Shown: positions 1 to 64,000 of the stretch, one piece after another
How positions within the stretch are numbered: the stretch's first letter is position 1
Layout of the letters: each line of letters starts with the position of its first letter
Source: Mytilus edulis
Taxonomy: Eukaryota
Direction: 5' to 3'
DNA length: 64,000 bases
Assembly: GCF_963676685.1 (NCBI RefSeq)
Contig: NC_092355.1
Span: 14,074,001 to 14,138,000, forward strand
Made by a program: the position numbers and the translations under genes
The notes under the pieces: model-generated
The model's input: only the letters and a program-made list of their open reading frames with translations
Told to the model about the DNA's origin: nothing
Databases searched by the model: none

Positions 1-1100
1 GAGAAGCACATTTTTCGTGAGCAATCCTCTATTTTAGTGAGAGTCTTTTCACTACATGACAATATTTTCTGTTTTATCAAAACACTAGGGTCAAGAATCA
101 ACTGTGTTAATAGACCAAAATCACCAACCAGACTATTCCATGAGCACGTATTTGGATTACTTATGCTGTTTATTATCACTTCCAATTCTTCTATATATGA
201 TTTTCTGTATTTAAATAGAGCGTTGCATTTTAAAATGAAATGAACTATATCCTCATCTTCATATTGACACAGTGGACAAACAGAGCTAACTTCATGTTGG
301 TTAAATTTACTTGTGTTGGACTGGAGAACGTAAGTTCCTGTAATTAGACGAGCTTTTATACCACCACGGCGGACATCTTTAATATTGCTTTCAATTGAAG
401 ACCAAAGTTTATGAACAGTTCCAATTTTCAAACTTGACAGATCACAGTACGACAGGGTAGATTTATTTTGACAATCAAGTAGTAATTTTTGAGTCCAGAA
501 TTTATCAATTGCTAGTTTCACATTCTTTTTCCATAATAATTTACACGGTGGATTAATAACCATTTTAGCCGCACTGGGAAGATCATATTGCACTAGAAGT
601 TTATCTATGTAGGTAAAGCAACTGTCTGAAGTTTCTGATTTTGTTGAAATCTGTCTTCTAAGAATTTTGTTTAAAGTTCAGTTTTCACTTCGGATAATAC
701 ATCCCAAAAGGTTCAATTGTCTAATATGGAGCTCAGCCGTGGCAGGTCTAACACCAAGAAGCAGATAAGTAATGCCTTTAACTGATCTATTTGGTAAACA
801 CTGGATTTTACGCAGGAAATTAATGTAAAATTTTTCTAGAGCATTAAGATGATATTGCTTTAGAACAAATGTTTCTAAGCCATACAGAAGTCTTGGAAGG
901 ACATAAGTTATGAACAGTTTCATGCATGTGGTTGGTGGTAAGCCATTAGTTCCATGAAAACCAGTACCAGTGAGACTGTACAGAGTTTTTGTAGCACACG
1001 AAATACGGTCATCTATATTTATTGATACCTCATTTTTCTCTGATCTAATTATACCCAAATGGGTGGTTGAACTAAATAAAGATGTGTGTTGAGTCATCTC
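1..1100 (-). mobile_element. Degenerate non-LTR retrotransposon (LINE) ORF2 3' part: region after the RT core plus C-terminal CCHC zinc finger
   Basis: ORF 678..1178 (HLGIIRS...YVLPRLLYGLE...LRKIQCLP...LLLG) continues in the same frame past a single stop at 678-680 into WKKNVKLAI...KARLITGTYVLQ...CPLCQYEDEDIVHFILKC (C-x2-C-x8-H-x4-C), typical of LINE ORF2 C-termini. Confidence 0.85.
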
Positions 1101-1109
1101 TATCAACAG

Positions 1110-4100
1110 ACAAGGCAGGTAATTTTTACCATCCCATCCAAAGATCAGGACTGAAGACCTTTGGGGATATGAACCCAAAAGTATAACTTAAATACAAATC
1201 TTGGCAAGTTGCAAAAGGTCATTTGAATCCCGAGCTTCTTTTTAGACGTGCACTATCTGTAACTAAATGTAGATGACGTATATGTGGAAACTGTTTTGTC
1301 CTTTCCAATTTGTCCCATTCCCACTTCATTATTTCCTGGTTCCTGTGTCGACTGAACAAATGACTCAGTGGCGTAGCTTGCATGTATGCTCAGATGCTCA
1401 AGCATCCACATCATTTTGACAGGGAAAAAATATAAATAAAGATATGTTCGCAGCAGTTAAACTCGGAGGTATCCGTATGTAACAAGGGTTAGGATATGAG
1501 GAAAACATCGAATTATTTCCGATGAAGTATGCTTGGTCTAATATTAAGGATAATTTAGTTTATGTAATAAAACTGTGACAAGATGGATAAATCGCAGAAA
1601 AGTGTTCTCGATTTTTTTGTCGTAAAAAGATTGCGTCGTCGGCTACGGCAAGTGCAGAGGACGATGCACAGATTCTCGGACATGTTTCATCTGAAATTGA
1701 GCCTAGCGGAGCGATTGCTTCTACAACTGACTAACAACATAACTGACAACCAAACTACCATATCCTGATATCGTTTCCTGTGACATGAAAGACGACGTGA
1801 AAAAAACTAATCTATAATAGAGTGTGATCATTCCCAGGCTTATCAATAAATTCCAGTTTCTATCTAGGTCCAAATATTAATTTTATTTTCAATAAATGAA
1901 CAAAGTTTCTATGTCTCCTGTATTGCACATACTTAATGTAACTAAGGAACAAAGGCAATAACTAATGAAAAATAATATTTTTCCTCTTCCTTTTACTTTT
2001 AATGGAGAAATAAAGGCTTCAGAAAAAATGCAATGGGATTTCCGTTATAATTCATATTTCAAAAGATCAAAGCTAAGGACTTATTTTCGAAATTATCATT
2101 GCTGATGGTAAAAAAATCTGGCAAGAATTGTACACATCAGAGTACAAACAAGACCGGCCGGATTGACGGACACCAGGAAGTGCCGCTGTGATGGGCGGTT
2201 TTCTTAGAAATGCATTGGATAGGGGATCACTTCAGTTCCTTTATACAGAAGTGCCGCTGTGATGGGGCCGTTTATGAAATGCAAATATAAGATTGGTGGG
2301 AAACTTTTACATCAAAAAAATAAATTATGAATTACATTCAATTTCGAGACTTTTGAGAAAACATTTTGTTTGAAATATAATTATATGAATATTGGTGGGT
2401 ATTTTGGAATTAAACAAAAATCTAACCAGTGTCGGATTCTACATGAGTACATGTGCTTACAGGAACAATGTCTGAAACAAAATTCTGCATAAAATAGTCT
2501 AAAAAATAATTTCGCCTTGCTCAACTCGGCAAGAGCATCCACATCATTGCAACCCTGGCTACGCCACATTATGTGGTTTTTGACGGGGTCAACTAATTCT
2601 CTTAGGGACTGTAGAAGGTACATACCAATCCATGAGTTAAGTACATCTCTTTCACCGTTACTAGCTTACATTATCCCTGCAGTTCATGCTTTAACTGGTT
2701 GTGATACCACTTCCGCTATATTTGGGTTTGGCAAAAAGACTGTATTCAAGTTGATAGGAAAATCTCCGAGTAAGTTTAAAAATCTCCAAAACTTTGACAC
2801 TATTGATTTTTCCACATCGTTGTCAGTAGCCAGAGAGCTTATTTCAAGCTTGCATGACCCAGAAGACAAATTCGCTCCATCACATGTTGACTTAAACAAG
2901 TTACTTGAAACATGCAATGACACAAGTTTGTTGCGGTTGCCACCAAGCGAACTTGTATTTAACGAACATGTTTTGCGGTCATTTCTTCAAACGAAAATTA
3001 GGATGTCCTCACATCTCGATCACCCAAATCCTTTGTCTCCTTATGAATACGGATGGATTAGGGGTTCACATGACCCGGATCCAGTCTACTTTTTAGGCAT
3101 GATGAGACGTCTGATTTCCTGCAAGATCTAATATGTTCTTGTGAGGGGAAATATATATGTAGCAAGTAATGCATTTGCCGAAAAAAGTAGATGTCTGGCA
3201 CTGAGCTTTGTCCATATCAGGGTAGTGATACCTGCCAAAATATATATTTTAATTAAAAGAGGACATGACCTCGAATATCAAATGAATGACGATAATGAAG
3301 ATGAAAACGATACCATTGACTAATAGCGAAAGATCATTTGAGCAAAGGGGCAACATAAAGTTTCATTTGCTTCACTGTTATTCAATGTAATCATGTATAT
3401 TATTATTAATTTTGTTTTTTTGTAATAACTCTACCATCTGAAATAAATGGTTCTGTACGTTAGTTCCATATGCAATGATAGTGGTAGATAAAAAAAGAAT
3501 TAAGGCTCTTCTACTTTGACGTGGTTGGCAAGCTTAAGACAATTAAATCATAATGTATTTATAACTTTCCAACTAACAGGAGACTAAATTAACATATATT
3601 TTTAACTGTGCTGTAAACATGGTAAATATGCGCTTTAAAGCAGTTTTACGATATGTTTAAAAAAGTAAAATCACAAAAATACTGAATTTAGAGGAAAATT
3701 AATTCCATAATCACATGGCAACATCAAATAACAAAACGCATCAAAAACGAATGGACATGAACTGTCATATTCATGACTTGGTACAGGCATTTTCAAATTT
3801 TCAAATGTAGAAAATGGTGGATTAAACCTGGTTCTATAGCGCTAACCCTCTCACTTTGACGACAGTCTCGTCAAATTCCGTTATATTTACATTGATGCGT
3901 TAACTAAACAGACACAATAAATAAAATAGTCTAAATATAGGGTACATCAGTGATCATCGTATAACAACAGTATCAATATTTTGTCGGTATAAAAAACATG
4001 CTAGACGAGACATTAGAACTTACAAAACTAGTTATATATGTTATTAATATAAAACCAATAGAATTTGTGTGTTTTCGATGCAAAATTAAATATTACCGAA

Positions 4101-4596
4101 CGTTTTGCGTCAATACCCGTAAAAACTATGATTTTCACAAAAATACGAGATTTTTTCATTTTAAACACTTTTTTTTAAATTTTTATTTCAGAAACAAAAA
4201 TTAGATAGCCTATAGTTTATCAAATGATATATTTCATATTATATTGCAGATGAATTTGTTTTTAAACTGCATTTTTCGAACAATATCGTCAAATTATGAC
4301 TTATATTTTTCCCCCTTTTTTGCCGTTTTTAGAAAAATGTGACCATTTCCCAATTTGACGACCAGGCAATTCTGAATGTACAATAAAAGACCTTTCAAAT
4401 GATATATCATATAGTCGTGTGTTAGGTAGGTGCATTAAAAACCTCCGAATCCTTGTTTTGGCGCTCGCCTATAAGGAAAACAATTCTTTGACAAGTGCCT
4501 GTGCTTAATGAGTTTAGGAAGGGGATCTGAACAGTTTTTCTTGCTATATCCTAATTGATTATATTATAGGGAAATGACACTTCTTGGACTACACTA
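1110..4596 (+). mobile_element. Fragmented Academ (AcademX-type) DNA transposon relic with XPG-like nuclease and Cys-rich CXC domain
   Basis: 1130-1340 reads PIQRSGLKTFGDM...PELLFRRALS...VETVLSFPICPIPTSLF with stops. ORF 2517..3131 has RRYIPIHEL...PAVHALTGCDTTSAIFGFGKKT (XPG/FEN1-like motif) and LPPSE..FNEHVLR...PYEYGW. A shifted frame at 3120-3240 gives LICSCEGKYICSK*CICRKK*MSGTELCPYQGSDTCQN. The right end near 4596 (...ggactacacta) is tentative. Confidence 0.7.
3662..3965 (+). repeat. Interspersed repeat family A (gtaaaatcacaaaaatactgaa...ctgtcatattcctgacttggtacaggcattttc)
   Basis: Homologous copies at about 8281-8411 (-, partial), 23074-23470 (+), 30357-30558 (-) and 45235-45590 (-). Confidence 0.85.
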
Positions 4597-7029
4597 ATTA
4601 ATAAGTAGCCTCATAATGGCATAGCATGGAATTTTTATTATGATATACTTGGCCGTTTTTAAAGTCACTGTGATTATTCAATTATCAGACCAAATATTTC
4701 ATAATTATTTTGTTTTATTACTTGATAATCTAAGACTGTTCTTTTTATTTTTTTATTATCTTGTTGAAAAAATGATAAATGATTATGTGATTATATTGGC
4801 AAAACATTTGTTATAAATTGATGATTTGGACACCCCAATGGAGGCCTCATAAAGGTGCATGAGATAGGTATTTCCATAGAAAAAAATGAATGTGTAATGT
4901 TTTAGGGTGAAACAATACAACATGTACCCCAAATATGTATTATTTGACCTTGAGATTTGTTTGCATTGTATGTGTAAGGATATATTATATACAACACGTA
5001 CGAGGAAAAATTTCCAAAAATGAAATTGTTTACTTTTGAGTGTAAAGCTAAAGGTGTCATGCAGATCATAGTCAGATCATAGAGAAATGTGGCACACTAT
5101 CTGTTTTTGCAAAATACCTTTAAAGCAAAATATCAAGAATCTATATAAATAAAAAAGGTTCAGCTCCAGACAACCTTACATGAGCATAACCAGAGAAACG
5201 TTAATACTACAAAATGAAACCTAATATGTCACTCTTCTTTGGCCAGGTTATCTGGGAGAAAAGAGGCAGTTGATACCAAGAAAATTGGAAAGGAAATTGA
5301 CATCATAATAGCAAAAAATGAAATAACAAATAAATCACTACATAGATAAATAAGGACGAAGTTACACAAACCCACCAAACAGTTGATTATTCTAGGTGCT
5401 CTGGATGGGTGAGTCTTTGAAGATCCTGTCCAAATCGTCGTCTTATTCCTATATATATATATATATATAAAATATGTTAAAAAGTGATTCGCATTGTGTA
5501 ATTGTGTAATAATGAATTGGTAATTTATATTTATCTAACCGTAAGACATCACCAAATTCGTATTTGTTTTAGTCATAAAACTTGTAATTGAATCAATTGG
5601 AAGCTTGTAGTAGTAGACGATTCACTCAAACAAACATAGCCCTGTACATTTATGTTTTAATTATTTAACAGTAAGACTCACAAAATCCTTTAACCATGTT
5701 ATATAAGTTTTTAACTCGTATTAGATATGGTTACCTTAAAGACAATGAAATAAGATGTCAAATAGTATAACATTTAAAGCACATCATATTAATTTCAATA
5801 ATTGTACGGAATTGTTTTAAACTAAGAATACTGTTTTCCCCTTATTTTACGTATCTTTTAATGATTGAAGTAACTGTAAAAATATATATTTCTAAATGCA
5901 TAATTTCTTGTGCTGTTAGTATGTGCTGGGTCCGTTGGTGTTATACCCATCAAGTGCTTAAAACACACAAATACAAAAACAAATATACAATCAAAATGAA
6001 AACAATAATTTATTATAGGTGTACAAATAAAACTAAATCCCTGAGCTGAAATATTACATGCTGTAAGCTATAATATTTAAGAGTGATTTTGGATATAAAG
6101 GCTTCTTTTAGGAGGAGTTGGACGAATTTATTATTTGATTTCACTAAGCGCTCTAAATGTAAGGGAAAGTTTTTAATCAAGAATTTGAAGAAAAGGGAAA
6201 CAAGGGAATAGGATTTATAAAAACAAAATGCCAATTGCCAAGCATGAAGCAGTCATCATATTGATCTCTGTTTCATATGATTAGAAAAACACGGTAGTTG
6301 GAATAGATATTTCATATTTTTTAAAATAATAATTTCGTTTTCACTGATTTATTTAAGTTGCGTTGTAACATGAATCAATTTCTTGGATTATTTTTCACTT
6401 CTCATCAGTGCACATTTTTTAACGGTAAACCATCAAACTTGCAATACCGTAACTCCGGGGATTTCATTACAGAAATATATCATGGAGGGTCAAACAAATC
6501 CGAAAACTGTTCAATATTATGTAAAAGATAAAGCACTAAAGCACGTAAGGTTGTTGAACCCAATTTTTACATCATTTTATTTATTGTATTTGTTTGCATA
6601 AAATAATTCTTCTATACGCAAACAGCTGTAATCAATCAAGCAATGCTATACCACTTGAATCATATTCCTTTTTACAATTTAAATTTATAAATATAGTTGC
6701 TCTAGATTTATTTCTTACCTGGACGAAGTTAAATATTTGTATATCAACGTATATTTTGTATATATATTCGATAGATCTTATCTCAACCATGTTCAAATCT
6801 ATTTAAGTTTACTTAGTATTTCATTTATTTTTATTTCCTTGGATATTTTTGTGATATTTGGAATTTTATCTTTAAACCTTCATATATAAAACGGGATGGT
6901 TTGATAATTTATTTTGAAATATTTGTGTGTTATTACACATAAACTATTATTTGTAATGTACGTACTTGATAATTGTTGTTTACAGTTTTTATCGATAGAC
7001 TGATACAGCGGAATTTATAAACAAGCAAC

Positions 7030-10000
7030 ATGGATTGTTGTGGGCCAAATTCAATACGTATAAAAAGTAAGTTATTAACCGATCTAATTACACATTCTAA
7101 AAGCTAAATATTGGGCGGCAGTCAGAGTATACATTTACCATGTTTACACTAAAATTACGTATGCAAAATATATAGTAGACGATTTAAATAACCCAAGTTT
7201 TAAAAGAATGAATTAATACTTTATTCTCTTAAAACAATTGTTACAGAGAACATATACATATTAACAATATACAAACTTATATAGCATGTGTGAATTAAAT
7301 ATACATATATAAAGTGATACTAAGAAGTTCTAACCTGGAGGAACGACCTTCTCTTGGACGTTCTTAATAAATTTACATAGTTTTTCTAATACAATTACAT
7401 TGTTGGAAGCAAATAGCTGTTCAAACTTATAAATGTTAACATTTTCGTGACAAAAAAGAGGACGCAGATTTATTCTTCTTGCCCCTTTTTGTCACGAAAA
7501 GAGGATGTGAATGGGGTATAAAGAATAGATAATATTGGACATAATGTGCATAATAAAAGGCAAACAATGCAGCACGAGGAACAATCAAACAATGCAGCAC
7601 GAGGAACAATCGACAAAAAAGGAAGATGAAATATACTCGATAGAGAAAAAAATTATGAAAGCATAAAGCACAAAAAATGGTCTTATTAATTAAAGAATAC
7701 AGAAATAAAAGACTACAACCAGACCCGTTTATGATGTATTCAGTTATGTTGACTAATATCAAGTTTTAATTTATTTTAAAAAGTATCACATATGAGCTTG
7801 AAGATTATATATATATTGTATAAATGTATAATTCAAAAATATAACACATTTTTAATGTGCTAAACGATCAATATTTCTTATGATGAAACGGAAATGATTC
7901 AATTTTCCAAAAAAACACATACATGTAATATTCGGTCGAAAATACAGTCCAAATATAAATACCCTCTATACATACAACAACAAAAACAGTAAAACCAGCT
8001 GAGGAGCGAAATATATGCCCTTCCCTTTGCGAATAAAAATTGTTGCAAGAATAAAACTGAACATTTAGAGTATTTTATATCAGAATTGAGTCAACTAATT
8101 CTTTAAAAAAATACTGCACAAGGAGTCGTAAAGGAGATTGCATTAACCAATCCATCAAATCTTTCTTCCATAATTACCACATAGAATATTGCTAACAGTA
8201 AATTTAACATTGATAAAGTCACAATCCCGTAGGAAATATTAAAGCTTTCAAGATATTTAAATATCATACGGGATTATGACTTTAGTCAGGAATATGACAG
8301 TTGTTGTGCATTCGTTCGATGTGTTTTATATTCCTTTGATTTTGCCTTTGATTAGGGACTTTCCGTTTTGAATTTTCCTCGGATTTCAGTATTTTTGTGA
8401 TTTTACTTTTTGCTAACCAAGATAGATATCTATGTATAATACTTTATTATAGAGCCAACAGGACGAGTAGTGAGAACTGGTTACCTAAAGATTTATGAAG
8501 GTATGTTTCACAATCTAAAGTACTATGTGTAATTTTATTGTTCGTACCCCAAAATGAAAATAACGTTATTGGTTGAATTTTCATTGTTTAGCACGTCTTT
8601 AACAAATCACGACGTTTTGGTGTACACTTTTGAAATATTACCCAGGATGCATTATATTCTGAAACGGCGAATTAAAGGTTAATATATATTTGTTTAAGTA
8701 AATAGATGAAATTGGGAATTTCACGTAATTACTAAAATTTAGGAATTACATGTAATTTCTGTTGAACTTAGTTAATACAAGTAATTCCTAAAACTGCCCA
8801 GTTATTACTAGTAATTACTAATTTGTGAATGGATTTTTGCACCTATTTACTAAGTGATAAAACATATGCAAAATTATACCAAAATTTGTGACAAAGCCCA
8901 TTTACTGTTTTGTGACCTTAAGTTAATAGGTCTTTTAAAAGTAAAACTATTTTTAACCCAAAGGGAAGCCTTCCCGTTCTAGTCCTTTAACTTCTTGTTT
9001 GGTTTTTTAAATTATGTCTAAAACTTTGAAACAGAACTATCAAGTAAGTAAATAGCTGTGAAATTACTAAAAAAATCAGTTATTACCTGTACTTACTGAA
9101 ACAATGAGTTATATATGTAATCATCTTAAATTAAATTCGACTAGTGATTACAGGTATTTACTAAATTGTCTAGAAATTACGTATAATTCCTAATTTCACC
9201 TATTTACTGTAACATATATATAGTTTTACTTAATCATATGAAAAGACAAGTTCTTCTTCATTCAGTGCATTTACTAACATCATTTAATTACATTAGATGT
9301 AAAAAAAAATATATATTCCGTTAATTCGATTGGTTGATCACAATCGAAAGGCACTCTCATTTCATAGTTTATGTCTACACGTGCTGCCCGTGACAACATT
9401 TAAAGCAAAAAGCATACAGCTCATATGAAAAGCTTCATATATAACTTTCACTATTAGAGTTGTGGTATCAGCATTCAATTACAAGCATTCAATTCTTCTA
9501 TGTAATTAGAATGCATTATGTTTTAATATAATATGTAGATTATCTATATTTATATTTTATAAGTCAGAGAACTAAGTCAGAGGATAAACTTATCTTAATT
9601 GCGAAAAAAAATATGGTCAATAGAAAAAAGGACAAACAACAAAAGAACTTGTCGCTACAAAAAGTTAGGCATTTCTTGCTTCCCGCGCGATATCTGTCCT
9701 AATACAACCAAAATTGTATGAATGAGTTGTACTGAAAGAAATTGAATATTTTACATATTAGATATTGTATTAAACGTGAAAGAGTGTCTCGAGTATCTTT
9801 AATATAAAAGAATAAAAAGGCACATATATTTTGATTTTCCTATACTAGATGCCACTGCTGGTGGACGTTTCGTCCCCGAGGGTATCACCAGCCCAGTAGT
9901 CAACACTTCGGTGTTGACATGAATATCAATAATGTGGTAATTTTATAAATTTCCTGTTTACAAAACTTTGAATTTTTGGAAAAACTAAGGATTTTCTTAT

Positions 10001-13000
10001 CCCAGGCATAGATTACCTTAGCATTATTTGGCACAACTTTTTGGAATTTTGGATCCTAATGCTTTTCAACTTTTTACTTGTTTGGCTTTATAAATATTTT
10101 GATATGAGCGTCATTGATGAGTCTTATGTAGACGAAACGCGCGTCTGGCGTACTAAATTATAATCCTGGTACCTTTGATAACTATACTGTATCCCAACAT
10201 ACTTTGTTACCTGACGATTCTGATTAGTCTTGAATGTACAACGTTCAAAGTAACTGTAAAAATGGAAATACCACTATTTAGATAAGACGTCCGAACAGCT
10301 TTTTTTTATTTACCTTCACTGGAAAATCGCACAGCCAACGAAATGTTAGAATTTTAAAAATGTATAGGAACTTATACAGAATTAAATTAAAGAGTATTGA
10401 GAACCAAACATTCGAAAAAGCTTCGTACAGTTAATTAATCTTTGTTAGAAGAAAAATATTAGGATCTAATCATGATAGTGATAGAAAAGGGACATTTCAA
10501 ATATAACATAATACAAATATACATTGTTTAGACGCTCCTCTAACATATAACCTGTTTTAACTCTATACAGAAGGATGTTTTTTCATCGGATGGAAGTCCC
10601 GTTACTTTGTGTTATATGATGACAGTAGTCTCTTATGGTACCAGGACCGCGACTATTACCACCACAAAGGTGGTATTAAACTCAAGGTAATCGTTTTAAT
10701 ATTACTCATATAGCACGTTTTGTCAGAATAACTTTTGAACCTTTAAATAAATATTGTTAAAAATGTATCAAAAAGGCCATATGTTTCCTCCTTTGAATTG
10801 TTTTATATTGTAATTTCGGAGACTTTTATAGCTGACTATGCGGTATTGGCTTTGCTCATTGTTGAAGGCCGTACGGTCACCTATATGTGTTAATTTCTGT
10901 GTCATTTGGTCTCTTGTGGAGAGTTTTCTCATTGGCAATCATACAACATCTTCTTTTTTTATATATATCAAATAACGTTCTTCAGATCAAACTTTAATTG
11001 TTGTATATCAAAATTTGTTCATCGTAAATGGGAAACTCAAGCTCCTGTCGAAAAAAAATGGTTGGACTCTAGAAGAGTAAACTAAACTAATACCTAATTC
11101 GGTCTGTCAAACTCTGCAAATACATTCTTTGCCATCAAGGATGAAAATGGATTTTAGTTCAGTAATTCGAATAAAATAAATCTTTCATTCGTTCAGTATG
11201 ACTGCTTTTTAATGTGTTTGTTTCTATTACTATATATATTTCTAGTATATTGAGGACTTGATAGGAGATCTGTGTTGATATATTATATCCCTTTTATTCT
11301 GTATTCTTCATTTTGTTGTCCGAAATTGTCTATTTGAACATTGTCTTATATTCTTGAATCATTTGTATTTACAAATTGTTTTCAGACCATCATATTCCTT
11401 ACTTCATAATCATGATATTATACCTCTTGATAAGCAATAATTTGTAATAGCCTTTAATCATTTTATTTAGATGGTAGCTAATTTCATGGCAGTTGGACCA
11501 ATGTGTCTTCATACAGCTGGATTTCCTCAACTCCCAAAAGGAAGACAGGTTATACATTTAATGGGTGTTCCAGACATCTTTAAAAAGGGAACAAAAAAAG
11601 AATATATTAAAATGAACTGGATTTTGTTTACTGCAGGTGATGAGGACATGATGTAAGTAACCTATAGTTGAACATATTTTGTATTTGTTTTGTTGCCCGA
11701 TTACGATATTAGAAGGCGGTTTTATTTGGTTCATTCATTCGTTTTCTTGTATTTGTTAGGTTAAGGTTTTGTTCGAATTTACTTTACCTTTAACTGAAAC
11801 TACCTACATTTGCAAGATGTGATATTTTGAAATATATGCAGAATTAAAGCATTTCAACGTTGGGACTGAGAAATTATGTTGTAAAAACGTTCTAGACGAT
11901 ATAGATAAAGGCAGATGTGGTGTGAGTGCCAATGAGACAACTCTCCATCCAAATAACAATTTAAAAAAGTAAACCATTATAGGTTAAAGTACGGCCTTCA
12001 ACACGATATACATGAATATCATAACGTCGTTTGTATGTCACTTAATCATCGGTTTTAATATTATGCAACAGTAGTGTTTCGATGTTTAAATCTTATCAAT
12101 TGACTAAGGAGACAAAAACTGAGGGAAACTGAATGAAAGTAAAAGAAATAAAATTCAGACGACTTTTCTAGTATCTATTCAATTATAAACATGAGGTCAC
12201 TGCGCTAAGCCGAAGTCAAATCTTATTGATCAACCAATTTAAAATTGCAACTGTAAATTGGTTGAAGTGCCTAATTCAGTCTATTTCCCTTTAAACTCTA
12301 TTGCAGTTTGTAAAAGGACCACTACCCTATAAGAAAAGTGTATATACTATGAAGATTACCGCATCAGATGCGCATCTCGATGTAGTCTATTCTTTTTTCT
12401 CTTTTATTGCTAGGGCTTGGTTGGAGGCTATCAAACCAACGGTAGGTAAAACTAAATATTACACCTAAGATTAATATACCATTATATATGTATCTCACGA
12501 GTTGAGCGTGTTGTTTTATCGCAACATTCACGACTGCAAATGTAAACCTAAATTTACAACAATGCGTAGGAACTTCTCGGGAAGCTATGCTGAATCTAAA
12601 TTTTGTTATGTCACATAACGTAGACCATGATATGTCAAATTTGTGCCACTTAATACGCTGTAATACGCAAATGTGCCACTTCGATGTGTCGATATTTCTG
12701 ACGAGGGGGCGATGGTAATTTACGAGTTACGTCCCTTTGTTTGACACTCTCATGAACAAACTATTATTATATTAAGCACCATATGCTGTTATTTACATGT
12801 GGATATTATTAAAATAATTTGATTAAATATATTTTGATACTTAAGACATGAGCAAAAAATTAGAGAAACACATTTTATCACTTTTCAGAACTCAGTCTCA
12901 GTGAAATATAGGCACTATGTGCAATAATATTATTATTCCAAGAGTTAATTTTATATTTATATTTTGTATTTTTACTGTTGTAATTAAAATATTTCAACAT

Positions 13001-16000
13001 AGAAATAAAATTTCAACTAAATTAATACAAGGAGTAGCCAAATTATTCATGAATAATTGATCATGACAGGATAAAAATGATTAAAAACAGGAATTCCTTT
13101 TTTCATTACTAATACCTGGTTCTACCTTTTTCATTTAAACTTAAAAGAGATCATAATGAAAGTGTTCTGAATGTAAATGAAAGGAAATTAGTTAGCAATC
13201 CTTGTATGAATAAAGTGAAACTAAATAACAATAAAGTGTGTCTCAATGACTCCATACAAGTTCTAAATGAATGGGCTCATATTATAAAAAAGGCACTAAA
13301 CCAATAAATAAATGGTTCTAATCATGAACTTGAAAATAAATAAGAACCAAAAATAGTCAGTCTAACATTTTTCTTCTTCTATTTAAAAACATAATAATAA
13401 CTATGCATTTTTATATATAACAGTATTTCAGAGCAGTTTCTGAGTGCTAAGTCAACAATTATGCTTTAGATCACAAGTCATAAGTAAGTCACACTTTATG
13501 CACTCAAAAAAATAAATTACTTGAATTTATTTAAAAGAAGTATTGATTTTACTGAAATCAAGTAAAAAACAAGTAAAAATGTTTGTCACAAAATGAGTAA
13601 TTGCTAGTAATGCCAAGTAATTATAAGCTATTACCTAGTAATTAAATGTAAGTAATTTTCCTATGTATCTTAAGTAATTCTTTTAATAAATACTAAGTAT
13701 TTTTTTTTCATATATAATAATTATTTTTTTTATTATAGTAAGTAATTCATTTAATACACATTAAGTATTTCTTATAATTATTATAAGAAGTAATTCTTTT
13801 ATTAAAAGTAAGTAATACTTTTATTAAAAGTAAGTAATTCTTTTATTAAAAGTAAGTTATTCTTTAATCAAAAGTAAGTACTAATTCTTTTATTAAAAGT
13901 AAGTAATTCTTTATTAAAAGTAAGTAATTCTTTTATTAAAAGTAAGTAATTCTTTTATTAAAAGTAAGTAATTCTTTTAATATACATTAAGTCTTTAATT
14001 GTAATTCTTTTAATATTTATTGAGTATTTCTTTTACTACTCTAAGTATTTCGTGTACCAGTTTTTTTACTTATGGCAAGTAATTTCTGGAAATTAAATTA
14101 CTTGAAACAGTAAATTTATTTGTAGGCTTTGAGTAATTCTTTTAGATATAAATAGTATATATAAATATTATATCTACAGATTAATAAAAAAAAAAATCCA
14201 CATTGTTTTATCATAAATGCATATAATTTGAAAAAAGTAACCTACCTTTTTAAAGAATTATCATATACTATATCATTTGTTATAATCCATTTCTATTCTT
14301 GTTTGTTGTAAGTTAACCTGGGCTACCTCCCCATCACACAAAAATAAAATATTACTAAGTATTTATATTTTACTTGAATTAAGTATTCTTTTTAGTACTC
14401 ATCACTAGGAATTACTTACCAATTACTCACTATTACTAGCAATTACTTATATTTTACTAGATATGAATAGTTACTTGAAACATGTAATTGTTTTACTGAA
14501 AAAGTGTGTCTATCAAAAAAAATAATTAAATTAAAACGAATACTAATAATAATTTTACTCACTTGAGTAAATGAATTACTTAATCCATATTTAGGTAATG
14601 ACTTACCGGTACTGTTTTTAGTAGAAAGAAATAACTTAGATTAAGTCATATATTCAAGAACTACACATTTTTTTTTAATTTACTTATTATCTATTTTTAA
14701 TATAATTTTTATAATGTAAAATAACATGACTTAGTGTTACTAAAATTAAAAATTAACTATTTATTATAAATGTACGAAATTGTATAATATTTCCTGTATT
14801 TTTAATAAGTAGTTATTGATTTGAGACTGAAAAAAATATTCGGACAATCAGAATTAAGGTTTCATTTGACTTTGGTAAGCTATTTTTGAAAATTGTCTGG
14901 AGCTCATTCAGTTTTGAATTTGAACAAAAGTTAACAGAGTTTGTTGAAATACTTACACGAGTTACACACATGAAAGGAAAGGAGAACCTTACAAAAAGGA
15001 CACTTTATGGGTTTTCATGTTTCTGGCTACTCTTTGTGTACGAATTCAATTAAATGAACAAAGAGTTGCTGGGGAGGTAGCCCATGTTAACTTACAACAA
15101 ACAAGAGAAATGGATTATAATAAAGGATATAGTATATGATCATTCTTTAAAAAGGTATGTTACTATTTCAAATTATATGCATTTATAATAAAACAGTGCA
15201 GAATTTTTATTTTAATCTATAAATATATTATAAATATATATATAATTTATGTGTAAAAGAAATACTCAATAAATATTAAAAGAATTACTTACTTTTATTA
15301 ATACAAATAGTCAATATGTATTAAAAGAATTACTTACTATCATTAAAAGAAATACTTAATATGTATTAAAAGAATTATTTACTTTAATGAAAAGAAATAC
15401 TTACTTTTATAAAAAGAATTACTTACTATAATTAAAAGAAATACTTACTATAATTAAAAGAAACAGTTAAGGTGTATTAAATGAATTACTTACTATAATT
15501 AAAAGAAATACTTAAAGTGTATTAAATGAATTACTTACTATAATAAAAAGAATTACTAAGTATATAGGAAAGAAATTACTTAAGTATTCATTAAAAGAAT
15601 GACTTAAGATACATTGAAAAATTACTTAAATTTAATTACTAGGTAATTACTTACAATTACTTGGCATTATTAGGAATTACTCATTTTTTGACAAACATTT
15701 TTACTTGGTTTTTTACTTAATTTGAGTAAATTAAATACTTGTTTTAAGTAAATTCAAGTAATTATTTTTTTTGAGTGCAGCAACTCTTCGAGTTACATTT
15801 TCATTTAATTGAATTAGTGCACAAAGAGTAGCTAGACACATAAATACCCACAAAGTGTCTTTTTTGTAAGGTTCTCCTTTCCTTTCATGCTTGTCAACGT
15901 GAAATTATTTCAACAAACTCAGTTTACTTTTTGTTCAATTTCAAATCTGAATGAGTTCCAGTCAATTTTCAAAAATAGCTTACCAAAGTCAAATGAAACC

Positions 16001-19000
16001 TTAATTCTGATTGGTTCAATATTTTATCAGTCTCAAATCATAAACTTCTTATTAAATACAGGAAATATGAATTTAAAATAAATAATTGATTGTGGATTTT
16101 AGTAAGACTAAGTCATGTAAGTTTACATATAAAAATTATATCAAAAATTAATAATGATAATTTGAAGATATTTTGATATGAAAATAATTTTAGTAATGAC
16201 TAGTAATTCTGATACTAAGTAATTCCAATCAAATTTATTTTAAGCATTTCAAAGTATTGTCTAAAAACAGGCTATAATTTCAATTTGGAATTATTTTTAA
16301 TTATGGAATTCGCATAATTTCTTGTGCTTGAAATTTTTAATGAATTCCGTGTTTATTCTGCTATATATTTTTTTTAAGCATTCCATTACACTAGTACTTT
16401 CCATACAATGTATGTTGTATAGATAGTGTTGTGCGCGGCACAGAACATGCATTCTATTGAAAATATGTTATCTTCTTTGTAATAGAAAGTGTTGTGCGCC
16501 GCACAGAACATTGAAATACAGAATAAACATGGAATTTATAAAAAAAATCTATAATTATAGACAATTCCAAGTTGAGATAATAGCCTGTTTAAAGAAAATT
16601 GCTATAATAGTTATCCAAATGTATGCAATTTTCAGACTGTGAAACCTACATATGTTGAAATCGTTAAATTATGGAGTCAAATTTCATAGGAATCATTTAT
16701 TATTATATAAAACAAGCCTTATGCAAGCAAACAACATTATGTAGTGCCTAAGACTACTTAGTAATAACAAGTTTTATATCAAAGTTATCAGAAGTAATTC
16801 CAGTAACTTTCATACTGCATTTTAGTATAAATTAAAAAAAAATAGGCGTAGTTCATTAGTATATAACTTAATCTACGTAATGTGTTTTACTACAAACAGT
16901 AAGTTATTACTTAAATAAGGACTAAGTAATTCATTTACTCAAGTGAGTAAAATCATTATTAGTATTTGTTTTAATTTAAGTAATTTTTTTAATAGACACA
17001 CATTTTCAGTAAAACAATTACTTGTTTCAAGTAACTATTTTCATATCTAGTAAAACATAAGTAATTGCTAGTAATAGTGAGTAATTGGTAAGTAATTCCT
17101 AGTAATGAGTAATAAAAATGAATACTTAATTTAGGTTAAATATAATTACTTAGTTATTTGTGTGTGTGTGTGTGTGTGTCATTATGAACAGGTTTTGAAT
17201 AAGAGTAATTAAAATGCTACTCTGAAAGAGATTGTTTTAAGTTCAAATTTAAGACAATACTTTTTCATTTACTTTTGCAGGATTCCTTCATCACAATTTT
17301 TTTTATAATAGTTTTTAATTTAAGGTTTTACAAAGACAGTATATGATTTCCTTACCTTGTTTTAGTTTAGTCAACATTTTCACTGACTTCAAGAGAATAA
17401 TCAATACAGTCAAATATTCACAGCTGAACTCTCCATTGGTTTTTCAAAATACATACTGAATGTGTGTATCATAATCTTTCAATCAGTTTAATTGAAGTCT
17501 GGAGCTGGCATGTCAGTTAACTGCTAGTAGTCTGTTGTTATTTATGTATTATTGTCATTTTGTTTATTTTATTTGGTTACATTTTCTGACATCAGACTCG
17601 GACTTCTCTTGAATTGAATTTTAAATGTGCGTATTGTTATGCATTTACTTTTCTACATTGGCTAGAGGTATAGGGGGAGGGTTGAGATCTCATAAACATG
17701 TTTAACCCCGCCGCATTTTTGCGCCTGTCCCAAGTCAGGAGCCTCTAGCCTTTGTTAGTCTTGTATTTTTTTAATTTTAGTTTCTTGTGTACAATTCGGA
17801 AATTAGTATGGCGTTCATTATCACTGAACTAGTATATATTTGTTTAGGGGCCAGCTGAAGGACGCCTCCGGGTGCGGGAATGGCTCGCTACATTGATCAT
17901 GTTGATGACCTGTTAGTGACTTTCTGCTGTTGTTTTTTCTATGGTCGGGTTGTTGTCTCTTTGACACATTCCCTATTTCCATTCTCAATTTTATACATTG
18001 TGTTCTTATGCAAGTGACATCAATATGTGTAAGTCCAAAACACTACAATGTCAAAACATGTCTTTCTTTTGGAATTTAGTTCGAACGTGGTTTCCTACGG
18101 GGTGATAGAACGTTAGACTTGATTTTGAGATACGTAATATTTAATATTTGTTTATACTATATATAATCTTTGTTTATCTGTGAAAAAAGAAGACAAAATA
18201 ACAGACAATTTCGCATAACTTCTATGAATGACGATCAACGGTGTTACGTAATTGTTAAAAAACGGCCAATTTAACATTTTAAGTATCATTTACTTTTTTT
18301 TTAAATATGTACCATGCTTTTAAAAAAAATCGAAATAAAAATATTTCTGACCCTAATGGCAAGTAAGAAACAGAAAAAAGAAAAAAAATTAAATTGGCGT
18401 CAATTTTTTTTCCCGCGAAATTGACGCATTTTCTGAATGGCGGGTTTTAATATCAGTACCATTGATGTCTTAAGAAAGTAGCAACAACGGTCGTTTCTAA
18501 GGGCTTGCTTTCCGACTGAATGATTTGACATTTCATATTGATTTTGTTTAATTAAAGCTACCACCACCTCCTGCAAGACCTGAGCGTCCTCCTCATTCAA
18601 TCAATAGTCATTCGGCTGGACCATCTCCACCTACAAATGTTGTGCAATGTAAGTATTAAAAATAAAAATAGAAGACACCAGAAAGATCAGGTATATGAAC
18701 GCAATTAAGCATTACTATTTAAAGATACTTTTATGCGTTCTCAAATGATAAAAATAAAATAAGAAATTCTTTATTTAACGAAAGAATGTACAACAACTGA
18801 TTCTAAGGACGTAAAAGAAGGACGATAGATTTCAAAGGAGAAAATCTCAATCTAATCCTAGTTGAAAACAGCACTGCCATGACAGACAGTACTAAAAACA
18901 ACACAGAAAACTAGACTGTCCAACAGAAACCCACTAAATCAACGGCTTGATATAACACTTTTTAAGGAACTGATCGTTCATGCTATAAAGAACAGAGGAT

Positions 19001-20888
19001 CTTTTTATTTTGATAAATAATTTGATTTTTAAATGTATTTGCTTTTGAATGGAAGATGTATATTTATTATAAATATATTCATTTGACGTGATAATAATAT
19101 GCCTACAACGATGTCAAGTGAATTGTCGTAGACATTTTCATGAAAAATGAAGTTGTCGTACTATTTTCTAATGCCTGTAGATCTGGAAATGACATTTTGT
19201 ATAATGGCGACTTACAGATAATTGAATTGTCTAGTTTTGTCGTGAATATTACAGTTGATTTCAATTCCTTCGATCGATATAGTCAAGCGGTTGATTTTGT
19301 CACGTTTTTTTGACTTCCTTTGTTTTTGAATTTAGAAGATTTCGGTATAATTTTTTTAATTGTTTTCTGTCACTTTTACAGAGGTTTCCCAGGAATTGTC
19401 TTTTTGATATAACGACTTTTCCTATTGAACAAACACATACATTGTTCAGTTTTGTCCATACTTAAAATGTGCTGCCACCTAATAATCATGTACACACAAT
19501 GTGGATAGTAAATTTCCCTGATAGAAATATACATTTGATCATTACTGCAGGCAGGGTCATTCTCCACGCGTCCACACAATATTTTGTGAAATTAACCGGT
19601 AGTTATTCAGTTGTTTTATCAATATCTGCGTGATAAAACTATTGCTAAGTTCAATCACTTACCAGGTTAGAAAGTCAGTTCTTTTTTTGCTGTTATTTTA
19701 AATTTCTTGACTCCAAATCTCGTAAAGAATTATCCAGAAGCTAGTGAACATTAGGTTGTTCTCATTTACAATTAGGGAGAAATAAGAACGTCAACTGTTC
19801 TTAAAAGATTTTTTTTTCATGTTATTTAAAGTGCAAAAAGTTTGTTACTGTATTAAACAATTATAAGAAAAGAAACCAACGACCCATTCACCCCCTCTAG
19901 ATCATGAGTGGGTGTCTCGGGAGCTTTTGTGTCAAATTACTGCTTTCTTAAAATCGTAGTAAAGTACTCACCTATTCATGGTTCATGATTTATTTCAGAC
20001 CAACCACAAGGTCAATTACCTGGGAATAGGGAGGAACGGAGCAACACAGACTTTACAACCGGTTAGTAATTGTCTTACGAATAAACCAATACTTTGTGTA
20101 TCCTATGTTTGAAGTTCGAGTAAGTTTTACATAAAACTTATTTTTGCCAGAATTAGATGATTAGGTTATAGTATCGCCTTTTTTTTCTAATGATCTCTAA
20201 ATATTAGTTTCCTTATGAATGCAAGCAAACATTTTTGAGTTTTTGATATAAAATTAGAATAAAGTCAATTCAAAAACAATTTTCGTCTTCAAACCACGAC
20301 TAAAGCAACCTTGAACACACAACAAAGTTGACCTTGTAACACTTGAAGTTTACCTTGTATCACTTTACGAATAACATTAAAATAAAAAGTTGACTTTCAA
20401 ACGTTTAGGGGCTCAAAACGACACTAACAATATAACCCAAATAATCAGTACTTCATTGAAATGTATAGGAGGCAAGTTTAGATGTCATATTGTACTTTTT
20501 AGGTGTAATCCTTGGAGGAGCCATAGGTTATGGTCTTGGTGGTTATGGACCAGGTTGGGGCTGGGGATGGGGATGGGGATGGGGACCAACTCCCTACGGT
20601 GGGTTTTGGGGAAGTTGGAGTGACTTTGGTGACGGTGGAAGCGTGGACATCGATCATATTGACTATGATTGTGGTAATGACAATGATTACGGATATGATA
20701 CACACGATATTGGTGACTTCGAGGCTGGAAATGATGGCGCTGGAGGAGACTTTGGTGATAGTGGCGGTGGTGGTGGCGGCTGTGGCGGTGGAGATGGTGG
20801 TGGCGATGGTGGAGGTGGTGGGGGAGGGTGTGGTGGCGGGGGTTGTGGCGGTGGTGGGTGTGGTGGTGGGGGTTGTGGTGGCGATTGA
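7030..20888 (+). CDS. PH-domain protein, evectin/PLEKHB-like, paralog 1 (316 aa, Gly-rich tail)
   Basis: Eight GT-AG exons join in frame (951 nt): 7030-7066, 8453-8500, 10571-10686, 11471-11652, 12414-12441, 18558-18648, 19999-20061, 20503-20888. Protein: MDCCGPNSIRIKKPTGRVVRTGYLKIYEEGCFFIGWKSRYFVLYDDSSLLWYQD...KGGIKLKMVANFMAVGPMC...PQLPKGRQVIHLMGV...DEDMMAWLEAIKPTLPPPPARP...DFTTGVILGGAIGYGLGGYGPGWGWGWGWGWG...GGGGCGGD. PH motifs are present (GYL, WKxRYFVL, LLWY, W-x-x-AI helix). The GxxC..P.G insert and D..G.LxG segment resemble evectins. Exon structure is conserved in paralog 2. Confidence 0.9.
7205..7440 (-). mobile_element. 5'-truncated LINE 3' end in the first coding intron
   Basis: Minus strand reads NIYKFEQLFASNNVIVLEKLCKFIKNVQEKVVPPG*, followed by a short UTR and AATAAA. 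Resembles the extreme C-terminus of invertebrate LINE ORF2. Confidence 0.5.
8685..9220. mobile_element. AT-rich MITE with imperfect ~50-bp terminal inverted repeats
   Basis: Left end tgtttaagtaaatagatgaaattgggaatttcacgtaatt matches the reverse complement of the right end tgttacagtaaataggtgaaattaggaattatacgtaatt. Flanked by TA runs, with internal gtaattac subrepeats. Confidence 0.7.
9846..10185 (+). repeat. Interspersed repeat family B (gtatcaccagcccagtagtc...gtagacgaaacgcgcgtctggcgta...ggtacctttgataact)
   Basis: Inverted copies at about 31428-31575, 47900-48215 and 62745-62990. Confidence 0.85.
10780..10960 (-). repeat. Interspersed repeat family C (agatgtggtatgattgccaatgagacaact...accgtacggccttcaaca)
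   Basis: Related copies at about 11910-12005, 48945-49320, 53130-53250 and 53750-53880. Confidence 0.8.
13501..17164. mobile_element. Non-autonomous CACTA/EnSpm-like element (outer copy) in intron 5 of paralog 1
   Basis: Starts CACTCAAAAAA at 13501 and ends ...TTTGTGTG running into a (TG)n tract. It carries ~22-bp subterminal repeats (agtaattcttttattaaaagta) at about 13780-13980 and is interrupted by a second copy. Confidence 0.7.
14335..15777 (-). mobile_element. Second copy of the same CACTA-like element inserted in inverted orientation into the first
   Basis: Ends are CACACAAAAA and TTTTTGAGTG. 14335-15070 is the reverse complement of 15778-17164 (missing about 0.7 kb), and 15071-15777 is the reverse complement of 13501-14334. 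Flanks CAT/CAG match the uninterrupted junction ctacctcccCAGcaactct preserved in the inner copy. Confidence 0.8.
17480..17995 (+). repeat. Interspersed repeat family D (...gtttaggggccagctgaaggacgcctccgggtgcgggaa...ccattctcaatttt)
   Basis: Partial copies at about 24240-24385 (+), 50680-52125 (split by the hAT element), 56420-56700 (+) and 61975-62145 (-). Confidence 0.85.
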
Positions 20889-23800
20889 AGCAATGATCAA
20901 GAGTCTTATAAATTTATGAAAGACTTGAAATTGTAGAACTTTCATTAACATTATTTATCCCAAAGAAAAGTAATTTGAAATTAATAATTATATCAATGTG
21001 AGTCATTGATTTCTTGTGGGGCTGTAATTTTATTCTGTTTTCTTTATTTGTTTGCCATTTTTAAGAAAAAAACTCGAAATTTTAGAACAAATTATTTACT
21101 TAATTACTCCAAAGAAAGGTAATTTAAAACGAATAAATATATATTAACGCTTGGTCAATAATTCCTTGTCCCTGCTTGAAGCTATATTCTGCTGTCATTG
21201 TTCGTTTAACATTTTTCAACGAAAACTTAATTTTGTTGTAAACTTTGGACACAGCAGTACCAAACCAAACTAAACGATTGACTAGTGGTTAGTATCTAAT
21301 TGATGTTATTATTACAAATAATGCATTAAATGTCTTTCATCGTTTGATATATTAAAGTCTTTATTTATTTATTTGCGATCAAATATATGCATGCTTGCTT
21401 GTTGTTTTAAATGGAAAAACTGGCAATATCTGATTACTTATACCTTTTATTATTATATGGCATTATCTCACATATATTTATCTCACAGAAATTATATTAA
21501 TTTTCTTGTTTATACAGACTGTACATTGAGTTAACAATTCATTACTTACAACTGGAAATGTTATATATTTTTAATATGTAGCTGTTTCTCAATTAAGCAA
21601 ATCAAGTAATCTTTACTGTAATAAAATATTAATTTTTCTATATTCATGCTTCTTATTTGGACATCATGTGTATTTCAGTCATTTAATTAAAGGTGTATAT
21701 TCGATTAATTAACTGTATAAGCCATGTATGAACATAGCTAGATGATATAAAGAGATTGTGTCGCCCACGTAGGCCTATGTGCATATTAAAAAAAACTCTC
21801 CAACATTGTAGATGATAATAGAATTCTTGACAAATATCTCCGTATCGTTGTTCTCGTATTGCTGATCATTATTTAGTTTTTGTTCAAAATCATCTTCGCT
21901 AGACAAGGGTTGCGATCCAGTCACCTTCTGTAAACACTTGGCGTATAGCAATAGATTTTCCAAGACACGAGGTATTTATTTTATTGGTCGAATTTGTAAC
22001 CGACTGCGTAAAAATCAAAAAGCATCTTTAAGGTGGATAGAGAATATTCGACTGCGAAAACATTCACGCATGGGTTATCATACGCACGAAAGGTTGGTGT
22101 CGTAAATTCACTATTATTTTTTTAAATATTTTGTCACTAAAAACTGTTATTGTTATTATGTGTATCTGTGAAAAACTCAAAATGTTTAAGTTCTTAATTA
22201 ATTTATTGAAGTGCCGGGAATTGTTTCTCGCGCAAATTTTGGGGTGTCAACATATATTTAAGTTCTGACTTCATGATATTTGTGAACACTATACACAACC
22301 ATTTTTACACCTCTACACTGATAGAACTCAAGTGATATCATTGGTGAAGAATGCTGAAGTCGGAATGGGCTTTTCTCTTCTTGTAGATAGCGCATCATAG
22401 TAATCACAAAGGTTGGCTCAATCTGCCAAAGGAGTAGAGAAACGGACTGGATCGTTACCCAGTCTAGCGAAGATTGCTCAAACACATATAGTCATTTCAG
22501 ATAAGTTTGACCTATCTGCATTATCTGTTGTCAATGGTTGGTATAAATTCTGACTTTGAAACTACTCTTCCTCTATTTCGTCAAATTACCCGGAATTCAA
22601 ACTAGTAATAAGATAAGCAGTAAGTTCACCATACACGAATTTAAATTTTGTCTTAGAATAATATTTATTCGGATTTTCAGCTTACTATTCTTGTAGTCTA
22701 GTGTTACTTATTTTACTGCTTTTGATTTTATTGAACGAAGCGGCAGTATATACAGAATCATTTATTTAACATTGTCATAAATCGGGAGGCCTGTCTAGCC
22801 ATTGAATCAGTTTCAATCAACCTTTTTTCTTCTAATGTCTTGTATCAAGTCAGAAATATAACTGTTGTTATCGAATAATTCGTTTCTATTTTTGTAAGCG
22901 TTGTTTTTTGTTTTTTGTTTGTTTTTTTGTTTTTTTGTTTTTTTTTTGTTCAATTCAGTGTTTTTGTTATTTTTTGTTTTCCTCTTATAGTTGATGTGTT
23001 TTTCCCAAAAGCTTAGTTTGAAACCCAGATCTGTTTTCCTCTTAATCAGTTTTTGACCTTAGAACCCCTGTATAAAGTAAAATCACAAAAATACTGAACT
23101 CAGAGGAAAATCAATTCGGAAAGTCCATAATCACATGGCAAAATCAAATAACAAAACGCATAAAAAACGAATGGACAAGAACTGTCATATTCCTGACTTG
23201 GTACAGGCATTTTCAAATGTAGAAAATGGTGGATTGAACCTGGTTTTATAGCTAGCTAAACCTCTCACTTGTATGACAGTCGCATCAAATTCCATTATAT
23301 AGTCACCGATGCGTGAACAAAACAAACAGACATAATAGGTAAAAATGTCAAAAATAGGGGTACAGCAGTCAACATTGTGTTATCATCTTAATCACTATAA
23401 CAACAACAAATGTAACGAAGAAGCACAAAAAGACATACATCAAATTAACATCCTCATTTTGATTATATTATACTACTGTTGCCTATATTGATCCATACAA
23501 CGTGAATGACTGCTGACGATAACTTGCTTTCTCTCATAACGAGTAAGGAATATTTTTCTATAAACTAAATATGGCATAACTAATTTTAGAATTATTGACT
23601 TTAAGATTTATTTTTATTCATAGTTCATTTGTGTTTGGCTTACTAATATATTTTGCGATTTTTATTAATATTAGTTAATATAGAAATATCAAACTTTTGT
23701 ATTATGACAGCCTTATATGTTGTACCGCTACAAAACATTAAAAGACACATCACTTAAATATATTTTGCCTAGCACTATTCCAGTTTGAAGTTTGATGAAA

Positions 23801-24946
23801 CGTATATTCTCGAAAGTCGTTGAGCAAGCTTGAAGCGTTATTGTTGCAGATTTTTTTTTCTTTTATCTCCGATATTCTAGTTTGCCTTTCGTCGTGAAGA
23901 CCATTTCATTCCCTCTAATATGTTGAAGGCCGATGCGTCCGTACCATGGATAGGGGAAATAATGTAGAAAGTATTGTGTGTACTTTACGCGAACATTACA
24001 ACCTATGAAAGGTTTCTTCAATATGATTTCATAGTTCTTGCCGCTTTCAATGTCACCATTATTCATTCCTTTTGTTGTACGTTTTGGCCAAACTTCAAAA
24101 TATCCATATTTCACAAAACCTGTATCAGTGCGTTTTTGTGGTTTAGAAGACACTTCAATCGTCGTACAATATTCGTTATATATAATGAACATTTTATTAC
24201 TAATGCCGTCTTTATTTCCTGAAATCACAAAATATACTTTATTTAGGGGCCAGCTGAAGGACGCCTCCGGGTGTGGGAATTTTTCGCTACATTGAAGACC
24301 TGTTGGTGACCTTCTGCTGTTGTTTTTTTCTATGGTCGGGTTGTTGTCTCATTGGCACATTCCCAATTTCCATTCTCAGTTTTATTCTATGAAACAACTT
24401 TTAAATTTTGTTGTTTCATGTATTTATAAACTGAGGCAAGCATCAACAGCAACTTATTTGGATCAATTAGAAAGTGTCTGATGTTTGAAATCGGGTCATC
24501 ACACACAACAAATGCTTGTTCAAAATATAACTTTTGAAAAAAGACTTCTATTATCAAGGAATTATTCTAATAAATTACCTTTCTGTCTTCTGCATGTTGC
24601 ATCTAAAGCTGAATACCTATACATTCCAATCCCAGAATATAAGTGTCAAATTGGACATAATATTACTGAATCATAATGCATTTAGCTGCAGTTCATTAAC
24701 GACTACTAATTGTTTATTTTTCGTTTTCTTTATGTTCCTGTGTGTATTTCTATCGTGTCGTATTCATTGTGTCCATAGTATTTTCCCCTCTGGTTCATAT
24801 TGTAATTTTAAAAGATATCTATGTTTCTCGAAGATTCGACAAAAGTACTTGCTTTATGCCAGGTAGAACATTAACACACATTCGATTTCATTTACTTCAG
24901 AAGAGTGTCTTTTTTAAAAACAGCATTCTGTGTTTAGCGTCTTATC

Positions 24947-26038
24947 ATTATTAAATATTCGAAAGAAACCAACAGAAGTCAATTTAGGAATACGATATAC
25001 CAGATAAAAGATAACCCAAATTCGTTGAAATCCCTCGTAATATTTCCAACGACTCCAGATTACCTTCGTTATACAAATGTCAACAAATTGTAAGACAAAC
25101 TAATATATGATCATAATAAAAAACAACAAATAGTAAGTTTGAATTTTGGCAATTTTTTGTCATGGATTTATTAGGACAGTTCAACTATGTATCAACCGGC
25201 CAACGAATTTGCATTCATCAACAATTTCTCATTATTGTCCAAGATAAAAACATTGAAGGGCAACCATCATATGTTTTCTCCAAATGGCAACTGGGCTACC
25301 AGACGCCAACTGTGATAAATTCAGCCCTTCAGTAAAACTATGTATTCAGTAAAAATTATGTCCAATCCATGACGCTTCTTTTGGCAATATCTGAAAATAT
25401 ACAACAAACAGCAGAAAAAATATTCTAAAGGGTGGGATAGGGTGGGTTTTTGTGTTCATTCAGAGTTCAAATCACGCAATGAATAAATCACGAAAAGCAT
25501 GCAATTTTATACCAAATAAAAGCGGGAAAACCGCTTATGAAAAATGTAGGTTAACAAAAGACGCTTAAGTCCATCAAAATTAAAGAAAAGTTAACTCTAG
25601 TTTAGCAGACGATACTCTCAATTTATTAAATTGATTTAATGTTGAATGATTAAATCTTATTATTAAATATTCGAAAGAAACCAACAGAAGTCAATTTAGG
25701 AATACGATATACCAGATAAAAGATAACCCAAATTCGTTGAAATCCCTCGTAATATTTCGAACGACTCCAGATTACCTTCGTTATACAAATGTCAACAAAT
25801 TGTAAGACAAACTAATATATGATCATAATAAAAAACAACAAATAGTAAGTTTGAATTTTGGCAATTTTTTGTAATGGATTTATTAGGACAGTTCAACTAT
25901 GTATCAACCGGCCAACGAATTTGCATTCATCGACAATTTCTCATTAATGTCCAAGATAAAAACATTGAAGGGCAACCATCATATGTTTTCTCCAAATGGC
26001 AACTGGGCTACCAGACGCCAACTGTGATAAATTCAGCC
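24947..26038 (+). repeat. Near-identical ~380-bp direct duplication (24947-25326 and 25659-26038)
   Basis: attattaaatattcgaaagaaacc...gtgataaattcagcc occurs twice at an offset of 712 bp with only a few substitutions. Confidence 0.95.
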
Positions 26039-26152
26039 AAATGCTAGCAAACTCCGTTTGTGAGCATCGCCAAACAAAATTTATCAATCCATGACAAAAA
26101 ATTCACACTTAAACAAATTCTGAAATTACATAGGTTTTTAAATTCAACCATA

Positions 26153-26500
26153 TCAGTTGAACGTAGTAGATCAACCATACTTACAACAGTTCAACGTAGT
26201 ACATGTTTATGAACTATACTATACCACAGTTCAACGTAGTATATCAACCATACTATACAACAGTTCAACGTAGTATATCAACCATACTATACCACAGTTC
26301 AACGTAGTATATCAACCATACTATACAACAGTTCAACGTAGTATATCAACCATACTATACAACAGTTCAACGTAGTATATCAACCATACTATACAACAGT
26401 TCAACGTAGTATATCAACCATACTATACAACAGTTCAACGTAGTATATCAACCATACTATACAACAGTTCAAGGTAGTATAACAACCATACTATACAACA
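26153..26500. repeat. 34-bp minisatellite, about 10 copies
   Basis: Unit cagttcaacgtagtatatcaaccatactatac(a/c)a, head-to-tail with no spacers. Confidence 0.95.
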
Positions 26501-29500
26501 ATACAAATATAAGCAACGTGTACAACTCAACATTTATTCACTTGACCGGAGTCCTATGTTCAAACCAATTTGAAACTGAACTCTTATAAAGGATTTCCCA
26601 TTAATATGTATAAAAGCGGACCATTATTTCCAGGTCTTATTTGGAAAAAAGTTATCAAACTACGTAAATGTAGAGGACAAATCTCATTTGTTTATTTTTA
26701 TCAACAAACTTTTAAAGTAATGGATCTCCCTTTTTTATCAGTTCAGAAAAACCTATAGTAATAAAAAGCTGACTTTATATGATCAATATATATATCTCGC
26801 CTATGTTCAACATGTGATGGAGTGGCAATTTCACTCGCACGTAAAAATGCAGCAAATGCGAAGTTACACGCTGTTTGAAGCTTATGATTGTTATATTTCA
26901 AATTGCAACAATAGCCAAATTACCACAAATTACCACAATGAAATTCATTTAAATGAATAAAAAGATGACTAAAGCATAGGTATTCTTTTTAAGTGATGTC
27001 AACTAATAAAACTTTGTCCCAATTATATGGCTATTAAAAAAACATAAAATGAAAATATCTAAATCATAAGATACAATGGAACTGAGTTTTATCAACATTT
27101 GTTGAAAAAAAATTAGTTTACCTTTAAAAGGGTCGTCTGTTTCAAGTTGTTCATATGATAGCGTTTTACAACATATACAAATGACAACTGCTATCAGAAG
27201 TATGATCAGAACTCCAGCCTTCAGCAATTATAAGAACGCTGAAAAGAAGGTATTATTTTAACAATTTATTGAAGAAAAAAATGTAAAAGTTAATCATTTG
27301 TTAATATTAATCATATGAACAGATGCATTGTGCTTTATGTATTTTATTGTTTTTCGTTGATGATTTTGTTATGAGTTCGAAATCACATTGTGTATGACGG
27401 GGATTATTCGGACCACTGTTTGAATATCAGAGACATATTGGAAATAAATCTAGCAGATATTGTTACAAATGTCTGTTCTTAGAAAACTAACTAAATAGTG
27501 TATATTGATATTTTAGTAGTACTAGTGTACATTGATGTGTATAATGTATTTACAAAAGACATACGGAGTGTTATAAATGAAAATAAAATCTTCAAAAATA
27601 ATAACATATAGAAAAAGAAAAAAAATCATTTGGCTCTCTCGTGAAACCTCACCAATTTGACCAGAGGATCCAAATTATGTCTAAACATTGTGTCTGATAA
27701 TCAATAAACACCAATTTCAACATATTTTTTCTGTTTGAAACCACTGAGCAAATCAGGACCGAAAGCGATCTCAGACTATCAAATAGTGTCGAATATGATT
27801 TACTTAAAAACAAGCTGCATTTGACCAATGTAACAGGAACCAACATGATATAAATGTGTTATACTACCAAATTATAGAACGTCGCAATCCGTTGCAGACG
27901 AAAAAGGGTCGATCAAAAATTCCCATGAATTTGCCAATTATAGGAAATTAATCAACAATGTCTTTGCAGTACAAGAAATAAGAGGCATTGCATTTGACTA
28001 ATGCTACCGAAACCAATATAATATATATAATATATAGGTGTTATACAAAACATAAAGTACGTCACATCCGGTTGCTTACGGTAAAAGGTCGAGAAAAATA
28101 TTCCCTTGAATTTGACAGTTATAGGAAATTAATCCTACTTGTCATTGCAGTAACCAATTTCTTATTCATAAAAACCTATATCTTATGTGTTTAAAAGCAC
28201 AATTCTGTTTTTATTGGGTGTTTCAATATAATATGTAGGTAACGTGAGGTTGCTGGTATTGGTTACTACAGCTTGTACGCAGGGGAAAACAAAGGTGACA
28301 TTTAGATTGGTAAACTCCTGTAATGGCTAATTTTTTTATATGCAATAAAATATTATGTAAAATTTTGGTTGTGTTACTGGACTCATGTCAAGTATTTCAT
28401 TATCTAAAATAAAGATAAATCCTTCACAATTTTTTAAAAAGTGCCAAAAATACAAATACTAAAAGAACAAAAACAATAATGATATTATTCCTACCTCATA
28501 TTACTGAAATAACGTAATCATTTGTTGAATTTAAATTAACCATTTATGGAATGGTTATAATAAAAGCTGAGTTTGAAGAAATATCATCAAAATGTAGTGC
28601 ACACTGAAAACCCACGTAACGGTTTATTTTTTTTTATATATATAAAGTACTTTTTTTGTTGTTATTTCGAAAAGATAGAAAAAATATAAAGTCGTTCATT
28701 TTTAATAAATTCGAAATTCCATTTTTAACTAGTCAATCATGAAAACACATTGATGTCGTCACGGTCAAATAACAAAATTATCATTTATCTGATAGACAAA
28801 ATGACGTCAACCAATCAGAAGCAGTATAACATGAAGAATGAAACTATAAAGATCAATTTAGGAAGCTTAAAAAAAAAACATGAAATAACAAAAGCATTTG
28901 CGGTGTCAATTTTACAGTATCAAATTAGCATTTGGACAATTTTTAAAATGTCTCTTAACATTTTCGACAAATATATCGATCTCCAAGGCAATTTCAATAA
29001 AAAGAGTTTCACAATAACCGGGACAATCAACCGCTATCAACAATTAAACGATGAAAATACAACTGACCTATTTTTGACTTAGTAGAGGCTTTTTCCAACG
29101 GAAATGATTGGTTAAAATTGATTTTAACCCTAACTTAACCTTCCAGTGGTGTGACGGTTGTTTATGATTTCTGTATACAGACAAACTCAGTTGACGTGCG
29201 TTAACAGGCATAATACTTTAATGGAATAATTAATTGGGATGTATCAGCCAAAACTGTGACAACATACATCACAAACATACTATAAAACTGATTAAAAAAA
29301 TCCAAAAAAGCAAATTTAACAAAGACGCCAACAAAAAAAGGTGAATTTGGCAACGACGTCAAGACAAAAATATCGTCTTTGACAATGAGTACCGTATAAA
29401 GAACTCAGTGTATCGATATAGCAAAAATTAAGTAGATATTATCACAAATACAAGGATTGACAATTAGACGAAACACTGTTAAAACCCCGCTATAGTGCTA

Positions 29501-30992
29501 TTTAAAAAGATGGGGGAAATGAATATTCCTTTAAGTACTATTCAAGTTGACGAAAAACTGACAAAAAATCAAAATGACAATACAATCTGGATAGTTTCAC
29601 AAGATGAAACATCAAATACTTATGAACTAAGAACCGCGGGTTTTCTTAGATGCAACGGTGGGGTGAGCAGTTCCTTAACATAAAAGTTTTTTGGCTTGCT
29701 CCTACACTTTTTGCAGCTCTATTTTTTGTATCTAAGTATTATCTCACATTGTTATATGATCTGTCATTATAAAGTACAAACAATACATTTATACTTAAAA
29801 AAAAGTACTTTCAATATACTGACACCTAAAATAAAGTACTTACAATTCAGTGATACTAAGTCCAGATTTGTCATCTAAATGAATTAAAGAATACTTGAAC
29901 TATTGAATTTAAAGTACAAAATCTATCCATGTATGTGGATCAATATATAATATAAACATTATGTGAATTAAAACATTTCATATTCAGTAAAATATGTGTA
30001 AAATTGCAATATATGTTTGTAGGAAGTTTCCATGGGGGAGATAATAACTTTTCTTTCAAAAAGTCTTTATTCAAAAGAATAATATTTTAGGTTATCTCCT
30101 CTGAAAATTTATCAATATTCACACATATTTTACTGAATATATGATGTTTTATTTAAAATGATATCTGATTCTTATAAATATAGAATACTTTTAGAAAGAA
30201 AAACTATATGAAAGCTTAGTTTGGACAATTTTATAGCTATTCAAAATAAACAGTTCCTCTTCAGCATGAAAATGACTATAATATAACAGCTGATTTTGAC
30301 ATTTTTGCAGTATTTGAAATTAAGGTAATTTACGCACAATACTTTTCATTTAATGAAGTTCATACAAGTGAGAGGTTTAGCGCTATAAAACCATGTCCAA
30401 TCCACCATTTTCTGCATTAGAAAATGTCTGTACCATGTCAGGAATATGACAGTTGTTGTCCATTCGTTTGATGTGTTTCATCCTTTGATTTTGCCATGTG
30501 ATTAGGGACTTTCCAGTTGAATTTTCAGGAGTTCAGTATTTTTGTGGTTTTACTTTTCGCTACTCAGTTTCAAAATAACAAGTTTTACATAACATTATCA
30601 TATATTGATAGGATATTACAAAAAGAAATAAAAGAGCGAACAAAATATATTGGTCAGTGTGTTTTCGAGATATTATTCATTGAAATTTTAGTGGGAAAAT
30701 GTTTCCTCTTGATTTTTCATAACTTTATCATTGACTAAAAAACATCAAGTGCCGAAGACGGTACGGTAAGCAATGGATTTCTTTTCAATCTGAACATGCA
30801 AATTGAAGACTGTTTAAAACATTTATTTCTCTTTCGTTTGTTCTATTTTCAGATTTCTTAAACGGTGTGAGAAAAACATTTCTCCTATATAGTGAAATAT
30901 CTTTTTCTCGGCAAATGGTTAATCGAAATTTCATAATGACGTGAAATTTCCTGGATTGCTCTTATGACGTGGACCAATCTTAAAACATTTAA

Positions 30993-31721
30993 GGTAGATT
31001 CATGGTATACCGCCATCTTGGATTGTACTGTTGCAGTAGACAATCAGTCTTGTTATTTACCTAAATCTGCAAATTCGTAGACAGATGTGCAATTGTATTG
31101 ATTAGATTGGTTATTTATATGAAAAAAAACTTGCTGATTTATTGCATTATTCGAAATATTTAAACAAATACCAAACATTTGTGTTTCAGAATAACTTCTT
31201 TCAACTAAGCCGTTTAAGGGAAAATAACTCTTTAAGTAAGAAATTTACACTGTGCTGACTGGGATTTTATTTATAGCAAGAAAACAAGTTCGGTGACACC
31301 ATTTTTTATTTTTATTTTCTTAAAACATATTATAAGACCTATCTTCTCACAACTTATTTTAAAATTCTATTTCATAGATTTTTTTTAAGCACAAAAAATG
31401 TATTTTTTTATGATCATTCTAAGCAAATAGTTATCAAAGGTACCCAGATTATAATTTAGTACGCCAGACGAACGTTTCGTCTACATAAAACTCATCAGTG
31501 ACGCTCATATCAAAATATTTATAAAGCCAAATAAGTACAAAGTTGAAGAGCATTGAGGATCCAGAATTCCAAATTTAGGCAATTTTCAACGACTCATATC
31601 TTGCAAAAATAACACGGTGACCCATTCTTTTGAGTATATTTTTGAAAGAGCATAGTAAAATTCTCCTTTTGATTAGGTATAAGAAAATTCCATCTCGGGA
31701 AACATATACCTATGATCTACC
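30993..31721. mobile_element. Kolobok-like non-autonomous element (TTAA target duplication, GG termini)
   Basis: TTAA|ggtagattcatggtata ... tatacctatgatctacc|TTAA. Contains a nested family-B fragment. Confidence 0.7.
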
Positions 31722-33220
31722 TTAATTAAAAAAAGGTTTGGGTTGATATTAGAAAGTTTTATAACATTTTGTAACTTTTACGTATCAAATTGACCATGCT
31801 GTCAATTTTGGATTTTTTTCTCAGATACAGCTCCACATATGTTACATGTCGTGTTACTTATGTCAGTATAAACCTGTTGATAATGAAAATCTGTATTCAT
31901 TAGCGTATGTAAAAGGTAATAAAACAAAATAACGGAAAACCCATTAACAATTGACAGAATCAAAAGCTCAAACACATCCATCGAATGAAAACATCTGTCA
32001 TATTCCTTACATGGTAAAGTACACTGCTTCTTCTCATTTAAAGAGAAAGAATCGGAATAAGTCTTTAAATTCAATAAAACCCGTATTCACCATGGCACTT
32101 ATCTTTTACAAACTGAACCATTGCTTTTTCGACACTAATGATAACAATTAACAGTGTATATAGAGTGTACTGCATGTTCTGGTTTGGAGACACCGAAGAG
32201 TAACCATCAATCCGAATAAGTCTCTTGGAATTTATTAAAACCTTTTTCAGCATAACAAATTTTACCTTTCACAAACGTTTTGCAAAACGTCATGTTTTAT
32301 CAAACTTGTGGTAAATGATGTATAATCATTTTTTTGTCATAAAAAAAACGTTTCTCGTATACTTTTATTGTGTAATTTTCAAGAAAAGTTTTTGACCGTA
32401 GTATGTAACGATTTACTGGTATCGACTGGAAACCTGAGTTATCAATATCGATAGTCCTTGAAATTCTCAATTTGTAAGCAAAACATGCAAAAGCAACTCA
32501 TTAATACTTAAATAAGAGTTCCTAACATATATTGTTGGTGGGTTTTTTTTATATTTGATTAATAAATACTAACGCGAAGGGTTAAATGAAATTTCAGGTC
32601 GGTTATCATTATTGAAAATTGTTTTCTGTGATTGAAAGACAATTGTAATTAATATGTATTTGAACGACCAGACCTCAATTACACAACAACCATAGATACA
32701 TCACAATGCATTGATAGCATAGACAAAAACAAAATAATTCAACATGCGATATCAAATCAAGGGAAGAACATTTGTTGAAACATATTACTAGTAAACAAAT
32801 TTGTGATGATAAACAAAATAGTCCACCGACTTTAGAAAAAAAATGTTTAGCTGATATTTGGAAAGTGATGCATTTTTGCAAAGCCTCTTACAGTTGAATT
32901 TGAATTTCAATATTGAACGGATCTTATTAAGGTGTGTTAAAGAGTTTGCATGTTCATACAATATTTGGAAGTGCAATGTAAAGTAACAGATGAATCGATT
33001 TGAAACACATTTCTGCAAACACCAAAATAGAGAAAATATTTTACATTGTTTTTTTTTAGCTGTACTCAATGGTAAAAGAAATATCAAGTCAGATTGTCCA
33101 TTTGTGTACAAACTGATGATCACTTGTTGGAAAGTAACATTTCTTCAGACACACACATTTCAACAGACACACAAAACATAATTTCATATACCTGTTTATT
33201 GAACTGTTGACCAAAATCGT

Positions 33221-33849
33221 CAGGTGGCAGGTACCAGTTTTGGTGTACCAGAACATGTGTCCCACGCAGAAATTTTGTTATAGTTAAGTATTGAGGTATA
33301 TAATTGCATCATGTGGACTGAAAAAATAAATGAATGTAAATTCTAGGCTATTGTACTACACAAGTAAGTAGTTGCATACACAGGTTGGGGATTTCTTCAC
33401 ATATAGGTCCAATCAGATGTCAAAATTGTGGTCTCCTCACTTGACGGCATCCAATGAAAGTGGGGGAAAAATTCAGTTTTATGTAAACAAAAATATCTTG
33501 AGATCTTGATGGTAAGGATAGGTTCGGACAAGGCTCTAATTCACTGAATATCTTTTCTCTCTTGAATTTTGGCTAAAATTCTTGTCGGCTTGTGAGGATT
33601 AGATTGATATCAGAGCATCATATTTTTTGCCTTATTTGCAATGCATTTATAAATTTAAAAATCTCCATGATGGACAGACACCCAAATTTAAAGGTTTTCT
33701 ATATATTTACATAAGCACGTACACATCTTAGTTCCTTAAAACCATACATTTTATTTGTATATAAGCTTGAATGAATTTTCAAGAAAATAAAATCACAAAT
33801 CCATGAAATTCTAAAGATTTATTGTAAAATAACTGGTTTCTGCCACCTC
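33221..33849. mobile_element. Non-autonomous TIR DNA element
   Basis: aggtggcaggtaccagtt ... aactggtttctgccacct. The element is absent from the paralogous segment near 49960, which shows the empty site. Confidence 0.7.
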
Positions 33850-34479
33850 AATGCAAAGACATTAGATGATAAGAATAGCTATTTTTAAATTTTGATTTCC
33901 AAAATCCTATTTATAGTGTTTGGAATTTCTTACTAAGCTATAAATAACATATCTGCCGCCTATTATTGTTTGTAAAATATTGATACTGAAATATATAGTA
34001 GCTGTTTTTGTTTATAAATATTTTTTCAACAGCCTGATAGTTTTTCGGTTGTGTGGCTGCTTGCCTGTTGCTTCCATTAATTTGGAAGCAACAGGCAATG
34101 ATTATTATAAAAAGAAAAAGTAATTGTCCCGTTTTACAACCGTTTTAAAGATAACTTGCCAAGTGACACGTATTCTAACAAATGTTGATATTGTTTTCTC
34201 TTCAGAAAAATTAACCACCTGCTGATCACATGCGCACCCTTCTTCATCAAAAATTAAAATAAAAGTTGCAGGAATATATCATGTGTATGTATATATTCAA
34301 ATGAGATAAACTTTTGACATGTACGTAAATAAAGATTCAGTTATATTTTTTAAGTTCATTCAACGAAAATAAACTAAAGTTACGTATAAGAGCAAACATG
34401 TATTATCAAAGAAAACATACGAGAGTGTATTAAGGATATGTTGAGGTTTTTGTTGGTTTGTTTCTTTTTATTTTCGATA

Positions 34480-37130
34480 AGTTGTTATATGTTTTTTTTA
34501 ACTAATACGCCTTCGTATCATCTTTAGTTTTCAAAATAGTTGTGTTAAATTTTAAACGCACTTTATTTCAAATATAATTCATGATTGGTGTTTGTCACAA
34601 TTTTGTAGACTCCTTATACTCGATTGTGCCCCTCATCTGACCAGATCATGTTTATACTCTGTCATGTTGAGTAGTTATCTTTTTATTATTTTGTTTTTCG
34701 ATTTCAATATTTAATTTTGAAATAGATATTTTTAACTTAAACATAATCCTATCGTGTTTGGTTTTTAAATAAATGTGTCTTATTTGATACGCACTTTATT
34801 TTAAATCTACTGAAGGATTGTTGTGTACTATGAATCTGAAAATTCCTTATACTCGATAGTGTCCCCTATCGTAACCTGTTCATGGGAAAATTCTGTCATG
34901 AGAGTTAGTTAACATTTCATTTATTCATATTGTTTTTTTGGCATTCAATTGTGCTATCTCTACTCGACCATGTTAAGATTCTGTAATATTGATTAGTTAT
35001 CCTTCAATTATTTCTTATTATCGTCTAATTTTGATTTATTGAAATGTATATACTTACACGTCATCTCGCCGTATTTTGTTTTTCAATATTTCTGTCTTAC
35101 TTGTTAAGCACTTTATTTTAAAATGTACTTAGTGATTGTTTTTTTTCAAAAATCTGTTCACTTCTTATATTCGCTAGTTTTCACCATCTGTACTCGACCA
35201 TATCTACTCGACCATGTTAAATGTCATATAAATAAATTGTCTTTTCATTGCTTTGCTTTTATCGTCCTATATTAATATTTTGAAATATATGTTTTAACTT
35301 ACGCATCATCTCTATATATATTTAGCGTATACATACTTGTGTCTTATTTAATACGCTCTAGTCTTTATTTTAAATGTGCGTAATGATTGTTATTTACTAT
35401 AAACGTGTCTGCTTCTTATATTCAATAGTTTTTACCACCTCTATTAAACCATGTTAAAATCCTGTAGTACTAAACAGTTTTCTTTTCATTATATTGCTTT
35501 TTTCATCATCTTTTAATATTTCGAAATACATATGTATCTTATCTCACATATTATCTTATCATATATTTTGTGTTTAATTATAATTGTGTCTTATTTGATT
35601 CGCACTTAAAATATACTAAATAATTGCTGTTAGCTTTGACCCTTTGACAATAATATCAAAAAATCAATAAAACACATACTTTATCGGAAAATGTTCATTG
35701 GACATATAGCAGTTTGACTTAATCCAATTTTGATCATTGAGAATCTAACAATAGCCGTCATTAAAACGTTCAGATGATTTTTCCAGAGTTATCTCCCTGT
35801 AGTGATATGTACCACCTTAATATAAGCTGTACACTTCTTATACTCGATATAGTCCCTATTTTAGTTACTTTTTATTATTTCTTTTTTATTACCTATTTTT
35901 AATATTTTGAAATATGTATTTTTAACTAACGCATCATCTTATCATATTTTATGTTTTAATACCTGTGTCTTATTTGATTCTCACTTTATTTTAAATTTAG
36001 ATTTTTTGATTTTTTGATTTTTTGGTGTTTTAACGCTACTGTTAATCTCCACATTTAGGCTATTTCGTAGCGGCCAGTTATTATTCGTTGAGGAAGCCGG
36101 AGTGCCCGGAGAAAACCACAGACCTTTGATAGGAAAACTGACTATTCTAGTCAATTAAGATTGGAATCGAGTGCACCCGCATGAGCGGGGTTCGAACTCA
36201 CAACCTCAGTGTTAACTGGCTAGTGATTACAGGAGTAACTACATAGACTACTCGGCAATCTAGGCCCCCTTTTGTTTTAAATGTACTAAATGATTGCTAT
36301 TTTACCATAAATGTGTCCACTATTTATATTCGATAGTGTTAACCATCTCTACTTGACCATATAAAAATTCTGTCATACTGTTCGTTATCTTTTCATTATT
36401 TTGGTTTTATCATCTAATTTTAGTACTTTGAAAAACATATTTTTGCTAACATGTCATCGTATCATGATTGATATAGAAATACTTGTGTTTTAATTGATAC
36501 GCATTTTCTTTAACATTGTTTTAACAATGTATAAATTTAATTTTTATTATTTTTACTATACATTTTTTGTAAGTGTATAAACTTGTGACATTCGATAGTA
36601 TTCTACATTTCTACTCCACCAGGTATTTTAATATTTTGAAATATATATTTTAACTAACACGTCTGTTTTGAAATACTTATGTATTTTTAATGCGCACTTT
36701 ATTTTAAATGTACGTCATTATAATTGTTTACTATAAAATGTATACTTCCTCTATTGGATATTATTCCCTATCTCTACTCGACCACGTAAAATTCATCTCG
36801 TGTTATTTAATACATTCATTCTTTTTTTCTGCTATCTTATTTCAACATTTTATTTAATATAGTTTCATTTTCATTGGAAAATGCCTGTACCTCATCAGAC
36901 ATTTAACAGTTATTGTTAACTCGTTCCGTTGAAAATGATTAATTTTGACAGTTTTTATGGCCTTTTTTTTAAATCCCTAGGAGTTCCAATTCTTTTGTTA
37001 TAATTTTTGTAACGAACACGTGATCGTATCTCGTTTCGGGTGTTTAAGTACTTGTGCCCTTTATTTAATACGCATTTTAATTTAGATATTCTTCCTAATA
37101 GTTGTTTACAATTTATTTTTAACGATCGTT
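34480..37130. repeat. Degenerate tandem array of ~240-bp units directly upstream of the paralog 2 start codon
   Basis: Anchor motif acgcactttattttaaat recurs near 34556, 34789, 35106, 35353, 35600, 35980, 36499, 36692 and 37069. About two more units lie at 54230-54650. Confidence 0.75.
36000..36269 (-). mobile_element. tRNA-derived SINE (V/Meta-type central domain)
   Basis: Minus strand shows a GGGGCC head, box B GAGTTCGAACCC, central ggttttctccgggcactccggcttcctc and an (aaaaatc)n tail. Candidate TSD is tttattttaaat/tttgttttaaat. Confidence 0.85.
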
Positions 37131-37157
37131 TACTACACTGGAATCTATACACAAACC

Positions 37158-40100
37158 ATGGAGTGTTGTGATCTAGATCCTATACGAATTAAAGGTAATT
37201 TCATATTTTATTTAACTATTAGATGTCTAAAACAAAAAGTTGGACTACTATCAGATAAAATAGAAAATAAAAATGGTTAATGTCTCAAAGTGACAACAAC
37301 CAGACTAAAGAGTAAAGTACACAGTCGAAGACCATCAATGGGTATTGAACACAGTAAGAGTATACCGCACCCGGAAGCGGACTTTTGAGTATACAAATAC
37401 TTTTAATAAATATATATATTTAAAAATATATATTCGAAAACAATCTACTCATCATTTTATGGTGCATTCACGTTTTATGATTTATGTGACATTCATACTC
37501 TCTATTGCACATTAAATAAGTACTTTGCCTCAGTTATGTGGGTGGTTTTCGGTTGGTTTTTTTTTGTCCTTTTTTAATATATTCAAGATATTCTAATACT
37601 TATGATGAACGTCTATTTATGTTAGGATTTTAAACCTTAAATAAAAAACACGAAATGTTATATAGTGCTTTTGATTTATCGTTGAGGATCAGTGACCAAA
37701 AAATCTGTCGGAAATATTATCCTGTTATATCGATGTGTCGCTACATTTTAGTTGCTTTATACATTTGTATGCACATCTGTGTCATTCGATTGTACGTTTA
37801 ACTTCTGAACAGGCAGGTGTACATGTGGGTAGCATAAAACAACATTAAGGAGGCTCGAGGGTATAAAAATGTCATACACAAGTATAAGATAAAGTTCATT
37901 TATAGAAAAATATAGCGAAATCCTATATTAAGAAAAAGAAATTGATTTAGACCCGCGAGCCCCCTTACAGGATCAAAAGGTATTAAATCTACATCATAGT
38001 GTTGAGTTAAGATGGCTTATAAAAAGGCCTGCTCTACATTTTACATATCTTTAATAATTATAAGACAAAGTAAAATAATTGGTGCAATTTTGCTGATACA
38101 AATTACTTTATAGGAACGAATATATTATATTTTGCTGAAGAAAAAACACTAAAAAGAGAACACTGACTTGAAAGCTGATTTTTCTAATTGATATTGTAGT
38201 TTTAACATTATGTAAACAATCGGCTTCAATTTTTATCAATGTAAAAACATGTGCAGGATGTGCAAAAATTAAAACAATAAGCAATAAATACCATATGAAA
38301 GTCTTTTTAAAAGAGTCAATCAAAAGCAGGACGGGAAATTAAAATAGCCACTGAAAATGAGTGTATATTGGCTAAGAACAGAAAATTAGATAATAAGGTT
38401 AAAATACAGTATGTTGAACTGTCACCATGAATAAAAAAGGGAGGACAAGTCAAGTCAAGTCGCGAACGGAAAACAATTACAACAAACTACTTTTCAAAAT
38501 ACAAATAGAAAATTGAAGAACAAATGTTTACGCCGTCTTTAACACACAAGTCAAAGAAACGCGAAAGATAAAACAAGAGATTTTTCATCTCACAAAGCGA
38601 AGGCGAACTGACAACGCCATGTCTAAAACGAAACACGACGACGAAATGACAAACCAAAAGTTTTCAGAACACGACATAGACAACACAACACTGACCAAAA
38701 TAACCCATCCAAAACCGCGGGTTGGTTCATGTCGCCCAGAAGGGTACCTACCTGCTTCACTATTGTGCATGTTCTTTGATGTATAATGTTATTCAAGAAA
38801 AAGAGATGATAGGTGGTAAATGGTACAAATTAAATAAGATACTCAAATTGCTAACCTATATTATATATTTTTTTTCATTATAGAGCCAACAAGTCGAGTA
38901 GTGAAGACTGGTTACCTTACTATTTATGAACGTACGTTTAATAAGAAGTTAATGTAGCCCGAACTGACAACATTTACAAACTGTTGAACAATGGTATTAA
39001 GGACTATACTTATTTCGTGGGAGATTTAGGCAGAGTTAATTAAATTAACACTTGTCAATTGACACTCAAAATAAGTCATGCTGAGAAAATAATTGATTGC
39101 ACATTTAACCTCCTTGTCTTGCTTAATTTTGAGTAGACGTATAATTGTAAACTATGAATTAAAACAAAACATGATAATGACAAAATAGTAAGATGAAATC
39201 AAGTAGCAATTAAAAAAAGCATTTAACCAGAAGGGACAACATTACTTTATGTTCATAATAAATTCATCATAGATATAAGTTTTAAATGAGAGCCAGATTT
39301 GTGTTATGTCAAATAAGGACTCGTCGGTGACACTCAAATCAATTAATCTAACCAGTACAAAGAAACAAATCATTTCACACAAAACTTAACCAAAAAATAG
39401 GGATGAGCTCTTCGAAAACAGTGTTGCTCCACATTTACATCCATCAACAAACGTTTTAGTTTACATCAATAACTTTTATCAAAATATATCATTTCAAAGT
39501 ATCTACGATGGTTCATAGTTTTGTTTTAAAGGGGTTCTTTATGTTTGGTTTAAAGTTCCGTTGTTGTTTTGGGAGTATCTTGTTTATGATTGTCTGTTAA
39601 GTATCTACCGATAAACTTCGTGTTTACCCTGTGTCCTGAAATTTGTTTTTCATTTTAATTTCACATATCGTTATAAGATTATTAATATTTTTCACTCTCT
39701 GTCGACCTTCCAGGAGCATCTTAGATCACCCGCCTTTTTTTTTCATCCCATGTCCTTAAATCTGTATACGGCTTTTTAAACAATGATTGTTTTTGTTTTT
39801 ATTATATCACGAATGTTTTATTACTGTTTTGTTATAAGAACGTGAATAGGTATTTATGCATCCTACCATTTTATCAACGTCAATTTCAGACATCGCTATT
39901 CACAATACCTTATTTTGAGAGGGTAACATAAAAAGCATAATCAAAAATGCAAACATATACATAATATATTTCTAACTATTGAAATGAAAATAAATTGTAA
40001 AGCTTTTTTCCTTTGTTTTTATGCATCTTAAATGTAGTTCCCTAACTGACGAAATATATCAAAATTTTTAATGCAAATGTGGTATCACAATATAACAAAA

Positions 40101-43100
40101 ACATAGCGCAGACATGTTGAAGAAAGCGTTTTCAATTCGTTACTGTGGACGCACGTCTATTCTATATATTTTGGTATTGTACAGGAGGATTTTTTGTCAA
40201 CGGATGGAAAGACCGTTATTTTAAATTGTATGCCGACAGCAGTCTTTTATGGTATCATGGAAACGACGATGAGTACCACAAGGGTGGTATAAGGCTAAAG
40301 GTAATCTTGTTTCACTAGTGTATGGGTATCATTTTCCAATTATGTAACACCACATACAGTTGTGTATATGTATTCAAACTTATCACACATTTGTATAACT
40401 TATTTATACTTTTTATAAAATTATATTCTTAAAGGACACTTGTACATTATCAATAGAAGGGATACATTTTGTATAGTCATAAGAAGATGTGGTAAGAAAG
40501 CCAATGCGAAGTTATAATATGTAAAATTTTACCATTCTTATAATCGCGTATGAATTGCATAGACAACCGACAACCACTGATCAATAGGTTTCAAAAATTT
40601 ATATATGTACGTGTTAATTTAAAAACTAGGAGTATACCTTTTTTCATAAAAGGTTAACCAGGAATAAACTGAAAATCCAAGAGGATACATTGAACTGTAT
40701 ATGATAAACGGAAAGAAATCCCAGTCTCTCCTTATTTATTTGTTTTCATATACATACAAAACATTCAGACAAAGCACTGTTCAGTAGCCACATTATATAT
40801 GTTCCAGATCATATGAAATTAAATTAGATTGCCTGAGGGATTTTGAATTTGACTTTTTTGAACATTTCAAAATTCATAAATGAAGTCTTTTAGAAAGGAA
40901 TATAATTTAAATTCAAATGACTACCTAAAAGCAGGCTTGAATGATTAAACCATCGAAGATAAACAGTCCAACAAAGCAATATCGACCTAATACTATCAAT
41001 TTAGAAATTATTGCTTGATTTTATCACTTAAAAAATATAAAGCAACAAGTTGAATATAATAAAAAAAAATAAGAACTCGCATCTGATATCCGAGTAATAT
41101 ATTTGTAATGTATTTTTTGTTAAAATCGCGCATTTATGTAAACAAAAAATGAAAAATAGCTATATTTATGGATTATTGGAAAAAAAAAACTAAATTAGCT
41201 TTGATAATTTTTACAGATGGTTGCAAATTTCATTGCAGTTGGACCAATGTGCCTTCATACGGTATGTTTCCCAAAGCTACCAAAAGGCAGACATGTTATA
41301 CATTTGATGGGTGTTCCTGATATCTTCAAAAAGAACACTAAAAGAAGAAACATTAAAATGAACTGGATTTTGTTCCCAATGGATGACGGAAATATGCAGT
41401 ACGTAATTACAGCACTTATGATACAGTTAGGGTCAGTTTTGAACTCTCTTAACATCTGTGTTCGTGGACATCCTCGAACTGTTTGTCACTATGACTCCAA
41501 GTGCATAACTAAACATTATTACTAGAGGAACTTAATTATATAGAATTAACACCGGAATGCAATGTTGTACGTGATTTACGGGGAAATCAACGGTATCAAT
41601 TTATCTGCCGAATATGCGCATTTTGACATGTCTCTCCAGTAATGTTCTAGATTAACTCATTTGAAAGCTATTCACCAAAAACACTGAGCTGTGTATGGGG
41701 GCGATATATTCCTTAATTTAAAATAAGTTCATAATTTATATTGTGTAATTTATATTTTTATTTTATTTGTATTGTAAAAGCAAACACTTAATCTTTCTGT
41801 TTATGCCAGTAATAGCTTTTGCTTTAAAGAGGCATTCGCTGTCAAACCCATTTCACCGCTTTCAATCAAAATAAAACAAAAGGCAGACATGTCATACATT
41901 TGATGGGTGTTCCTGATATCTTCAAAAAGGGGACTAAAAGAAGAAACCTTAAAATGAACTGGATTTTGTTCCCAACGGATGAGGGAGATATGCAGTACGT
42001 AATTACAACACATATGATAGAGTTGGGTTCAGTTTTAAACTCTCTTAAAATATGTGTTCGTGGACATCTTTAAACTGTGTGTTATGACTCCAAGTACATA
42101 ACTAAACATGATTTCTAGAGGAACTTAATTATATAGAGTTAACACCAAAATGCAATATTGTACGTGATTTACGGGAAAATCAACGGTATCAATTTTTCTA
42201 CCGAATATGCTCATTTTGACATGTCTCTTCGGTAATGTTCGAGGTTAACTCATTTGAAAGCTAAAGAAAAAAACCACCAAGATATTATTGCCATATCCGG
42301 GCGAGAAATCAGAGCTGTTCATGAAGGCGATATATTCTGTAATTTAAAATAAGAACATATATTGTGTAATTATATTTTCATTTTATTTATATTGTATAAG
42401 CAAACACTTAATCTCTCTGTGTATGCAAGTGATAGCTTTTGCTTTAAAGATGCATTCGCTGTCAAACCCATTTCACCGCTTTCAATCAAATTAAAATATC
42501 AAAATGTATTTCCAAATTACAAATTATTTTCATTCATTAATAATTGCAGGGCATGGCTTCAGGCTATTAAACCAACGGTAGGTACAATAAAATTCTCATT
42601 TGATATGTGTAGCGAAAAGCTGTACCTCTCGCACTTTAATTCACTTATTTTAAAAATGAACATCAAATTGACTTTCTTATTTCATACATTTTTACAACTC
42701 TTATATAAAATAAACTTATAACTGGTCTACTGCTTATCTTATTTTACCTGAATGCTTGTATCACAGGTCGTGTAAAATAATACAGCGAAGATGAACTGCA
42801 AACTTTGCAACTTATATGTCAATCAAACAATAACAAATTTGTGATTTTAAATGTCATTAACTCCAGAAGTAAAGGACGGTAGAGGTTGGTGAAATAATGT
42901 ATATTAAGACAAATCTTTACATAATCAGATGACAAATAGAGCTGTCTAGATATAGGCATATATATTAAAGTTGCTGCTGACGTTTTTCATGTTTTGAAAA
43001 CATTTTTCAATTTCACATTTAACTACATTTACGTCATATTAGGGGAAATACATCAATAATGAGTTTATTTAAATGATATATATATAGTTGAAAAAGTTGC

Positions 43101-46100
43101 CTTTTCGCCTTTGACCTTGACCTTGTATTTTTGTAGCTGCCTTCTCCTCCTGCAAGACCAGAGCACCCTCACCTCACTGAATCAAGTAATGGTGACCAGA
43201 TTAGCTTATACCCAATACGGTGTAAGTATGAATAGTTAAATACGTTACATTAACTACAAATAGAAGTATTTAAAAAATTGAAAGACCGTTCTCGTAATGC
43301 ATGCATAAAAAAATGCATGAATAGCAAATTTACATGACACATCCACAAGACAATGGTAAATACATAATGAATATGTTGGAGTTAGTAGAAGACTGCATGT
43401 ATTCGTTCTCTAATGGCAAGCAAAGTTTCTGACATACAGACGTTAGCTTTTTATGACTACAAACGATTTATGTTATTTAATACATAGTAGATTATCAAGG
43501 GCCTTATACATTGCAAACCCTCAAACATCCCGATTCGACGATTCCAATTCAGATCAAGAGACGATGTAATCACACACGTTAAATTGCCAAATCAATAACA
43601 AATATCATCACAAAAATGATCCAAAGACAATGAAATAGGTTTCAAACAAAATCTTAGTCATTCCTGATGTAGTGTACAAGGTCCATGAGAATCTACTCTT
43701 CATTAATTATCCTAAATCGTTTGCTAACAGTTACTGACATGCCAGGTCTATACCTCAATTAAGCTGATTGAAAGAATCCGTCTTCAAGTATTTATGATTG
43801 ACTATCAGATCGATGTGATTTGTGGCGAAATAAAAATATATGTGAAACCATTTTACTTGTTTGGCTTGTTCTATAATGCTTCTTCTATAAGACCCATCGG
43901 TGACTTTTGTCCGTTGTCTGTTCTTTGATCGGGTTGGAATCTCTTTGACAAATTCTCCTTTATCCTTTTCTGATTTAAATCAGATTTGTTTAACATAAGT
44001 GTATTATATAACAATTTACAGATCAAGTGTGTGCGTTTTGTTCTGTGTTACTCATTTTTTGTGAAGTTGGACTTTTATTTTTTATGAGAAACACTTCTCT
44101 TTCCGATTGTATAACTTTTTCCATACAACAAATATGTATTTCTTTTCACTTCGGTCATCTTGTAACAATTAAGCACTGTGTGCACATTATTGAATAAAGG
44201 CAACAGTAGTATATAAGTGTTCACAAGTCATAAATCGACTACAAAACATCCGGGTTTTCAACTTTTTTTCAGTTTTGAATTAATCTATATAAATTTCAGA
44301 CCAACCTGAATGTCAACATATAAACACTAGAGACGAAACAACCTATTCAGGCATTCAAAGAGGTAAGGTAATATATAAAAATAAAATATAGTAATATGAG
44401 ATGGCCTTTCAATAGATTATAATAGGTGAATGTGTTGTTCATGTTATTCATGACTTAAAACTTTCAATAATTTTGATATCTAAACGAGCTTCGACTTCGT
44501 AATTTATTTTGCTTTTTAAACTTTTTTTCGATTAAATATTGTTGTGATCCTGGTATTATTTATCAGTTTGTTTTAATGTTAAGTCCTAAAACATGATATA
44601 TCACTGCTGGTATTGCTTCATTTATCATATTCTTTACTTCCATTACGATTTATTGCTCTAGAAAGTTTTCGTACCTTACACATGCCGTGTGTAGTATACC
44701 ACCTTCTTTATTTTCATTACGGTGTATTGCTCCAGAAATGTTTCGTACCTTACACATGCCGAGTTCAATATAACACCTTCTTTATTTCCATTACGATGTG
44801 GTTGTATACGGTTCAGGGTAATCTTCTTTCTTTTTTGTGGTTTGTTTTGTATTTGCGACTTTTTGTATTTCTTTTGTTCTTATAACGTGACTCTGTACTT
44901 TAAAAGATCCCGTCAATATGATATTTTCTATTATATGTCATTATGATATATTTCTATTATGAATTACAATATACGTTGAACCACAAACGTCAAAATCATT
45001 CAATCGCGTAGTGGAATTAACTATTTTTGGATTCTTATAAATTCTATATATAACTTTTGGACTAATTTAAATCTCGGTCTATTTCTTAAATTTATTCTTA
45101 CATACTTTTGTTTTTTAACCCTGTATGCTAACATTCCCATGAAAATTTTTAAATTGTTTGTACGCACATTAAACGACAAATTTATGTGACGTATAAAATT
45201 TTCTGACGTCAGACACTCAAATCAATAAATGTGTTCGTAGATAGTAGATGTTTTTGTGTTCTGTTAAATTGTTCCTTTTAAAATTGTTAAACGATGATGA
45301 CTGATGTACCCATATTTTGACTATTTTATTTATTGTGTCTGTTTATTTAACGCATCAATGTAAAAATATCGGAAATTGATGGGACTGTCATTAAAATGAG
45401 AGGGCTAGCGCTACAGAACCAGGTTTAATCCACCATTTTCTACATTTGAAAATGCCTTTACCAAGTCAGGAATATGACAGTTCTTGTCCATTCGTTTTTG
45501 ATGCGTTTTGTTATTTGAATTTGCCATGTGATTATGGACTTTCCCAATTGATCTTCCTCTAAGTTCAGTATTTTTGTGATTTTACTTTTCACTAGTGTAT
45601 GGATATCATTTTCCAATTGTGGAACACCACATACAGTTTTGTATATGTATTCAAACTTATCTCACAATTGTAAAACTTATTTAAACTCATCAATTAAGAT
45701 TATGAAAGGACACGTCTATATAGTATTAACAAAAGGGATAAATTTTAAATAGTCATAAGAAGATGTGATAAGAAAGCCAATGCGACAACTCTTAATCGAA
45801 GTCATAATATGTAAAATTTTACCATTATTATTATCACTTATGAACCACATCGACAAACGACAACCCCTGATCAACAGGTTTCTAAAATCTATATATGTAC
45901 ATGTAAATTTAAAATCTAGGAGTTAATCTTTTTACAAATTATTATCTGAAATATAACAAATATATTTTTTTCAATTAAGGCGAATATACTGTTACCATCG
46001 AAGAGTGACAGCCCATCATCAGCGGTATCGACCTCATACTGGAGTTTATAATCTATTGCTAGATTTTTATCTATTCAAAAAATTAGAATGCAACTCGTAA

Positions 46101-47726
46101 ATATCGTTATAACACGAAACCGCATTTGACATCCGATCAATATATCTGTGTGAAGTTTTCCTGTAATTGCAATGATGAATCATTAATTTTTGAATTAATT
46201 TTTTTAAATCGATATTTTTCCTGATATCTAAAAAAATCTTATATTATCTTTGTTTTTTTTAACATGATATATCACTTCTGGTTTTGCTTCATTTAACATA
46301 TTCTTTACTTCCATTACGATGTATTGCTCCAGAAAGGTTTCGTACCTTACACATGCCGTGTGTAGTATAACACCTTCTTTATTTCCATTACGGTGTATTG
46401 CTTCAGAAATGTTTCGTACCTTACACTTACCGTGTGTTTTATAACACCTTCTTTATTTCCATTACGATGTATTGCTCCAGAAATGTTTCGTATCGTACAC
46501 CTGCCGTGTGTAGTATAACACCTTTTTTACTTACATAACGATGTATTGATCCAGAAATGTTTCGTACCTTACAATGTTGTTTGCAATATAACACTTTTTT
46601 TATTTCCATTACGTTGTATTGCTCCAGAAATTTTTCGTACCTTACACATGCCGAGTTCAATACAACACCTTCTTTATTTCCATTACAATGTATTACCCCA
46701 AAAATGTTACGTACCTTACCAATGTTGTGTCCAATATAACACCTTTTTTATTTCCATTACGTTGTATTGCTCAAGAAATGTTTCGTACCTTACACATGCC
46801 GGGTGCACTATAACACCTTCTTTATTTCCATCAGGATGTATTGCTTTAGAAATGTTTCGTACCTTACCCATGCTGTGTGCAATATAAAGGTAATGTGAGG
46901 CGTGATTTAAAGAGTTTCTGGGCAATAAAAGTATATGGTTTCTAACGATTTCTTGTGCAGAAAGGCACCAAGAAGTAGATTTAGTTAAAGTGTTGCTGAA
47001 AACTATTAATACCTATACCAGATGGTAAAACAGAATGATTCGAAAGAAAATTCTATTATCATTCTTCACAGTACAAAAACAAATCGTTTTTCTAATGAAT
47101 TTGTCCATCAAAAGAACTGAAGTATATCCAATTTATCAAATATAAAGTACATATATATGTACACAGTCTTTACAAACGATGTTGTTTTAATATGCTTTTT
47201 AGGTGTTATACTGGGAGGAGGAGCTTTACCTTATGGTATTGGTGCTTATGGGCCTGGTATGGGATGGAGATGGGGATGGGGATGGGGACCAAATCCCTAT
47301 GGTGGATTTTGGGGAAGTTGGAACGACTTTGGTGACTGCGGAAGTGTGAACATCGATCGCATTGTCGACGATTTGTGTAAACAAAACAACAATTACGGCT
47401 ATGATATAAAAGATATTAGGGAGTTTGAAAGAGTAAACTTTAGTAACACCACTAACGGTGGCGGTGATGGTTGTGGTGGTGATGAATGCTCATGCAATGA
47501 TTGCTTGGATAATTGCTGTAAATGTGATATCTCTGGCGACGATTGCTGTGGAGATAATTGCTGTAAAGATGATTGCTGTTGTGATTGTTGCTTTAAAGAT
47601 GATTTCTGTGGAAAGGATTGCTGTGGAAAGGATTGCTGTGGAGAGGATTGCTGTGGTGATGGAGGCGGAGTTGGTGGTGCAGGTACTGTAGAATACACCG
47701 GCGGAGATTGTGGTTGTGGGTGTTAA
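37158..47726 (+). CDS. PH-domain protein, evectin/PLEKHB-like, paralog 2 (360 aa, Cys/Asp-rich metallothionein-like tail)
   Basis: Eight GT-AG exons join in frame (1083 nt): 37158-37194, 38884-38931, 40185-40300, 41217-41398, 42550-42577, 43137-43221, 44300-44362, 47203-47726. Phases match paralog 1, and exons 1-5 and 7 have identical lengths. Exon 4 is identical at 46 of 60 aa. Protein: MECCDLDPIRIKEPTSRVVKTGYLTIYERGFFVNGWKDRYFKLY...QAWLQAIKPTLPSPPARP...GVILGGGALPYG...CCGKDCCGEDCC...DCGCGC. Confidence 0.9.
37849..37964. mobile_element. Short internally deleted Kolobok-like element
   Basis: TTAA|ggaggctcgagggt ... acccgcgagccccc|TTAC, an imperfect 14-bp TIR. Confidence 0.55.
41878..41998 (+). 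pseudogene. Truncated, frameshifted duplicate of exon 4 within a ~600-bp tandem duplication
   Basis: About 41282-41875 is repeated at about 41878-42495. The copy lacks the acceptor and 5' part of exon 4 and has a 1-nt deletion after PDIFK. Confidence 0.85.
43460..43723. mobile_element. MITE with ~55-bp imperfect TIRs in intron 6 of paralog 2
   Basis: caaacgatttatg...agtagattatcaagggccttataca pairs with tgtacaaggtccatgagaatctact...taaatcgtttg. Confidence 0.6.
46300..46885. repeat. 74-bp minisatellite, about 8 copies (about 2 more at 44625-44780)
   Basis: Unit ataacaccttctttatttccattacgatgtattgctccagaaatgtttcgtaccttacacatgccgtgtgtagt; period 46441 to 46515. Confidence 0.9.
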
Positions 47727-50700
47727 GATTTTGAATTAAAGTCGTGTTTTATCAACTGTGAGATAAAAGTTGTAATATAGAATATTGGACAAAATGTAAT
47801 AGAATATGTCCTTTGTATGTATGATTACAAAATTGATTTGAACATTAGAAATGTTACTGTATCATGTGTATGATAATCTATTTTTCTTATCTTGTCTGTA
47901 GGTATCAAGGGTACCAGATTTGTAATTTTATACGCCAGTCGCGCGTTTCGTCTAAATAAGATACATCAGTGACCCTCAGATTGAAAAAGTTATAAAGCCA
48001 AACATGTACAAAGTTCAAGAGCATTGAAAACAAAAATTTCAAATAGTTGTCCAAACGACTGAGGTAATCTTACTTGGATAAGAAAATCCTTAGTATTTCG
48101 AAACATTCATACGTTTGTAAACAAGAAAATTATAAAATGACCACATAATTAATATATCCATGTCAACACCGAAGTGCTGACAACTGGACTGGTGATACCT
48201 TCGGGGACGAAACATCTATTTTATGTTTCTCTTATCAGCTTTCAAATTGAAGACAACTATGCAACAAACTCTTTAGTCGTCAGTATCAAAGTGAATTACT
48301 CATTCAATTTTAGCAGATGAGAGATCTAAAACTTAAGTATTTGTATAAATCAAAAATACACGTTGTTTTAATCAAGTGTATATGTAATCTATCATACACA
48401 CCTTCTTTATTTATCTGTGATGGAATGATTATATGTATTGTCTTCTTTTTGTGCATGTTAAGTATGTACTTAGGTGAAATTTGAAAACAAATCCAGAAAT
48501 TAAAACTACAAGCGGAAAGAGCATTAGTTTAGGAACAACATAAGCTAAAAATATTGATAGGTCATCATGGTCATGGAGATCCTTTTTGAGATATTTCAGA
48601 TTTAAGAAATGACGGGAAAACTTTAAAGGCTGACACGGACTTTTACCTTACATTTGCATTGGCACTATTTTTTATATGGCTATCAATTGAGACGTGTGCT
48701 TTCATTATTTGCCAGCTTATTACATTCTCAAAAGAAACTTGGTCGAACATCTCCGTGGCATTTTTTTCGAGTTGATTTTAGCTTACCACACTACCAAACC
48801 ATTACCTAAAATTTAATATAAAAAAAATCTACGGTGTGAAGGTTTTTTTTTAAAATGTATTATTTATTATTAATTATTGACTCCCAAATCATGACTTCAA
48901 TGTTTTAAAACTCAATTAACATGTATAAAAGATGTGAGGAATAAAAGATGTGGTATGAGTGCCAATGAAACAACTGACCATCCGAGTCATAATTTGTAAA
49001 AGTAAACCATTATAAGTCATATATAAAAAAAAAAAGAAGCTGTGGAAGGATTGCCAATGACACAAATCTCAACAATTGACCAAATGGCACAGAAATTAAC
49101 AACTATAGGTCACCGTACGGCCTTCAACAATAAGAAAAGCTCATACCGAATAGTCAGCTATAAAATGTCTCGAAATGACAAATGAAGAACAATTTAAATG
49201 AGATACTAACGATCTAATTTATTTACAAAAACTAAACGAAAAATAAATAAGTAACATATCAACAAACGACAACCATGGAATTACAGGTTTTTGACTTACA
49301 TGACTTGGCGGGGTTAAATATGTGTAGTGGCAATAGGACATATATATAGAAATACAGCCGTTCAAGATTACCATTTAATAACATAATTTATTACTTCCGC
49401 CCACGCCGACGTCATTGACGTTCCGACGTAGACAAACAAAAGTACATTAACATAGGAACGTATTTCGTGCTATATTCACGACAACATGTTAGCGGAATTC
49501 CAACCTTAAACAGTGGTGTAACAGTACAACATAAGAACGAACTATCAAAATCAGTTAAAAAGTGTTCACTCATCAGATAGATACAAATAGAAATACATCT
49601 AACATAAAACACAGAGAGAGGCCTGTTACAGTTATTGCATTTGAATTCTAATTTTGAATGGGTACATCAATATTTCTATTGTATGTTATATAGTTAGCAT
49701 TTTTTGTAAAAACATTGGGAAGGGAGCTGTTAAGCGTCAGATGAATCGATTTCATATCAAAGCACATTTCTGCACACACACAAATAGAAAAAATATTTCA
49801 CATACCATTTTCAGTCGTATACAATGCTAAACGGAATATCAAGTTAAATTGTCCATTTTTGTAAAAATTGATGACCTCTTGATAAAACCCCACATTTCTA
49901 CAGACACACAAATATAACAAAATCATTTCATATACCTTTGTGTTGGACTGTTGACTAAAATCATCGAAGCAAACACATTGGATTGTAGGTATTGCTATTT
50001 TGAAGTATGATTTTTCAAATCCTATTTATAGTGTTTTCTTGCTAAACTTTAAATAATATATCTGCCGTTTATTCTTGTTTGGAAAATATTGATACTTAAA
50101 TATAGTTTTTTTTTAGTTTATAGTCAATTTTGCAATAGCCTGTTATTTTTTCGGTTTGTAAGCTGTTATCATTTTGCTTTCAAATTAATTATCAACAATA
50201 TTATAAAAGAAAAGGAAAAAGGAATTGTCCCATTTGCAATAGTATGAAAAATAACTTGCCAGGTGACATGTATTCTTACACATGTTTACATTGTTTTCTT
50301 TTCAAGAAATTAACCACTTGTTGATCACATGGGCAACCTTTTCCAATAAAAGTTAAATAAAAGTTGCAGGATTACATATTAAGATGAGTTAAACTATTGA
50401 CTTGCAAGTCAATAATACATCAATCATATTTTTTCAAGTTCATGTGACGAAATTCAACTAAAGTGTCATAATAATAGCACTAATTTATTACCATATTCCT
50501 CTAATCTGAATATTGAAACACAAACAAAACATAACGTGTTACTTCGTAGCTGTGTTCCTATATAATTATCATTTTTGTAAGATAAAAGAACAAATGAACA
50601 CAAATAATAAAATTGTTATTTAAAACGAGAATTTTTACATCTTGACGATTTCACTCCACTAGTGCACAATTGTATGTAAAGGCTAGCACCTCATGGTACG

Positions 50701-50758
50701 GGAATTTCTCGATGCGTTGAAGATCCATTGGTATCCCTCGGCTGTTGTCTGCTCGTGG

Positions 50759-52064
50759 CAGACTTGGGGTCAATTACATTGGAATGTAATTAATTAAATT
50801 ACACATGACATTGCAAAACTGATCAATTACACTAATTACACATTACACAGTTTTTGATTTGTAAATAATTAAACTACAATTACTTTAATAAAGTAATTAA
50901 TTAAATTACACATTATTATCATTACATTTTATCATGATATTTTTTAACAATATTATATATGTATATAAATGCATGTGTAAAATATTCATGTAAGCATAGT
51001 TTAAGTGTTGCAATTGATAATCATTACTTATTTTAATGTTTTGTCATTTAGTCTGAATCTCTCTTGTCTGAACACTTTGACAGCAATTCCAAAAGTTTTC
51101 GACAGGAGCTAATGTCACAGATATTGCTTGATCAGAACATGGAAGTTCCATGATCAAAAGATCATCATATTGATAGGAGAGGGAAATTGTTCCTATTAAC
51201 TTGCCAATACATTAATTAAGGGGTATTTTGACATCTCAGAAATGAAGTCATTTAAATTAATCATAATTAAATAAATAAATTATAAATATTTTTTTTTTTT
51301 TTTTACTTTAAAAATAAAAAAAAGTGTGCTTGTCACAATAATGAAAATATTTTTTAGTACAAACAATGTATAAAATGTCTAAATATTAGCAATATTTTGC
51401 TTATTATATAAAATACATGTAATAGTGGCATTACCCCTGGACATTTTAATCTGATTAATTGCTGTTTGTTTTTACAGCTGTTAATTTTTATTTCTATAAT
51501 CCTTTTGTGTATAGTAATTTAACAAAATAATTGTGTGCAGTGATTTTAAATTCTAAATGAACTGTCTAAGAAAGATTTTTCACAGTGACACTTTTTTTTT
51601 GGTTTTTGTTTAACAAGGTGATTAATTACTTCTCAATCTATTTAGTTAAAAGATCTTTCTTAAAAAACTGTACACTAATATATGATCCTCACATTTTTTT
51701 TAAATTATAAAACTATTAAAAAAACAAATCTGCAGGTCAAATAAATAATTTACCAACATCAGAATAAATTACAGACTTCATATATTAAAAGAGTATGTGA
51801 TATCAATATTTGAAAAATAAATATAATTTTACAGTTTATATTAATTTATTAAACACAAATCTTTATCTTGACACCATAAAAGTACATGTAATTCAAATGT
51901 AATTCAAAAGTAATTGAGCATTACATGCTTTTTTCAATGAAATTAATTAAATTACCATTACATGTAATTAAAAAAATCCTCAATTACACATTACATTCAA
52001 TTACATGGCAAATTGTAATGCATTACACTTAATTACCATTACATTTTCAATTACCCCATTCCTG
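50759..52064. mobile_element. Non-autonomous hAT-like element
   Basis: Termini CAGacttGGGGTcAATT and AATTACCCCattcCTG. An 8-bp TSD gctcgtgg/gctcgtgc flanks it, and subterminal aattac repeats are dense. It splits a family-D repeat. Confidence 0.8.
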
Positions 52065-54659
52065 GCTCGTGCTTGGTTTGTTGGCTTTTTTGACATATTC
52101 CCCATTTCCATTCTCAATTTCATTTGATGATATTGCATGTTTTTGAATAAACATGTTACATTATTGAATAATGTCATGTTAAGCATGTCCGTATGGTAGG
52201 TTCCTTCCCAACTTTGCCTCGATCACATAGATTATTGATGATGTGATACCTGCAGTCATTCCTAGCGAAACCATCTTGAAAACATTAAAAGCCACACACA
52301 TGGTCTACAACAATCGATTGAGGTCCAATATGTTCCGTAATGTTTTAATAATTTTTGCACATATCCTCATACCATGCAGCAGTTAGTATTCTTTAATGTA
52401 AAGGCCTTAGTGATTTAAACGCAGATGTGCAACCATCAGAATCTCTATTTGAATACTCATATGCAACAAGCTATGTTTTTTATATAGATATATATTAAAT
52501 ACTGGCAATATCTTATTACTTATCATCTGGATATTATCGACATATATTTATCTCATAATAACTAATGAACATCATTTACAGGGCAAGAAAACACGGGTTG
52601 ATACAATACGAAAAGTTTATGTGTATGTATTTTCAGTACAGAAAACAATATATAGAAAAAGTATCTTTTCAAACTTAATCAAATGAAACTGATATTAATC
52701 CTTAATATTAAATGCATATATAGCCTAAATCTATAAATCTACAACTTCAAACTTTTGATTCGAATCACAATTTAATACCTACATGAAAACCTAGGTTTAA
52801 GGTTGAACGAATAATTTCAGCAAACATTAAAACATTTTATCTTTCATGTTAGCGCCACACATTTTTTTTCATATTTCTTCCTATCTTTGCGTTATAACGG
52901 TAATATCTTGATTTCAATTATTCATTATGTTTTGTATACATGTGTGTCTGTCATTCATTTCGGTTGTGATTTACTAGTAGATAAAAAAGGAAACATACAT
53001 ACAAGGCCAAATCATTATGATAAATATGCATAGGAATAATTGAATACTTTAAGTGCTAAATTAAGACTGATTTGTGCATCAGAAAGTATATAATTTAACA
53101 AGAAAATAGATATATATATATATATATTAAACGAGATGTGGTATGATTGCAAATGAGACAACTCTCCACAAGAGACCAAAATGACACAGAAATAAACAAC
53201 TATAGGTCACCGTACGGCCTTCAAAAATGAGCAAAGTCCATACCGTATAGTTTAGTATAGTATATCGGCATGTTTGAATTGAAAGATCAAAAATAATGTC
53301 ATACAATTGTGAAACTTCCAAGTCAAATAAACAAAATGATCTTTCTGCTTTAAAATGAATAATTAATCAGGAAACTTTTTTTTTTTTTATTTGATGCAAG
53401 AAATCGTTTATTAAATCTCACAATATCATAAAGATTCTTCGATAGAAAGTCGTTGAATTTTCATTTGAATATAGTGAAGTATTTTTAAACTGCTTGGGTA
53501 GTAATTTAATGGAGAGAACATAATTGTATTAATAAAACATCTTCATTCTATACTTTTATTGCCAAAGGGTAACTTTTTTGAATCAAACCAACTTTACACA
53601 GTTCTCAAACTAGAACTTACAGTACTTTGGAAGTATATTTGTATTCGGTTATAGCTATATTAGCAGGGTTAAAAAAAAATTCTTCGGTATAACTCAATTT
53701 AATCAATTTTCTTTGTATTATATTTACTAGTAGTAACATGGATATCGTATGGGGGCCTTTTCAGATTGCTGTTCGGTGTGGGCCAATGCTCCTTGTTGAG
53801 GATTGTACTATGATGGTTTACTTTAACGAATAGTGACTTAGATGGAGAGTTTTCTTATTTGCACTCATACCACATCTTCTTATATGATTCTACTCATTAT
53901 TAGTCAATGATATGTTCTAATTATTCAAGCATTTTACTTTGCAATGACTACGAAGGGGATACATTTCAATATACACAGCCTCCTCCATTATATTAATAAC
54001 TGCTGTTTCCTTTGAATCTTAAATAAGAAAAAAGATAAAACAAACGTTTGCGTTAAAACGCAGAGATAGGAAGACAATTTTTTTTTAGATATGTGGCGCT
54101 AATACGCAAAGGTTTGCGTTATAAGGCAAAGATGAGAAGAAAAATAAAAAAAAAATATGTGGCGCTTATACGCTTCCGTACAGAAGTGTATTTGAAATAT
54201 GTTTTTTTTTTTTGTTTTTTTTTCAATAAGTTCATTTTAACTAATACGGCATCGTATCATCTTTGATTTTCAAATATTTGTGCTAATTTTATACGCACTT
54301 TATTCTGAATGTAATTCATGATTGTCGTTATGATTATTATAAATGTGTACACTCTTATATTCGATCGTTTTTACCATTTCTAATCGACCATGTTAGAATC
54401 CTGTGATATTAAATAGTTATCAGTTCATTTTTTTTTCAACTATTTTAACTAACGCATCATTTTTTAATATTTTGTGTTTAAATACTTGTGTCCTATTTGA
54501 TTTGCAATTTATTTTAAATATACTTAATGATTTCTGTTTAATATAAGCTGTACACTTTTTATACTCGATATAGTCCCCATCTCAACCTGTGCTTGTTAAA
54601 ATCCCATTTTGTTGATTAGTTAACATTTCATTCGCTCATATCTTTTATTCAATTTCCCC

Positions 54660-54812
54660 AACACGACTTTAATTAAAAATCTTAACAACCACAACACAAT
54701 CTCCGCCGATGTATTTTCCACTACCTATTCACCAACGCCGCCTCAATCACCACAGCAATCCTTTCCACAGCAACCATCTTTAAAGCAACAATCACAACAG
54801 CTATCAGAGAAA
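54660..54812 (-). pseudogene. Decayed extra copy of the Cys-rich tail and start of the 3' UTR of paralog 2
   Basis: Minus strand reads tgttgtgattgttgctttaaagatggttgctgtggaaaggattgctgtggtgattga...gttaagatttttaattaaagtcgtgtt and matches 47575-47748, with stops and indels. Confidence 0.8.
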
Positions 54813-54940
54813 TAGATTATCCTACAATAACATTTCTAATGTTCAAATTATTTTTGTAATCATACAAACATACAAACGACATATTCATTTTTTTTATCAT
54901 TCTATATTAAAATGTTTATCTCACATTTGATAAAACATAA

Positions 54941-57359
54941 CTATACTACAAAATAGCAACACCCACAACCACAATCTCCGCCAGTGTATTCTTCGGTTCC
55001 TGCACCACCAACTCCGCCTCCAGCACCACAACAATCATCTCCACAACAACCTTCATCAGCATCACCACCACAACCATCACCGACACCGTTATTAAAGTTT
55101 CCGCTTTCAAAATCCATAATATCTGTTATATCATAGCCGTATTTGTTGCTTTTTTTACACAAATCGTCGACAATGCGATCGATGTTCACACTGCCACTGT
55201 CACCAAAGTCGTTTAATTTCTGTTCATGGACAAATTCATTACAAACGATCTTTCATGAACTGTGAAGAATGATAAAACAAAACCTTGTTTTGCAATAGAA
55301 TTTTCGTTCGAATCTTTCTGTTTTATCATCCGGTATAGGTATTCAAAGTTTTCAGCAACACTTTAATCAAATCTACTTGTAGGTGCCTTTCTGCACAGAA
55401 AATCGTTAGACATGTACCATATACTTCTAGTACTCAGAAACTCTTTAAATCACGCCTCAAAATACCTTAATATTGAACACGACATGTGTAAGGTACGAAA
55501 CATTTCTAGAGCAATACATCGTCATGGAAGTAACGAATATGTTAAATGAAGCAAAACCAGCAGTGATATATCATGTTCTACGATTTAACATTAAAATAAA
55601 CTCATCATTAAACCTAGCTATATAGTATTACAATAATATGTTATCGAAAAAAAAAATTAAATTAAAATACAGTACGAAGTCGACGTCGAAGCTCCTTTAG
55701 GTATCAAAATTATTAAAAGATTGAAGTCATGAATAAAATGAACAACACTTTTGTTACTCTTTCTATTATTATTAGCTATTGAAAAGACATCTCCCATTAT
55801 TTTATTTGTTACAGATTACCTTACCCCTTCGAATGCCTAAATAGGTTCTTTCGTCTTTTTGCTTTATATGTTGACATTCAGGTTGGTCTGAAATTTATTT
55901 AGATTCATTTAAAATTGAAAACTGGATGTTTTTTTGTTTTTCAGTCGATTTTTGACTTTGAACAACTATATACTACTGTTGCCTTTATTAAGTACTGTAC
56001 ACACAGTGCTGAATTGTAACAAGATGGCCGAAATGAAAAAAACTATCTAAAAGACAAATGTTTCTCATAAAAAAATAAAACTCGAACTTCACAAAAAATT
56101 AGTAATTTAGACAGATCAAAACGCACCCACTTGATCTGTGAATTGTAATAATAAACTTATGTTAAACTTATGTTAAACTAATCCGAATTAGAACAGAGAA
56201 AGGTAAAAGGGAATTTGTCAAAGAGATTACAACCCGAGCAAAGAACAGAAAACGGACAAATATCACCGATGAGTCTTATAAAAGAAGCATTATAGAACAC
56301 GCAAAACAAGTAAAGGGTTTAACATATATTTTTATTCCAAAGGCGGTAGTTTCACCACAAGTCACCTCGATCTGATAGTCAATCATAAATACTTGAAGAC
56401 GGATTTTTTCAATCAGCCTAATTGGGGTAGAGACCTGGTATTTTAATAACTGTTGGTATAGTAGTCTTTTGTTGATTAATATTCTATTGTCATTTTGCTT
56501 CGATTCTTTAGTTATATTTTCTGACATTGGACTTCTTTTAAACTGCGTATTGGTGCGTGTTTCTTTATTCTACATGGTCTAGAGGTATAGGGGAGGTTAC
56601 GATATCACAAAACACGTTAAATCCGCCGCATTTCTGTGCCTGTACCAAGCCAGGAACCTCTGGCCTGTGTGAGTCTTGTTTAATTTTTGATTTTTTTTCA
56701 TTTATATGTTTTACGATTTTGTATAACAAGAGACGATGTAATCAGAAAAGTAAAGTTTCCAAATTATTAAGGAATAGCGTCACAAAAATGATCCAAAGAC
56801 AATGAAATAGGTTTCTAACAAAATCTGAGTCATTCCTGGTGTAACGTACAAGGTCCTTGATAATCTACTCTTTATAAATTATCATAAATCGTTTGTCGTC
56901 ATTAAAAGCTAATGTCTGTAAGTCAGGAACATGGCTTGCTATTAGAGAACGATTACATGCAGTTTTCTACTCATTAAGAATATATTAGCTCCAACATGTT
57001 CATTATGTATTTATAATTGTCTTGTTGATGTGTCATGTACATTTGCTGTACATGATTTTTTTTAATTACGAGAACGGTCTTTTATCTTTTAAAATAATTC
57101 AATTTTTAGTTAAATATTACGTATAAAGTTATTCAGACTTACACCGTACAACATTAACTGTTGGGTATAAGTTAACCTGGTCACCATTACTTGATTCAGG
57201 AGCAATCTCTTGTCTAACCTGGTTACCGTTGTTTAAATACTGAGTATTCTCTGGTGTAACCTGAGTACCATTGCTTTGATGGTGAGGGTCCTCTGGTCTA
57301 ACCTGATTTCCATTAACTGAATGGCGAGGATGCTCTGGTCTTGAAGGAGGACAAGGCAG
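54941..57359 (-). pseudogene. Inverted partial paralog 3 (exons 6-8 only; exon 8 acceptor deleted)
   Basis: Exon 6 at 57359-57143 (open, 217 nt). Exon 7 at 55887-55825 (YQPECQHIKQKDERTYLGIRRG). Exon 8 remnant at about 55213-54941 lacks about 200 bp, including the acceptor, the hydrophobic segment and the GW tract. Introns align to paralog 2, and homology stops at about 57417. Confidence 0.85.
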
Positions 57360-58800
57360 CTACAACAGTTCAAGGTCAAAGTCAAAGGCGAAAGGGCAAC
57401 TTTTCAACTATATATATGTCGGAATCAGAACCGCGATGATACTCCGAACCGCGATGATCACGCTGAAGTGCGATGGTAACATTGTGACGTAAAAGCAAAA
57501 TGCACATGGGCTGTTGTAATAAAACAACACCATTAAAATATGGCTGCTAGCCTCTTATATGGATGATGTTTTAACTTCTGTTTAGATCAAACCAAAGACT
57601 TTAATTTTTGTTTGAATCCAATTTTCTAAGTCTTAAATTATTCTTTTAGCACGCAAGAGTATGGAATAAGGTGTTCAAAGGAGAAAGTAAAGAAAGATTC
57701 AGCGTGTAGGTCTTTATATTAGTACTAAGAAGTGTCCATCTCATTTACCTAAATATTATGATAAAACTTAGTAATTGCTCACATTCTTCTATAATTTATG
57801 TAATTTAATATGGTTGAGAGCAACATAAAAGTCAACAAAAGAAAGTCGGGCACCGGTCTTAAAATCGCATTTACCTTAACCTTCATCTGAATAGGGGAAA
57901 TGTGGGGTGAGTCGATATAAGACCACAGTCTACTGACATAAAACACTTAAAGATGAATGTGAACATCCAGGCTAATATAAAACCTTCATTCTGTACATGT
58001 ACTATATGTGAATTTTAATATGTTAAGCTCTTTTGATATATTAATAATTGGGTATGATTGTAAATGAGACAACTATCCACAAGTAACTAAATTAGTAAAT
58101 GTAAGCTACAATGTGTGATCAAAAAGTCTTCAACAACGAGGGAAATCCAACACTGAGCATTAATTCAAAGATAAAAAGGTCATGACACGACCTAGAGGAT
58201 ATGCTGTAACTGATACATTTTATTGAAGACGAAACGCGCGTGGCATGGCATAACTTTGGCCCAAAAATGGATGGTAAAAGTCAGTTATATATATGATTTG
58301 ATGTTACTATCATATTTGTCTACCTGGTTATTTAACACAATTTTGAAATGTGACCTTGCAGGAGGCCCTCTACCCTCATTAACAAAAGCAGTAGTGCGAA
58401 AAGAGGTTTATTTGTGATAATTAGAAATATCTGATATAGGAGTAAATAAAAGTTTGTTATTAGTAGAAGACAGTTTCCCAATAAACATAAAAACCTATAG
58501 CATGTATAGTGAACCACCGAATTGAAATATAAAGAACTTTGATTTACGTTATATATATAGATTCCTACACTGCAACAAGTGTATTACGATATTTATCCAC
58601 TAGAGACAGTTAAATTTTATTATTTAAAGCGCGAGGCTTGCCGAGTTATAGTGTCGGAATCAACAAATTGCAGAAACTTGTGTTCTTTCAATGCGACGTA
58701 ATCAGGCCTTTTTCATGATGTCACTATAGGAATATTCAGGAGAAAACAAAACACTTTGGCGTCATAATAAAATTTGAACTAATCATTTGCCGAGAACAGA

Positions 58801-59289
58801 TTTTCACTAGTGAGAAGAAATGTTTTTCTCACACCGATCAAGAAATGTGAAAATAGCACAAAAAATAGAGAAAATGTTATCTAATATACTTCATATGGCG
58901 TATAACGATATTGTAATTAGAATGACTGTGTATAGTGAACAGGAAAAGATTGTAGTAGCAATTAAGGCATTTTCACTAGTGAGAAGAAATGTTTTTCTCA
59001 CACCGATCAAGAAATGTGAAAATAGCACAAAAAATAGAGAAAATGTTATCTAATATACTTCATATGGCGTATAACGATATTGTAATTAGAATGACTTGTA
59101 GATTGTAGTAGCAATTAAGGCATTTTCACTAGTGAGAAGAAATGTTTTTCTCACACCGATCAAGAAATGTGAAAATAGCACAAAAAATAGAGAAAATGTT
59201 ATCTAATATACTTCATATGGCGTATAACGATATTGTAATTAGAATGACTGTGTATAGTGAACAGGAAAAGATTGTAGTAGCAATTAAGG
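58801..59289. repeat. Recent tandem triplication of a 169-bp unit
   Basis: Units start at 58801, 58970 and 59123. They are near-identical, and the middle copy is 16 bp shorter. Confidence 0.95.
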
Positions 59290-60429
59290 AGTTTAGTTGT
59301 ATCACACTTAATAATATGGAGGGGGGTTGACTGATCTTGGTCTACCCTAAGATGTAATAGATATATTTAGGTATTTCCGTAGAAAGAAAAACATATGCAT
59401 TTTTTAAGGGTTAGTCGTGTTTTCGTCCTTTTTGTTTATTTCAATAAATCGTTGTCAAAGCCTATCCCAGCACACCAACTCTATAGATCATAAGGTGTTT
59501 CGAACATCTATTTAAACCAATAAGATCACTAATTGGCCATGACCATGTCAATAGTCAGGAGCCCAAGCCATTGTATAGTGACTCTTATTATAAACATACT
59601 GTATTTTTTATCTGACATTGTCGGTTTGATTTAGACTTTATCAATTTGAATATCCCTTTTGGTATATTTTTCCACTCCTGCTAATTCCGATTTCAATGTG
59701 TTGTATAATTGTTCAATGGGTCGAGTGTGACTAGTTTTTATGCCAAAGATAATTATGTTGACAGCTGCATTATGATAAAATACAAAACATTAAAGACACT
59801 CTGTAATAATGCTATGAATCGCCTGATCAGGTATTAATATATTTTGTATATCTATCATTACTTTAATTTTAATTTTATGATTGTATTTGTATGGGCTGTT
59901 TGTATTGTGTGTGTTGAGGACTTACCACGTATGAAAGCAGCACATCCTACAAAGGCGAATGACGTAAGAACAATGGCAGAAAATAATTTTATCTTTAATC
60001 TCTAATTCTTGAAGCATTCTTCCCGATTAATTCTTAAAAATGACTAGCATTAAAACAGGTAAACCTTTCTGATGTTTCAGCCCACTTACACACACTTCAA
60101 AATTCATCTCGACCTCGTTAAAGGAAAAATATATAGAATTTATGTATGATGCCTTATTGCGCTACATGTATATATACAAATTACATATCGTGTGCATTGT
60201 CGGAAATATAAAAAAAAATTGTACTAGCTTTCGAAAAGGACAAAAATTGAGTCTTGCCTGTCTTTTCCCTAGATTCATAACGAGTATAAATAAATTTCAA
60301 ATTCAGACAATTTTTGAGAAAGGAGGCGCATTATGTATTGAAACTGCTCTTACATAAGTCTTTTAACTGCTTCTTAAATCACAATGTGTAACTTAAATTT
60401 GTGTCTGCATTTTTTTCAATCCTTTTTCA

Positions 60430-61010
60430 TTGTCAAGCATGCAACTTTTGTCGCAGAAAGCTCGACATAGGGATAGTGATCCGGCGGCGGCGGCGTTAGC
60501 TAACTTCTTAAAAGCTTTATATTTTAGAAGGCGGAAGACCTGGATGCTTCATACTTTGTGTATAGATGCCTCATGTTACGAAGTTTCCGTCAGTCACATG
60601 TCCAATTACCTTGACCTCATTTTAATGGTTTAGTGACTACTTGAAAAAAAAATGTTGTAATGTTAAATTCTCTCTTGTTATAAGTAATAGGATAACTATA
60701 TATTTGGTATGTGCGTACCTTGCAAGGTCCACATGCCCGTCAAACAGTTTTCACTTGACCTCGACCTCATTTCCTGGATCAGTGAACAAGGTTAAGTTTT
60801 GGTGGTCCATATCTCAGATACTATAAGTTATAGGTCTAGTATATTCGGTGTATAGAAGGACTATATGGTGTACATATCCAACTGGTAGATATCATCTGAC
60901 CTTGACCTCATTTTCATCGGTCAGTGGTTATAGTTAAATTTGTGTGTTTTGGTCTGTTTTTCTTATACTGTATGCAATAGGTCTACTATATTTGGTGTAT
61001 GGAATGATCT
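60430..61010 (+). mobile_element. Helentron-associated (HINE/pearl-like) non-autonomous element fragment
   Basis: A short inverted segment (cttttgtcgcagaaag) and a (GGC)n microsatellite precede degenerate core repeats carrying gaccttgacctcatttt...agtga. This is the layout of bivalve pearl/HINE elements. Confidence 0.6.
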
Positions 61011-61214
61011 TTTTTTAGTAATAGTTTTTCATATCATGCTACTCGCTTGTGATGGAAACATATCGCTAGAAACTAAGGAGCCACGTGGCGTTGCTAATAA
61101 AATTGACATGAAATTGACAGCTTCGTCCCGGCTCAAGCGAAAAAATCGATCTCGTTGAGATGATCAACGATAATCTATAATCCTCGACTAGATTGACACT
61201 GGAAATGGCTTTAA

Positions 61215-61598
61215 GGATGTTCACTTCTCAAGTAACAAGCTTTTTAAAAGATTGTTATACATTGATAATGTATGGATAAAGGAACTAAATAAGCATAAAT
61301 AATAAAAAATAAAGGGTTAGTGCGCTTGCTTTTGAGATATAAGCCATTTAAAATTCGCGGGAAATAGCTCTCTTTAGACTTTTTATACATTTAACATTGG
61401 CACCTTTTTTCCTCAAAAACTATAAAAGAAATAACAAGGATTTTATAATATTTCCAAATATGACTATTGCAACTATATATAATATAATTATGAAAACAAA
61501 AGTAGGAGTTACCGGGAAAAATTGAATGGCACTACATGGTTAGACCAGAGGATTCCGAATATCTGGAAATAATTCAAAATCAAGAGGAGTGAACTTCC
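61215..61598. mobile_element. Kolobok-like non-autonomous element
   Basis: TTAA|ggatgttcacttctc ... gaggagtgaacttcc|TTAA. Confidence 0.7.
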
Positions 61599-63732
61599 TT
61601 AAAATATTTACTGTTCAGTCTTTTGAGAACTGTTCAGACTAAAATGACCGTTTAAGACAAAAATTGGTTTACAAATGTTCTAAGACAGACATTAACTTTT
61701 CAACAGTCTAATATCTTAAGAATACTTCGTATGGTAATGAAATTACCTACGCATGAAGGCAAAGCGTTGTTATGCAGGACATGAAATTAAACATAAGAAA
61801 ATAGTAAAATAACAACTCCAATGGAGATTCAAAACAGAAAGTCTTTTATAAAATTGCAAAATCAAAAGCTCAAACACAAATACTGTTGCCTGTTATTAAG
61901 ACATTTATATTTTTAGTATATCCAGTTTATGTAGAAAAACAAGAAAAGCAAATAATTAGTTGTGTTTAAAACTATAAAATAAAATTGAGAATGGAAATTG
62001 GGAATGTGTCAAAGAGACAACAACCCGACCAAAAAAAAACAACAGCAGAGTGTCACTAACAGGTCTTCAATGTAGCGAGAAATTCCCGCACCCGGAGGCG
62101 TCCTTCAGCTGGCCCCTAAACAAATATATACTAGTCCAGTGAATATAAACATTGAAATTGATAGTAATCAAAAGATTAAATGTTCCAAATGGTATGATTT
62201 AGCAACCACAGTATTAAAGTAACTTGTTTAAAGAAATCTTCCAAGTCAGATGAAAATATTTCAATGACGATTCATAAACATGTGCGCTTTATGCATATTA
62301 TTACCTTTTGATTTTTGATTTTTGATTTTTTAATTGTTTTCACCAATTCCTAATCGTTTACATGAGATCGTAATTAAATGAGAGTTTATTTCTGAACAGT
62401 TTAAATTATATGCCCAGGTTACATTTAAAAAAAAAACTATGATTCCAAAAAGTCATTGGGTGAGCAAGGGTAATAACTTTGATATATGATTACAAGTATC
62501 ATACGTGTGTTTGATATGGGTTATATTTAAGTACTGCAATAAACTTGTGCATTAATAGTTGTATGTCCTATTAAATATGATTAGGAGGAAGCATTTACCT
62601 CTTGGAGTGGGGGTAGATTTGTTAAATCAACACGAAAAAAGTTTGCACGAAGATTAAAAAGAAAATAACGTTTTAAAAGATCAAACAAAATAAAATATAT
62701 ATATGATGTGAATGGCAACACGTGTTATCAAATGTCACCTGCTAATAAACTCATCAAAGATACCATAATTCAAATTCTGTATATGCGTCAGACGCGCGTT
62801 ACGTCTACAAAAGACTCGGCAAATATGCTCGAATAAAAAAACTTAAAGAGACCAAATATAGTACGAAGTTGAAGAGCATTGAAGACCAAACGTTTCTAAC
62901 AGTTTTACCAAGTTCTGCTAAGGTTATCTATTTCTGAGGTAGAAATGCCTTAGTATTTAAAAAATCAAAGTTTTGTAAACAGTTAATTTATAAAGTGAGT
63001 ATACTTAAGAAATAAAAGGATGGAAACTATTCAGAGTTGATACACATACTGAAATATACCTTTTGTCATATGCTCATTTGGACGATTCGTGACGCGTCAG
63101 TACTTTATTGCTTGATACCAAAGTCAGCCTGCGATTCAGTGGTCATGAAATCTGTATAGCTATGATATTTTGAACATATCGTCATTTAACACCATTATTG
63201 TCACTTAAACTTTCTTTTTTTAACCCTGGATCTGCCTCTGAATAAGGTTATAAGTCAAAAGAATAAAAATAAATATACAACCAAAGATCAGTCGGGGAGG
63301 GACCATCTAAGGGGGATTCATTTGATTATAGTGTTGGTATTCGAATTGAATGTCCCTACTTAAGAATAGTTCTTGCAACAAATTACTAGAAAGGTTACCT
63401 TATTCAGGTTACAGAACTTTTACACGTGTGAGTTTAGGCACGGTTTTTTTAAGCAACGTGGTTTTGTCAAATTCCTTTTTTATTTCAGTAATTTGTTTTT
63501 TTAAATGATCTGGAACTTCATGTGTTATTAGTTTTCTTGTTCGAAAAATGGAAAATCCTTATTTTCAGTAAACAAACATTTAACATCAATGACACGGGGA
63601 AAAGTCTCATCAAATTAATATAATGATTTAGCTATTAATATGCATTGGATAATAGTAATTTTGTAAGGGTCATTAAAACAAATAATATGTTTTTCTTTAT
63701 ATCTTTATTTCATTTATAGTCCTTAGAATATA

Positions 63733-64000
63733 TCACTCAGATATATATACTGCTGAAAAATAGGAAAAATAATCACCATTTATTTGTTGTGAACCATAGC
63801 TTTTCACAGAAACATTATCTCCTTTTTTAAGTTCTAGCACGGGATTTGCAGTTTCCGATCCGCCATGGAGCCTTGGACCATACAAGTACAAGATATTACT
63901 TCCATTTTTAGCTATGTAACAAATTAGTTCACCTCCACCTTGTGACATGATTGTTGCTGATATTTGATAAAGTCCTTTCTTTTTTGCTGTAAATATTCCT
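63733..64000 (-). CDS. C1q domain-containing protein, 3' part of the last exon (gene continues beyond the window)
   Basis: GIFTAKKKGLYQISATIMS...IAKNG...SETANPVLELKKGDNVSVK...INGDYFSYFSAVYISE* contains the gC1q motifs GxFT..GxY, LxLxxGDxVxV and SxFS. Confidence 0.92.
   Translation of the reverse strand, partial: GIFTAKKKGLYQISATIMSQGGGELICYIAKNGSNILYLYGPRLHGGSETANPVLELKKGDNVSVKSYGSQQINGDYFSYFSAVYISE

Follow-up and report, generated by a model that had tools for sequence, protein, structure and literature searches.

Evectin-like PH-domain genes in a tandem array of the Mytilus edulis genome, with a cysteine-rich tail in one subgroup

Results

Genes and gene remnants in the window

The window, that is the whole 64,000-nucleotide stretch of Mytilus edulis DNA that was analysed, carries two intact genes on its forward strand. 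Gene A (7030-20888, 316 aa) corresponds to XP_071141392.1 (P0013), with coding exons at 7030-7066, 8453-8500, 10571-10686, 11471-11652, 12414-12441, 18558-18648, 19999-20061 and 20503-20888. Gene B (37158-47726, 360 aa) corresponds to XP_071141542.1 (P0008), with coding exons at 37158-37194, 38884-38931, 40185-40300, 41217-41398, 42550-42577, 43137-43221, 44300-44362 and 47203-47726. Both had been proposed as intact eight-exon paralogues in a preliminary description of this DNA, and this was borne out: each has eight coding exons and an open frame, the 14 introns all follow the GT-AG rule, and both translations are identical over their whole length to RefSeq Mytilus edulis proteins. The postulated splicing was also supported by RNA in both genes. 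In gene A, joints 2-3, 3-4 and 6-7 were seen, with raw-read support of 2, 1 and 3 reads in a sample of about 6% of two runs, and a 663-nt contig spans exons 1-7. In gene B, contigs from X3 and X8, two of the runs, carry joints 2-3 to 7-8, while no joint was listed from the raw reads of run X23; among the runs listed in our sequencing-run search, none was recorded as RNA. Identity to annotated proteins together with spliced RNA rules out a chance origin of the two gene models.

The PH domain of gene A is encoded by exons 2-5 and its tail is a Gly/Cys-repeat. The whole protein scored 31.5 bits with the Pfam PH model, above the cut-off. Exons 1-5 of A and B are alike in length (37/48/116/182/28 nt). 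In Pfam searches with single exons, exon 3 alone gave a PH match, a weak one. Exon 6, which encodes the linker, measures 91 nt in A, 85 nt in B and 217 nt in a broken copy called relic C. Each length is one base above a whole number of codons (30, 28 and 72, respectively), in agreement with the first description. Repeat expansion was likewise confirmed, with tandem units of 12-45 nt in the tail of A, a 15-nt unit repeated 8.1 times in the tail of B (47541-47661, forward strand, encoding its Asp-Cys-Cys-Gly part) and a 42-nt unit in exon 6 of relic C.

Relic C lies on the minus strand and had been reported as an inverted remnant of exons 6-8. Exon 6 (57143-57359, 217 nt, built of 14-aa repeat units) matches P0021 at 68 of 72 residues, and exon 7 (55825-55887, 63 nt, AG/GT borders intact) at 17 of 20; these two exons are open and keep their splice sites. 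Exon 8 survives as its 3' part alone (54941-55213, 80 matches to the last 86 residues of P0021), about 205 bases being gone, including the acceptor and the first 40 codons; this deletion removed the hydrophobic segment and the GWG run. An intact gene C with exons 1-5 outside the window was discarded, as the next 80 kb contain none on the minus strand. The extra tail fragment of the preliminary description is present at 54660-54806 on the minus strand, carries a stop codon and resembles the B tail (87-97%). The upstream-only copy was found in part: non-coding DNA upstream of gene B (32883-34408, forward strand) is duplicated at 49621-50493 (forward strand, 70-74% identical), yet this duplicate holds no exon. 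The two segments are the sole long matches in the genome, and 49621-50493 was rejected as a common repeat or a further gene; order and divergence suggest that it once formed the upstream end of the gene now left as relic C.

Inside gene B, the 3' part of exon 4 and intron 4 occur a second time (41877-42496, forward strand, 84% identical to the first copy and without an acceptor), a duplicate absent from the preliminary description. Comparison with P0003 showed that it encodes the peptide of the C-type paralogue. One possible origin considered for gene B is the joining of two paralogues at 41876/41877. The three intron-4 copies are near-equidistant (57, 49 and 59 of 580 columns; patterns 25/33/23).

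Assignment to the evectin/PLEKHB family

The proposed evectin-type PH domain was upheld by three approaches, each of which placed evectin-2 first. A profile built from 63 family sequences gave PLEKHB2 as top match (3AJ4, E 9e-11; 2DHI, 8e-9), with PLEKHB1 fifth of 9. Foldseek ranked 3AJ4 first (E 1.6e-6, AKT close at 3.0e-6) and VIA-align ranked 2DHI first (Z 11.6, rmsd 3.9, 116 residues aligned; next Z 9.9). In single-sequence searches, 3AJ4 came only 13th for P0001 (E 0.22) and was not among the matches listed for gene A; Pfam returned the general PH model alone on these proteins. The mussel profile aligned with a Saccoglossus protein from the PH domain to the hydrophobic motif (probability 99.3), and relatives in Haliotis, Centruroides and Saccoglossus carry the names PLEKHB1-like or PLEKHB2-like. 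The first Atlas matches (0.90, 0.89 and 0.85, with 161, 166 and 145 shared features) were taken as a lead only. AlphaFold modelled the PH domain with pLDDT of 86-97, the linker and tail being mostly below 50.

The mussel proteins share with vertebrate evectin-2/PLEKHB2 and evectin-1/PLEKHB1 (PDB 3AJ4, 2DHI, 2D9V), for which we relied on reviews, an N-terminal PH domain of this type, a proline-rich linker and a hydrophobic segment after it; they differ in their N-terminal cysteines and in the presence of six gene copies. The literature searched yielded nothing on invertebrate evectins or on PLEKHB in Mytilus. Likeness to invertebrate PLEKHB-like proteins extends over the full layout: PH domain, Pro/Gln linker, G-M-L-x-G-G-type motif, GW-rich run and acidic/glycine-rich low-complexity end recur in this order in snails (Haliotis XP_046564118.1), a ribbon worm (Lineus XP_064622326.1), arthropods (Centruroides XP_067127280.1, Drosophila CG11000), nematodes (Caenorhabditis angaria CAI5452926.1) and hemichordates (Saccoglossus XP_006822260.1). 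A cysteine within the first five residues occurs in 24 of 84 relatives. The tail behind the hydrophobic motif has a median length of 71 aa in relatives (33 of 88 with the motif). Such tailed relatives across many phyla indicate that the long tail marks the invertebrate form, and its reading as a mussel invention was dropped. In the mussel proteins, the peak 19-residue hydropathy after the PH domain is 0.70-1.34, the usual guide for a transmembrane helix being 1.6, and 105-154 residues follow. Vertebrate evectins, in contrast, are described with a C-terminal transmembrane domain (passages of PMC8740049 and PMC9692390); the weak mussel segment is not a C-terminal anchor after which the protein promptly ends.

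Copies across the genome

The genome contains six intact genes (A, B, D, E, F and G) and relic C. D and E are located just outside the window on the same contig (C12), F and G on another contig (C3). The PH exons had been said to keep their exact lengths; across the six intact genes 28 of 30 exon-1-to-5 lengths are constant, the exceptions being exon 4 of D (179 nt) and exon 1 of E (46 nt). In a tree of 55 PH domains, which included no vertebrate evectin, the 17 mussel rows grouped together (branch support 98/92), as did the 14 rows of the array on this contig (100/99) and the B/C/D subclade (100/100). In contrast to the invertebrate PLEKHB-like proteins, the mussel copies make up a separate clade that includes tandem duplicates.

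Different combinations of B, C and D were found across the assemblies listed, in protein records whose gaps do not equal absence from a genome. Type C is broken in this genome; M. galloprovincialis has intact versions (P0003, P0021), and exon 6 of type C is spliced in an intact transcript of run X2. The D linker holds 6 repeat units here versus 3 in another M. edulis record. A mussel-only clade, a relic that is intact elsewhere and a B/C/D content that varies between records agree with the lineage-specific birth-and-death initially suggested. Annotation already exists for A, B, D and E, and Mytilus species share conserved A and E; this goes part of the way towards an outcome that the preliminary description named as refuting it, a paralogue and tail set conserved and annotated across molluscs. 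Turnover and the Cys-rich tail are both confined to the young B/C/D subclade. Mussel dispensable genes are reported to lie in young, expanded families (Gerdol et al. 2020, in a passage of PMC7653742), and the locus resembles these in its young tandem copies, structural breakage and content differing between assemblies; A and E, on the contrary, seem to belong to the stable core. No link of these genes to immunity was found in this analysis.

Evectin motifs

The binding of evectin-2 to Nedd4 ligases is reported to require its PPPY motif (passage of PMC5665887). A PPxY motif is present in both genes on contig C3 (F and G), in none of the four on C12 (A, B, D and E) and in none of the intact C-type proteins; 35 of 84 full-length-like relatives have it. 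For phosphatidylserine binding by evectin-2, residues R11, R18 and K20 are named in a passage of PMC9692390. By alignment mapping, all six mussel genes have Ile at the R11 position and either Gly or Glu at R18; at K20, Lys occurs in A, B, C, D and G, Asn in E and Gln in F. Among non-mussel rows, 37 of 57 have Arg or Lys at the R11 position. Mussel genes thus depart from vertebrate evectins at R11 and R18, and those of the window also in lacking the PPxY that F and G keep. Phosphatidylserine binding cannot be transferred from evectin-2 to these proteins, since two of its three named residues are missing in the six genes; the ligand of the mussel PH domain may differ. The lack of PPxY in the copies on this contig and that of the two phosphatidylserine residues in all six genes are unreported in the literature searched.

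Selection and the cysteine-rich tail

The PH domain is under purifying selection, with dN/dS of 0.15-0.18 for the pairs A-B, A-D and B-D. Values were 0.40-0.48 in the linker and 0.23-0.38 in the hydrophobic/GWG part, and 24 of the 25 defined region-pair values were below 1 (3 of 28 were saturated and the distal tail lay outside the alignment). The single value above 1, in the acidic part of B-D (1.24), came from 2 synonymous differences. A and E tails are 89-99% identical across Mytilus species (for A, 125 of 128 residues against M. coruscus and 123 of 130 against M. californianus), and orthologue tails are conserved to the same degree as the PH domain, which indicates constraint there rather than free drift. 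With conserved orthologue tails and no credible dN/dS above 1 in any region, the diversifying effector tails of the preliminary description were not confirmed.

The last exon of gene B encodes 28 Cys in 173 aa, with 8 CC pairs, and that of D 22 Cys with 6 CC pairs; those of A, E, F and G have 2-8 Cys and no CC pair. Among 84 relatives, just one exceeds 7 Cys beyond residue 150, and the B and D tails are far richer in Cys than those of invertebrate PLEKHB-like proteins. Pfam matched no family, of the metallothionein type or otherwise, to the last exon of B, profiles serving low-complexity sequence poorly, and the Atlas gave no usable match to the tail query. Together with the B-D value, the 22-28 Cys acquired by B and D leave room for a new tail function.

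Discussion

We propose that the window belongs to a mussel tandem array of evectin-like (PLEKHB-type) genes. The encoded proteins would be cytosolic-face endosomal or post-Golgi adaptors with disordered linkers and tails that likely drift by repeat slippage and not by selection for new effectors; taken as a whole, this account is probably correct. The locus reflects mostly ordinary gene duplication, a mussel expansion of a known family. The array on this contig would descend from an F/G-like ancestor; it may then have lost PPxY and two small linker exons before tandem duplication produced E, A and the B/C/D ancestor; C would have been broken here by unequal exchange, inversion and deletions. 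The mechanism suggested for the proteins is by analogy wholly borrowed from vertebrate evectins. Membrane contact could be made by the PH domain, the N-terminal cysteines (through possible S-acylation) and the weakly hydrophobic Gly/Trp stretch, which probably does not cross the bilayer, so that the acidic Gly/Cys tail would stay cytosolic. F and G may still engage Nedd4-type ligases, and the window genes would not.

Several other explanations bear on parts of this account. That the relic, the tail fragment and the exon-4 duplicate are assembly artefacts of merged haplotypes is extremely improbable: although mussel genomes are described as very heterozygous and structurally variable (passage of PMC7653742), the pieces diverge by 10-22% from B (57/580 and 223/995 columns), the region contains no N and relic C has its counterpart in a separate paralogue that is annotated elsewhere. 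Regarding topology, a reading in line with the effector tails of the preliminary description is that these are true single-pass, phosphatidylserine-reading evectins whose long tail forms an effector domain in the lumen or outside the cell. The evectin-type fold, the Lys at the K20 position of A, B, C, D and G and the conservation of the hydrophobic motif across phyla speak for it. The R11 and R18 positions and hydropathy peaks below the guide value argue against it, as do gene models without a signal peptide-like N-terminus, and moving so long a tail through the membrane behind a tail anchor is unusual; we hold this topology to be very unlikely.

The tail of B/C/D leads to another alternative, namely that this subgroup is specialising, having gained after PPxY loss a Cys-rich metal-binding or multiply S-acylated tail, and belongs to the dispensable portion of the mussel pan-genome, with a role in stress or defence. 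The Cys and CC enrichment of B and D over A, E, F, G and the relatives is in line with this, as are the differing B/C/D combinations with C broken here and intact in M. galloprovincialis, the differing D repeat count and the reported placing of dispensable mussel genes in young, expanded families. However, the Cys content arose from expansion of the 15-nt unit, which slippage alone can achieve; the Cys stretch is much shorter in the intact C type; the tail has neither a Pfam or Atlas match nor a credible dN/dS above 1; and a gene missing from a protein list is not thereby missing from the genome. On balance such specialisation is unlikely. More speculative, and distinctly unlikely, is a division of the evectin job in which the F/G pair keeps the ligase-activating PPxY, the array has dropped it and rebuilt the lipid pocket, and the Cys-rich tail of one fast-turning subgroup converts the endosomal adaptor into a metal sink tethered to membranes or an acylated scaffold, present in some animals and absent from others. 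If the Cys-rich tail did bind metals and vary among animals, it would be relevant to metal handling in a sentinel species.

Beyond the drift by slippage that we favour, the locus offers a small set of natural variants (with or without PPxY, with or without K20, Gly-rich versus Cys-rich tail) for probing the ligands of invertebrate evectins. The assignment also tidies the annotation, as proteins labelled 'uncharacterized', 'hnRNP A1-like' and 'PE-PGRS-like' are evectin-like PH proteins.

Gene structure and family assignment

Genes A (7030-20888) and B (37158-47726) were each rebuilt from the sequence with eight coding exons, GT-AG introns and an open frame (316 and 360 aa), in agreement with the two intact 8-exon paralogs of the preliminary description. 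Their products are identical, letter for letter, to the Mytilus edulis proteins XP_071141392.1 (labelled 'hnRNP A1-like') and XP_071141542.1 (labelled 'uncharacterized'). The genes themselves are already annotated, and no paper on them was found in the literature searched. Exons 1-5 have equal lengths in A and B, and the linker (exon 6) has 30 codons in A, 28 in B and 72 in the broken inverted copy, relic C, as first described. When exon 4 and exon 8 were used as queries of the same genome, 7 matches were obtained for each (lower bounds). From 25 genomic stretches we built at least four additional intact genes: D (437 aa, identical to XP_071141540.1) and E (356 aa, identical to XP_071141546.1), both within 50 kb outside the window, and F (359 aa) and G (379 aa), each with ten exons, on contig C3. 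Across the six intact genes, 28 of the 30 exon 1-5 lengths are constant, and two are not. A separate, more distant evectin-like gene on contig C5 (G000:C5:163523-175324; L026-L028) belongs to a type that snails and an octopod also have, and shows apparent repeated short exon-4 starts.

Pfam matched the general PH model, and single mussel proteins used as queries did not pick out evectin from the PH domains of solved structure. A profile built on 63 relatives was discriminating, the evectin-2 (PLEKHB2) structures 3AJ4 (E 9e-11) and 2DHI topping its 9 matches. In the AlphaFold model of A the PH domain is confident and the remainder mostly low-confidence; Foldseek ranked 3AJ4 first by a small margin and VIA-align put 2DHI at the top (Z 11.6 against 9.9 for the next; 116 aligned, rmsd 3.9). 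The proposed evectin/PLEKHB-like identity is thus borne out by profile and structure comparisons.

A search of 1.84 billion representatives yielded 269 proteins at E 0.001, and relatives were taken from the best 150 of them. Twenty were looked up: three bear PLEKHB-like names, and the named ones come from abalone, other snails, an octopod, a freshwater mussel, an oyster, chelicerates, a nematode, hemichordates and amphioxus. Insect relatives, including Drosophila CG11000, came from a separate search. The full layout of the mussel genes is common to these invertebrate relatives. Of 88 full-length-like relatives, 33 matched a hand-made pattern for the hydrophobic motif; the distance from motif to protein end had a median of 71 residues and was at least 60 in 20 of the 33. 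Among invertebrates a long tail is therefore usual, and not the lineage-specific feature it had been taken for.

Two side observations concern gene A. A transcript contig begins 5' of its ATG (6967-7029) with 19 bases unaligned and an acceptor-like site near 6985, so that an extra non-coding first exon is possible. Intron 5 holds a large AT-rich inverted repeat (13499-17172; 22-nt tandem unit, arms 82-87% alike), possibly a foldback-type element.

Expression

The contig runs X3 and X8, in which most joints were sought, were presumed, as a guess, to be RNA. The seven junctions expected per gene were recovered in part. For A, joints 2-3, 3-4 and 6-7 were seen with GT-AG ends but 7-8 was absent among the joints listed; a 663-nt contig from X3 covers exons 1, 3, 4 and 6, with spacing that leaves room for exons 2, 5 and 7. 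For B, the stretch compared covered exons 2-8, and all six of its junctions (2-3 to 7-8) were present in X3 and X8 contigs. D is near enough to B to share some of these joints; those into and out of exon 6 show B's short form. Raw-read support was thin for A (2, 1 and 3 reads), and none of the raw reads listed crossed B joints. A 773-nt contig from X2 carries exons 3 and 4 spliced to a C-type exon 6 and matches the M. galloprovincialis proteins P0003 and P0021 (68/72 residues in exon 6), which indicates that a different animal has an unbroken C gene that is spliced.

History of the array

The family had been described as one of birth and death, and tandem gene gain and loss are common in mussels. 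We built a midpoint-rooted tree from 55 PH domains, 17 in mussel rows and 38 in chosen relatives, with no vertebrate row and no C5 gene. The mussel rows fell on one side of one branch (98/92), and their neighbours were an oyster protein and a protein with no name; the array on the window's contig, C12, formed a single group (100/99), as did B, C and D (100/100). Synonymous divergence is about 1.0 between A and B and about 0.22 between B and D. The middle of the array varies by record, with B, broken C and D here and C types in M. galloprovincialis, as judged from protein lists, which cannot prove absence; the D linker has 3 repeat units in another M. edulis record and 6 here. These differences and the single mussel group favour birth and death, with turnover in the B/C/D group. 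A and E are both recorded in M. coruscus, M. californianus, M. galloprovincialis and M. trossulus (E partly as truncated models).

Relic C, on the minus strand, was described as an inverted copy of exons 6-8. Exons 6 and 7 are indeed kept, but exon 8 persists as its 3' part alone, a deletion of about 205 bases having taken its acceptor together with both the hydrophobic and the GWG segment. The supposed upstream-only copy proved to be non-coding DNA whose sole long match in the genome lies upstream of B. Since this plus-strand upstream DNA is followed by inverted exons, the order of the pieces suggests that C was formerly the next tandem copy after B, until inversion and deletion broke it. The extra tail fragment was found at 54806-54660; it is B-like and contains a stop. 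Within B, intron 4 is duplicated in tandem together with the 3' portion of exon 4 (41281-42496, copies 84% identical). The second exon-4 copy encodes a C-type peptide, and record P0039 has a complete exon 4 of this kind. Two paralogues may have fused to give B, although sequence distances pointed neither way. A 74-nt satellite in B intron 7 (44630-44799 and 46294-46887) is common to D intron 7 and, in part, to relic C.

Selection on the tails

Nei-Gojobori dN/dS was computed for 7 gene pairs in 4 regions, namely the PH domain, linker, hydrophobic/GWG part and acidic part (25 of 28 values defined); the distal tail proved unalignable. Values were 0.07-0.18 for the PH domain in six pairs (0.63 for F-G), 0.37-0.67 for the linker and 0.11-0.38 for the hydrophobic/GWG part. 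One value alone exceeded 1 (B-D acidic part, 1.24), and it rests on 2 synonymous differences. Tail identity between species was 125/128 and 123/130 for A and 157/158, 158/158 and 147/166 for E; two M. edulis records of D agreed at 163/166. Between species, tails are conserved to the same degree as the PH domain, and linkers are the least conserved part. These values do not bear out the diversifying tails proposed earlier: judged from sequence comparison, tail differences sit between paralogues, not within them.

Likely function

That these genes form an evectin-like family is nearly certain; that their products work as membrane adaptors on the cytosolic face, by analogy with evectin-2, seems to us somewhat the better reading of the cell biology. 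Passages of the evectin-2 literature describe, in vertebrates, a C-terminal transmembrane domain and a PH domain whose phosphatidylserine binding is abolished by K20E (PMC8740049), the use of R11, R18 and K20 in this binding (PMC9692390), and a PPPY motif leading to activation of Nedd4 ligases (PMC5665887). All six mussel genes have Ile at the R11 position and either Gly or Glu at the R18 position; the K20 position is Lys except in E and F. Their hydrophobic segment has a peak hydropathy of 0.70-1.34 and is followed by 105-154 residues. PPxY occurs in F and G only, and the C3 pair would thus keep a ligase link that the C12 array would have lost. The six genes (A, B, D, E, F and G) all have Cys at position 3, and 24 of 84 relatives have Cys within the first five residues; by analogy, this N-terminal Cys may be S-acylated.

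The remaining interest lies in the lost PPxY and R11 position, and in the Cys-rich tail, built from repeats, of B (28 last-exon Cys) and D (22), for which profile and database searches found no family match. The last three residues of B (47703-47726) and of the intact C-type protein are Cys-Gly-Cys, an ending that resembles the CxC of prenylated Rab proteins; A, D, E, F and G have other endings.

Other features of the window

Open frames at 678-1187 (minus strand) and 2493-3131 (plus strand) had no Pfam match and resemble decayed mobile-element pieces. Further repeats are a near-perfect (99%) direct repeat of 380 nt at 24947-26038, a satellite with a 34-nt unit at 26154-26500 and a 153-nt tandem repeat at 58800-59289. 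The common interspersed repeat at 9848-10185 showed a joint from 10185 to 9848 in 549 (run X21) and 611 (run X22) RNA reads, and such end-to-start joints suggest tandem or circular forms elsewhere.

What the first reader, a model, noticed from the sequence alone, without database searches (positions are those of the whole stretch)
47460..47726. Metallothionein-like Cys/Asp domain fused to a PH protein, apparently derived from a poly-Gly repeat
Seen: 22 Cys in 56 residues (CSCNDCLDNCCKC...CCGKDCCGKDCCGEDCC) and 26 in the whole tail, built on a 15-bp xxDCC period. The equivalent region of paralog 1 is a 15-bp GGGGC repeat with 5 Cys, and paralog 3 is intermediate (EGCCGDDCC...CGCGCC). GGT is one substitution from TGT and from GAT. 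Established: CC/CxC clusters at this density bind Zn, Cd or Cu in metallothioneins. Inference: a stepwise origin of a membrane-tethered metal-binding or redox domain. Heavy palmitoylation or disulfide cross-linking are alternatives.
Basis: partly seen in the sequence, partly recalled or inferred. Interest (0 to 1): 0.8.

Follow-up and report, generated by a model that had tools for sequence, protein, structure and literature searches.

The report
Cysteine-pair repeat tail of mussel protein
The last exon of an expressed but unstudied blue-mussel gene ends in a young tandem repeat that puts 26 cysteines, mostly as Asp-Cys-Cys units, on a protein with a membrane-lipid-binding type of domain; it looks suited to holding metal ions, but that has never been tested.

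Summary
Window 47203-47726 (+) is exon 8 of Mytilus edulis XP_071141542.1 (360 aa, "uncharacterized protein"). Its tail has 26 Cys in 90 residues and 22 in 56. It is built on a 15-bp unit, GAT TGC TGT GGA GAT (D-C-C-G-D).

Contigs of four public runs carry GT..AG joints linking this exon to the PH-domain exons. All four show the array without any indel.

The family was found only in Mytilus. This genome holds seven terminal exons. Four have Gly/Asp-rich tails ending in GGGC-type repeats; only one well-supported clade has Cys pairs.

"Paralog 3" is a truncated gene fragment here, so it is not a clean intermediate.

No metallothionein family or Cys pattern matches. The closest working analogue is the zinc-binding di-Cys tail of plant HMA4. 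Metal binding remains an untested inference; S-acylation and neutral repeat drift remain open.

The scan had not reported this feature before, and I found nothing in print on the family.

The parts
37158..37194 (+). Exon 1: start codon and the N-terminal M-E-C-C-D-L-D-P-I-R-I-K. The di-Cys is conserved across the family.
   Evidence: Exact substring of P0004. C3 is invariant in 10 of 10 aligned proteins. Exon end inferred from the GT donor and from the CDS sum of 1083 nt.
38884..38931 (+). Exon 2: start of the PH domain.
   Evidence: AG/GT borders were read from the sequence.
40185..40300 (+). Exon 3: PH domain (GWKDRYFKLY...).
41217..41398 (+). Exon 4: PH domain. This is the copy the transcripts use.
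   Evidence: The RNA contig letters at 41930-41932 (AAC) equal the letters of this copy at 41334-41336.
41877..41994 (+). Partial duplicate of the 3' part of exon 4. It has no AG acceptor and appears unused.
   Evidence: 14 differences over 170 aligned bases; the upstream context is ...ataaaa.
42550..42577 (+). Exon 5: micro-exon encoding AWLQAIKPT, the end of the PH C-terminal helix.
   Evidence: GT..AG joints. Substring match.
43137..43221 (+). Exon 6: Pro-rich linker (LPSPPARPEHP...).
   Evidence: Joints..
44300..44362 (+). Exon 7: linker.
   Evidence: The joints 43221>44300 and 44360(+2)>47201(+2) are each seen in 4 of 4 runs.
47203..47726 (+). Exon 8, coding part, including the TAA stop at 47724-47726.
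47205..47321 (+). Gly/Trp-rich segment (GVILGG...GWRWGWGWGPNPYGGFWGSW). This is the most conserved part of the exon.
   Evidence: Invariant W and G columns. Seven copies in this genome.
47322..47453 (+). Acidic segment (NDFGD...VNIDRIVDD...YGYD...FE).
47454..47723 (+). Cys/Asp/Gly tail: 90 residues, 26 Cys, 8 di-Cys runs. It ends in GDCGCGC.
47511..47660 (+). Ten 15-bp units in register, consensus GAT TGC TGT GGA GAT. Tandem Repeats Finder places the array at 47541-47661.
47727..47800 (+). 3' UTR. It is transcribed at least to the end of the stretch that was laid.
   Evidence: Contigs X1, X2, X5 and X6 all reach 47800 (table 8).
20502..20888 (+). Terminal exon of paralog 1 (the XP_071141392.1 type). 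Its tail is made of GGGGC-type units and has 5 Cys.
54956..55213 (-). Truncated terminal ORF of paralog 3. It lacks the Gly/Trp segment and its acceptor site. The tail is short, with 2 di-Cys.
54670..54806 (-). Second, degenerate copy of a long Cys array plus 3' UTR (CCDCCFKDGCCGKDCCGD, then a stop), lying downstream of paralog 3.
   Evidence: 84% identity to 47571-47627 at the protein level. Read directly.

Best explanation
What is shown:
- This is the coding end of a real, spliced, annotated gene of Mytilus edulis (XP_071141542.1).
- The protein has an N-terminal Met-Glu-Cys-Cys and a PH domain (residues 18-136).
- After the PH domain come a Pro-rich linker, a conserved Gly/Trp-rich segment and an acidic segment.
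- It ends in a low-complexity tail.

What is inferred, with fair confidence (about 0.8):
- In the family's ancestor the tail was Gly/Asp-rich and ended in GGGC-type repeats.
- In one clade a unit of the D-G-C-G type became D-C-C-G.
- That 15-bp unit (GAT TGC TGT GGA GAT) was then amplified by slippage or unequal exchange to 8-10 copies.
- This made a coding minisatellite with 8 Asp/Asn-Cys-Cys sites.

Function (inference only, about 0.35):
- The protein has no signal peptide-like start and no hydrophobic stretch of transmembrane strength, so the tail should sit in the reducing cytosol.
- It is probably held near membranes by the PH domain and by acylation of the N-terminal Cys pair.
- There, the thiolate pairs with neighbouring carboxylates would chelate several Zn(II), Cu(I) or Cd(II) ions.
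- This is how the di-Cys C-terminal extension of plant HMA4 works. It would act as a local metal buffer or sensor, not as a classical metallothionein.
For: Gene and expression:
- GT..AG joints are seen in contigs of 3-4 of 4 runs. The array has the same length in 4 of 4, with no differing letter at 47541-47661.
- All 8 exons are exact pieces of P0004.
- Pfam PH scores above its cut-off in 4 of 4 family proteins tested.

Evolution:
- Of 7 terminal exons in this genome, the 4 outside the Cys clade have no Cys-Cys. Only L001, L002 and L007 do.
- The Cys-pair clade has 100/99 support. The midpoint root puts Gly-rich tails on both sides of the root.
- L002 keeps a GCGGGGGCGGCGGCGG end behind its array.
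- The unit consensus is identical in the par2 and L002 arrays.
- The TGC-TGT codon order recurs in 7 of 8 par2 Cys-Cys runs.

Constraint:
- Cys codon columns deviate from the unit consensus less than spacer columns do. In par2 the figures are 5/60 against 22/90 (p=0.016). In L002 they are 4/48 against 25/72 (p=0.0009).
- The frame runs through the array to a C-terminal Cys that is invariant in 10 of 10 proteins.

Cytosolic location:
- The highest Kyte-Doolittle 19-residue mean is 1.47, and it lies inside the PH domain.

Analogue:
- AtHMA4c has 13 di-Cys motifs. It has about 11 Zn sites with KD<10 nM, which fall to about 4 when the di-Cys are changed to di-Ala. A neighbouring Glu raises the affinity of one di-Cys site 25-fold (PMC6255694, passages read).
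- In this tail all 8 di-Cys runs follow Asp or Asn, and the tail has 21 Asp+Glu against 5 Lys+Arg.
Against: - There are no metal data of any kind.
- No metallothionein or other Pfam family matches the tail at E<=10. No PDB sequence and no small protein resembles it.
- The AF2 model is useless (mean pLDDT 29).
- The Fisher tests are weakened in three ways: I chose the register from the Cys periodicity, the units share ancestry, and the numbers are small.
- The tree has no outgroup outside Mytilus, so polarity rests on midpoint rooting plus the retained GGGC end of L002.
- The tail has 3 aromatic residues, which is unusual for metallothioneins.
- MRE-like cores are not enriched in the window (14 found, 14.8 expected). 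Three lie within 1 kb upstream of exon 1, but two of them overlap and the transcription start is unknown.
- Tissue and exposure data for the runs are coded, so induction by metals could not be examined.
Confidence: 0.4

Rival explanations
1. S-acylation platform. The Cys pairs are palmitoylated, as in a cysteine-string. Together with the N-terminal Cys pair and the PH domain, this would pin the tail to a membrane.
For: - The N-terminal M-x-C-C is conserved (C3 invariant) and a C-terminal Cys motif is conserved in 10 of 10 proteins.
- The PH domain would bring the tail near membranes.
- The local stretch CCCDCCF resembles a cysteine string. That resemblance is recalled, not tested.
Against: - The tail is strongly acidic (21 Asp+Glu against 5 Lys+Arg), which should repel it from the anionic inner leaflet.
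- No hydrophobic or basic flank is present.
- Pfam finds no J-domain and no other cysteine-string context.
Confidence: 0.2
2. Tolerated coding minisatellite without a Cys-specific role. The disordered tail is free to vary, and slippage happened to amplify a Cys-bearing unit.
For: - Tails differ widely between tandem paralogs (Gly; Gly/Asp/Tyr; Cys/Asp) while the upstream parts stay conserved.
- Unit number differs between par2 and the P0008 tail of another M. edulis assembly.
- Paralog 3 is decayed and carries a broken array remnant.
- The family is restricted to one genus.
Against: - Cys columns are better kept than spacer columns in two diverged arrays.
- The frame is kept through the array to a conserved C-terminal Cys.
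- The array is identical in 4 of 4 runs under two organism labels.
Confidence: 0.25
3. Disulfide cross-linking or redox module, like the high-sulphur keratin-associated proteins with Cys-Cys pentapeptide repeats. It could be extracellular if the Gly/Trp segment spans the membrane.
For: - The period is five residues with a Cys-Cys pair.
- The segment GVILGG...GYG is Gly-zipper-like and mildly hydrophobic.
- Two N-x-S/T sequons lie just before the tail (NFS and NTT).
Against: - No signal peptide-like N-terminus and no window with mean hydropathy of 1.6 or more.
- No keratin-associated or other family matches at E<=10.
- The PH domain and the N-terminal Cys pair argue for a cytosolic protein.
Confidence: 0.1
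4. Not a real coding feature: an assembly artefact, the wrong strand or the wrong frame.
For: Two other frames across the array are also open: 77 aa on the plus strand and 99 aa on the minus strand.
Against: - Spliced contigs from four runs reproduce the array and join it, with plus-strand GT..AG borders, to upstream coding exons.
- The exon lengths sum to 361 codons.
- Paralogs keep the same frame.
Confidence: 0.01

Closest known systems
Cytosolic C-terminal extension of plant Zn/Cd P1B-ATPases HMA4 and HMA2 (PMC6255694; passages read)
   Same: - A disordered cytosolic C-terminal tail on a membrane-associated protein.
- It carries many di-Cys motifs (13 in AtHMA4, 6 in AtHMA2, 8 here) among Asp/Glu residues.
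- The plant tails have diverged substantially between close species.
- In the plants, the di-Cys motifs give nanomolar Zn binding.
   Different: - Here the carrier is a PH-domain protein, not a pump.
- There is no His stretch (0 His in the tail).
- The Cys pairs sit in a regular 15-bp tandem array.
- There is no sequence relationship, and metal binding is untested.
Bivalve metallothioneins MT10/MT20 (alpha + beta1 domains; PMC7826182, passages read)
   Same: - Cys content is 28.9%, within the 26.9-32% quoted for bivalve MTs.
- Low complexity and probably disordered.
- That paper argues that new MT domains can arise de novo from low-complexity sequence in molluscs.
   Different: - MTs are free-standing proteins of 66-78 residues built on [CxC] motifs. 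This is the tail of a 360-residue PH protein built on [CC] motifs.
- The alpha and beta1 patterns are absent.
- No Pfam match.
- Three aromatic residues are present.
Cysteine-string protein (DNAJC5); recalled, not checked in any call
   Same: A dense run of Cys near a membrane-targeted protein; the local stretch CCCDCCF.
   Different: No J-domain. The context is acidic rather than hydrophobic or basic. The Cys are spread over 56 residues in a periodic array.
High-sulphur keratin-associated proteins with Cys-Cys pentapeptide repeats; recalled, not checked in any call
   Same: Five-residue period with a Cys-Cys pair. Evolution by gain and loss of repeat units.
   Different: No family match at E<=10. 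The spacers are Asp/Gly/Lys, not Gln/Pro/Ser/Thr. The attached domains differ.
Its own paralogs in Mytilus (XP_071141392.1, XP_071141546.1, XP_071141540.1 and others)
   Same: Same eight-exon PH + linker + Gly/Trp + acidic architecture and the same terminal Cys motif.
   Different: Tails are Gly-rich (5 Cys) or Gly/Asp/Tyr-rich (2 Cys). Only L002/XP_071141540.1 also has a long Cys-pair array (20 Cys, 6 di-Cys).

Membership tests
PH domain (Pfam PF00169) | Score at or above Pfam's gathering cut-off | tested here: met
   P0004 scores 26.8 bits against 25.1, at residues 18-136. All 4 of 4 family proteins tested pass. The margin is narrow. The AF2 model could not confirm the fold.
Metallothionein (bivalve alpha/beta1 type) | Small free-standing protein (66-78 residues in bivalves; generally under 100) | tested here: not met
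   This is the tail of a 360-residue multi-part protein. The size range comes from PMC7826182.
Metallothionein (bivalve alpha/beta1 type) | Cys content of about 15-30% | tested here: met
   26 of 90 residues = 28.9% in the tail. For the whole protein it is only 33 of 360.
Metallothionein (bivalve alpha/beta1 type) | 12-Cys alpha and 9-Cys beta1 patterns of [CxC] motifs | tested here: not met
   Regular expressions taken from PMC7826182 found 0 matches in P0004, P0012, P0008 and P0017. The tail has 8 CC runs against 5 CxC.
Metallothionein (any Pfam MT family) | Profile match | tested here: not met
   0 families at E<=10 for the tail alone. Only PH families matched the whole protein at E<=0.1.
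Metallothionein (any) | Binds several d10 metal ions through thiolate clusters | not testable with these tools
   Needs ICP-MS or ESI-MS on the expressed tail.
HMA4-type di-Cys C-terminal extension | Multiple di-Cys motifs in a cytosolic C-terminal extension | tested here: met
   8 di-Cys runs. The cytosolic location is inferred only from the lack of a transmembrane-strength segment.
HMA4-type di-Cys C-terminal extension | Attached to a P1B-type ATPase | tested here: not met
   The only domain found is PH.
Cysteine-string protein | J-domain next to the Cys string | tested here: not met
   Pfam reports PH families only.
Cysteine-string protein | S-acylation of the Cys string | not testable with these tools
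   Needs an acyl-exchange assay.

The most novel reading that the evidence does not exclude
A membrane-proximal, multi-site Zn/Cu/Cd-binding module was born within the genus Mytilus from a Gly/Asp-rich disordered tail. It took one or two point changes followed by amplification of a 15-bp unit. The ancestral-like state (GGGGC), the short state (2-3 Cys pairs) and the expanded state (6-8 Cys pairs) survive side by side as tandem paralogs. That would make it a natural series for how a metal-binding domain arises and is fused to a signalling domain, in the standard sentinel animal for metal pollution.
Probability: 0.2. Interest if true: 0.7.

Novelty: new variant of a known kind. Interest (0 to 1): 0.5.

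Why it matters
Mussels are the reference animals for monitoring metal pollution, and their metal handling is usually ascribed to the small metallothioneins. If this tail binds metal, it is an unrecognised thiol-rich metal ligand outside the metallothionein families, attached to a phosphoinositide-binding type of domain. It could affect how metal is partitioned in tissues and how "metallothionein-like protein" assays are read.

Whatever the function, the locus is a clear case of a coding minisatellite turning a Gly-rich tail into a Cys-rich one. The sister states are preserved in the same gene cluster, so the birth of a Cys-rich module can be tested by comparing and expressing the natural paralog tails.

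Tried and rejected
- Structure. AlphaFold2 on a 10-sequence family alignment gave mean pLDDT 29.1 with no residue above 50. I therefore ran no fold search and draw no structural claim. The ESM Atlas holds the protein (pTM 0.42, pLDDT 0.48) but gave no usable look-alike for the tail; all structure rows had TM below 0.5.
- Tail homology. Pfam at E<=10 found 0 families. PDB sequences gave only two antibody chains at E=0.95. The 5.8-billion protein set, tail alone, gave 5 candidates and none scored; that search only sees proteins of 50-157 residues. HMMER over 1.84 billion representatives with the whole exon gave 3 hits: the protein itself, an unrelated 946-residue repeat protein, and a 61-residue family fragment.
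- Own genome. The tail matched only itself and paralog 3.
- Transmembrane idea. I considered the Gly/Trp segment as an anchor. The Kyte-Doolittle 19-residue maximum is 1.47 or less in all 8 proteins tested, so it was not adopted. This is a crude test.
- Metal-response elements. The core TGCRCNC occurs 14 times in the window against 14.8 expected. Three (two of them overlapping) lie at 36169-36697, upstream of exon 1. I treat this as inconclusive.
- Literature. Five searches returned 0 papers on the family or nothing specific to it. They covered accessions, names and "Mytilus + PH domain-containing protein + cysteine-rich". Supplementary files were not opened; expression tables there could list this gene.
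- Earlier notes. A word search for the family in the scan's notes found nothing on this feature.
So whether paralog 3's short tail is ancestral or a contraction stays open.
- Rows left out of the tree (11 rows used):
  - near-identical cluster mates: P0001, P0014, P0015, P0016, P0003, P0011, P0018, P0020, P0022
  - truncated or frameshifted models: P0007, P0013, P0021, P0027, P0028, P0029
  - the chimeric P0008
  - the first half of P0024
  - the unrelated or fragmentary P0009, P0010, P0023
- Also for the tree: tails were cut off all rows before building. P0005 stands in for the chromosome-3 copies only because its conserved part resembles L004/L005. That link was not tested.
Full report
**What is at the coordinates.** The window is AT-rich (31% G+C). 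It is G000:C12:14074001-14138000 of a 1.37-Gb genome. From 47203 an open frame runs to a TAA at 47724-47726. It reads, in order:
- GVILGG... then a Gly/Trp-rich stretch
- ...NDFGDCGSVNIDRIVDDLCK...YGYD...FERVNFSNTT
- NGGGDGCGGDECSCNDCLDNCCKCDISGDDCCGDNCCKDDCCCDCCFKDDFCGKDCCGKDCCGEDCCGDGGGVGGAGTVEYTGGDCGCGC

There are 22 Cys in 56 residues (47487-47654) and 26 Cys in the 90-residue tail (47454-47723). Tandem Repeats Finder gives period 15 at 47541-47661 (8.1 copies, 76% matches), and also periods 45 and 75. In register the array is ten units with consensus GAT TGC TGT GGA GAT. The tail has 8 Cys-Cys runs, each preceded by Asp (6) or Asn (2).

**It is a real, expressed exon of a PH-domain gene.**
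- *Identity.* A search with the conserved part of the exon returned Mytilus proteins carrying Pfam PH. A second search returned P0004, M. edulis XP_071141542.1, "uncharacterized protein", 360 residues. Its last 174 residues are 100% identical to the window.
- *Exon check.* Taken one exon at a time, eight window segments translate to exact pieces of P0004. With AG/GT borders they sum to 1083 nt, which is 361 codons. Full-length work used the database protein.
- *Domain.* Pfam PH scores 26.8 bits against a cut-off of 25.1, at residues 18-136. All 4 of 4 family proteins tested pass.
- *Runs.* 24 runs were listed, of which 20 hold the exon, from 12 studies. None is on record as RNA.
- *Joints.* Contigs of the four runs I laid carry GT..AG joints:
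  - 41994>42550, in 3 of 4 runs
  - 42576>43136, in 3 of 4 runs
  - 43221>44300, in 4 of 4 runs
  - 44360(+2)>47201(+2), in 4 of 4 runs
- *What the joints show.* Intron-skipping contigs mean these runs hold spliced RNA, and they match the RefSeq model.
- *Variation.* The array length is the same in 4 of 4 runs. These carry two organism labels, A and B. There are no differing letters at 47541-47661. The differences elsewhere in the exon are 47300 (synonymous), 47311 (W>S, one run), 47423 (synonymous, one run), 47434 (V>G, all four) and 47530 (I>S, one run).
- *Caveat on exon 4.* The piece aligned at 41877-41994 is a partial duplicate. The contig letters there (AAC at 41930-41932) are those of the true exon 4 at 41217-41398, which lay outside the stretch I laid.

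**The family.**
- All relatives found are from Mytilus: edulis, galloprovincialis, trossulus, californianus and coruscus.
- HMMER over 1.84 billion representatives found nothing else related.
- The window's genome has seven terminal exons of this kind.
  - Five lie within about 105 kb on C12: paralog 1; paralog 2, which is this finding; paralog 3 on the minus strand; L002; and L006.
  - Two lie on C3: L004 and L005.
- Features shared across the family:
  - an N-terminal M-[DE]-C-C (C3 invariant)
  - the PH domain
  - a TLPxPPxRP linker
  - a nearly invariant GYGPGxGWxWGWGWGPxPY segment
  - an acidic YGYD...FE segment
  - a terminal Cys motif (C356 invariant in 10 of 10)
- No protein has a 19-residue window with mean hydropathy above 1.47, and the N-terminus is not hydrophobic. 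I therefore read these as cytosolic, membrane-peripheral proteins. This is an inference.

**Direction of change.**
- Tails outside one clade are Gly-rich and have no Cys-Cys.
  - Paralog 1 has 5 Cys.
  - L006 has 2 Cys.
  - L004 and L005 are Gly/Asp-rich and end in GGGCGGGCGG-type repeats.
- A tree was built from the parts upstream of the tails (11 rows, 266 columns). It groups paralog 2, L002, the M. galloprovincialis short-tail gene and an M. coruscus copy with 100/99 support. Paralog 1 is sister to that group, and the midpoint root falls between (C3 + L006) and the rest.
- L002 still ends in GCGGGGGCGGCGGCGG behind its Cys array.
- The limits are that there is no outgroup outside Mytilus and that the root is a midpoint root.

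**How the array arose.**
- In paralog 2, 7 of the 8 Cys-Cys runs are the ordered codon pair TGC TGT.
- The L002 array has the same unit consensus, GATTGCTGTGGAGAT.
- Independent Gly-to-Cys changes along an old Gly repeat would not reproduce one codon order. One seed unit that was then amplified would.
- The seed is plausibly the ...GDGCGGD... element that all clade members keep. D-G-C-G to D-C-C-G is one GGY-to-TGY change.
- The M. coruscus copy has 7 Cys and 2 Cys-Cys runs. A short array therefore predates the M. edulis-complex expansion to 6-8 pairs.
- Unit number differs between paralog 2 and the tail of P0008 from another M. edulis assembly.

**Paralog 3 is not a clean intermediate.**
- In this genome it lacks PH exons: none map between 57400 and 64000.
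- It lacks the Gly/Trp segment and its acceptor site.
- It is followed by a second, broken remnant of a long array plus 3' UTR at 54806-54670.
- Intact genes with the same short tail do exist in M. galloprovincialis.
- Two runs carry contig letters of that type (table 5c).

**Signs of constraint.** Within both arrays the Cys codon columns deviate from the unit consensus less than the spacer columns do.

| Array | Cys columns | Spacer columns | p |
|---|---|---|---|
| Paralog 2 | 5/60 | 22/90 | 0.016 |
| L002 | 4/48 | 25/72 | 0.0009 |

I set the register from the Cys periodicity and the units share ancestry, so these are indications, not proofs. The reading frame is kept through every array to the conserved terminal Cys.

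**Function.** Nothing here measures function.
- The tail matches no Pfam family at E<=10.
- It matches no solved structure by sequence.
- It matches no small protein.
- The Atlas gave no usable look-alike.
- AF2 failed.
- It is not a metallothionein by membership. It is not free-standing, the bivalve alpha and beta1 [CxC] patterns quoted in PMC7826182 are absent, and Cys-Cys dominates over CxC.
- The best working analogue I found is the cytosolic C-terminal extension of plant HMA4 (PMC6255694, passages read).
  - Its 13 di-Cys motifs give about 11 Zn sites with KD<10 nM.
  - These fall to about 4 when the di-Cys are replaced.
  - A neighbouring Glu raises the affinity of a di-Cys site 25-fold.
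- The mussel tail offers 8 di-Cys, each next to Asp or Asn, in a strongly acidic context.
- I therefore rank the options as follows:
  - multi-site soft-metal binding, about 0.35
  - a tolerated repeat without a Cys-specific role, 0.25
  - S-acylation, 0.2 (the acidity argues against it)
  - disulfide cross-linking, 0.1
- MRE-like cores upstream of exon 1 are a weak, inconclusive hint.

**Novelty.**
- The gene is annotated but unnamed.
- Five literature searches found nothing on the family. Supplements were not seen.
- The kind of thing is known: Cys-rich low-complexity metal-binding or cross-linking tails that evolve by repeat amplification. De novo MT domains have been argued for molluscs (PMC7826182).
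- What is new is this combination: a di-Cys/Asp coding minisatellite on a Mytilus-only PH-domain family, with the sister states preserved in one cluster.
- I score it as a new variant of a known kind, interest 0.5.

Noticed in passing
window 41877-41994 (compare 41281-41398): A partial duplicate of the 3' part of PH exon 4 and the start of its intron lies about 600 bp downstream, inside the same intron. Its translation is 100% identical to residues 90-128 of the M. galloprovincialis protein P0001, whereas the used exon differs from them. It has no AG acceptor.
   Followed up: partly
window 54670-57359 (-) and 63778-63999 (-): Paralog 3 is only a 3' fragment: a linker exon, an exon-7-like piece and a truncated last exon. 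It lies downstream of a C1q-domain exon. In another M. edulis assembly a gene model (P0008, Pfam C1q) fuses C1q with this linker and a long Cys array. That is either a mis-joined model or a real chimera.
   Followed up: partly
window 45300-45600 (also about 3700-3940 and 30400-30560): A repeat inside intron 7 has very high summed contig depth in all four runs (about 5,800 to 42,000, against tens for the exons). Many loose ends surround it, as expected for an abundant transcribed mobile element or SINE.
   Followed up: no
window 46294-46887, 44630-44799 and 55467-55577 (-): A 74-bp tandem repeat (8 copies, 83% matches) lies in intron 7. Shorter arrays of the same unit lie upstream of it and next to paralog 3.
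   Followed up: no
window 47205-47321 and all family members: The Gly/Trp segment (GYGPGxGWxWGWGWGPxPYGGFWGSW) is the most conserved part of the last exon. Its Trp and Gly columns are invariant in 10 of 10 proteins, yet it matches no Pfam family at E<=10. The family's core C-terminal function probably lies here rather than in the variable tails.
   Followed up: partly
window 36169-36178 and 36691-36697: Three matches to the metal-response-element core TGCRCNC (two overlapping on opposite strands) lie within 1 kb upstream of exon 1 of the Cys-rich paralog. None lies within 1 kb upstream of exon 1 of paralog 1. The window as a whole shows no enrichment.
   Followed up: partly
tables 5 and 5c (joints 43215>44300 and 44322>47202): Runs X5 and X2 hold contigs whose extra letters encode the exon-7 peptide of the M. 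galloprovincialis short-tail gene. So those animals express an intact short-tail paralog that this assembly lacks.
   Followed up: no
window 47434: The reference has T (Val, FERVNF). All four runs have G (Gly, FERGNF), which is also the residue in the paralogs. The reference individual carries a minority or private allele.
   Followed up: no
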